A DNA stretch of 48,416 nucleotides, counting the filler, from Jimgerdemannia flammicorona (taxonomy: Eukaryota), in the NCBI GenBank assembly GCA_003990765.1. It is 2 parts of 2 records of this genome, joined end to end, with 100 filler letters (N's around TTAATTAATTAA, not from the genome) between each part and the next. Parts side by side here need not be neighbours in the genome. Positions count along the whole stretch, not along the records: positions 1 to 24,158 come from RBNJ01001016.1; positions 24,259 to 48,416 come from RBNJ01001017.1. The stretch is one strand, 5' to 3'. The notes under the pieces are model-generated. The model was not told where the DNA came from. It did not search any database and was given only the letters and a program-made list of their open reading frames with translations. A program made the position numbers and the translations under genes. Shown in pieces: positions 1 through 48,416 of the stretch. The stretch's first letter is position 1, and each line of letters begins with the position of its first letter.

Positions 1-9
1 AAAAAAAAA

Positions 10-1056
10 GAGACCATGGAGCTTGGAGCTGGATTGGGGGAGCATGGACATTTTGGACAATTGGTTGGTCCTGGAGAAGCAGTTCGATATCTGGGTATCT
101 GGTTCTCGGTATATGGGACGGTGCTGCCGAAAGAGTAGTGGTGTGGATTGATACAGAAGTGGGAGAGTGCCTTGGTGGGCTGGTCTGGGAGGGGCTTATT
201 CTTGGTTGGGAGGATTGTAGTTTTGAATGTATATTGGTTACCAAAGCTGTGGTACTTGGGGTACCACCTGGACTTTCCAGGATGGGTGTTACAGAAACTG
301 AAGAAGGTGGTCGAAGGATGGCTATGGCAGGGAAGGAGATCACAGATTAGTTGGGAGATAATGGTGATGCTGAAGGCGGATGGAGGTCTGGGGCTGGTGG
401 ACTTTAGAAGGTGGCTAAAGGTACTTCAGGGCTGGTGGGGTTGTCGAATGGCAGAATTAGCAGGGGAGGGTTGGAGCAAACTGGCGATAGACAACTGGAA
501 AGTTAGGTTCTGCCCCCGGAGCGAGGTTCGGAAGGACATGCGAGGTTTGCTCCAGGTTGGAAGGGTTGGCAGATTGCGTTATAGGGGATTCTGGTGGGGT
601 ATTGTGGAAGCTTGGCTTGCAATGGGACTTATGGGCCCAGAACCTGGTGAAGAAGAGGAGGACCCAGAATGGCGATGGTGGCAATTTGGTGTGATTCGTA
701 TTGGCGGCCACCCATTGGTTGAATACTCTTTAACTGGGGCAATGGAGTGGATCCGGACGGGTCCGCTTGAGAGGTGGCCGGTTGGTTGGCAGAAGGCTGG
801 GTTTGGAGAAGAATGGGAGTGGGGTCGGGTCTGGGGTTGGGGGACCTCACTACTCAAGATTGCCCCACCCAAGTTCTGGGTGGTATGGTGGCGATTTCTG
901 TGGAGAAATGTCATGCTGGGGTACAGGATAGGGTGGATGGTGGAAGAAGGTGTAAGGGAATATGAGTGGTGTTGTGAGCTGGATGGGGGAGTAGTGCAGA
1001 CTCCGGAGCACATTCTGGCAGCTTGTCTAGGGGTGGAAGGATTTTGGCGGACATTA
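10..1056 (+). mobile_element. L1/Tx1-like LINE fragment (young copy), ORF2 C-terminal part
   Basis: ORF 148..1131 has LNVYWLPKLWY, GGLGLVD, PPKFW and an EHILAAC knuckle remnant, homologous to the other LINE copies here. The LINE sequence stops at 1056, where an LTR begins. CpGs are largely retained. Confidence 0.9.
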
Positions 1057-1862
1057 TGTAATAACTCTCACTTCTATCCCTCTCTTATCCTTTGGATAAT
1101 TAGGGAAGTGGACTATTACTTAGGGACTTAGTACACAATGTGTACCAAGAAGCCTTCAGTTTGAGGAAGCGCTCACTTAAAGTAGTTTGTAGCGGCAGTG
1201 CCTTATCTTTCAAAGGTCTTTCTCTTGTGTGTCTTATCTTTCAAAGGTCTTTCTCTTGTGCCCTATTTTGAGGGTCTTGTTCCTTGCTGTACACAGACTG
1301 AATTTGCCTTGGAATTCAGGTACAATGGGTTTACTTAAGTCTTTGGAGATTTATATACCGGTCTTAGTTCTGGCAGAAGTTAGCTAGGCTTCTGGAGTTT
1401 AGTCAGAAACACTAGAGTCACTTAGATGTCATTACTAAGACTCAGGGGAATGTGTGTGTGGGGGGGGGGACTTGATTCTTGTATCAAGGACTGAACTAAA
1501 ACTGCTTTATTTTGGATAGAAACTGGGGAGTATTTATACAAGTTGGTCCATGATTTCTGACTAAGTATGAGTGACTAATTTGGTAACTATAATGAGGTTT
1601 GTGATTGCGACCTTTGTTAGGTGGTTTTTGGTAAAGAACATCTTTGTGATCAGGACCTCAATTACTAGGCAATGATCAGCAGCTGTGGCAACTGTTGCTG
1701 CGACGCCAGTTGTCAGGGATAAGCTGGGTATTGTTTTTTCCGCATCGTTTTGCATCGTTCATTATTCATATGCTGCACTCGATCGTATGATGATGTCATT
1801 ATCAGGTCATGTGATCATTCATCTCATCACGTCCCATCTGTTTGCTCATTCGTTCTATTATA
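1057..1862 (-). mobile_element. Solo LTR-like element (family D)
   Basis: Ends TGTAATA (1057) and TATTATA (1856-1862, read as TATTACA with one C>T). Minus-strand TATAAATA near 1531-1538 and AATAAA near 1506-1511. LINE sequence on both sides. Confidence 0.65.
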
Positions 1863-4552
1863 CTAATATCTCTTTAATAATACTATAAACCCAAGCTATA
1901 CTATGTATCTCTGATGAGCTGGTCTCCAACAAAGCCCCTCTGCTTCTCACCCAGGACTTGCTGGACCACCTTCTGCAGCCTCACTATAACAACCTTAGTG
2001 ACCATCTTTCTGGCTATATTTAGGAGCATAATTGGTTGCCAGTTCTTCCAATCCTTCCTCCTACCCTTGTTCTTATATAATAGTACTATCAACTCTAGGT
2101 CCTGCTCACCCACCCACTTCTCTAACTATAATACTAAGTTGCAAAGTACTGTCATCTCTCCCAGTACTCTAGAGACTCCCACTATCTTCTTCTAGAAGTC
2201 CCAGAACAGACCATCCTCTTTTAGTATAGTGCCCAGTAAAGTTATAGCAAGAACTCAGCATATCTCTTTCTCCTGAACTGGTAATACTAAGCCATCTAAT
2301 CTATCTACTTGTAGTGGATGTCAGTTCTCCAATGTATGTTCAATAGTAGCAACATCAGCCCTATTCTCCTTCTCACTCTATAAACTGCTCCATCTCTCCT
2401 TTAGTGAGTCTAATATATTTTATGAACTATATATTAGCAGACCATCAGATCCCAGTACTCTCTCCCACTACTATCTCATCTTTCTCATCTGAAGAAGTCT
2501 TGAAAGGTACTTAGAGGGCCTCTTTCTCTTCTTCAGCCTCTATCAGTATAGTCATACAGCTATTTCTCTCACATGGATCTCCTTCTCCTTCTTCAACATC
2601 TGTTATAACTCAGCAATCTCCAGCCTTACTTATAATAGCCTCCAATTCTCAACCCCTCTAAGATCAAAAGATCTGCCTAGTTCTCCTGAAGCTGGACTAG
2701 TCTAGCAGAGACCCAGGCCACTCTCCTTCACTGCTGTTTTTTAGCTATCTTGTCAGCCTCACCCTAGTAATCCCTAGTAGCCTTCTTTAACCTTATCTAC
2801 TGAATATCTATAGGAGTACTTTTATGGACCCAACTAACCACTTTCTGCCTAATGTCCTTAGCCTAAATATCTCATAACTCTTTCTTAGCTAGTAAGGAGA
2901 AATTGAGATACTAATATTCAGATCCATCCCTACTTCCTCCAAACCAACTTTACTCTAACAAGCCTCAGTAGTTTGACTATAGATACCACTCAGCCTCCAG
3001 AGACTTCTAGACATCCAGACCCCAATAATCTGCTCTCAGCATCTAATCTATCTTAGTTCCAAGGCCACTAATCTAATGGATGTAGACCCTTCTATTACTC
3101 TATATTACTCAACCAGTATCTACTAAGACTCTAAGTTACTCTACTTCCTCCCAACCTTCTAGACTGTCACTCTGCCTCCAGCATTCCTCCCCTCATCTAT
3201 TCTGTCTATCTGTACTAAACATACTATATTAAAGTTTCCTCTCAGTATATCTACTCTAGCCTCTATAAATATCCCACTCTCTAGAAGACCAGCAATCTAC
3301 TCTACATACTTACTCCTAACAATAGAGCAGTAATAAGATTCAATCATAATTGGTTTTCACTCTGGCTGATGTCATTCCCTCCAAACTAGTTGATCTTTTC
3401 AATTTCTACTGTTATATATTTTACCTTACTCTTTCTGTATCAGTATTCTGATCCTGTCTATCCAAACTACTACTCCTCTCTATTCTCTTATCTACTCTTA
3501 TTAATTTAGGTTCTTCTTATACTATATATCTTATAGAAGAAAAAGATCAGCTTCTAATTCCTTTAACTAAGTAAAAATATTTCATTATCTCTAAGCCCCC
3601 CTCAAGTTATTTACATTCAATGAAAATATAATAGTTGTACTATTTATGGAGAATAATGTTGAAATAGATATATTCTCTTCATAACTCTATATTCCTTTTC
3701 TCTCTTGCTAAGTCCAATCTATATTCTGCAGTAACCTTCTCTTCTTCAACCTACTTAGTCTCTAGTCTAGTCAGAAGTTCATCTATTACTATATTATCTT
3801 TTAACTCCATCTCCTTCTAGTATTCCAGACAAGCTCTCTGCCAGATCTTCAGCCTATATCTCTGTTTCTATCAACAGACTGCACACTCTCTAGTAGCCAC
3901 CACTATCTTAGCCTCTTATGTTTTATCTACCTTATAGCCTTTCTCATTTAAAAATACTATCAATATCTCTATCAATAGGACCTCTACAACACCATCTCTC
4001 TACAGCACTCTCATCTAGTACTCCTCACTGATGACTCTCAAATTCACATTCCCCAACTCCTCAGCTATCAAGTTATTCATTATCTGGTATATCTACTATA
4101 AGTTCCCAATTTTCTTACTCCCAGGGATCACTAGTTAGTCAGCCCCCAGCATCACTATATCTGTCCCCACACTTGTAGACTTATCTCACTCCTCCTTAGA
4201 AATATCTACTAGCTCATTTTCCCTAATCTCAACCACCTGCCCTCCACTTGCTATCTCAGGTATTCTAAACTAAATATACCAAGTCTTCATTATTACCATA
4301 TCCTCCTCAGCTCTTGGCTTTGCAGCTCCAGACCTTTCTTCTAAATCTTTACTCTCCTCTCATATCTCTAGTGTATCATTATTATAGAGAGCCTGATCTC
4401 TTGCCTCTTGGCTCCTATCTACAGTCTTTACACTCCTCTCTATCTCAATATCTGTCTAGATACTCTCCTGAGCACCCCCTATAGCTTCATCAGAGCTAGG
4501 CACTATCTTCTCCTTCTCCTTCTTCTTCAAACTAGCCAGCAACTCTCTCTGC

Positions 4553-4976
4553 TAGTACTCCTAATGAATCAAATCAAATCGAATTTGGCCCAAACTCAAT
4601 TTGATTTGATCAAATCAAGGGTCCAATTCAATTTGATTCAAATTGAATCAAAGGTCCAATTCAATTCAAAGTTTGATTCAAACCTTAATTTTCAAAATGT
4701 AATAACTTGATGAAAACTCATCTAAATTTAACATATTTTAGCTTGTTAGATTCACTGTATTAATGTGATTCTAACAAGCTAAAGTACATTATATTTGGAT
4801 GAGTTTATGCTGAGTTATTGCATTTTGAAAATTAGGGTTTGAATCAGACCCTCAATTCGATTTGACTTTTGATTCAATTTGAATTGATTCAAATTGAAAA
4901 ATCCCCAATTCGATTTGACTCATTTAACCCTCAATTTGATTCGATTCAAATTGATTCAACTCATTTGGGAGCACTA
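4553..4976. mobile_element. hAT-type palindromic MITE
   Basis: TIRs TAGTACTCCTAATGA / TCATTTGGGAGCACTA. 8-bp TSD ctctctgc (4545-4552) / ttctctgc (4977-4984). GATTCAA-type subterminal repeats and a central hairpin. Confidence 0.88.
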
Positions 4977-5062
4977 TTCTCTGCTACATACTTATATCTC
5001 TGCACTCTCTCTCACTGCCTCTTGTTTATCCAAATATTCTTCCCATCTACTACTTTCAAATA

Positions 5063-6525
5063 CAGTGACAGTCAAAAGTATACTAATATTTGGTTATTAT
5101 TAATATTTTAATTATATTATACCTCTAATCTAAATTCTATTTAACCAAAATTTTAAACATTAATAAAATAGCCTTTAAACTTTTGAATAGTATGTGTTTT
5201 ATTATATTTAGATAATTATTCATTAATACTATTTTGACCCTTCTCAGTATATAGACTTTTTTTTTTTTTTTTGATACATATATTTTGCATGCTATTAATA
5301 TCCATTATTGTTTCAGACATTCTTTACAACTCTAGAGTATATTTGTACAATATCAATTTAGTTTTATTGTTCTGATTTCTAAATTAGACCACTTAATATT
5401 TTTCTCAATAACTTAGTGAGTTTTCAGTTGATTTTGATGATCCTGATGCCATTGGAAAGTTATTCTCAAGAGCTTTTCAAAGATACTAAGGACGTTAAAA
5501 TTGGATGAAAATTCACTGAGTTATCAAGAAAAACATCTGACTTGCTGAGTTCAAAATGAACATTTTTCTCTGATTTTAATTTTTATAATATCATTGTGAA
5601 GCTCTCTATAATAGCTTTCCAATGACACCAAGATCATCAAAATTGGATGAAAACTCACTGAGTTATCAAGGCTACCAAATTTTAGAGTTCTGGTTACATA
5701 GTTTGGTTTCAAGGTTGTGCTGTCCAGGTTCAATCTTTATATTGCAAATTTGTATTGTGCCTTGATGTGACAAGGCAGCAAAAGCTTTTTTTTTTTTGCT
5801 TATATATATATACTGACCTTTTTGAGAGTTCTTTTTACATTATTGATACTTACTGTTATCTTATCAATTAGATCACCAAATATTTTCCTCAATAACTCAG
5901 TGAGTTTTCATCTAATTATGATGATCTTAGTGTTATTGGAAAGCTATTATAGAGAGCTTCACAATGATATTATAAACATTAAAATCAGAGAAAAATATTC
6001 ATTTCAGACTTGGCAAGTCAGATGTTTTTCTTGATAACTTAGTATTTTCATCCGATTTTAATGTCCTTGATATCTTTGAAAAGCTCTTGAGAATGACTTT
6101 CCAATGGCACCAGGATCATCAAAATCGACTGAAAACTCACTAAGTTATTGAGGAAAATATTAAGTAGTCTAATTTGGAAATCAGAACAATGAAACTAAAT
6201 TGATATTGCACAAATACACTATAGAGTTGTAAAGAATGTCTGAAACAATAATGGATATTAATAGCATGCAAAATATATGCATCAAAAAAAAAAAAAAAAT
6301 CTATATACTGAGAAGGATCAAAATAGTATTAATGAATAATTTAACTTAAAATGGTCATATTAATATCTATAATTATCTAAATATAATAAAACACATACTA
6401 TTCAAAACTTTATAGGCTATTTTATTAATATTTAAAATTTTGGTTAAATAGAATTTAGATTGGAAGTATAATATAATTAAAATATTAATAATAACCAAAC
6501 ATTGGTATACTTTTAACTATCACTG
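5063..6525. mobile_element. Non-autonomous Tc1/mariner-type foldback element
   Basis: TA|CAGTGACAGTCAAAAGTAT ... ATACTTTTAACTATCACTG|TA with TA duplication. Inverted arms of about 600 bp (5063-~5668 and ~5890-6525) around a ~220-bp spacer. No transposase. Confidence 0.88.
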
Positions 6526-7571
6526 TATATCAAGTCTATATATCTCTAACATGTCTTAGCACACTGCTCCACTACTCTACTGAGCTCCTTTAGTACCTTC
6601 ATCAGATCCTTCTTCTCCTCTATACTCCTTTTCACTCTTGTTATCTTATAGATAAATATCCCTTACAACAGTACTGAGGACTAGTCTCTCAGCTTTTCTA
6701 TAATCTCTCTCCCAGCCAACCAAAGCCTAATATCTATATCTTTTATCCTAAATAAAGTTTTCTTTCAGACCTGAAAGCTAATATTAACCACCTTACCATA
6801 CTTTACTATAATCTCCTCTACTCTTCTCCTTATCTTAACTATCATTACTATAAATACTCTCTTCACCAATAACTGGGGTCTCATCTCAGACAGCAGACTA
6901 TAGAAGCTACAATTTCTCCTATAGTCAGCCCTGTCTTTATAGTCTCCTCCAAGAGGACAGTCTTCTCAAAGCCCACCTCTACTTTCTCAAGCCTCTTCAG
7001 AAACTTCACTAAAACCACTCTAGCTATCTACTTTGAGATTAGTTCCAGAACTATCTTTACTATCTGTAAGAGGGTTGCTTTTTAGGGTAACCATTATGTA
7101 GTTCTGGAAGGGTTTTCTGGAAGTTCTGGATATTCTGGAAGACCGTTTTCTTAAGGTCAAGATTAATTTTGTATGGAGTATGTCCTCTACACTTATTGAT
7201 TTCAAAATCGAGTTGATGTCTCAACCAAAGTCCCTTTTCAGACTAGTTCTGAATGTTTAGGATTTTCTGTATTTCAGGAAGTTCAAGAAACTAAGACCAG
7301 CTTAGTTGAATCAGCATATCACTGCAGATAATACTCAATTAGGAAATTTCATGATAGGGTTAGAAGTGGGACCTAATGGAGAGTGGATTTACTTAAGAGT
7401 AGTTTGTGGGTTATTAAATAGGTTTATTTGCTATTCATGATATTGCTATACTAGGAGTAGTTGTGTAAAGGGATATTATAGAACATCAATAGCTTTCACC
7501 AGTAACATTCAGGTAATACAAGACTCAGACAACATTTTCAACAACATTTTTGGTAAAAGGCAACTAGCAAT

Positions 7572-9565
7572 ATGGAGAGCAATGACCATACAGATATATA
7601 TACTAGGTCAGGTAGATCTAGGGCCTTCAACTGGCAGCAGGTGGGAAGGGGTTATGGCCTGGGGATGGGGGCTTTCAGAGAACTAAAGAATGGAGAAGGC
7701 TCTGGAGGGGGACCAGTATCCGATGGCAATGGGGGAAGATCTGGTCTCCCGAGCTTCACAGACAAGGTTAAGGAGAGTGGGTGGCTGGCTGGTAATAGAG
7801 CTGGTGCTGCTGAGGGGAAAGGCAAGGTGAGTCTTGGGAGGGAGGACAGTGCTCTGGCTGGGAGTGCAGGTGTAGGGGCTGGAGGTACTGCGGCTGGGGG
7901 TGTGACTGTTGATGGGAGTGTGATGGGAAATCAGAAAAAAAAAGGAGATGTGATAGCTGATGGCCAGGGGGGGCAGGAGTTCCCAATGTGGAAGGGGGAC
8001 CTGGTGATGGTATAATGGGGCTGGTGGTGACCCCATTGCTCAAGAAGTCGATCTCAGAGTTTGTGATAACCTTGTGCTTCTGGGGCTTAGTGGTGACAGC
8101 GAGGATGGTTCTGGGGCTTGTCTTGAAGCAGGTGGCTGGGGCGGCCTCGGTGAAGTTCCTGAAGGGTCTGGAGAGAGTCGAGGTGGGATTTGAGAAGACT
8201 GGTCCACTGGATGAGGCACTGAAGACTGGAGTTGTGGTTGGGGAGGTGGTGGTCTCTATAGTGCAGTACTTGCAATAGGACCCCAGAGTGGTGCAGCTTC
8301 TGGTAAAGGGGGTGCTCATGGTGACCAAGGAGGAGACCAGGAAGAGGGTAGAGGAGGTGATGATTGAGTATGGTGATATGGTGGATATCGGCTTTCAAGT
8401 GTGGAAGAGGATGATGATCAGGATGGGTGACATTGATGTCAGGATTTGGCTGGCAGGAAAGGAGGCCACGGGGAAGGCAAGTGACTGGCCTTCTGTGATG
8501 ATGTGGAGGGCATTCATCTGTAAGGTGTCAAGGGTGAAGGGGAATGAGGAGGAGGAGGAGGACTTGTTGGAGGTGCTGGAGGAGATGAGTGGAGCTGTAG
8601 AGAGGAGGGTGAGGGCCTGGAAGATATATGAGGAGTCAATGTATCTGGAGGTTGTAGAGGGGAAGTGAATCCACATGGAAAAGGGGCAGTGGGAGTGGGC
8701 ACAGGGGTGCAGGAGGCAGAGGGAGCTACTGGTAAGTATGACAGTCAAGGCGAAGAAGAAGGCAGTTGGGGCTGAGGTATCTGGGGGCATCGAGGCCAGT
8801 GTCTGGGCTAGTAAAGGGGTAGGGGAGGTGGAGGTAGGCAAGGAAGAAGATGGGAAGATGCTGAGTAAGGACCCTTTTGCCAATAGCACCTTTGAGGTCT
8901 GGGAGCCAGAATTGGACTCTGCAAAGAGAAGGATGTCAGAGGATGTGCTGATGAAGGGGGCCCAGTGAGTGCATTTTGGGGTCCCTGATGTGGTGAAAGG
9001 AGGCCAGGTGGTGGCAGCTGGTGAGGATGAGCTGGTGGATGTCCCTGAGGAGGAGCGGGATGAGGCTGTCAGTATGGGTACTGACACCATAATATTGGAT
9101 GCAGGATGGCCAGGGACTCCTGGAGGGAAGGAGGTAGGAAACTTGCTATAGATGAGCAAGGTGATAGATAACCTTATGGCTGATGCATTGGGAGAAGTGG
9201 ACCTGTGGGTTATGCCTGAGGGGCACTGGGAGTGGATTCTGCATGGTGAGGGAGTAGTGGAGGCACTGAGGGAGGAGATTCTTGCAATCCTCTTAAAGGA
9301 GGAGGGATATGAGGTCAATGAGGTGAGGAAGGCAGAGCTGGTGATGGCTGTGGGTGAGCAGGCAACATACTGCTGGGCTGAGCAGCATGGTTTGCAGTTC
9401 TGGAGGGAGGCCTGTCTGGAGTATCGAGAGGAATTTGAGGAGAGGGAAGATGAGGTGATGGTAGAACTCCTGGGAGAATTAGAGGCATGGGAAGCTGGGG
9501 AAAGGGAACTAGCTGCTGAACATGAATTGGACTTGGTGCAGAAGGAGCTGAATGTGGACTTGTAG
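7572..9565 (+). pseudogene. LINE ORF1 (RRM-like region followed by acidic/helical region), disrupted
   Basis: Successive ORF pieces 7572-9565 broken by stops and a frameshift. Homologous to 25390-27290. Confidence 0.8.
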
Positions 9566-9568
9566 AGG

Positions 9569-12500
9569 ATGGGATCACTTTTTTTTTTTTTTTTTTAACA
9601 TTATTCCTTATGAACAGTATAACTAACATTTTCTCTTTGAATATGAATGGGCTGAGGGGGTCTGGATGGCATAAGAACATTTTTACTTGGCTCAAGGGAT
9701 TGGAGGCTGATCTCTTTTTACTATAGGATGTTTAGTGTGAGAATGAGAATGATCAGGCAAAGTGGACTAAGGAATGGAGTGGGGCTTCTGCTTGGTTTGG
9801 AAAGGTGGCGATTCTGGTAAGGAAGGGTAGAGATGACTTGGAGGGAATCAGGATCAGTGTCTGGACCACACTGATGGTGGGAGGAGTGCAGGAGGGAGAA
9901 GTGGAGGCCTGGATGTATGGGAGGAGGTAGAGAGGTTGAGCTCCTTAGGAAATATGGGTAGAACATGATGGGGCAACTCCAGAGTCTATATGTATTGGGT
10001 GAAGGGCTTGGGTATAAGGATTGACTGGATTCTGATAGTGGAATGCTGGGGGTCTGATGTCTGGAAGGTATTGGAGGTGGAATGGTACCCATGGTCTGAT
10101 CACTGGGGACTGTTGGGACAGGGGCAGTTTGGGGGGAGTAGAGATGGACCTGGACATTGGCGCCTCAACTCCTCTCTACTAGCTGAGAAGGGGTTGTGAG
10201 ATTCATAGGTAGAGGACATTCAGATGAAAGTTTCTTGCTGGAGGTGTGAGGGTTTGTCAGTGGGTGTCTGGTGGATGAGATTGAAAGAGGCTGCGAGGGT
10301 CTATTGGGGAGAGGCTGGGAGAGAAGCTGGGAGATAAAGGAGGAAGTACACAAGGTATACTTCCAGCAGGCTGAGGAGATTGCAGATGGATTGAGCAGAT
10401 TTGCTTACTTCTGATGGGGTGGAGGATTGGAGGTTAGCATGGATTAAATTGGAGGTATTGGAACTGCAATAGGTGCTGAGAGAAGAGGAGGAGGTGCATA
10501 TGCAAAGTATGGCTGCTAGGCTATGGTGGCAGGGGCTTGAGGAGGGTGAGCAGCCTACTAGATATTTATCCTGTCTGCTCAAGGCTAGGAGGGTGAGACA
10601 TTGGTGGGATGGAGTTCTCGATGCCAATAGGGATATAGTGCATGGCACGCAACAAATCCTAGGGGTTTTGAAAGAGAGATGGCAGGGTTTGTGGAGTGAG
10701 GATGAAGAGGGTACTGATGAGGTAGCTATTGAAGATGTATTAGGAGAATGGAGGCCATCACAAGTGGCTAGACTGGATGACTTGGTCTTGCTGGTGTGAG
10801 GTGAGGAAGTCCAGAGTGTCCTTATGGCAACTAAAACTGGAACAGCACCAGGGGAGGATGGACTACCATGGGACTCCTGGAAGAAGATGGTCAAGGTCTC
10901 TGGCATTCTGGGGGAGATGACTACTCTCTGTGATCATATTCTTCAAAGCAGTGAATGGGTTGGAGAGCAGGACCTTGAGCTAGTGGCTTTATTATACAAA
11001 GATAAGGGGAGGAGAGAAGACTGGAAGAACTGGCAGCCGATCATGCTTTTGGACATAGACAGGAAGATGGTAACTAAGGTGGTTGTTGCAAGGCTGCAGA
11101 AGGTTGCCCAATAGGTGCTGGGGGAGGAGCAGTGGGGCTTTGTTGGAGGCAGGCTTATTAGAGATGGGACTGCTTGGGTGCATGGTATCATTGAAGGGGC
11201 CCGGGCTTGCAGCCTGGATGGGAGGTTGGTCTTTTTGGATCAGGAGAAGGCCTATGACTGGGTCTGGTGGGTTTGGCTGGCAAGGTGTTGGATCATATTG
11301 GTGTTCCTTCTGGATTTCGGGCTTCTATGGTGAATCTGCTCAAGGGCAGTTGGGCAGCACTGTTGTGTAATGGTCACCATGGTCAGGCATTTACCTTGAG
11401 AAGAGGGATTCCTCAGGGGGACCCCTTGTCCCCTATTCTTTATGCTCTCTCATTGGAACTGTTAATGGATAGAATTCGCCAGAAGGTAGTGGGGCTCTCT
11501 ATCTATGGCATAGTGTGGAAGATGGGGGCCTTTGCAGATAATATGGTGGTTGGCCTTGGGTCTGTGGCGGATGTCATGGCACTTCAGGAGACAGTGGAAT
11601 GGTATGAGGTTCACTCTGGGGCAAAGCTCAACTAGCATAAGTGTGAGACTATGGTGCTAGGGAATAGACTGGTAGGTGGGGACATTATTGGAACAATTGT
11701 CCCTACTGGTGAGATGGTATGGTATCTGGGCATCTTCCTCTCTGTATATGGTTCTATCTTGCCATAAGTGTGGTGAGAGAGCAGAGTGGCTATTTGGGGG
11801 GAGGTCCTTCAAGATTGGGGAGGCCGCCATATCTCTCTAGCAGGGCAGGTATCAATTCTGAATACATACTGATTTCCTAAGCTGTGGTATGTGGCATATC
11901 ACCTAGACTTCCCAGCTTGGATGATGAAAAGGCTGATGAAGGTGGCTAGGGATTGGATTTGGGCAGGGAGGAGGTCCCAGGTCAGTTGGGATACTCTTGT
12001 GATACCGGTGGACAGGGGAGGTCTTGGTCTTGTAGATTTCCCTAAGAGATTGCACTGCTTGCGAGCCTGGTGGCTGAAGAGAGCAGCTGAACTGCAGGGA
12101 GGAGGTTGGGTACTTCTGATGCAGAAGGTGTGGGAGATATGAACCTCCCCCTGAGGGTCCTCAGGAGATCTACTCTCTTTGGTAGGGCTCAATGGAATTT
12201 GGCGGCTGCAATTTAAGGGCTTTTGGTGGGAAGTGGTCAATAGAGCACACTGAATTGGTCTGTGCTGGCAAGGCAATGAGGGGGAGGTGTTGTGGGGTCC
12301 TCATATGTGGTGATGGGATAGACTGCTTCTGGGGGGTGCTCTACTTATTACTTTTGATATTGGGGATGGAGTGGAGTGTCAGCAGGGTCTTGGCCAAGAC
12401 CTTTGGCTGAGCGGTTGGCAGGTAGTCGGGATTGGTAAGGAGTGGGACTGGGCTGATATCTGGTCTTAGAATACTGAGGTGCAGCAGTGGCTTCCCCCCA

Positions 12501-13081
12501 AGTTCTGGGTGGTGTGGTGGTGAATGCTGCAGAGGAACATCATACTGAATTTCTGCACCAGGTATCTGGTGGATGGTGGCTGTTTTGATTGTGAGGAGTA
12601 TTATAATGTAGGACAAGTTGGAGGTTTGGTACAGATGCCAGAACATTGGCTGGGGGAGTGTGAGGTTTTGGGGGACTTTTGGGTTGAAATAGGGAATAGA
12701 CTGGGTGTGGAGTGCAGGCCAGTGGGTGAAGGGGATTGCTGGGAGGACTTGAGAGCTCGGCTGGTGAGGGGGGTGGGTGATAGTTGGCTCACTGTCAGGT
12801 GGGTGTTAGCAGTTTGGATGGGTCTGGCAGGATATTGGCTATTTGTATTTGAGGAGGAGTGGCAGATGAGCCTATAGGAGAAGGTTGTAAGGTGGGAGGA
12901 GCTGTTGGGGGATCTGTTGACTAGATGGTGGATAGGTTGGGGTCCCTCAGGGGGGCGGCAGCATGGTTTGGTGGCAAGGATATGTGAACAGAGTGGTGAG
13001 AGGGTGGGAATTGTATTCAATAAAGTGGTGTTTCATCGAGAAGGGATAGGGGGGAGGGGCCCCTCTAGGGGGATTGGATAG
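9569..13081 (+). pseudogene. LINE ORF2 (APE endonuclease, reverse transcriptase, C-terminal zinc knuckle), disrupted
   Basis: SLNMNGL, RIDWI, SDHW (APE). APGEDG, LDQEKAYD, GIPQGDPLSP, FADN for FADD (RT). C-terminal EHWLGEC. Confidence 0.93.
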
Positions 13082-13434
13082 GGGGTGGGTTTATTGTATT
13101 TATATAGGATAGATGGGTGTAATAAAGGATGAGTCCAAGTGACTATAAAAAAAAAAAAAAAGGGATATTATAGAAAGTGTTCAGGAGTTGTATTCAGATT
13201 TATTTAAGTCTGAGATTCTGAGGTCTGGGAGAAGAGGTATTTATACTAGTGAGGGGCTATCTAGACTATGCTAAATATAGATGTAGCACTTAGTGCCTTG
13301 CTGAGTCAGAATGCAGTCACATAGTACAAGTGTGATCTGATATATCAAGAGATTGTCTGACTGCTGAGTCAGTTTACAGTCACATTGTACAAGGCTAATC
13401 TAACTATACTATGACTGCTAAGATATTTATAGGT

Positions 13435-14532
13435 TTAGACACTGTCTGGGTAGTCTTCAATAATATCACCATTGATGACATCATCTCTGATGAAGTAGTC
13501 ATCTAGAAAAAGTAGTTCGCAAATTACTTCTCCTTGTTCACTGAGGTAATAATACATTGGGACTTCATTACCATCCTATAGGATAGCATCATCTGTCTCA
13601 TATACTGGATAAGGTGTTGGTGGGCAGAGGAGAGGTGCATTGTCTTCGCTTTCATCGGATTCACTGTCTGTATACCTTCTATAGATTATAGCACTATGAG
13701 TCATGGGGTTATAGTAAGCTGGCAGCTGTGGTTTATGTCACTCATACTCAGATGGTAGAGTGGTTGATTCAATCTTGAGGGTTGTCTGGAGGTATAGGTT
13801 GTGTTCTCCAGTCTCTTCATTATAGTTGAAGTAATCAGGGGTGAACATGGGTTGATATTTATGCCAGTGGTCATTGTCTCAATAGGTCTCATAGGTGATT
13901 ATGAACTGTTGTAAGTTCATTGGCAATGTTGGCAGAGTGATCAAAGTTGGCAGAGATTCTTGGCTGGAGGTCATGTTGGCATCAGAGGGATCATTGTCTT
14001 CTGCTTTATCTTCATCAAACTGGATTATATCATAGACATCCTTCATAGTGTATCTAACTTAAGGCATTTGTAGGATATGGTCGTCAGGGTGTGGAAAGGT
14101 TCTGTCTGTGGTCTGGATATACTTGAGGTACTTGTAGTTGAGTTCTTATATCATGTCATCGATTTGACCATAGGACAGAGTAGCAACCATTTCGGTGGTA
14201 GTAACTCAGAGGCAGGGAATAAAGGTGCTATACTCATAGAAGAGTTCTCAGTGTTTGCAGGCAATAAGTTTCTGGTATTGAGACATCTGAGTAATGTCTG
14301 TATTATGGTGGTGTTCGACCATGTCTTCCAGGAGGCAGCCGATCTGGTAGTAGCTTGAGATTTATCCAATTTGGTAGGCCTCGCTAAGTATGTTCAGGAC
14401 ATTCCATTGGGCTTCTACAAAGTAGAGGGGTGCTAGACTATAGATATTCATGAGAGGTAGAGGGGGTGTAGCTCAATTAATAATGGCATTCCAAATGTCA
14501 GCATGGATGCAGTTGTAGATCTCAGTAGTCAT
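13435..14532 (-). pseudogene. U3-encoded accessory ORF of element A, 365 codons (3' LTR copy)
   Basis: ATG at 14532 to TAA at 13435, 1098 nt with no net frameshift. Internal stops are TGA/TAA/TAG explainable by C>T. Same length in both LTRs. Confidence 0.8.
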
Positions 14533-14823
14533 ATTTGTGTATATTTAGAAGTTGTGGTTGTTGTTTTGTTTTAGTTCTCTGTTTGACACATCTTAGTGCT
14601 CAGTATATATGTATTTGGTCCTGATTGGTAAGATTCCATTTGTATAAATCTTGTGTTCTGTGACTTTGTATTGACTCAGCTTTGTACACTGTGACATCAG
14701 TTTAACTCAGCTTCATGACTGAGCAGGTGATTTCCAGATTTGTTCAGAGGTTGCATGTGATTTTGGTGGCTTGTTCAGAGAGTAATGTGTGATTTCGGTG
14801 GCTTGAAGATTATGTGCTTACAA

Positions 14824-14836
14824 CTCTCCCCTTCTT
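14824..14836 (-). promoter_or_regulatory. Polypurine tract of element A
   Basis: AAGAAGGGGAGAG, one base before the TGTAAG start of the 3' LTR on the minus strand. Confidence 0.9.
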
Positions 14837-14850
14837 AGCTTTCAATGTCC

Positions 14851-15188
14851 TCATTGGGGCCTTCTAATTTGTTCTAGCATTGTTATATCATTTGGAAGGT
14901 TAAAAGTCTGGTGAAGTTCATTTTTCTCAGAAAGTGGCATGCTCATAGTACAGTTGCCTAACATATTGGATTCACACATTAAAGGGTCATGTGTTCAATG
15001 CCATGTGCCAGAAGTGATTCTGACATCATTCACTGCTGGAGAATTTCCTCTAAGGAATCTTCTTAAATGTCTATGCCTCATTTCCCACCAGTGGTATGGG
15101 AAGAATAGGCTTGCTTTCAGTTTTGTTATTTTTTCAGAGGGTTGGTATTCTTTGTCTTGACTTGCTGAGTTCTTGATTTTTTACTCAT
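14851..15188 (-). pseudogene. Candidate small ORF (~112 aa) between pol and PPT in element A
   Basis: 110 codons from 15180 with a single internal TGA (likely CGA). ATG at 15188 joins the frame if the A6 run was A7. Confidence 0.4.
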
Positions 15189-15248
15189 GATAATTATAAT
15201 GTTTGAGAGGGTAATATATAGTGTGTACTAATAGGTGTCAGATAGATT

Positions 15249-15537
15249 TTAGTTGTTCAAGAAATCATATTCCTAAACTAAGTTGGTAGCATTCTGGAGA
15301 TTGGTCTTGGGTTCTCATATTGCATCATAGATCAGGTAACCTTTCCATTTAATAAGGTACTCAGGGTGGTTCTTGTTGTCACCTTTGTTGAGAATTTGTT
15401 CAACTTCATATTCTTCTTGATTATTAATTATGACAGGTGCAGGTGGTTCAGTGGTCTGGTTTGGAAATAGCTCATCATCATTTTCATTGTATCACTTGAG
15501 ATATTGGACATTAAAGACTGGGTGAACCCTTATAGTG

Positions 15538-15571
<34 letters not shown>

Positions 15572-18500
15572 GTCACTTGGACTCTTCCTTTATTACACCC
15601 ATCTATCTCATATAAGTACAGTGAACACACCCCCTCTCCAATCCCCTAGGGGGGGCCCCTCCCCTCTATCCCTTCTCAACAAAACACCACTCTATCAAAT
15701 ACAATCCCCACCCTCCCACCACTCTGTTCATACATCCTCACCACCAAACCTCGCCATTGCCCCTCTGAAGGACCCCAACCTATCCACCATCCAGTCACCA
15801 GATCCCCCAACAGCTCCTCTCACCTTAAAACCTTCTCTTGTAGACTCATCTACTACCTCTCCTCAAATACAAATAGCCAATGTCCTGCCAATCCCATCCA
15901 AACTACTAATATCCACCCAATAGTGAGCCAACTATCACCCATCCCCCCTACTAGCTGTGATCTCAAATCCTCCCAATGACCCCCCTCACCCACTGGCCTA
16001 TATCCTACACCCAGTCTATTTCCTATTTCAACCCAAAAGTCCCCCAAAACCTCACACTCTCTCAGCCAATGTTCCAGTATCTGCACCAAACCCCCAGCTT
16101 GCCCTACATTGTAACACTCCTCACAATTGAAACAGCCACCATCCACCAGATGCCCTGTGCAGAAATTCAGCATGACATTCCTCTGCAGCATTCACCACCA
16201 CACCACCCAGAACTTGGGGGGAAGCCACTGCTATACCTCAGTACTCCAAGACCAGACTCTTATAGTGTCTGGTAGCACCAATTTGTAGAAAATAGGAGAG
16301 ACTTGTGTGATGACTTTGAATGGTCCAATGAACTTGCTGTTCAGCTTTGTAGATAGTCTGTGCTTAAGGTTGTCTACTCAGTATCCTTGGATATCCAATA
16401 GAACTTTTTCTCTAATATCAAATATTTCTTCTTAGTAGTGTTGATTAATATACTGTAATTGTTGTTCTTGAGCTCACAATAAGTTCTCAATTATGATCTG
16501 ACTTAGATTACACATTCAGAGTAAGAATTCTTCAATAGCTTCAACTGTAGAGGGTTCTTCAGTAGTTCGGATAAGTGTCAAAGGGGTGTTTGGGTTTTGT
16601 CCAATGTTGGCAAAAAATGGGGTCATTCCAAGAGAGGCTTACTTGCTATTATTATAGGCAAACTTGACTGTGGTGAGATGTTCATGCCAATTATCTTGTC
16701 TGTAGAAAATATAGTTTCTTAGCATTTGTTCCAGAGTTCAGTTCATTCTTTCAGTTTGGCCATCAGTTTCAGGGTAAAAGGCTGTGGATAGTGCAAGTTT
16801 TGTTCCAAGGTATCCATGGAGGACTTTCCAAAAATGGCTAGTAAACTTTGGGTTCCAGTCACTAACAATGGTCTTAATAGTGGAAGATGTTATCGAACAA
16901 GAGTGTAGCTATGTCTAGAGCTGTTGTTGTAGTAGTAGTAGGCACAAAGTGAGCTTGTTTACTAAGATAGTCCATAAAGACAACAATTGCATCTTTTCTG
17001 TTCTTGGTTCGAGGTAGTTGTACATATAATGAAGTCCATAGAGATTTGTTTCCAATTAGCAGATAGTACTGGGATAGGGTGAAGTAAACCAGGTTTTGCA
17101 AGTGTTGAGGACTTGTTCCATTGGTAGATATCATAGGAAGTAATATAGGTCTTGAGCTGATCTGCCATGCAGAGCCAATAGAAGTTTCAGGAGATAACTT
17201 CATAGTATTTGTCAAATCCTAAATGTCCAGCTGTAGGGGCATTATAATATTCAAATAGAATGGTTCTTCAGAGGTCTCAGTTGTTTAGAACATACAGTCT
17301 GTCCTTGTAATAGATAGCATTTTCCTTGAGTTGATATTGATGGTACCAGGTATGCTTATCAGTATCATCACTATTCAGAATTTCTCAGAGTGCTTGAGCT
17401 TCCTTATCATCAGCACATGGTACAATAATTTGTTCCATGATAGTGTTGGTAACCAAGGTGAGAGTTTGGATAACTTCTTTGATTAGTGGTCTAGATATTA
17501 CATTGGCAATAATGTTTTCCTTGCCAGGGCAATACTGGATTTTATAGTCAAAGTTAGTGAGGACTTTCATCCATCTGGCTTGCTTTCAAGAAAGGGTAGC
17601 CTGTATCTTGATATTGACTAATGACTTGTAGTCAGTCAATATAGTGAAGTGTACTCCTTCTAAATATGATTGCCATTTGATCAAAGTGTCTATGATGGCT
17701 AACATTTCCTTCTCATGAGTTGCATAGTTGATTTCGGCATCATTGAACTTGTGGGAATGATAGGCCACAGGGTGTCCTTCTTGCATGAGCACTGCTCCAA
17801 GAGCTAGGTCAGAGGCATCAATAGTGACTTCATATAGCAGGGCAGGATTTGCCACTTGAAGTACTGGAGTGGTTATCAAGGCATCTTTCAGTGCTTGAAA
17901 GGCTGTATCTTGTTCAGGTCCCCAATTTGCAAGATTGTTGAAGTCTTTTTCTTGTTTCATAGTCCAGGGCTGTTCTTCTTTCTTACTGTACTTGGTCATT
18001 TGGGTAAGGGTGGTAGCAATTTTGGTAAAGTTGGTAACAAATTGTTTGTAATAATTTGCTAATCCTAGGAATGACTAGAGGTCCTTCAGCTTCTTGAGTC
18101 TGGACCAATCCTTGATTGTGGAGATTTTGCTGGGGTCTACTTTGATTCCATTGGGTGTGACAATATATTCAAGGAATTGGATTTCCTTCAGGAAAAATTC
18201 ACACTTGCTGAGTTTTGCAAAGAGTCAGTTTTCTTAGAGTTTCAATAGTATTAGCTCGAGGTATTCAAGATATTCCTCCAGGGTTTTGCTGAAGACTAGA
18301 ATGTTGTCAATGTAGATAATAACAAATTTGTCCAGGTATAGGTGCAGGATGGTGTTCATCAGTGTCTGAAAGATTGCAGAAGCATTGGTTAAGCCAAAAG
18401 GTATAACCAGGAACTCAAAGTGTCCATAGCAAGTTCAGAAGGCTGTCTTGTAGATGTTTTCTTCTTTTATAGCAATTTGCCAATAGCCATTTTGCAGATC

Positions 18501-19607
18501 AAAAGAGCTCATGAATTGTAGGTTGGTGAGTCTGTCAAATATCTCATTGATTCTGGGTAGTGGACAGCAGTTCTTGATGATCTGTTCATTGAGGTCATGG
18601 TAATCAATGCACATTCACAGGTCTTCTCCTTTCTTAACAATAAAGAGGACCAGTATACCATAGGGTGATATACTGGGTCTGATGAATTCTTGTTCTAGGA
18701 GCTCATTGATTTCTTTCTTGAGTATATCGATTTCTCTTGGCAACATGTGGTAGATTGACTTGAAGGCTGGCTTGGCATCTGGAATAGTCTTGATGATATA
18801 GTCTACTGCTCATTTAGGAGGTAGGCCTTTCAGAAGCTTCTTTGGAAATATGTCTCAGACTTTCTGAAGTAGTGGTCTGACATGGCTGTCAACTTTGGAA
18901 AAGTCTTCTTCAGAGTTCTCAGGTTCTTCTTTGGATGGGCAGATGGAGATAGTAAAGAGAGGGCATTTCTTGGCCAATTTCTTGAGTTGTAACTTGTTAA
19001 TGTGGGTGATCTTTGGTCCAGAGTCACTAGAACTAAGTGGGTCCTTTTTACCTTACAGTTTGAAGTTGTGGCATCCTTTCTTGATGGTCAGAGAATGGTT
19101 TACCCAATCAATCATAGGGTTCTCTTGTTTCAACCATAGAGTTCTAAGGATGATTTCATTGTCCGGAAGTGGTACAATCTGGAGGATAACATATACTCAA
19201 TAGTCACCAATTTGAAAGAGTAGATTGCGAACTTCCTTACTGATAACATGTGAGGTTCCATCGGCTATAGCAACTGCTTGAGTTTGTTGTACTGAAGAGG
19301 TGAAGACCTTGAGTCTGTTGGCTGTTTCTTTATTAATAAAGTTGTCTGAGGCACTACTGTCTATCATAATCTTAACAGGTGCTTGGTTGACAAAAGCTTG
19401 AAGTGTAAGCAGTTTGTCTGATCTAATAGTAGTAATTTCAGTTATAGGAGCTTTTCTTCTATTGGTTCTTCTTTGAGCCAATTCATTGATATAAGAGAAG
19501 CAATCATCAATCATTCAGGATGAGTACATTCCAATACCATGGGGGCATCAGCCACTTGGTACATATTCATCTTTGATTTTCTTATAGAATTGTTCTTCTT
19601 TGTTCAT
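15249..19607 (-). pseudogene. pol: pol of element A: protease, RT, RNase H, integrase, chromodomain
   Basis: IMIDSSASDNF (PR), YIDNIL for YIDD (RT), TIDASDLALGAVL and YATHEKEMLAI (RH), ISMDFI and [11 protein letters not shown] (IN), EEYEVEQIL...YLIKWKGY...EPKTNL (chromodomain ~15270-15420). Confidence 0.93.
15541..16258 (-). mobile_element. 5'-truncated LINE inserted in the integrase C-terminal region of element A
   Basis: Poly(T) 15541-15568. TSD cttatagtgtct (15529-15540 / 16259-16270). Close match to 12460-13146. Confidence 0.95.
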
Positions 19608-19627
19608 AATAGGTTGGACTGGGCCTT

Positions 19628-20038
19628 GTTTGATGAGCCAAATCCTTTGGATTCTTGGATGGTGGGTAGTAGTTCAGGGACTTTTTTGACTATCAGAGTT
19701 GACTCGATTTTTTCGAATAGGATCTGGGCAATGCAGAAACCTATGGGAATCTTGAAGAGTGTCCAACTATGGTTTCGGATAAGGATAATAATTTCACCTG
19801 TATAATCTTTGTCAATGACTCCTCCTTCTACTGAGAGTCCTTTTAATGCTAGACTGCTGTGACAGCATATTCTTCCAACATGTCCTTTAGGGATTTGGAT
19901 ACTGATTCCTGTATAGACTTGCTTGACTTCTTGGTTGGAAACTATAGCTTCTTCAGCTGCATATAGGTCATATCTAGCTGCTTTTTGGCTTCCTTTAGTT
20001 GGGGCTTTGGTAGTTTGTCTTAGCTTGACAAAATATAG
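19628..20038 (-). CDS. dut: dUTPase domain (trimeric type) within the element A polyprotein
   Basis: Manual translation: LYFVKLRQTTKAPTKGSQKAARYDLYAAEE...TGISIQIPKGHVGRICCHSSLALKGLSVEGGVIDKDYTGEIIILIRN...CIAQILFEKI...QESKGFGSS. All five dUTPase motifs are in order and the domain has no stop. Confidence 0.93.
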
Positions 20039-20107
20039 TGTTCTGGTAGTCAGATTATTGAGGTGGTATAGAGTAGTAACAGTTGCTCATATTACTGTTT
20101 GGGGTTT

Positions 20108-22350
20108 TTAGTTGGGGCAGGCACTGGTCATGTGTTCTATCTTTTGGCAATAGAAGTATGCTCCGCTTCTTTGAAGTTCATTTCTTTCACCTTCAGTGAG
20201 TTTCTTGAAGATACTCAGCTGGGTGGGTTTATGATTTCTGAGTGTCCAAGAGGTGGGTGTTGAGGGAGTTTGGGATGTTTCATACTTGGGTTCTTCTTTT
20301 TTAGTCCAAGTCTTTTCCTTGTTGTTGAATTGTCTTCAGGGCAGAATTGGTCCAGCTGTTAGGATTTGCTTGACCATAGTCTTGATTCTTGCTAGGCACT
20401 ATTGTTGGTGATCACAACCAACTGGGCAGCCTTGTTCATGGATTTTTCTAGTAAGCCATTCAGGCAGGGTATCAAATAAATTGTCTGCTCTTATACCATT
20501 TCATGCTTCATCATTGGTAATATATCCTAGGCCAACAGTGTTCAGGAGTGACTCGAGTTTTGTACAGAAGGTTTTGAATTCTTCTTTGCCATATATATCA
20601 AATTTGAGGTTGCAGAGTTTTACTTGAGATTCAGCAATTATGGTTTCACTATAGTATTGGGCAATCATGAGTTGTTTGAGTCCAGGGGCTGCAGGATAAG
20701 CTCTATATCCTGGGATATTATTTGCTATATTCAGGCAACTACTGCAGGTCGGGTATCCCATGTGAGGGGTTTTTCAGAAAGGATTCATCACTATTCTTCA
20801 GCAGGTCCTCAGAAGAATGTAATAACTCAGCAGACATAGGCTGTAGTAGTAGCAAAGAGTTGTTTCAGAGTATGGTTATTTATCAGCAGGCAGTCAGCAA
20901 CTTGCTCATTGGTCTATTGATTGGCTTCAAAGTTGGTATCAACTACACTAATGAAGCTTTGAACTTCTTGTGCAATACCATTGAAGGTAGATAGGCTCAG
21001 ATTTTTGGTAGGTCAGATCTGTTTGGCTAAGGCAGTAATAGTTGCTGTCATTATGGCTACTTGAGCCATGAGGTCTAGAATCTGTTAGTTTGCCATATTG
21101 TTTACTGGAAGCAGTTGGACTATTGGTAGTAGTGTTGCTGGTACTACTTGAGGTACTGGTACAAAGTGTGATAGAGTTCTCTGAGTCTGTGTAAGTTGCT
21201 AGAGTAGTAGTTGTGGGTCTGGAGTAAGAGCTTAGTAGATAACCATTTGTTGCTATGTTGGTATATTTTGTCCTGATGGAGGCACATCTCCTTCAGTGGT
21301 GTATCTGGGATTGAATTCACTGAGATACTCCTCCTCCTCTTCAGTTTGGTCCTCATGTAGTTGAGTTTGCTCAGCATCAAAATAGACAGAATCAGTTGTA
21401 TATCTGATTTTGGATGGACTTAATTCAAAGTCAAGTTCTGGTTTGGTATTGGTTTCTGGTTTAGGTAGAGCTGTAGCTGGGCCTGCTTCTGGTTCAGAGT
21501 CAGGTAGTTGATGAAGGGTTTCTCTTGCTTCTTCTTTAAAAATATAGCGAGTCTTACTGTTTTGGAATCAGTAGTATAATGCAGTCTTGGTTCTGGTATG
21601 GTGAAAGTCAGTAGAGTTGAGCCACTTGGCTACAGAGGCTTAGGCTTTGTGAGAGACTAAGGCTAGAAAGACTGCTGCTGATTGTCCTAGGTCACTCGGA
21701 TTTGTAGAGCTGACAAAACTCTTGTTGAGAAGAGTAAAGAAGGCTTCTATAAGACCTTCTTCATCTTGACTTACTGGGTGTAGAGCAAGGAGTTCAGTGA
21801 ATAGGGTTTCGCCTATTTGCTGATTTAACTAGAGTATTTCTTTCTTCAAATGAAATTTGTCCCACTTGTTGTAGGTATAGAGGTCAAATTGTCCTTGTAT
21901 ATCAGATTCAATTCTCTCCAGATTGTCAGATAGTTCAGGATAAATTCCAGTTCAGAGATTGGGCTTTATACCAACTTGTAGGAATTTGCAGAGGGGTTTA
22001 TAGTGGGGTGAGGAAGCATCTTGAAGTGGAATTGGATTGTAAACTGCTGCTACCAAGTTATTAGAGGGTTGCTTTTTAGAGTAACTATTATGTAGTTCTG
22101 GAAGGGTTTTCTGGAAGTTCTGAATATTCTGGAAGACTGTTTTCTTAAGATCAAGATCAATTTCATATAGAGTACATCCTCTACACTTATTGATTTCAAG
22201 ATCAGGTTGATGTTTCAACCAAAGTCCCTTTTTGGACTAGTTCTGGATGTTCAGGATTTTCTATATTTCAGGAAGTTCAAGAAACTTAGACCAGCTTAGT
22301 GGAATTGGCATATCACTGCAGACAATACCCAATTAGGAAATTTCATGATG
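20108..22350 (-). pseudogene. gag: gag of element A with long N-terminal extension and CCHC knuckle
   Basis: KKLTEGERNELQRSGA(Y/C)FYCQKIEHMTSACP knuckle at ~20110-20210. Capsid-like region 20450-21010. Upstream coding-like frame runs back into the LTR. Confidence 0.8.
22044..22055 (-). promoter_or_regulatory. Primer binding site of element A (probably tRNA-iMet)
   Basis: TGGTAGCAGCAG starting 3 nt after the 5' LTR end. TGGTAGC is complementary to initiator-Met tRNA 3' ends. Confidence 0.75.
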
Positions 22351-24115
22351 GAATTAGGAGTGGGATCTAATGGAGAGCAGATTTACTTAAGAGTGGTTTG
22401 TGGGTTATTAAATAGGTTTATTCACTATTCATAATATTACTATACTAGAAGTAGTTATATGAAGGGATATTATAGGGAAGTGTTCAGAAGTTGTATTCAG
22501 ATTTATTCAAGTCTGAGATTCTGAGGTCTGGGGGAGGGGGTATTTATACTAGTGAGGAGCTATCTGAACTATGCTAAATATGGATATAGCACTTAGTGCC
22601 TTACTGAGTCAGAATGCAGTCATATAGTATAAGTGTGATCTGATATGTCAAGAGATTGTCTGACTGCTGAGTCAGTTCACAGTTACGTCATATAAGACTA
22701 ATCTAACTATACTATGACTGCTAAGCTATTTATAGGTTTAGATACTATCTGGGTAGTCTTTGATGACATCACCATTGATGACATCATCTTTGATGAAGTA
22801 GTTGTCTAGAAAAAGTGGTTCACAGATTACTTCTCCTTATTCACTAAGATAATAATACATTGAGACTTCATCACCATCCTATAGGATAGCATCATCTGTC
22901 TCATATGCCAGATAAGGTATTGATGGGTAGAGGAGAGGTGCATCATCTTCACTTTCATCAGATTCACTGTCTGTATACCTTCTATAGGTTACAGCACTAT
23001 GAGTTGTGAGGTTGTAGTAAGCTGGTAGCTGTGGTTCATATCACTTGTACTCAGGTGGTGAAGTGGTTGATTCAATCTCAAGGGTTGTCTGGAGGTACAG
23101 ATTGTGTTCTCTGGTCTCTTCATTGTAGTTGAAGTAATTGGGGATAAATGTGGGTTGGTATTCGTATCAGTGGTCATTGTCCCAATAGGTCTTATAGGTG
23201 GTTATGAACTATTGTAAGTTCATTGGCAATGTTGGCAGAGTGATCAAAGTTGGCAGAGATTCTTGGCTGAAGGTCATGTCAGAATCAGAGGGATCATTGT
23301 CTTCTGCTTCATCTTCATCCAACTGGATTATATTGTAGACATCCTTCATAGTATATCCGACTTGAGGCATTTGCAGGATATGGTTGTCGGGGTGTGGGAA
23401 GGTTCTGTCTGTGGTCTGGACATACTCAAGGTACTTGTGGTTGAGTTCTTGTATCATATTGTCAATTTGACCATAGGACAGAATAGCAACCATTTCGGCA
23501 GTAGTAACTTGGAGGTAGAGAATAAAGGTACTATACTCATAGAAGAGTTCTCGGTATTTGCAGGCAATGAGTTTCTGGTTTTGAGACATCTGGATAATAT
23601 CTATGTCATAGTGATGTTTGACCATATCTTCCAGGAGACAGCTGATCTAGTAGTAGCTTGAGATTTGTCTGATTCAGTGGGCCTCGCTAAGTATGTTCAG
23701 GGTATTCCATCAGGCTTCTACAAAGTAGAGGGGTGCTAGACTATGGATATTCATAAGAGGCAGAGGGGGTGTAGCTCAATTGACAATAGTATTCCAAATG
23801 TCAGTATGGATGCAGTTGTAGATCTCAGTGGTCATATTTGTGTATGTTCAGAAGTTGTAGTTGTTGTTTTGTTTTGGTTCTCTGTTCGACACATCTCAGT
23901 GCTCAGTATATATGTTTAGTTCTGATTGGTAAGATTCTGTTTGTATAAATCTTGTATTCTGTGACTTCATATTGACTCAACTTTGTGTACTGTAACTTCA
24001 GTTTGACTCAGTTTCATGACTAAGTAGGTAATTTCCAGATTTGTTCAGAGGTCACATGTGATTTCAATAGCTTGTTCAGAGGGTGACATGTGATTTCGGT
24101 GGCTTGGAGGTTGTG
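22059..24115 (-). repeat. 5' LTR of element A (~2.06 kb)
   Basis: Colinear with the split 3' LTR. Minus-strand TATAAATA at ~22541-22548 marks the U3/R boundary region. Confidence 0.93.
22738..23835 (-). pseudogene. U3-encoded accessory ORF of element A, 365 codons (5' LTR copy)
   Basis: MTTEIYNCIH...QISSYY*I...; includes track ORF 23209..23625. Several stops fall at codons that are sense in the other LTR copy. Confidence 0.8.
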
Positions 24116-24158
24116 GTTGTTGTTTGTTTTGGTTTTCTGATTCGACGCGTCTCGGTGC

Positions 24159-24258
24159 NNNNNNNNNNNNNNNNNNNNNNNNNNNNNNNNNNNNNNNNNN
24201 NNTTAATTAATTAANNNNNNNNNNNNNNNNNNNNNNNNNNNNNNNNNNNNNNNNNNNN
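24159..24258. other. Artificial gap or contig linker
   Basis: 44 N + TTAATTAATTAA (stops in all six frames) + 44 N = 100 bp, exactly at the window centre. Confidence 0.97.
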
Positions 24259-24619
24259 TTTTTTCAAAAATAGCTTTATTATATTATAGAAAAACTAACT
24301 AGTTATAAATTAATGAAGCCCCTCCTTTTTTTTTTAATATTTTAATATTTTGTTAAAGAATAAATCTTTAAATAGTTTTAGATTACTGTAATAATATAGC
24401 TTATTTAAACTATTAGAAAAAAAGTACTTATTTATTATCTACTAATTTACCTCTATTATTATCTAGTATTAATCTTGAAATTCTTAATTATTAGTTTAAG
24501 TATGAAATATATTATAGGAAAAGAAGAGTATTTGAATATATTTATACTTTTATTTATTTATTATTATTATATTAATTATTTTTATTATTCTTTATTATTT
24601 ATTAAATCTAGAAAGATTA

Positions 24620-24917
24620 TATAACAAATTATTACTTATCTATAAGCTATTAGAAATTCTTAATAGAATTTCCAACTAGCAGTTATAGATATAAAGTATA
24701 GTATAACTATATATAGATATATCTAGCACACTATATTTACTCATAGTTTTAAATTTATATAAATATTCTCTATACTAAGTATGTTTTAATCTCAGCTTTA
24801 TTTTTTCTGAATATAAGAATAAAGTAGTATTTTTATCACAGAACTCTCAGATCCAACTTGTTAATAATTCTGAGCCTAATTAACTTAAGATATAAATATG
24901 GTACTTTTACCAGTACA
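24620..24917 (+). mobile_element. Decayed solo LTR of family C
   Basis: TATAAC (for TGTAAC)...CAGTACA. Reverse complement aligns to 32597-32667 + 39327-39495 + 40708-40811. Confidence 0.75.
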
Positions 24918-25303
24918 AGAATCTAAAAGTAATACTTAGACTATTTTACCACAACAGACAATTAAAACTCAGAACTTCCTTATAAGAACTCAGAACTTAG
25001 GGCTGATAATTATCTTGATTATCTGCAATATATTAATTCTCTCAATATATAGTTTATTATAATTTAGTAATAGTAAAAGTTACTCTTATTTATAAGCAAA
25101 CTTCTCTTAAGAAACTTACTATAAATATAAAAATAAAATTTTGAATTTAGATGAATTGAGTTATATTTCTAACAGAAAATGCAAACTTGAAAAAATCAGA
25201 TTTTTTCAATTAAAAAATCACTGCTTAAAAGACGTTCCCATATACCATCTAAGGGATAGACAACTCAGTTAAAATTATCAATATTATTAGTAATAATTAA
25301 ATA

Positions 25304-28300
25304 ACATACCTTTTTCTGATAATATTTAGATTATACAAACTTTTGGCAATACTCAAGATATTGTTTTTAGAGAAAAGATACTAGTAACATAGTAACTAAT
25401 AAGTATTCTGAGATATATATTGAGCAGGGCAGCTCTAGTATATTTGACTGGCAGTATGTAGGGAGGAGTCATGGCTTGGAGAGAAGTATGTGGGGCTTGC
25501 TAACTGGAGGACATGGAAGAGGAAGAGATAGTACTGAGAGACAGAGATCTGAGAGGATGAGCTTTGTAGACAAGATAAAGAAAGGTCATCTAATGACTAG
25601 ATTGGAGGGTTGGTTGAGGAAGAACAAGGAGATAGTGCAAGCTACAGGATCTGATAGAGTAGCTCAGGGCAGAGAGAGCAGTAGGGCTGAGAGAGTAGTG
25701 ACTAGAGAGAGCAGGACTACTGATAGCAAGGAGACTGCTAATCTGGAAAAAAAATTCAAATATAATAGTTGATGGTAGATCTGGATAGAGAGTGAGCATG
25801 AGGCCCAGAGATCTGATGAATAGTATAACAGGTCTGGTGGCAGTACTATTACTTAAGAAATTGAGATCAGAATTTATTATCATATTGTGTTTCTGGAACT
25901 TAGTAGTGATAGTGAGGATGATTCTGAGACTTCTGGCCCAGGAGGTGAAGGGAGCAGTATCAGTGAAGTTTTTGAATACTTAGGAAGAGGTGAAGATGGG
26001 CTTTAAGAAGGAGGGTATGCTGTTAGAAGTGATGGAGAAGGGAGTAGTAGTGGTGGGGAGTAGCAATTCCTATGGCCTAGTGCTTGTACTGGGATCTCTA
26101 AGTAGTATAGCTAATAGTATTGAATGTTCTTATAGTATTGAAGGAGAGGGCCAAAGAGTTGATTGTAGAGACCATTAAGGAGTATAGAGATATTATAAAT
26201 GTTGGGTTTTGGGTCTGGAAAGACATAGAATTCAGAATAGGAGATGTGGATATCAGGGTATAGCTGGTAGATAAGGAGAATATAGAGAAAGCAAGGGACT
26301 GGCCAGTGGTCCTCAAATGGGGACCTGTGGAGTATAAGGTCTCAAGAGTGAAAGGGATATCAGAGGAAGAAGAGGACCTGCTAGAGGCATTGGAGGATCT
26401 GGCTGGGGCTGTGGAGAGAAGGAGATTGGCCTGGAAGGAGTTTGAGCCCAAGACAGTAGTGGAGATCATAAATGGCAAGAGGGTGCAGCTAGATCAGGCA
26501 GCATGGGAGAGGGTCCAGGAGAGGTACATTCAGAAGAATCTGTTGACTAAGTTGGAAGAGAGGGTGGCCAGGGGGACCTCCACTGAAGAGGTAGGATTGA
26601 GGATAAGTATCTGGGCAGAAGAGAAGAGAGCAGTACCAGAGGAGACTCCAGAAGAGAGAGAAGGCTCAGGACTGAGTATTGTTGTTGAGCAGAAATGGCA
26701 GAGGGGGAGTGCCCTCAGTATGGAGTGCTGGGTGGGGCTAGAGGAGATGATGAACTGCAGGATGTGCTGGAGGAGAATTGGGATGAGTTGGTGAGAAGGA
26801 ATACAGAGGGTGAGCAGGTGAAAGGGGGGAAGAGAGTGGCCCAGAGGGTGGCAGAAGCTGTCAATGAGGAGAAATGACTGTAGAAAAAGTTTGAGAATAT
26901 GATAGCTGAGGAGCTGGGGGGAGAGAACTTCCAGATACTGAGCAAGAGGTATTAGAGTGAAATCCTGCAAGGCAAGAAGGTGCTACAGAAACTCTGAGAT
27001 GAGATAATAGTAGCTTTGCTAAAGGCTGAGACATATCAAGTAGATGATAACAGAGAGGCAGCACTTCTGATGATTGCAAATGACAGGGCTGTATATATGT
27101 GGGGCCTGAGAAAAGGGCTGACAAAGTAGCAGGTAGTGTGCAAAGAGTACTGGACAGAGATGGAAGCTGTGGATAGTGTAGATTGTCAGGAGATCTTGGA
27201 GGCATTAGAGGCTCAGCAGGGAGAGGCTGATGAGCTTGAGGTAGAGAGGAACCTAGATGTTGCAGGTGATGCAGCAAGTATAAAATTGTAGAGTAGATAG
27301 CTGTTCTTTTAATAATATTATTCAATATAAACAGTATAACTAGAATCTTATCTTTGAATATCAATGGGCTATAGGGAGTGGTGAGATGTCAAAATATCTT
27401 TAGATGGTTGAAGGGGATGGAAGCAGATTTGTTCCTTCTACAGAATATTGAGTATAATGGGAATTTGTATATTCTAGACTAAATAAAGAAATGGGGTGGT
27501 GTGGCTATTTGGCATAAGTATGTGGGCATTCTGGTTAGGAAAGACAAGGGGGACATTGAAGATATTAGATATTGGGAAAGCAGGGTAGTGTAGAGAGTTT
27601 GAAAGAGACCAGGCTGGAGGCCCTTGATGGTTGGGTCATGTTATTGTCCAGCAGAAAGAGAGGAGAGAGTGGAATGGATTTGAGGGCTACAAGAGTCTGG
27701 AGCATTGGTAGAGACCAGGATTGACTGACTTGGGGGGGACTTTAACATGTTATATAATAGAAGGATAGACAGAACTAATGGAGGAAGGGAGATAGTGGAT
27801 AGGAGTAGTGATATGGAAGTCTGGGAGGAAGTCAAACATCTGAGCTCATTAGTAAATACTGGGAGGCTTGGATGGGGGGATTGTAGGGTCTATACTCACT
27901 GGGTAGCAGGGCTGGGCTCAAGGATTGACTGGATGTTGACCACTGAATGCTAGAGAGTTGTTATTTAGAGAACTTTGGAAACTATTTCATATCTGTGGTC
28001 AGATCACTGGGGTCTGCTAGGAGGGGGTATTTTGGGGGTAATGGGGAAGGGCCTGGACATTGGTGTCTAAATACCTCTACTAGGAGAGACCTTCTTATAT
28101 AATGTATGGATAGTAGATATTAGCTTCAGAATACTTAGTTAGAGAGTGGAGGGGCTGAGGATTGGGGATTACTGGAGGAGATTGAAATCTAAGATACAAC
28201 AATACTGGGGGAAGATAGAAAGGATGCAGGGTGCTCAGAGGAAGAAGTGAGTGAGGTGGATCTCCCAGAGGTTGGCAAGGTTGTTGACATCTTGGGCAGA

Positions 28301-31041
28301 TATGTTGAATGATAGTAAGGAGAGATATTGAAGGATACAGCAGATCAGACTAGAGGTGGAGGAGCTACAGAGTATGCTGAGGCAAGAGGAGGATCTATAG
28401 GTTAAGGGCATGATGACCTGGCTGCAGTGGCAGAGACTGGAGGAGGGAGAGAGGCCTACTAAGTTTTTGTCATGGCTTCTGTAGGTAAGGAAAGTACAAT
28501 AGCAGTGGGAGGGGGTCTTGGATGAGGCTGGGGAGTTGATAGTGAGAACACTAGAGATTCTGGACCAGTTGAGCAAATGATGAGAGCAATTGTGAAGTGA
28601 GGAGAATGAGGGAGTAGGGTGCTAGATATTGACAGATATTTGGAGGAATGGCACCCAGATCCAGCAGCAGACTTAGGTGACCTGGGTGTGGCTGTCCAAG
28701 GAGAGGAGATTTAGCAGATACTGATGATGATGAGCTCAGAGATAGCACCAGGAGAGGATAGCTTATAGTGGGATTTTTGGAAGAAAATAGCAGGAGTTGA
28801 GGTGATTCTGGAGGAAATGACCACAATATGCAATGAAGTGATTAGCTTGGGGGTATGGATTAGGGAGCAGAGCTTGGGTCTTGTGGCTCTGCTATTTAAG
28901 AATAAGGGGAGGAGGGAGGAGTGGAAAAACTGGAGGCCAATCATGCTTCTGGATATGGACTGCAAATTGGTCATGAAGATATTGGTGGTTAGGCTGCAAG
29001 GAGTAGCTCAGTAGGTTCTGGGGGCAGAGCAGAGAGGATTCATAGGGGAATGTCTGATCAGGGATAAGATAGCCTGAGTGTATGATGTCATCAAGAGAGC
29101 TTGTACTACTGGGGTAGATAGATGACTGGTTTTCTTAGACCAAAAGAAGGCCTATGACAGAGTCTGGCATATGTGGTTGGAAGGGGTACTAAAGCATATT
29201 GAGGTCCCCTCTGGAGTCCAGCAGGCCTTGGTCAGTTTGCTGGAAGAGAGTTAGGTAGCAATCATAGTGAATGAGTATAGGGGGGTTTCTTTCTCTCTGG
29301 GCAGAGGAGTGCTACAGAGGGATCTACTATTACTAATCCTATATGTATTGTCCCTGGAGTCTTTTTTGGATAGGATACAGTGAAAGGGTGGGGAGGTTGG
29401 ACATTCTGGAGGTTAATTGGAAGGTGGGGCCTTCACTAACAATATAGTAGTTGGACTGGGGTCAGCTGAGAATGTTGTAGCACTGAAAGGTACAGTAGAA
29501 TAATATGAGAGATACATGAGTACTAAGCTCAACTGACATAAGTGTGAGACCTTAGTTTTGGGAGGAGGGATAGTAGGTGGGGACATGATTAGAACAATTG
29601 TCTCAGCAGGAGAAATAGTTCACTATCTGGAAATCTACTTTTTGGTATATGGTTCCTTGTTATCTTATAGATGATGGGAGCAGTAGTTAGAGGAGTGGGG
29701 GAGCACTCTCTTGGGGTAGAGTGATCATTATATATCTTTGGCAGGAAGGGTGATAGTGCTGAATATATACTGGCTGCTAAAGCTATAGTATCTGGGGTAC
29801 TATTTGGACTTTCCAGCATGGGTGGTCAAGCAATTATTGATAATGACCAGGATCTGAATATAGGCAGAGCAACAGAGTCAGATTGGTTGGAAGGTATTGA
29901 TCTGGCCAGTGAACTGGAGAGGCCTGGGTCTGGTGGATTTTCTCAAGTATCTTCATTGCTTAAGGGTATAGTGGCTGAGGCAAGCAAGTGAGTTGAGAGA
30001 TGGAGAGTGGATTCCTCTCATATAGAGAGTGTGAGAGGTTTAGTTCTCCCTCATAGTGTGACCAGGGATCTTCTATCTCTAGTGGCTTTGAAGGGGAGTT
30101 AGAGGATGCACTATAGGGGATTCTAGTGGGAGGTGGTTGGTGGGGCTCATCATATTGATCTCTGATAGCAGAGTGATGAGGGAGAGGAGAAGTGGGGACT
30201 CCAGATGTAGAGGTGGGACTGCCTTCTGTTGAACAGGATACTGGTAGATGACTTCTATTTAGAGGATAGCATAGAGTACCTTTGGGAGCATGGGAGAGAT
30301 CTATGGTCTGAAGTATAGCAAGGGGTGGAGATTTGAGAAGAGTGGGACTGGAATAGAATTTAGTAATAGAGCAAGCAGGCAGTGAGATAGATTTCCCCCA
30401 AGTTCTGAGTGGTATAGTGGAGAATTCTATAGTAGAATATAATATTAAACTATTGGATGAATTACTTGGTAGAAGGAGATGTCCAGGAGTATGAAGAGTA
30501 TCTGAATGTCAGACAGGAGAGAGGAGTGATACAGACTTCTGAACATTAGTTAGGGGAGTGTGAGGTGATAGGTGACTTTTAGAGGGTGATTGAGAGGCAG
30601 CTAGAGGGGTACTGACCAGGGCTGGTGACAGGAGGGAGGTTGGGTGACCTCCAGAGGAGATTGGTGGGGGGTTGAGTGATGAGTGATTGATATTAAAATA
30701 GGTGCTAGTTATTTGGATTGGACTTGTAGGATATTGGCTATATGTATTTGAGGAGGATCAATGGTTGACATTGGGGGTAAGGGTGGTTAGATGAGAGTGG
30801 CTGATAATGGATTTGTTGAATGGGTAGTGGAGGAGTGAGAGTGCTGGTGAAGAGTATTGGAGACAACTAGTAGAGACAATCTATAGGAAAAGTTGGGAGA
30901 GGATTGGAGTGACAGAGGGATTAGTGGTATTTCAGGAGAATAGTAAGAAAGAGAGAGAGCTTCCAAGTGAGATTGAGTGAGGAGTCCATTTATATTAGTA
31001 TATTATAGATGATTCGATAATAAAGTGGAAGTCCTTATAAC

Positions 31042-31080
<39 letters not shown>
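25304..31080 (+). mobile_element. Full-length, strongly decayed L1/Tx1-like LINE
   Basis: ORF1 remnants 25390-27290. ORF2 with SLNING, GGDFN, SDHW, WRPIMLLD, LDQKKAYD. AATAAA and long poly(A) ending at 31080. 5' boundary approximate. Confidence 0.92.
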
Positions 31081-31082
<2 letters not shown>

Positions 31083-31095
31083 TAATTAAAGAACA

Positions 31096-32596
31096 CCTTC
31101 ACCCAGACTCCTCCTCAGAACTAAGCTGAAGAAGTTAATAAAATTATCATTAAGTAGACAAAGATCCATACAAGCTAAGAGAAATTTGATAATCTCAACA
31201 ATAAAACTATCTAGAAAGTATTTAACTAGTACTCTCAATGAATCAAATTGAATCAAGAGTCCAATTTGATTTAAACTTTAATAGAATTGAAAAATCCCCA
31301 ATTCAATTTGATTCAAATGACCCTCAATTCAATTCAATTCAAATTGATTTGATTTATTTGAAAGTACTATATTTGACACATTCAGAGAAGTTACCCACAT
31401 ACAAGAAATTAGAAAGATTAATTAGCAGCCACCTCTATAAGAAATATACAAGAGAATATATTGAAGCTATAAGTAAATATTTCCTGAATCTCCTCCTCAA
31501 CAATTACTACTATACAGCCAAGGCCTTTCTGAACTATAAGAGATATTATACTAATCAAAGAAAATCTCATCTCTACTACTGAGTCTTTTATATATAAGTA
31601 AAGATAATCTAATAGTGAGGATTACAAACTACTAAATCTAGTAAAGTCTCTATCACATCATCTCAACTAAGAAGAATAGTTAAAAAAACACCCAAATCTG
31701 ATACCAATGGCCTCAGTACTACTATAAACCCCCTATAAAGAACATTAAGTCCATCAAAAATCACTGCAAAAGACCTAGCAATAACTCTATCAAAACTACC
31801 AATCTACAGACTGATTACTAAGTTCATCTATCTTAATGATATTATAGAAGAAATAACTATATATCACACTATCTCTGAGATAATAGTATCTGAGGAAAGA
31901 TCACCACTATCTTATTAAATGTGATAAAAATAGTAAAATGACATTAGCAGATAAAAAGATAGTAGTTCTGACTGATCAAGTAACCATACTTATCTAAGCC
32001 CTCTACCTTAGCATCAAAATGAATAAACCTACAAAGATCTCTAACTCATATTATTTAAAGACAAAGTAGACCAAGTAATAATATTTATAAGATAAGTTGA
32101 TACTAGTTATCATGTTAATGAATGAAAAAACAATAGGAATCCAGACAGTACTCTTAATAATAATGAGTACTATAAGATTAAAGATCTCTATCTTATAAGT
32201 AGAAAAAGTCACTATATATTTTATAGATATAGCTGCTCAGTAGTAGTATAACCTCCCAGTATATCCTCTCATCTGAAAAACTCATACTGAAATTAATACA
32301 AGTAAAGAAATGACAATTGCTCAAACTATAAAGTCTACTTAGCTACATACCATAGGTCTAAAGGAGCTGATCATCTAATAGTTTTACAGCTCTGCTCATA
32401 TATATATATCACCAAAATCGGAACTAAGCTTAAGAACCTCCAATTCTATAATAATAGGAAAGAAGACTTAGAAGCATTTGCAATGAGATTAGAAATTCTT
32501 TTAAATACTATAGGAGTAAAATATAGATAATAAGAATAAACAGTAAATAGAACCAGAGCAGTATACTTCTTTGATATCATCTCTAGATAGTTTTCT
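31096..32596 (+). pseudogene. gag: Decayed gag fragment of a Gypsy element (E) related to element A
   Basis: GLKELII...KLKNLQFYNNRKEDLEAFAMRLEILLNTIGV...RAVYFFD aligns with A gag GLKQLMI...KLCNLKFDIYGKEEFKTFCTKLESLLNTVGL...RADNLFD. Confidence 0.75.
31227..31369. mobile_element. Short (143 bp) internally deleted copy of the hAT MITE
   Basis: TAGTACTC...AAGTACTA termini. 8-bp TSD tatttaac / tatttgac. Matches both ends of 4553-4976. Confidence 0.85.
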
Positions 32597-32779
32597 TATA
32601 CTGATAGTAGAGATACTATACTTGTATTCCAAGTTAATAGGACTCAGAATCATTAACAAGTCAGGTCTAGTACTCTAAATAAGTCAATTCAAATTAAATC
32701 TGGATTTGATTCATCATATGACAGTTAAATCTGAATCTCAATCCAAAGCCATCCAAATTAACTCAGATTAATCCAAATC

Positions 32780-33060
32780 ACTCCATCTGAATCACCCCAT
32801 CTGAATCACCCCATCTGAATCACCCATCTGAATCACTCTATCCAAACCACTCCATCTGAACTACTCAATCTGAATTACTCAATCTGAATCACTCAATCAG
32901 AATCACTCAATTCAAATCACTCAATCTGAATCCTCCAATTTGAATCCTCCAATTTGAATTCTCCAATTTGAATTCTTCAATCCAAATTCTCATCTGAATC
33001 CTTCAACTGAATCCTCCAATCTGAATCCTCCAATCTGAACCCTCCAATCTGAATCCTTCA
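32780..33060 (+). repeat. hAT subterminal 13-bp tandem repeats (AATCTGAATCACTC-like)
   Basis: About 20 degenerate units. The right end has GATCAATCTG-type 10-mers at ~39185-39245. Confidence 0.85.
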
Positions 33061-33189
33061 CATGACATATATGTATCAGATATATCTATATATATAATAT
33101 ATGTATATACATACAAATACATACACAAATATACATATATACATGCAAACACATATTGACAGATCAGTCTTCAATAGTTTACAGTACTA

Positions 33190-35770
33190 ATGATGCTTCA
33201 AGTTAAATATCCCCAATAATTCCACACCTTCCACATAATCCTTGCTCTAAAATCTGACAACATTGTACTAAGATGGAAGATGATGTTGTTTGTAACTATT
33301 GCAGATATAAAATTAAAAAAAAAATATATATATGCACCTATGATATAACTGACACTTTGTTTGATATATATATAATACTATTTCATCTACTCTCATAAAC
33401 TGCACAGCTAGAAGTTCAAAATGCATGGTAGTTTGACTTCAAACATATATCTATACATAAAAGATAGGTACTCTGATAAAATCAAAAAGAATACAGAGAC
33501 AAATAAAATCAATATCTAAGCTATAGTGGGTATGTTTATCCAATTGCCTGACCATTTCTGTATCAACCCCATTTAATCAAAAATATTTAGCCATACTCTT
33601 TGGTAGAATTTTGAAATTGGCTCATTTACTAGATTGTGTACACAGACCAGCTATTTACAACCATCAAGAGTGATCAATTACATAGTATCTTTGGTCTCCT
33701 CAAGTATGATTTATATTTGCCAAGTGCCAATACTATTTACAAAGATATCTTAGAGATCTATAGGAAGGAGCATGACAATCTCTGCCAGACACTTCAGATA
33801 AAATAAATAAATAAGAGCAGTACTGTGACCTTTGCAAGCTAAATTATATATATATATATTTATAAAGAGCTCACCAATTTAATCTCATATTCAATAAGCA
33901 GAATTTGGCAGGCAAAATTTTGTTTACAATTGATACATAGATATCCTCCAATGTAATTTCATTTCTAGGTATTACTGGTCATTGGATTGACCTTAATTGG
34001 TAGCTTAAATCTCTCACCCTTGACTTTGTCAAACTTGCTGGCCCTCATTCTGGAGACAACATCACAGATGCTTTTATTAGTTATTTCTGAGAGCTTGGAA
34101 TCACAACCAAGATAAAAAAGAGGGGCTTGCCATCAGGTTAGCATTTTGAGAGAGGTCCTAAAACAAAATAGATTTTATTAGTTATTTATTTTTGCATAAA
34201 TTTGCCAACCAAATATTTCAAGTAGAGATTTTGGCCATTATGACAGATAATGCTACAAACAACTCAACATTTTTCTAAGTTTTAGTGGCCAGTCTCAAAC
34301 AGGAAAATGTGGTCTTTGGTATAGAAAGCTACCATATATGATACCAGGCCCATGTACTGAACCTTGCTGTTTAGAACTATCTTATGTATGTAGACAAAAC
34401 ATCTAAGAGAGGAGGGGCCCTGAGTATAGTTTCCAAGCTATGCAAACTGGTTGTGTTGGTCTGATTGTCTCTACAATAACAAGACAAATTTACTGTATAG
34501 TATAGGACAATCAGTTTAGCCCTGAAAGAGCTTATATTAGATATCTGTATACATTGAAACTTAATATTTGCAATGATCCAGTGTATGCTAGAGTTTGCTA
34601 TAGTATGCATCCTTTTTTTTCTTCAGTTGGCTGAAGTAACTTGTTTTGAATAATTGAAGATTATTTTTTTTTAAAAAAAAAAAACAAAAAAAGCCAATAG
34701 ATTCAACAATAGCTGTCAATAAGGAAATGCAGGGCAAGGCTCTAAGTAAAAGTGAGTAGGATGTACTTAGGAATGTTGTCAGAGTTTTGAAAGTAAGTGG
34801 TGATTGCTCTGGCCCTATACTTGTTTTGTCTGCCTCCACATAATGTAATACCTTATTACATATAACTGTCAGTATTTTAATAATTGTACATATAAAGGAT
34901 ATAGTCAAACAAATGACCCCAACAATAAGCTCTATAATACCAGTATATAACCTTCTGATTGACTGGCTAGAAGACTAGCTTAAGAATAGGCTGGAGGGTT
35001 GTGGTGATTTACAGTTAAGCCCAGATCAGAGAGATGCTATGGAGGTTGCTCTAAGCAAGCTCAGAAAATACTACTCCAAAACAGATACCACTATATACTC
35101 AATCAGTATAGATATGTCAGCATGTAACTGTTGCCTCTTCTAAAAACAGAGAAACCCAACAAAAACTCACTCTCTTTCTCTGAACAGTGCTGGACCTATG
35201 CTTAAAGCTATAATACTATAAAGATCAGCTAGGAGTAGCACTCATTGAGAGAACCAAGCAGGCTATAATTGAAACATACTGGAAAAACTATATACCACCA
35301 CAAGGTTCTGGCTGAAGTCCAGATAAATATGCTGAGAGATCCCTCCTGTCCTATATTTATATACTTCAGTAGAAAAAGGAAGAGGGAGCCATTAGTGGAA
35401 GAGCTGTCATCAATAGATGAACTCACCATTTATCTCACCAGTGACTGCATAATCCTACTGAAGGACATAGAGGTGCTCAACTAGTGGAAAGTGAGTTGTC
35501 AGATAGGTAGTTGGTTGTATTGGACCAATTTAATCCACCATTCTAACCACTGCTCTATTCACCAGAGCATACAGCTGCATCAAGCAGACTTCCCCAGCCT
35601 GTGTAGTATGGCTCAGGACTACCTGGCAATTTCTGCCTCCAGCACTCTCATTGAGCAAGTATTCTCAGGTGGGGTGGATCTTGTTGCCCCTAAGAGATGT
35701 ATGCTGAATACTGAGACAATCCAGGATTGTATATATATATCTGAAATCTTGGTAGGGCTTGGACCACTAA
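33190..35770 (+). pseudogene. hAT transposase, intron-containing, disrupted
   Basis: BED-finger-like I*QHCTK...VCNYC. FTIDT*ISSNVISFLGITGHWID, AGPHSGDNI, ILAIMTDNATNN, AHVLNLAV, ELILD (DDE core). FPSLCSMAQDYLAISASSTLIEQVFSGG (hATC dimerisation domain). AT-rich intron-like gaps. Confidence 0.92.
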
Positions 35771-35859
35771 AATTCAGTGGCTCCTGGGATTTGCAGATAA
35801 GTTAATTGGCCTTGTAGATTATTTAATACTTCAAAATAAAAAGGATAAAAAACTTAGGA

Positions 35860-36480
35860 CTCAGTCCAGAGTTTGTGGCCCAAGTGGGGCAGTGGTTGGC
35901 AGGGTTAGTGGTGACAGAGAGAGCATACAAAATTTGCAGCCCTCTACCTGCAGCAAGGACAGCCCCAAGCTGTCAGTGCCCAGGTTGGTGGGTAGAATTA
36001 GTGGACATGGGGTCAGCAGAGAGAGTACACAAAATTTGCAGCCCTCTGCTGGCAGTAAGGGACAGCTCCAAGCTACAAGTGTCCAGGACAGGGGAGTAGG
36101 TGGAGAGGGCAGGGTAGGCAGAGGGAGCAGGGTAGGTGGAGGGGTGGGGTAGGCAGAGGGAGTATACAAAATTTGCAGCCCTCTACCAGCAGCAAGGGGC
36201 AGCCACAAGCCATCAGTGTTTGGGTTGGTGGGTGTGGGGTCAGCAGAGAGAGCACACAAAATTTGCAGCTGGCAGCAAGGAGTAGTCCCAAGCCACAAGT
36301 GTCTGGGATGGGGGGGTTGGCAGAGGGAGTACACAAAATTTGCAGCCCTCTGCCAGCTGCATGGAGTACCCTCAAGCAGCTTGTACCTGGGCCAGGGGTT
36401 AGTGGGGTTGGCAGAGGGAGTGTGCAAAATTTGCAGCCCTCCACCAGCAGTATAGAGACAACCCCAAGCTACCAAGGAGT
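35860..36480. repeat. Degenerate minisatellite inside the hAT (six units, core CAAAATTTGCAGC)
   Basis: Core recurs about every 78-138 bp. The intervening sequences are related to each other. Confidence 0.9.
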
Positions 36481-36489
36481 CTGAGTCCA

Positions 36490-36655
36490 GGTTGGAGAGT
36501 GCTTCTGGTGATTGGAGGGTGCTTCTGGCAGTTAGAGGGTGCTTCTGGTGGTTGGAGGGTGCTTCTGGCAGTCAGAGGGTACTTCTGGTGATCAGAGAGT
36601 ACTTCTGGTAGTCAGAGGACATTTCTGGTAGTTAGAGGGTACTTCTGGCAGTCAA
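36490..36655. repeat. 21-bp tandem repeat (GTTGGAGGGTGCTTCTGGTG-like), about 8 units
   Basis: Directly visible tandem array. Confidence 0.9.
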
Positions 36656-36870
36656 AGTCCACTACAGATTTGAGCCTCATCACCAGTTCGGGTCCCATGA
36701 GCACCCTGGCCCTACACTATAGCACTGTACAGATGGCACTACAGAGCAGGGCCAAGGGGCCAGTAGGGCCCAGCATAATGGCTAAACTAGTGCTACAGAA
36801 GAGGCATCTGGCTGGCAGCCCAACTTCCAATAAAAGACTACTCAACCCATACAAAATGACTACTGAACCC

Positions 36871-38970
36871 TTATGAAAGATTGTCTAACCCTCACAAAAA
36901 CTGTTCCACCCACCAGTTCCAGGCCTTAATGAGCCTGTCATCTATTGTGAGTGTGATGACTATTGTATCCAAGCTCTCCTCAAAGGTGGTAGTACTATAG
37001 TGGTCATGTGGTTAGAATAGAACAGCTATATTGACTATAAATGAGACCCCAAAACTATAGGTGAGGTCATACTAGACTCCACTGCTATCCTCTCAGGTTG
37101 GGTCCTTCCTTTTCAGAATGTAAAACATTATTAAGGTGATATTGTTGTCTGTGTGTATGGGCAGAGAAATATTGCAACCAACATATCCTGATATAACACA
37201 AGTATATAGTTGGGTGAACCCTTGGCCCAGGACCTCATACTGCCAGGCTATACTGGTGGATGCCTGCTCTTGATCCAGCCCTGGGAGCCCCAGCTAGGAA
37301 ATCTACCAAAATAGATGGTATCCAGTCAGTCCTTTTTGTATATGGGGAGGCAGAAACCCCCTGAGCTGCAGAAACCCCCTGGGCTGCAGCACCAAAAAGG
37401 TAGAGCTCCTCACCTCATATGGTATGGTAAATTGCACCAAGAATGTATATATAGATCACCACTAAGCTGGCCTACTATATACTCTACCAATCTGCTCAAA
37501 GAACTCCAGATCATAGCTACTATTACTGTATAGGCCATGTCATACTCATGTATTGTTTGCTCTTTGATAGTACTTCTAAAGTTCCAGTAAGGATACAGAA
37601 TCTTGTGTATCTCTGGAATTGTATCAAAAAGAGTAGTTGGCAGAGAGAGTGATTATCTGAGAAGGAGAAAAAAAAAGAGAGATGAGTGTAGGAAATTTTG
37701 GAACTCTGGAACCCACCCTTTACCAGTATTGCAGTATACTCAATTCCTGTCCAAACCCCCCCTCCTTGCTTTTTTCACCCCCTCTTTCCTATCACCTGAT
37801 ATTTGATACAATCCTTGCACACCTCATTGATGTGGTGCCAAAGCTTGTTACTGTAGAGATTCCTTATCACTATCATAACCACCTCTCTATAATCATTAAT
37901 AATGATATAGTTCTCTTCATCATTGGTTACTCTTACTGGCCAATGAACCCCTTGGTCAAGAATGATTGGCTCTGATTCAAATATAGACCCCCAAGCCTTA
38001 ATGATGATATTGGTACTGCTCATGCTGAATATCTTGCTCTCAAATTTCTCTATTTGATCAGATGCTAGATGTAGTTGAACTTGAGTATCTTTGAACTCTT
38101 CTTTCTAATGGAACTGAGTCCTGATCTAAGGGGCTAAGATAAGTATGCAGGCAGGTTACATACAGGTGGGTTGCATGTAGATGAGTTGTATGTAAACAGA
38201 TTGCATACAGACAGATTGCATGTGGATGGGTTACATGTGGACAGGTTGCATGTGGACAGGTTACATGCAGACAGGTTGTGTGCAGGTATTGTGTGGGTGT
38301 TTTTTAGAGGAGACTATATAAAAATGAAGTTAAATAAAATATAAAAATGGGTATTTTAGAAAAAGAGCATAAGTGAGTGAGTTGTATGCCAATGAGTTGC
38401 ATGAGTTGTACAAAATTGCCCATGAAGGCTTGCTTCTATTCTTTTTGAGACCTCTGCCATATGATACATTGACTCAACAGCTCAGCCACCAAAGGCATGC
38501 CCTGCAATATCTGCCAGCCTTTCTTTATCTTGACCAGATGTTGCAAATAAAGTTGATAGATCTTGCTATAGAGCTATAGACTTTAAGAAAGGTATGAGGT
38601 AAATTGGGTCATATTGGGGGAAATTAAAAAAGTAAATATAAGTAAACAAGTGATGGCAGAATGAGCAACCTACATCTACTATCAGCTGCTCCAAAAAGGC
38701 TACTATGTATATAGCTATGAGGTTTGTGAATTCTGAGGTCTAAAGGACTACCATGAGTTGTTGCCAGAATTCTCCCTCATCTCTGCCATTACCACCACCA
38801 TCACCATTGCCACTACCATTGCTATCACCACCACTATTGCCACTGCTATTGCTCCTTTGGCTCTTGATGAGCAGCTTGTATGCTGTCCATATGAGAAATA
38901 ATCTAATATTGTCAATAGAGAGTATATTTCTACCTCAAATACTCCCTCTTTTGATGATCATTGTAGGGTA
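36871..38970 (-). pseudogene. Putative second (cargo) gene of the hAT, multi-exon, product unknown
   Basis: Coding-like blocks separated by a GTAGGT...TTAAAG intron (~38674-38581) and other AT-rich gaps. Frames reopen when TGA/TAG/TAA are read as decayed CGN/CAR. Last exon ~37600-36871 ends IKAWNWWVEQFL*GLDNLS*. Confidence 0.55.
38148..38285 (-). repeat. 15-bp tandem repeat (GCAACCTGTCCACAT-like), about 9 units
   Basis: Visible tandem array, in frame with the downstream cargo exon. Confidence 0.85.
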
Positions 38971-39495
38971 AAAAAATGAGTAGACTGGACCAATTTATGA
39001 TTAAGGGCTGCTGTTTGTTTACTTGTGATATAGCAGGAAAGAAAAAGAACAAAGAAAAAGAACAAAGAAAGAATAAAAGAAGAGAGAGAATAAAAGAAAG
39101 AGTGATGTCACCAAAGTACAGCAGGAAAAAAAAAAAAACAGAGCAAAAATAAACAAAAGAAAAGGTGATATTACAAAAGATTTCAATCTGGATCAATCTG
39201 GATCAATATGGATCAATCTAGATCAGATCATGAGATCAATCTAAGTTGATTTGAATCCATCACATGACAAATCTGAATTGAATCTCATCCAGATCAACTC
39301 CATCCATTCAGAGCACTAGTCAGGTCTGAGGATTCTTTGATAAGAATACTACTTTATTATTTTAGTTGGGGAAAATAGAGCTGAGGTTACAATATACTCA
39401 GTACAGAGAGTATTTATACAGGTTTTAGGCTATAACTAAATATAGTACACTGGATATATCTACATACATATATACAGTTATACTATATTCAGTAT

Positions 39496-40703
39496 TGTGA
39501 TGAGCAAATAGTATAATATAGCCAGATGATATGAACCCCCAGTGTAGCATAGTTACTCACCACACTTATAATTAGCCAAGGACACCAAATCAGGGTTGTT
39601 TATCTGTGTTCTGAAGACACACCAGTGTCCAGCAGACACACTCATGTCCTGCGGACACACTTATGTCCTGTGGATATACTTATGTCCTGAGGACATACCC
39701 AAACATTACCAGAAGTAGTAAATCTATAATTATCCAGATAGCAACCAGATAGCAACCACAATGTATAAAATACTCCAGAGACAAGAGTGAATAAACCTCA
39801 GTCCGAAATACAAACACCAAAGAAACCTCTAAAGATTGAGCATTGGTCCCCTTTCCACTCCAGTTCACTTTCTGATACAAAGAAGAGTTTGTTACATTTT
39901 GGTTCGCTTGCCAGATAAGCCTGAAGATTTGCCGCCAAAAGTCTGAGGAAGAACTTCACCGCCATTTAAGTAATCCACCGCTTAAGGAATAAGCCACCAT
40001 TTCCAAGTTATCCACATTCCCAGAGAGCCTGCTATAAGGAACTTACCACAAGCCAGGCTATTTGATGCAACTTCGCAGTAGAGCCAGTCTAACGACGTAA
40101 CTCCATGCAAATGAAGCCAGTCTTTGATGTAACTTGCCAAGAATCTGCATCTGAGTTATCCACAACATCCAAGTTACCCTAGTTATCTGAATTATCCGAA
40201 GTCATCTGAGTTATCCAAGTTATCCAAATTATCCATGCCACCCGAGTATTATTCCCAGTGAGCCGACTCAGGAGAATCTACGCCAAAATCGAGTCATCCA
40301 CCAAATTGAGTTATCCGCCAAATCTGCATAAGGAATATCACCAAGATCATCCCGCATAAGGAATCCACCACACTACACAGAGATCGTTGTGCTACACAGA
40401 GATCGTCATGCAGAAATCGCATACTTTTGGAGATCGTCACTCAAGAAGGAAACCGCTAAATTGCCAGACCATCACGTATACCACGTCACCCACACCTAAA
40501 TCGCTGCTATACCCAGAGAACCATCCCAATAAGGAAATCACTCGCAGATATCCAGCTTTGGCTATTATACCACTAAACACCAACAAGGATACCAAGAATC
40601 TTAGAATATTTTGTTGCTTTTTGACAAAGTAACTGGGGGCTCAAGCCAAACTACATCAACCCCCAACCTTGTAATTTGCCTCCATTGAGCCAGACACATT
40701 ACA
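39496..40703 (+). mobile_element. Solo LTR of family B
   Basis: TGTGATG...CATTACA with 4-bp TSD GTAT (39492-39495 / 40704-40707). Homologous, in inverted orientation, to 42688-44203. Confidence 0.88.
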
Positions 40704-40811
40704 GTATCTAAAACTGCTAGTTGGAAATTCTATAGGAATGTCTATGGAAATTTCTATTAGAAATTCTGTCAGAATTTTCAGTAGCTTGTAAATATGTAAT
40801 AATTCGTTACA

Positions 40812-42687
40812 TCCTTCTTCTTTATCTGAACCTACTCATTAGATTCAGTATTAAACTTTGAATGCTCATCAAACAGAAGGGCAGTATACTGAACTACTTG
40901 AAAAATAATATCACTCTATTATTCATTATTCAAATTGGCAATATTCTCAGAAAATACTCTATAGAGATAGAGTTCAGATACAGAAATAGACATAAAGTCA
41001 CTTAGCAACAATATAGATATAGTTGTTAATGAAAAGGTAGACTTATTGCTTGGTACTACTAAGAGTAGCTTATTGATAAATAAGATATCTAATCTTATAG
41101 TACTTCTTTAATTCTTATTAATAGCAGAAGACCTGAAAATTAGATTCTTCCAAGATATTGTTGGGCTTCATTTAGGTCTGAGTCTTCAAAGATTCATATA
41201 TTGATAGAGAGCAGTTTAGTAGAATTTCATTGATGTTCAAATAGCTATAAGGATAGTAGTAGTAAGCTTGTTTTTGATTTATTCTTAGTGTCTTTATTGA
41301 ATACTTATATTGTGATTGATTATCTGTAAAGAATTTATTTGAGTTATTTATACTTCTTTTTATTGGAAGTATTCAGAAGTATGACTATCTTTCAGAAATT
41401 CCACCAGAATTTCCATTATATCAGATATCTGTATCAGGTTACTACTTTATCTATATTTGATAAAAGATTATCTTCTTTTTCCCAGATAGTATCATACTCA
41501 GGATATCCTTTCTATTTTACAAGATAGTATTGAATAGACTTGGCAGCTCATTCAAATTGTCAATCCTTGTAATTCAAAATATAATTAACTTTATATTCTA
41601 CTTCTTAGTTGATAATAATCAGATCTAAGAGTAGTACTGTTTTTTCTTTAAAGGTGTTTTAAGTATACAGCTAGAGTTGAGATATATGAAACACTGGGTG
41701 GATTTTTTCTAGAGTTGCTGGAAGGTCCAACTTGTATATAACAGGACTATTCTTCTTTAAGATCTTGAATGATCCAATATAGTAGGGTCTAAGTTTCTTC
41801 TTTGGTCCTATATTATCTAGAATTAGATGCCATATGTTAAGTAATATCTATTTTCCTTTTTTGTAAGTGACTTCTCTTTTGTTTTTATCACCATATATGT
41901 ACTACTTATATTCTTTGTACTTCTATGAGAGTATTACATACTTACTAGATAGTATCTTATATATATAATATAGATAACTTCTTATATTACAAGTATTATT
42001 ACTCATATAACAGTTGTGGGGGTTCAGGAGTATTGTCTATAGTTCAGATAGAATGGAGTCATTTTTGTATTTATACTTATACTGTTATTATATGTGAATT
42101 CAGCTAAAGTAAGTTTTTTATCTCAATTATTCTACTTATAGCTATAGTAAATACTAAGTATCTACTTCAGAGTTCAATTAGTTCATTCTGTTTGTCTGTC
42201 TATCTGTAAGTAATAGGCAGTAAATATCTTGAGTTAAACACCTAGTTCTTTGAAGAGTACATACCAGAAGTTACTTGTAAATTTTATATCTCTGTCAGAG
42301 ATAATTACTGATAGTAATTTATAGAGACAGAATATATTATCAATAAATAATTATACTGTTCTAGAGCTGTTACAGTAGTAGTTATTATAATGAAATATAC
42401 CTGCTTGCTGAGGTGATCAATAAAGATAATAATTACATTCCTTCTCTTCTTCATTTTTGACAATTAGACAATAAAGTTTATTCTGATATACATAGTTTCA
42501 ATTTCAGGTGGGAATTGGTAGTGACTGTAGCATTCCAGCTAGAGCTTAGTTGCTAGGCTTATATCTTTAGTGAAAATCATAGGATACAATATAGTTCTTA
42601 TATCAGCTGTCATCTTGGACTAGTAGAAATTATAGGTAACATATCTGTATATCTTATCAAATCTCATATAACTAGCTATGTATGTAT
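40812..42687 (-). mobile_element. Internal remnant of Gypsy chromovirus C (integrase, chromodomain, 3' accessory ORF)
   Basis: IFIDHLSKQVYF, IISDRDIKFTSNFW, AEFTYNNS...KMTPFY (IN). YLVK*KGYPEYDTIWEKEDNL (chromodomain ~41455-41605). Confidence 0.88.
40833..41290 (-). pseudogene. Decayed accessory ORF of element C (homologue of the A and B accessory genes)
   Basis: With frameshifts: IKNKLTTTILIAI ... ELKKYYKI(R/G)YLI ... VAK*LYVYF ... ENIANLNNE**SDIIFQV. Confidence 0.6.
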
Positions 42688-43355
42688 TGTAACATGCCGG
42701 CTCAATGGAGGCAAATTACAAGGTTGTGGGTTGATGTAGTTTGGCTTGAGTCCCCAGTTACTTTGTTAAAAAAGCAACAAAATGTTCTAAGATTCCTGAG
42801 GTCCTTGGTGTTTAGCAGTATAATAGTCAAAGCTGGATATCTGCGAGCGATTTCCTTATTGGGACAGTTCTCTGGGTGTAGCAGCAATCTGTATGTCTTT
42901 TCCTTCTTGGGTCAACTGGGAATGGCACAATTTCTGTGTAGCGCGACGATCTCCTTGTGTGTGATGGTCTGGCAATTTAGCGGTTCTCCTTATGCGATTT
43001 CTGCATGATGATCTCTGTGTAGCGCGACGATCTCTGTGTGACGATCCTCATATAGCATGACAATTTCCAAAAGTATGTGATTTCTGGTGGATAGCTCAAT
43101 TTGGCTCACTGGGAATTGTATGGCGTGGATTCTTCTATACCGGGCTCACTGGGAATGACGAACAACTTGGGTGGCTCTCCTGGGAATGCGGTGGATAGCT
43201 CGAAAACGGCAGATGATGCGGATTCTTCCTGAATCAGCGGGCTTCTGGGAAATAACTCAGACAGTGCGGATTCTTCCTGAATCGGCAGCTTCAACTGGGA
43301 ATTATGTAACTCGGATGGCACAGATTTGGCTTCAACTGAGAATATAGTAGATAAT

Positions 43356-43388
<33 letters not shown>

Positions 43389-44203
43389 TACAGTAGATAA
43401 CTCAAAAACAGCGGCTGATGCGGATTCTTCCTGAATCAGCGGGCTCTAACTGGGAAATGGGATGGCAGCTTGGAAAGGGTCTCTTGGCAAAGTTGCATCA
43501 AAGACTGGCTTTGTTTGTGCAAATGGGTCACTGCGAAGTTGTGTCAGAAACTGGCTTGAGCAAGGCGGCTTTCTCTGGGAATGTGGATAACTTGGAAACG
43601 GCGGCTTATTCCTTAAGTGGCAGATTACTCAAAAGGCAGCAAAGTTCTCCTTGAACTTAGGTGGCAAATCTTCAGGCTTATCTGGCAAGCAAACCAATAG
43701 TTCCAAAGGTGGCAAAGTTCTTTCTCGAACTTGGCGGCAAAATCAGCTTTGTATTGGAAAGTGGACCAGAGTGGAAAGGGGACCAATGCTCAATCTTTAG
43801 AGGCTTCTTTGGTATTTGTATTTCGGACTGAGGTTTTTATTCACTCTCATCTCTGGGGTAATTTATACAAGTTGGTTGCTATCTGATTACTATGTGGCTA
43901 ACTATAGATTTGCTATCTTTGGTAATGTTTGGGTGGGTCCTCTGGGTACAGGTGTGTCCACAGGACATAAGTGTGTCCATAGGACATGAGTGTGTCCACA
44001 GGACATGAGTGTGTCCACAGGACATGAGTGTGTCCTCAGGATACAGGTAAATAATCCTGATCTGGTGTCTTGGCTAATTATAAGTGTGGCAGGCAAGAGT
44101 AACTATGATACACTAGAAGTCACATCATGCTGAGTAAGTATGCTAATTGTTCATGTCATCTGGCTAAGTTATAATTCAGGTGGTACATTTTTGGTCTGTT
44201 ACA
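42688..44203 (-). repeat. 3' LTR of element B (1516 bp)
   Basis: TGTAAC/GTTACA ends, TATAAA near 43862-43867, 20-bp tandem repeats 43952-44040, repeated GCGGATTCTTCCTGAATC. Confidence 0.9.
43355..43383 (+). mobile_element. Poly(A)-only retrotransposition scar
   Basis: T+A28 flanked by a 17-bp duplication gagaatatagtagataa / gagaatacagtagataa. Confidence 0.8.
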
Positions 44204-44242
44204 TCAGCCCCCACTGAAGGGTAGTCTGTCCCAGACTATTCT

Positions 44243-44755
44243 TCAGTCATCATCCCAATAGGCATAAGCAGCTTCTGCATCTATACCTGTTCCATCATCA
44301 TCATCTGAGCTGCGGTCACTCCATTCCAGGGGCTCTTCTTCTTCCTCAGGAAATAGGGTCTCCACTTGGTGAATAATACTGAGGTAGGTGGGCAGTGTCA
44401 TTCTTTGAAGGTCATTCAGGGAAAACTGGGCCTGGACTAAGACAGAAGGATTTCGTTTATATATTGTGTATAGTCTGTCTGCAGCAGTAGTGTTCCTTCT
44501 GTTCAGGCCAGTGGTGTTTCGGACATAGGCTAGGTCTGGGAGAGGAAGATTCTGCAATTGTTCTCCAATTGCATAATATGCCTGTAGCTGGTGGACCTGG
44601 AGTAGTCTCTCAGCCAAGGTGAGGTTCTCTTGATGAACTTGGATTCTCTGAAGATATGTTCCATTGGGTTCCCGGAACTGAGGCAGGGGAACTGGTAGGG
44701 CTTGGAGGGAACTGAGAACAAGAGTTTGAAGGCGGTTGTCAATTCTCTGATTCAT
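44243..44755 (-). CDS. Intact 170-aa accessory ORF of element B, function unknown
   Basis: MNQRIDNRLQTLVL...QLQAYYAIGEQL...AADRLYTIY...acidic tail. Its ATG overlaps the inferred pol stop (ATGA, 44755-44752). Confidence 0.8.
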   Translation of the reverse strand: MNQRIDNRLQTLVLSSLQALPVPLPQFREPNGTYLQRIQVHQENLTLAERLLQVHQLQAYYAIGEQLQNLPLPDLAYVRNTTGLNRRNTTAADRLYTIYKRNPSVLVQAQFSLNDLQRMTLPTYLSIIHQVETLFPEEEEEPLEWSDRSSDDDDGTGIDAEAAYAYWDDD

Positions 44756-47240
44756 GGTGTGAAGTATATCTTGAGGTAATTGATGTGTACTGGTGTTCTC
44801 AGGGTTCATCCATCCATGCTTCTTAAATAGATGCTGGTTCCTCTGATGTTGTGTACAAGATAAGGTCCTTCCCATTTTGGTTCCAGTTTGGCGGCAAAGT
44901 TTGTCTCAATCATGCTTCTCCAAACTAGGACTTGATCTCCAATCTTGATCTCCTGATCTTTCTGTTTTTGGTTATAGTACTTCTTTTGTCTTTCCTGGGC
45001 TTTGATAATCTGTCCTTGGGCTTGATTTCGTAACTGTTCTGCCTTCTTGAGGAGGTCTCCGAGATTCTCATGATCAGCAGTTCTGGTTTTCTTGGCAAAC
45101 ACTATTTCGAATGGCTTTTGTTTGGTGGATGTGGCAGGGGTGTTCCAAATTTCCCATAGGATCTCAGGTAAGCAGAGGTCCCAATTAATAGGGTTGACTC
45201 AGACAAGTCCTTTCTTGATGGTCTGGTTCATTCTTTCTGTCATGCCATTGGTCTGGGGGTGGTATGATGTGGTCCTTTTGAGGTGGATCTTGTGAATTCA
45301 GGCATAACTTGTGATTATGTTGTTGATGAATTCTGTGTCTCGGTCAGAGATGAGTTCTTCTGGAGGTCTATATCTAAGTGTGAGTCCATGGAGGAGGCCT
45401 ACAATGGTTAAGGCATCCACAATTTCCATTGGGAAAGCCTCAGGCCACTTGGTCAGATGTTCTACAAATACAAGAATATATTTGTTTCTTCTTGGTGTAA
45501 CTGGTAGAGGTCCAATTACATCTACTCCCTATCTTTGAAAGATGTGAGTGGGTGGGGGAATTGGTTGCAGAGGGGCTTGATAGTTCTTCTTTCCTTGGTA
45601 CTTCTGGCAGATGTCACATTTCTGAGTAATGTCTCGGACTTGAGTTCTGAGGTAGGGCCAATGTTGATATTCTTTTCGAATCCTCTCTTCTATGCTTGTC
45701 TGTCCTTGGTGGGCTTTCTGATGTTCTTTTCGGATAAAATCTTCTTGTGCTTTGATGGTCTGAGGAGCTTCCTTTAGGGTATGGTTCCTCGGGACACCCT
45801 TCCTCTGATTCATTGGGGCTGGCAGGAAAGTACATCAACATTGTTGTGGGCTTTCCCTGCTTTGTGAATGATGGTGATTTTGTAATCCTGAAGAATAAGG
45901 ATCCAGCAGGCTAGAATTCCAGCAGGTTTCTTGGTGTTGAATAGCCATTTGAGGGCTGCATGGTCTGTGATCAGGGTGAATCTTTTTCTGATGAGGTAAT
46001 GCTTGAACAGGGTGACTGCCCATATGACTGCAAGGCATTCCAGTTTGGTGCTACCATAATTCATCTGCTGCTGATTGGTAGCTCTGCTTGCATAAGCTAT
46101 CACATGGTGCTGTTGGTCAGATCCTTCTTGGGCTAGAACTGCTCCTAGGCCATCTTTGGAAGCATCTGTATACAAGATGAATGGCTTCTGTAGATTGGGG
46201 CGCACAAGGATTGGTGCTGTAGTCATGTGGTCCTTGAGTTCTCTAAAAGCTTTTTCCTGTGATTCTGTCCATTTGAATGGCACTCCTTTCTTGAGAAGGA
46301 TTCGGATTGGGGCAGCGATTTGGGCAAAATTTTTGATAAACCTTCTGTAGTAGGATACTAGCATCAAGAATGATAGTGTTTCCTTTGGGGTCTAGGGTAC
46401 CAGCCAATTGTTGATCTTTTCGGTTTTCTTTGGGTCTGCATGAGTTCCTTCTTTTGAGACCATGAATCCAAGGAATTCGAGTTTCTGTTTTCCAAAGTAG
46501 CATTTCTTTGCATTCAGTCTTAAGTGATTCTTGCGGGTGAGCTTGAAAAATTCCTCTAGGTGGTGCAGGTGTTCTTCGAAGTTTGCTGAATAGATGTTAG
46601 AATCATCCATGTATACAATCAGACAGTGGTGGATCAAGGGGGCATAGACTGAATTCATCATCCTCTGGAAGGTGGGGGGTGCATTGCAGAGTCTGAAGGG
46701 CATTTGGAGATATTCAAACAGTTTTTCTAGAGCAAGGAAGGCTGTCTTTTGAATGTCCTTGGGGTCCATGGGGATCTCATGGAATCCTGCAAAGAGGTCC
46801 ATACTGCTGAAGTATCTGGCATCTTGTAACTGGTCCAAAAGGTCATTAATTCTGGGCAAAGGATAAGCATCCTTTTCAGTGACTGAATTGAGTTTTCTGT
46901 AATCCATGCAGAGTCTCCATCCTCCTTTCTTTGGTACAATAAGTATAGGGCTAGCCCAGGGGCTGGTAGAGGGTCAGATGACTCCATTGTCTAAGAGTTC
47001 TTGGATGTGCTCTTTTTTGAATGTTTTCAAGTGATGGGGTATTCTATAGGGTTTCTGCCAGATGGGTGTTGCACTTCCTGTATTTATGCTGTAGTGCTAT
47101 GATGGGTTGTATGGCAGGTTGCCATAATCAGTAGTGAAGATATCTTGATATTTGTTGAGAAGTTCTACTAATTGTTGCTGCTGTTGAGGTGTCAATTCTT
47201 CTCCAATGTTGGTGGAAGGCTTCACTGTCTCCTGGGTCAT
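44752..47240 (-). pseudogene. pol: pol of element B (RT, RNase H, integrase with GPY/F end), few lesions
   Basis: DYRKLN, DAYPLPRINDLL, VYMDD (RT). LYTDASKDGLGAVL (RH). H-x3-H...CDIC and WEGPY...PVHINYLKIYFTP* (IN). Confidence 0.95.
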
Positions 47241-47254
47241 AGAGGGGCCTTTCC

Positions 47255-48416
47255 TTCTGAACCAGTATTGGCTGCCGAAGTTGTGGTATATGGGGTATCA
47301 TCTGAACTTCCCTCTCTGGGTGATCAAGCGGCTTCTGAAAATGTCACATTCATGGATCTGGGCAGGACGGCGGAGCCAAATTGGCTGGGAGGTTCTGTCA
47401 CTACTGGTCGACCGGGGTGGGCTGGGCTTGGTGGACTTGGCCAAGCGTCTACATTGCCTGAGAGCTTGGTGGATGAAGAGGGCTAGTGAGTTGCGTGGAA
47501 GGGAATGGGTGCCACTTATGCAGAGAGTATGGGAAGCTCGGTACTCCCCCCGTGGCACATCCGGTGATCTGTTGGCGCTGGTGGCTCTGGATGGTAGTCG
47601 AAAGATGCACTACAAGGGTTTTTGGTGGGGAGTGGTGGACAGTGCAAGGCAAATAGGGCTGCGATGGAGGGGAGATGAGGGGGAGGAGGAGTGGGGTCCG
47701 CGGATGTGGAGATGGGACCGGCTGCTACTGGGTGGTACTTTGGTAGAGGATTTCCAACTTGGCGATAGTATGGAATGTCAGATGGGTCTTGGGGGTGATG
47801 TATGGCCTGAGGCTTGGCAGCGGGCTGGGATTGGAGAGGAGTGGGATTGGAATGGGGTCTGGCTTTGGAGCAAACAGGTGTCGCGGTGGCTCCCCCCCAA
47901 GTTCTGGGTGACATGGTGGAGGTTCTTGAGGTGGAATGTGATGCTGAACTACTGGTCAGGGCACTTAGTGTCTGATGGTATGTTTGAGTGTGAGGAATGT
48001 TTGAATGTAGGTCAGGAGGGGGGAGTGGTGCAGATGCCTGAACATTGGCTTGGTGAGTGCATAGTAATGGGGGACTTTTGGAACATTATTGCTAGTCGGT
48101 TGGGCCTACGGCCTCTGTTGGAAGGGGAGAGAGGGAGATGGGGGTACTTTAGGCGGAGGTTGGTGGGTGGGGTAGGAGATGAATGGTTGACCCTAGGTTG
48201 GGCCCTGGCAATCTGGGTAGGGATGGCTGGATATTGGTTGAATGTCTTTGAGGAGGGTCAGGCAACTACCATTGCGGCGAGAGTAGTGCGCTGGAAATGG
48301 TTAATACTAGACACTTTGAATAGTTGGTGGCGAGGATGGGGTGAGGGTGGGGGGAGTCGCCAGAAATTGGTGGAATGTATCTGCAAGAAGAGTGAGGGGA
48401 GAATTAGGGTGGTGGG
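47255..48416 (+). mobile_element. Young 5'-truncated LINE; ORF2 C-terminal frame open to the window end
   Basis: LNQYWLPKLWY...GGLGLVD...PPKFW...CEECLNVGQEGGVVQMPEHWLGEC. No stop in about 385 codons, so it is absent from the ORF track. CpGs intact. Confidence 0.92.

Follow-up and report, generated by a model that had tools for sequence, protein, structure and literature searches.

A chromodomain-less Ty3/Gypsy element of Jimgerdemannia flammicorona carries a lineage-conserved additional gene, ORF B, between pol and the polypurine tract, and the LTR of a second element in the same stretch of DNA, a dUTPase-carrying chromovirus, contains within its 2 kb the decayed remains of a comparable small gene, ORF A. 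On sequence grounds the similarity between the two appears weak but beyond chance, and they are probably distant homologues, although this is not proven. The evidence secures no more than these three points: the gene in lineage B, its decayed equivalent in A, and the weak connection of one to the other. The best explanation of the whole, which we favour with some caution, is that ORF B is a real conserved gene, that ORF A is its decayed counterpart and probable homologue, and that the product would be a dimeric acidic regulator.

Nested Elements in the Window

The window analysed here is a stretch of 48,416 nt (J. flammicorona, GCA_003990765.1), composed of RBNJ01001016.1 (positions 1-24,158) and RBNJ01001017.1 (24,259-48,416), and is made up of decayed transposons nested in one another. 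All three of its Gypsy elements (A, B and C) lie on the minus strand. A preliminary description of this DNA had proposed that the genome heavily mutates its repeats, and this is borne out by the differences between the two LTRs of element A, 186 of 191 being transitions, and by a CpG observed/expected ratio of 0.01-0.25. A "G-rich" repeat adjoining B and present within A was considered as a possible part of the elements and rejected, as it is LINE sequence.

The pol of element B (44751..47256, minus strand) encodes reverse transcriptase (RT), RNase H and integrase, is interrupted by about nine premature stops as well as frame changes, and is truncated at 47256 by a LINE, where loose ends are seen in three of four sequencing runs. 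It terminates directly past the SH3-like end of the integrase and has no chromodomain. The 3' LTR of this element (42688..44203, minus strand) begins and ends with TGTAACA...TGTTACA, has loose ends at 42688, and measures exactly 1516 bp, the length previously given as approximate; the purine run AGTGGGGGCTGA lies directly upstream of it. Diverged copies of element B are present in the contigs of four public runs (1679, 120, 87 and 74 pieces), which show that such copies exist and nothing further.

Element A is bounded by a 5' LTR of about 2055 bp (22061..24115, minus strand), with a primer-binding-like TGGTAGCAGCAG a few nucleotides inward, and by a 3' LTR that a LINE insertion of about 5.7 kb, flanked by a 14-nt target duplication, has split into an upstream part (13160..14814, minus strand) and a downstream part (7069..7483, minus strand). 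The measured LTR length of 2053-2055 bp agrees with the roughly 2060 bp reported before. The internal region (14815..22060, minus strand) encodes gag, dUTPase, protease, RT, RNase H, integrase and a chromodomain, contains many stops, and has received a 703-nt LINE fragment at 15554-16256; a polypurine tract, AAGAAGGGGAGAG, is found just outside the 3' LTR at about 14824-14836. Element C is a chromovirus remnant (40704..42687, minus strand; 28% G+C) consisting of an integrase core, an SH3-like domain and a chromodomain, with its pol ending at about 41418. A decayed copy of the B-type LTR, inverted relative to B's own LTR, occupies 39497..40703 on the plus strand.

The lineages of A and B are far apart, as the preliminary description had held: their RT-RNase H regions are 34% identical, and dUTPase and chromodomain are present in A and in B neither is found. 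The further statement that the host elements differ in having a chromodomain is clear for A (Pfam E = 2.7e-7) and for B, which has none, and holds weakly for C, where the match (E = 6.9e-4) falls under the curated cut-off.

ORF B and Its Relatives

ORF B occupies 44243..44755 on the minus strand, as first described, and is an intact frame of 170 codons plus a stop. Its ATG (44755-44753) overlaps the TGA that ends pol (44754-44752), the sequence reading ccATGAat at 44757-44750, so that it presents the overlapping stop and start codons of a stop/restart arrangement. It lies on the same strand as gag-pol, past pol and before the polypurine tract and the LTR (from 44203), from which its end is separated by 40 nt. 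This is the position of the sense additional ORFs (aORFs) of LTR retrotransposons, and for ORF B the "env-like position" of the preliminary description is correct. Since about nine stops in some 850 pol codons of element B correspond to about 1.8 expected stops in 170 codons, finding ORF B open in this copy carries no statistical weight of its own.

Its conservation elsewhere shows that the frame is retained. ORF B has 13 relatives at 46-75% identity, all of them metagenome gene calls; by source, five came from among 158 candidates and four were further cluster members. A search of 1.84 billion representatives at E <= 0.001 gave six matches, of which five were true relatives. Of the 11 relatives in which the N-terminus is present, 10 start at M[NT]QR; the four full-length relatives have the start of B, and all four end in ...YW(D/N)DD at 170-172 residues, with length changes that are in-frame only. 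A second subfamily (P0010 and P0011) is 57% identical to B and differs by an in-frame deletion of five residues. The earlier claim of a retained extra ORF that is not env is thus upheld for B down to 46% identity. Because all of them were called on metagenome contigs of short length (545-11,765 nt), open frames are the only ones visible among these relatives. Pattern searches of metagenome contigs confirmed none of 193 matches with the A alignment and none of 554 with the B alignment, and no locus was found in viral contigs with either P0009, the relative of ORF A discussed below, or the ORF B alignment.

A Decayed Counterpart Inside an LTR

ORF A is present, as described before, in both LTRs of element A: the copy in the 5' LTR (23212..23835, minus strand) has 208 codons and four stops (three TGA, one TAG), and that in the 3' LTR (13909..14532, minus strand) has 208 codons and six stops. 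The similarity between the two LTRs extends 281 nt upstream past the ATG in both copies, placing the start of ORF A 281 nt inside the LTR and downstream of the polypurine tract. The env-like position previously assigned to it does not apply here, as the frame lies outside the interval between pol and the polypurine tract or 3' LTR; being wholly within the LTR, ORF A must be present in every LTR of element A. An upstream frame of 20 codons ends in a TGA that overlaps the ATG of ORF A, and a TATATA stands 77 nt upstream of this ATG.

The single database relative of ORF A, P0009, has R or Q at all eight of the window stops that it covers (A1 20, 42, 54 and 63; A2 20, 57, 95 and 109), and ORF A accordingly reads as a once-coding frame that has since decayed. 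When A1 and P0009 were used as queries in a word-indexed search of proteins, P0009 itself was returned and nothing else.

Are ORF A and ORF B One Family?

The features that had been quoted in support of a common family are correctly described for A and B, including the N-termini, the PLP motif, the gapless 39 residues that lead from PLP to YYxIG (A 27-65, B 26-64), and the acidic C-terminal regions of both. A BLASTP comparison of P0009 with B gives E = 0.002, aligning residues 1-71 with 1-70 from Met1 of both, and the identity between A and B is 24% over 72 residues. Profile-profile alignment with hhalign yields a score of 25.5 (E = 0.0036) over 118 colinear columns, but a probability of 9-16%. 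Among 300 column shuffles (mean 11.9, sd 2.2, max 20.8) not one reached this score, nor did any of 230 shuffles of eight-column blocks (max 23.5) or of 87 other stop-free stretches of at least 90 aa in the window (max 17.7), and reversed A scored 16.0. In five HMM tests against shuffled targets the real A-B score was reached by 3/2000, 2/2000, 11/2000, 3/2000 and 94/2000, the last being the weak one. In a six-frame scan of the window with the B profile, the best non-self match is ORF A in its own frame (5.4 bits; next 4.6).

The same comparisons leave room for a reading that we consider doubtful though possible, namely that A and B are unrelated orphan ORFs, separately acquired or evolved, whose likeness stems from a convergent amphipathic helix and chance motifs. 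The low identity and hhalign probability are compatible with it, and the block common to A and B is predicted to be a coiled-coil-like amphipathic helix, a sequence type prone to convergence. With the A profile, B obtains 1.5 bits in the window scan, within the noise and ranked under about 10 unrelated chunks, and the B profile did not retrieve A's relative from 1.84 billion proteins at E <= 0.001. The positions of the two ORFs are also unlike, B lying before the polypurine tract and A within the LTR. Against separate origins stand the failure of every shuffled, reversed or window control to match the hhalign score, the alignment from the first methionine of both proteins, the identical spacing from PLP to YYxIG, and an overall length and acidic tail common to both. 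Distant homology of A and B remains the preferred reading, and the family claim is weakly supported to this extent. As for the earlier suggestion that the gene is mobile, the identity of the ORFs (24%) is lower than that of the RTs (34%), which vertical descent and capture would fit equally well.

The preliminary description had extended this family to a third lineage, with an ORF C at 40833-41290 in element C, and here it fails. The interval contains short motifs scattered between two reading frames that numerous stops interrupt. With the A and B profiles it scores at noise level, the best match being 0.5 bits (at YYKI) with about 26 unrelated chunks higher in the B-profile list, and tblastn gave no match at E < 5 in the same interval; the YY.I pattern occurs 30 times in the 96,828 residues of the six-frame window. 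The 344-bp LTR attributed to element C (about 40363-40706) proves to be the terminal 344 nt or so of the inverted B-type LTR and is not a direct repeat. Element C has no detectable copy of the ORF, and its membership, and with it the sharing of the gene by three lineages, is not supported.

Alternative Origins of the Reading Frames

ORF B could instead be a C-terminal extension of Pol, produced by a -1 frameshift and acting as a targeting module in the place of the chromodomain, which is present in A and C and absent from B. The frame of ORF B is indeed shifted by -1 relative to pol and stays open for 40 codons before the ATG, overlapping the end of the integrase, and one relative, P0007, was called with this extension of 41 residues. 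A C-terminal module of the integrase would share the pol frame with no stop between, whereas TGA ends pol. The methionine start in 10 of 11 relatives also argues against an extension, as does inspection of the overlap by eye, which revealed no canonical slippery heptamer, and no unusual RNA structure lies upstream of the AUGA. The counterpart in A cannot be a Pol fusion, since it is set apart from pol by about 380 nt, by the polypurine tract and by a further 281 nt within the LTR, and we regard this origin as very unlikely for B. That both ORFs are unexpressed chance open frames in a G-poor coding strand (3' region and LTR), similar because the copies are recent, would suit the statistically unremarkable openness of ORF B in this copy and the restriction of gene callers to open frames, but is highly improbable given that relatives at 46-57% identity retain frame, start and end where present with in-frame indels only, that conservation is uneven (window B and P0010 share 24 of 34 residues at 36-70 and 12 of 31 at 71-105), and that the frame of P0009 is uninterrupted at positions where the two decayed copies of the window carry stops.

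The Predicted Product and Its Possible Role

The earlier statement that the ORF has no transmembrane segment and is not env agrees with what was found: an env protein would have a signal peptide and at least one membrane span, whereas no membrane segment is present in six proteins (top 19-residue Kyte-Doolittle means of 0.57-1.46), and no Pfam env family matches at E <= 10. Pfam searches at this threshold with A1, A2, B and long B gave only sub-threshold chance matches (GrpE, 0.091; RAMP, 0.019), and a PDB sequence search at E <= 10 with both family profiles gave six chance matches for B, the best being a taxadiene hydroxylase at 0.039, and none for A. In the ESM Atlas, A and B yielded an identical set of five unrelated clusters in the same order (0.88-0.93; recognition 2411 and 2273), which we read as hub clusters and set aside.

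Full-length proteins have a pI of 4.4-5.2, and the secondary structure given by AlphaFold2 is all-helical in A and B; the product would be soluble and acidic, with a pI of about 4.5, made up of helices throughout and about 19-24 kDa in mass. The AlphaFold2 monomers themselves are poor (mean pLDDT 46.8 and 42.1), too poor for a fold search. As a homodimer, B scores 0.62 with ESMFold2, the best of three controls reaching 0.30; of proteins whose solved structure is a pair of one chain, 21 of 30 attained the mark used for a dimer, against 0 of 23 single chains, and among eukaryotes 17 of 29 pairs and 0 of 30 single chains did so. Contacts agree to at least 94% between homodimer runs, the partner pLDDT is at least 73, and the predicted interface is symmetric and spans residues 30-84 (52 with 52, 63 with 38). 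B is thus predicted to dimerise in antiparallel fashion through a long helix (residues 34-70), the block that it has in common with A. The architecture common to both proteins would begin with an N-terminal helix and a PLP turn, continue through a long helix reaching to YYxIG and then another helical region, and close with the acidic tail.

Such a product would most likely act through protein-protein contacts, as an adaptor or regulator in the cycle of the element itself, and the two acidic tails of the dimer, studded with aromatic residues, would be its effector ends. The likeliest role may be nuclear, either raising transcription from the LTR or countering silencing. For B, translation could depend on reinitiation at the AUGA or on a subgenomic RNA. 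In the 120 nt before the AUGA the RNA structure is unremarkable (MFE -18.5 kcal/mol, with shuffles averaging -16.4; z = -0.67), and by this folding measure no structured upstream element of the stop/restart kind is present. A could have been expressed from a promoter internal to the LTR, for which the TATATA is a candidate, or from the 3' end of the element RNA. The broader proposal, which we think unlikely as it stands, is that fungal-type Ty3/Gypsy elements of at least two deep lineages carry a retrovirus-style regulatory gene, with a dimeric and acidic-tailed product, that boosts their own expression or blunts the system by which the host silences and mutates repeats, being LTR-internal in one lineage and, in the other, lying after pol and translated by an AUGA stop/restart. 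If this were true, a gene that moved into the LTR would leave both LTRs, and each solo LTR produced by recombination, as potential expression units.

Comparison with Known Systems

LTR retrotransposons are usually held to require just gag and pol. Where further genes without env character are conserved, they point to regulation or to defence against the host of the sort seen in complex retroviruses, and a function has been assigned to almost none of them; a family of orphans retained by two Gypsy lineages would be a good candidate for such a role where the genome mutates its repeats very heavily. The A and B ORFs would constitute a new orphan family of a kind, the additional ORF of LTR retrotransposons, that is already known; a keyword search of full texts, which cannot match sequences, found no published description of this protein family.

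In plants, the available portion of a review (Vicient and Casacuberta 2020, PMC7264820) describes sense aORFs that lie between pol and the 3' LTR, occur in most copies of a family, have no database match and are of unknown function, and it includes a fungal case, Boty, and the nuclear localisation of some aORF products. ORF A and ORF B resemble these in being extra frames 3' of pol with no database match. According to the same portion, most sense aORFs of plants resemble env and have membrane segments, whereas ORF B has none, and the phrase "within the LTR", which describes the position of ORF A, occurs in it 0 times. Bdelloid rotifers, as described in the available part of Rodriguez, Kenefick and Arkhipova (2017, PMC5408684), have ORF3 types common to unrelated LTR-retrotransposon lineages, several with dUTPase, and thus likewise present one ORF type across different retroelement lineages; the rotifer types are strongly homologous and contain domains that can be recognised (fusion glycoprotein, GDSL esterase, DEDDy exonuclease), whereas A and B have no known domain and a weak likeness. 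By description, a likeness also exists to the fungal chromodomain-containing Gypsy elements drawn with an "add. ORF" of unknown function in the part available of Novikova et al. (2010, PMC2864245), which are fungal-type chromoviruses, some with dUTPase.

Fungal victoriviruses, in the partial account available, use AUGA stop/restart translation that needs an upstream RNA element. ORF B is similar in that its AUG and the stop of the preceding frame form an overlapping AUGA, again within a genetic element that infects a fungus, but differs in that the upstream RNA element was not found (z = -0.67), and a spliced or subgenomic RNA is equally possible. With regard to the acidic activators of complex retroviruses (Tas, Tax), the Pfam and PDB searches with A and B gave no match.

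Retroviral accessory genes in or overlapping U3 include MMTV sag and lentiviral nef. No likeness of sequence to these was found, the Pfam and PDB searches being empty. ORF A, which lies in U3 or in R/U5, shares with sag and nef a small size, a non-structural nature and a location in the LTR downstream of the polypurine tract, and it would be unusual for a retrotransposon to have a gene wholly internal to its LTR.

An additional frame between pol and the LTR of element B

Element B, one of three Ty3/Gypsy elements in the window, all on the minus strand, retains its reverse transcriptase (RT), RNase H and integrase, and has no chromodomain. Its LTR (44203-42688, minus strand) is exactly 1516 bp long, with the ends TGTAACA...TGTTACA. 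As the preliminary description had stated, a frame of 170 codons without a stop, ORF B, follows pol at 44755-44243 (minus strand). The ATG of this frame overlaps the pol stop codon (ccATGAat), and its own stop lies 40 nt before the LTR, with a purine run between them. Taken by itself, the lack of stops in the window copy is not significant, as about 1.8 stops are expected at pol's rate. A word-indexed search yielded 5 relatives among 158 candidates, and a profile search run exhaustively over 1.84 billion representatives gave 6 matches at E <= 0.001, of which 5 are true relatives; the sixth, a 671-residue repeat protein, is regarded as spurious. A cluster look-up added 4 relatives, for a total of 13, all of them called as genes on metagenome contigs 545-11,765 nt long.

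Among the 11 relatives that hold the N-terminus, 10 share the start methionine, and all four full-length relatives have 170-172 residues and the C-terminal ...YW(D/N)DD. A second subfamily (P0010 and P0011, 57% identity) keeps the frame through an in-frame 5-residue deletion. The relative P0012 diverges from ORF B after residue 64, like a frameshifted copy. Identity to P0010 is uneven, with 24 of 34 residues identical in 36-70 and only 12 of 31 in 71-105. At the level of sequence, this pattern of conservation speaks for coding constraint, with the limit that such collections display open frames only. The acidic tail differs among protein relatives by whole codons only. An in-frame 3-nt insertion in this tail, at window position 44292, is present in one contig in each of two of the four public sequencing runs whose contigs were compared with the window.

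An LTR-borne frame in element A

Element A is a Ty3/Gypsy chromovirus, whose RT-RNase H region is 34% identical to that of element B over 472 residues. A read-through translation of 22400-15100 contains a dUTPase domain (E 6.4e-28), an aspartyl protease, RVT_1 (1.2e-22), RNase H (8.3e-30), an integrase zinc finger, a Tf2-type SH3 domain and a chromodomain (2.7e-7). The dUTPase domain, which also occurs as an accessory domain in certain Gypsy elements of fungi and rotifers, lies between gag and protease at about 20005-19630 (minus strand). The 5' LTR (22061-24115) and the 3' LTR (13160-14814 plus 7069-7483, split by a LINE) are 88-90% identical.

The additional frame of this element, ORF A, has 208 codons and is found in both LTR copies (23835-23212 and 14532-13909), where it carries 4 and 6 stops. 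Its start lies 281 nt inside the LTR, past the polypurine tract, and it is thus an LTR-borne frame; the env-like position that had been claimed for both frames applies to ORF B and not to ORF A. The sole relative of ORF A in protein searches, P0009, has 128 residues and carries R or Q at all eight window-copy stop positions within its span. Judged from the codon table, the stops would fit the changes CGA>TGA, CAG>TAG and CAA>TAA. A TATATA lies 77 nt before the ATG, and two AATAAA motifs are present near LTR positions 1610 and 1700 in both copies, an agreement without weight because both copies come from one element. A 20-codon frame upstream of ORF A ends in a TGA that shares bases with the ORF A start codon (ATGA; 23894-23832 and 14591-14529, minus strand), like the junction of pol and ORF B; this overlap may be due to chance. 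In the 3' LTR copy, the upstream frame is shortened by a TAA.

Relationship between the two frames

The N-termini previously quoted for A and B are correct, and the two proteins align without a gap over the 39 residues from the PLP motif to YYxIG. In BLASTP, the decayed window copies of ORF A match B marginally (E 0.11 and 0.052); the undecayed P0009 matches it at E = 0.002, with 17 of 72 residues identical, from Met1 of both. Alignment of the two family alignments by hhalign spans 118 colinear columns (E = 0.0036, probability only 9%), and other match-state settings gave E = 0.0016 and 16%. None of 300 A alignments with shuffled columns reached the score of 25.5 (mean 11.9, sd 2.2, max 20.8), nor did any of 230 alignments shuffled in blocks of eight columns (max 23.5) or any of the 87 other stop-free window stretches of at least 90 residues (mean 11.4, max 17.7); the reversed A alignment scored 16.0. 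Against 2000 shuffled targets, the real A-B HMM scores were reached 3, 2, 11, 3 and 94 times.

The alternative is that the common block, a predicted amphipathic helix, arose by convergence, as such helices can. At E <= 0.001, P0009 was not among the matches of the B profile in the 1.84-billion library; in a six-frame scan of the window, this profile placed ORF A as the top non-self match by a small margin (5.4 vs 4.6 bits), and the A profile gave B 1.5 bits, not near the top. On balance, these comparisons suggest that ORF A and ORF B are probably homologous.

A third member of the family, proposed earlier at 40833-41290 in element C, is not supported: its motifs are spread over two frames with stops. 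A tblastn search with A- and B-type proteins gave no match at E < 5 in this region, no score inside it exceeds 0.5 bits with the A and B profiles (about 26 unrelated chunks rank higher in the B-profile list), and the YY.I core motif occurs 30 times in the 96,828 six-frame residues of the window. Overall, the earlier observation is partly confirmed and its interpretation partly supported.

The surrounding nest of transposons

The window is made up of nested transposons. Element C (40704-42687, minus strand), with 28% G+C, is what is left of a chromovirus: an integrase core, an SH3 domain (2.3e-16) and a chromodomain that matches weakly (6.9e-4). It is bordered by B-type LTR copies in opposite orientation, B's own LTR (42688-44203, minus strand) and an inverted, decayed copy (39497-40703, plus strand), beside which no B-like ORF was found; the 344-bp LTR formerly assigned to C is the end of this inverted copy. 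The pair reflects either two independent B-type insertions into one old element or a rearrangement.

Copies of a non-LTR (LINE) retrotransposon family interrupt the LTR and integrase of A and the pol of B; RVT_1, AATAAA, poly(A) tails and target duplications of 12-14 nt mark this family. The copy within the A 3' LTR (about 7484-13161, plus strand; about 5.7 kb) encodes RVT_1 in plus-strand frames, carries AATAAA and a poly(A) tail and has a target duplication of 14 nt; a truncated copy of this LINE, 703 nt long, lies in A's integrase region (15554-16256, minus strand). Further copies lie at 222-1010, at about 25000-31078 (plus strand), terminating near 31078, and at 47257-48416 (plus strand), the last interrupting element B at 47256, past which contigs from three of the four runs diverge from the window. 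In sense orientation, the LINEs are strikingly rich in G and poor in C (GC skew of +0.4 to +0.5), which results in long open frames that are spurious on either strand. At about 35578-35743 (plus strand) lies a remnant of a hAT-family transposase, its dimerisation domain (E 1.6e-6), in a stretch without other assignment that includes a block of short internal repeats at 35.9-36.5 kb.

The A LTRs (13160-14814 vs 22462-24115) differ at 191 of 1653 aligned sites, with transitions accounting for 186 of these differences. The six repeats measured all have a CpG observed/expected ratio of 0.01-0.25. The transition excess and CpG depletion fit intense C-to-T mutation of repeated DNA, not age alone.

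Predicted product and possible function

Searches with the A and B proteins gave no Pfam family, no PDB relative and no informative Atlas neighbour. Their AlphaFold2 models are poor (pLDDT 46.8 and 42.1) and all-helical for both. In agreement with the preliminary description, both lack a membrane segment and are acidic. The charge is concentrated in the C-terminal third, and over the last 30-32 residues it amounts to a net -11 to -15 in the three full-length B-type proteins tested. An ESMFold2 homodimer prediction for B, run without a family alignment, scored 0.62, versus 0.30 for the best of three controls, with agreement between runs of at least 94% of contacts and a partner pLDDT of at least 73. 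Of proteins solved as pairs of one chain, 21 of 30 reach the homodimer mark, and of those solved as single chains none of 23 do (17 of 29 versus 0 of 30 for eukaryotes). The predicted interface is formed by the long helix 34-70 in antiparallel arrangement (52 with 52, 63 with 38, 45 with 56), and this helix is the block common to A and B. The modelling supports a product of ORF B that may self-associate.

Beyond the observed ORF positions, ATGA overlaps and conservation of B, the product would be a soluble dimer carrying two acidic, aromatic-studded tails as effector ends, and might take part in the element's own cycle as an adaptor or regulator. The transactivator or anti-silencing role put forward earlier is compatible with such a dimeric regulator. 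ORF B could be translated by restart at the AUGA, the 120 nt upstream of which have no unusual RNA structure (z = -0.67), or, equally possibly, from a subgenomic or spliced RNA. For ORF A, the TATATA before its ATG could drive an LTR-internal transcript.

Comparison with known systems

Plant elements are well known to carry additional ORFs placed after pol and ahead of the 3' LTR, mostly without known function, and one is noted in the fungal element Boty (PMC7264820). Fungal chromoviruses have been drawn with an 'add. ORF' and with dUTPase (PMC2864245), and ORF3 types common to unrelated LTR lineages are reported from bdelloid rotifers (PMC5408684). The kind of feature is therefore already known. 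Literature keyword searches, which cannot detect sequences, found no description of this protein family. What is new is a protein family without a named relative in any collection searched, a copy, ORF A, that is wholly internal to an LTR and, possibly, the sharing of such a gene between a chromovirus and a non-chromovirus lineage.

Follow-up and report, generated by a model that had tools for sequence, protein, structure and literature searches.

LTR retrotransposons are usually described as a gag-pol region placed between two non-coding LTRs, and protein genes located in U3 are the hallmark of a few complex retroviruses, for example MMTV. In this virus R is very short, and the Sag protein is a membrane glycoprotein of type II. 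According to the available text of PMC11569226, which cites Choi et al. 1991, MMTV encodes a dUTPase, sag and rem. Other LTR elements also carry extra genes: in the accessible portion of PMC3485330, the ORF0 of the rice element Retrosat2 is located upstream of gag-pol, inside the element and not in the LTR, and in the Cassandra TRIM a 5S rRNA-like gene is present in each LTR (PMC10853983, partial text). Gypsy elements bearing both a dUTPase and a chromodomain have been reported in basidiomycetes and in Tuber (PMC2864245, partial text). In the open-access texts covered, no report was found of a protein ORF inside a Ty3/Gypsy LTR.

The window analysed here is a stretch of 48,416 nucleotides, filler included, from Jimgerdemannia flammicorona (GCA_003990765.1). 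The self-BLAST of this window showed a pair of direct repeats, at 13160-14814 and 22462-24115, 88.3% identical over 1656 columns. They belong to an element on the minus strand, hereafter element A, with a 5' LTR of 1654 nt at 22462-24115 and a 3' LTR at 13160-14814, the latter being also defined by the LTR-LTR alignment. The internal region on the same strand (14815-22461) is heavily broken, and its domains were identified by Pfam on X-read translations; the coordinates of these domains were converted from residue numbers and are, hence, approximate. The order on the minus strand is dUTPase (~19631-20008, E value of 6.9e-28, positioned between gag and protease), protease (RVP_2, ~19074-19442), reverse transcriptase (RT; RVT_1, ~18165-18635), RNase H (RT_RNaseH, ~17550-17924), integrase, with its zinc domain (Integrase_H2C2, ~17109-17279) and its SH3 domain (SH3_Tf2-1, ~16258-16407), and chromodomain (Chromo, ~15267-15410). 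A polypurine tract, AAGAAGGGGAGAG, was read from the sequence at 14824-14836 (minus strand), 9 nt upstream of the 3' LTR. Therefore, the repeat pair together with the Pfam domain order and the adjoining polypurine tract identify element A as a chromodomain Ty3/Gypsy element. It is a Ty3/Gypsy chromovirus (Metaviridae) bearing a dUTPase and a chromodomain, with LTRs of about 1655 nt. As aligned, the LTR begins with the letters CACAAC and ends with CCCTT. No primer-binding site was recognised in element A on inspection by eye, and its flanks consist of another repeat and of masked N.

The position of the dUTPase, N-terminal in Pol, and that of the chromodomain, at the C-terminus of the integrase, are shared with PosPlaTy3 of Postia placenta, with the Phanerochaete element and with Tmt1 of Tuber (PMC2864245), whereas an LTR-resident ORF and a 1.6-kb LTR are not mentioned for these elements in the accessible part of that article. 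Among 120 RT relatives listed, the named ones were all from plants, with 40-50% identity; other than the named plants, the best listed relative presented 51% identity, and 84% was obtained for a fragment of the same family. The ESM Atlas matches of the RNase H piece were a mixture of Chordata and Streptophyta.

Several side features were observed in and around element A. A G-rich insertion of about 700 nt with a poly(A) run (15554-16256) separates the integrase SH3 domain from the chromodomain, and an inverted copy of it, 86% identical, is present at 12459-13161, its poly(T) end adjoining the 3' LTR; the insertion and its inverted copy possibly represent a SINE/LINE-like family. The 44 nt directly upstream of the 5' LTR (24116-24159) duplicate the LTR stretch 23860-23902, which precedes the ATG of the ORF described below, and have their CpGs intact. 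This duplication, past which masked N are found at 24159-24202 and 24215-24258, may represent part of a tandem LTR or the scar left by a recombination. At 7069-7481, a second, truncated copy of the leader and gag start of element A is 90% identical to 22063-22475; of the LTR end, it retains no more than about 14 nt.

Elsewhere in the window, a second Ty3/Gypsy element (45810-46973, minus strand) is far less decayed than element A, its RT and RNase H being open over 193 codons each. Downstream of it, there is an ORF of 220 codons (44243-44905, minus strand) without Pfam family; it was considered as a relative of the U3 protein and rejected, with an hhalign probability of 1.2%. A repeat family of extreme strand asymmetry occupies 8000-13000, 26000-31000 and 47000-48416, with a GC content of about 0.5 and a GC skew of about +0.5. 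Its copies are 63-67% identical and present long ORFs on both strands, without Pfam family. No tRNA or Rfam gene was found in the window.

The LTR of element A contains a TATAAATA at 22541-22548 (minus strand), where the initial annotation had placed the main LTR TATA; it was read from the sequence and is the presumed promoter of the genomic RNA. An AATAAA poly(A) signal is located at 22502-22507 (minus strand), 40 nt from the LTR end, and is kept in the 3' LTR. With the two signals so placed, U3 measures about 1.6 kb, and R and U5 are both very short. An ATG-to-TAA frame of 1098 nt without net frameshift, as had been proposed from the sequence, was recovered in this U3 in both LTRs: copy 1, in the 5' LTR, at 23835..22738, and copy 2, in the 3' LTR, at 14532..13435, both on the minus strand, with 365 codons followed by TAA, and both matched in tblastn by the two database relatives presented below. 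In copy 1, the ATG is at 23835 and the TAA at 22740-22738. An in-frame stop at 23848-23850 (minus strand), 5 codons ahead of the ATG, bounds the start of the ORF in both copies. On one side of the frame is the LTR start, beside the polypurine tract, and on the other, downstream, are the main TATA and then the AATAAA; the gene is thus entirely in U3, in agreement with its earlier placement. Since it is wholly contained in the U3 of a 1655-nt LTR, each element holds two copies of it.

A long U3 with a full-length sense ORF upstream of the LTR promoter is the layout of MMTV sag, the ORF being broken in this window, and element A further resembles MMTV by its dUTPase and its tiny R. MMTV is a betaretrovirus, whereas element A is a Ty3/Gypsy chromovirus that lacks env.

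The gene had been called complete, a description that does not apply to either copy, as each contains 9 internal in-frame stops. They are found at codons 20, 42, 54, 63, 209, 223, 265, 319 and 333 in copy 1 and at codons 20, 57, 95, 109, 129, 158, 218, 265 and 319 in copy 2, so that 15 positions are affected over both copies, 3 shared and 6 private to each. The U3 frame in this window is a complete-length pseudogene, and both copies are dead. Copy 1 is open from codon 64 to codon 208, a stretch that spans the overlap of the two relatives. There is no gap between the copies in the 1098 ORF columns, and the three single-base gaps of the LTR-LTR alignment are, every one, outside the U3 frame. The 9 stops of the U3 frame compare with 16-41 in four other frames and with 10-11 in the in-register antisense frame, which has an open stretch of 147 codons at 23218-23661 (plus strand). 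As the antisense frame is nearly as poor in stops, stop counts alone are not decisive for the U3 frame; what decides is the homologs and the codon-position composition, presented below. For every stop codon there is a sense codon from which C>T or G>A would produce it, and excusing the stops is therefore an argument without power on its own.

We then turn to the relatives of the U3 protein in databases. A word-indexed search of 5.8 billion proteins gave two relatives, of which one is in the near-length class and the other in the shorter class. When 1.84 billion representatives were searched exhaustively by HMMER, with a profile made of the two window copies and P0006, the same two proteins, P0006 and P0007, were obtained and nothing further. 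Both come from automatic gene calling, each as a singleton on a contig of about 1 kb, and they were compared as proteins. P0007 (JGI/IMG) has 128 aa and comes from one contig of 1180 nt. It begins with the same initial Met and aligns with codons 1-128 without gap or stop, with 98 of 128 residues identical to copy 1 and 107 of the 124 comparable positions identical to copy 2. P0006 (ENA), with 247 aa from one contig of 998 nt, aligns with codons 115-365 (146/251 identical, 197/251 positive) with only two gaps of 2 codons, and its last residue is the same as that of the frame. Its identity to the window copies is 58-67%, and the replacements are conservative. Neither relative is full length, P0007 ending at 128 and P0006 beginning at 115, so there is no single open 365-codon copy among the relatives. 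Together, they span all 365 codons without a stop, from the same start to the same end, which bears out the earlier proposal of an open ancestor.

At 15 of the 15 stop positions, a sense residue is present in a homolog (Arg in 5 cases, Gln in 6, Trp in 3 and Asn in 1), and each of the 12 private stops faces a sense codon in the other copy. The pairing of TGA with CAA, from which an ancestral CGA had been reconstructed, is found at 3 codons (42, 54 and 109), and P0007 presents Arg at all 3. When P0007 is taken as the starting point, 25 of its 30 mismatches to copy 1 and 18 of its 21 to copy 2 are compatible with C>T/G>A, and in the reverse direction only 2 (copy 1) and 1 (copy 2) are. Considering this direction, P0007 is therefore a less-decayed member of the same family. 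Contig scans were also carried out. No relative was found in metagenome contigs with the alignment and P0007 as queries, nor in the prokaryote genome contigs scanned; in viral contigs no relative was located with P0006, P0007, RT and a 32-nt LTR stretch, one tblastn relative being reported without a locus.

Constraint was evaluated against a drift null, in which window codons 115-365 of both copies were randomly mutated to the observed identity (1000 runs, two transition biases). Under this null, which assumes uniform sites and no CpG effect, new stops were absent in only 12-65 of 1000 runs, and replacements as conservative as those observed were obtained in 0-16 of 1000 runs. P0006, stop-free and conservative beyond the drift null, supports the constraint at protein level. 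Additionally, the base composition by codon position of the U3 frame is close to that of the RT-RNase H region of element A, with G at position 2 amounting to 0.09 in both, and the 9 in-frame stops in 365 codons of the U3 frame compare with 6 in 365 codons of RT-RNase H. The differences between copy 1 and copy 2 are distributed 54:23:55 over the three codon positions, a bias that was not counted as selection because the LTRs of one insertion diverge neutrally. P0006 has diverged and yet remains open as far as the shared stop, its replacements being conservative, which argues for selection over a long family history. The best explanation overall, and in our view a probable one, is that the U3 frame is what is left of a genuine accessory gene, specific to the family, that belonged to a high-copy Ty3/Gypsy chromovirus.

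A gene that is merely carried is a different matter: a captured host gene or an older ORF could reside in U3 without service to the element, its conservation reflecting young copies only. The product has no recognised protein family, so no function links it to retrotransposition, which is in favour of such a passenger. Against this, no host-gene relative was found among the 1.84 billion representatives, and the divergence of P0006, whose frame stays open to the shared stop and whose replacements are conservative, argues for selection over a long time. This origin appears unlikely to us.

The placement of the frame depends on which of the promoter-like signals is taken as that of the genomic RNA. 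A TATATA, candidate TATA box of an intra-U3 promoter, precedes the ATG by 72 nt at 23907-23912 (minus strand) and has its counterpart in the other LTR at 14604-14609. The initial annotation had placed it about 75 nt upstream; its presence holds in both LTRs, and as a promoter signal it is weak evidence alone, the hexamer being common in the window (71 occurrences, about 1 per 680 nt). Two TGASTCA palindromes, TGASTCA being the AP-1/Gcn4 bZIP site, precede the TATATA by 61-98 nt (23973-23979 and 24004-24010), and another two precede the main TATA by 57-126 nt (22605-22611 and 22668-22674). The window contains 11 TGASTCA for a shuffle mean of 10.2, and 8 of the 11 are in the two LTRs, 4 per LTR compared to about 0.35 expected from window shuffles, a clustering that was noticed post hoc. 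A further TATAAATA is present at 22727-22734, directly after the stop of the ORF.

If the TATATA were the genomic promoter, R would be about 1.4 kb long and would contain the ORF, which would then not be in U3 and would form the first cistron of the genomic RNA. The ORF is indeed preceded by a TATA-like box accompanied by two TGASTCA sites, and the leader from the box to the ATG is A/C-rich and, for a transcription start about 30 nt below the box, free of ATG. Nevertheless, the canonical TATAAATA lies 34 nt upstream of the AATAAA and at 79 nt from where the LTR ends, which is the usual arrangement of a U3 followed by a short R and a short U5, and with an R of 1.4 kb the 5' LTR would have a functional poly(A) signal at a distance of 1.4 kb from the cap; we consider this placement highly improbable. 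Finally, that U3 is non-coding and the frame a chance one, made to appear by excusing every stop as C>T/G>A, is scarcely credible: the derivation of all stops by these changes and the 10-11 stops of the antisense frame, against 9, are in its favour, but it is opposed by independent open relatives with identical start and stop, by the conservative replacements, by a codon-position composition matching that of RT, and by the lack of indels in the 1098 nt between the copies, the gaps of P0006 being all in-frame.

Returning to the accessory gene of the family, its intact product is a protein of 365 aa with no recognised family or fold. It is predicted to be formed by a helical N-terminal part of about 140 aa and a very acidic, Tyr/Pro-rich tail of about 225 aa, probably disordered. 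The structure models are poor, and this domain description is, thus, soft: AlphaFold2 gave a pLDDT of 33 for the X-read full length and of 51 for P0007, which was modelled as five helices. The ESM Atlas entry for P0006 has a pLDDT of 0.39 and no look-alike. P0006, the C-terminal 247 residues, has a pI of 4.05 and a net charge of -36, with 9% Tyr and 10% Pro. Short motifs are conserved in the C-terminal tail, as blocks invariant in the three-sequence alignment, and the only basic cluster is a short one, RKHR at residue 92 of P0007. No family was found by Pfam on the X-read translations of both window copies, and no match by a PDB sequence search with a four-sequence profile. Foldseek against PDB gave no match at an E value of 0.001 or better, and the wide structure search (VIA) gave only generic helical bundles, with a best Z of 7.5 and none above background.

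No membrane-like segment was detected, the highest 19-residue hydrophobicity (KD) being 1.32, and the protein therefore resembles neither Env nor Sag. The likeness to MMTV sag is, then, one of layout: the U3 protein differs from Sag in having no sequence similarity, with no Pfam or PDB match, and no hydrophobic membrane segment. Many transcriptional activators consist of a helical domain followed by an acidic, aromatic-rich tail, and the acidic tail rich in aromatic and hydrophobic residues that characterises Tax/VP16-like activators is present in P0006. By this analogy, a regulatory function is the most likely class, and the protein might serve the element as an adaptor, either as a transactivator or as an anti-silencing factor, rather than as a structural or a membrane protein.

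As an orphan, fast-evolving and family-specific ORF without assigned function, the U3 frame resembles other ORFs of Ty3/Gypsy elements, namely ORF0 of rice Retrosat2/RIRE (PMC3485330), brtn of Botrytis BcGypsy1 (PMC8365987) and the additional ORF of fungal chromoviruses (PMC2864245), as far as the available parts of these articles describe them. In contrast to ORF0 of Retrosat2, which is internal, the ORF of element A is duplicated in both LTRs and would persist in solo LTRs. With Cassandra (PMC10853983, partial text), it shares the presence of a gene-like unit with its own promoter, here a putative one, in the LTR and thus in every LTR copy. The Cassandra unit is, however, a fragment of a pol III RNA gene whose promoter is internal, carried by a plant element that is not autonomous, compared to a protein gene of 365 codons in an autonomous element.

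We also analysed the decay of the insertion. Transitions account for 186 of the 191 substitutions between the LTRs. By context, 79% of CpG sites differ, 30% of CpA, 20% of CpC and 3% of CpT, and there is no CHG preference. The RIP indices are 0.86-0.87 for TpA/ApT and 1.23-1.29 for (CpA+TpG)/(ApC+GpT). In RIP of the Pezizomycotina type, TpA/ApT is at least 0.89, (CpA+TpG)/(ApC+GpT) is at most 1.03 and the CpA>TpA change is dominant. Classical (Neurospora-type) RIP was rejected, since the indices fall outside these thresholds and CpG rather than CpA is dominant. From this pattern, we infer that methylated cytosines were deaminated, or that a RIP-like process centred on CpG was at work. Both U3 copies of this old insertion were killed by C>T/G>A decay, which is strongest at CpG.

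The public runs listed with words of the element were three DNA runs of one study, labelled soil metagenome, with a best share of 0.12 in a run that may come from the sample of the window itself; no RNA run was among those listed, which counts neither for nor against a transcript. In run X1, 8156 contig pieces match the 11-kb element with at least 80% likeness, and they are distributed as 861 with at least 99%, 2148 with 95-99%, 3624 with 90-95% and 1523 with less than 90%. These counts indicate, therefore, that the family is very abundant and of mixed age in the X1 sample. Among the 40 variant places listed, of 1475 in X1, there was no stop-codon variant.

Considering the signals in the LTR, the U3 gene may plausibly have its own promoter, consisting of the TATATA and the two TGASTCA sites upstream. 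A transcript starting below the TATATA would reach the AATAAA of the LTR 231 nt past the ORF stop, and one LTR could, therefore, yield a complete mRNA. An upstream ORF of 20 codons is present at 23832-23894 (minus strand), with its start at 23894 and a TGA that overlaps the main ATG (ATGA); it would be included in the mRNA only if transcription began upstream of the start predicted from the TATATA. Two routes of expression may be proposed. In the first, to which we attribute somewhat less than an even chance, a short mRNA would be made within one LTR, from a start below the TATATA at 23907-23912 to an end at the AATAAA of that LTR. In the second, whose chance we place close to even, expression would be from the U3 copy with which the element RNA ends on its 3' side, probably after splicing, in a manner analogous to MMTV sag.

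In the most far-reaching reading, each LTR of this thousand-copy family, including solo ones, would be an autonomous gene with a TATA-type promoter and bZIP-type TGASTCA sites, an ORF of 365 codons and a poly(A) signal; its product would be a trans-acting regulator, and element A would be a 'complex' Ty3/Gypsy element whose MMTV-like layout, with dUTPase and LTR gene, would have evolved independently of retroviruses. Taken as a whole, we give this reading only a small chance of being correct. Within it, the product would act as a Tax-like transactivator through the TGASTCA sites, or as an anti-silencing factor.

A gene placed in U3 would have consequences for the family. Gene dosage would scale with the number of LTRs and not with the number of elements, and solo LTRs could stay genes after the loss of the element. 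Additionally, it would provide a second, independent case for how a shift of the polypurine tract or an insertion in U3 makes a 3' ORF an LTR gene. For annotators, it is a caution that long LTRs may conceal genes.
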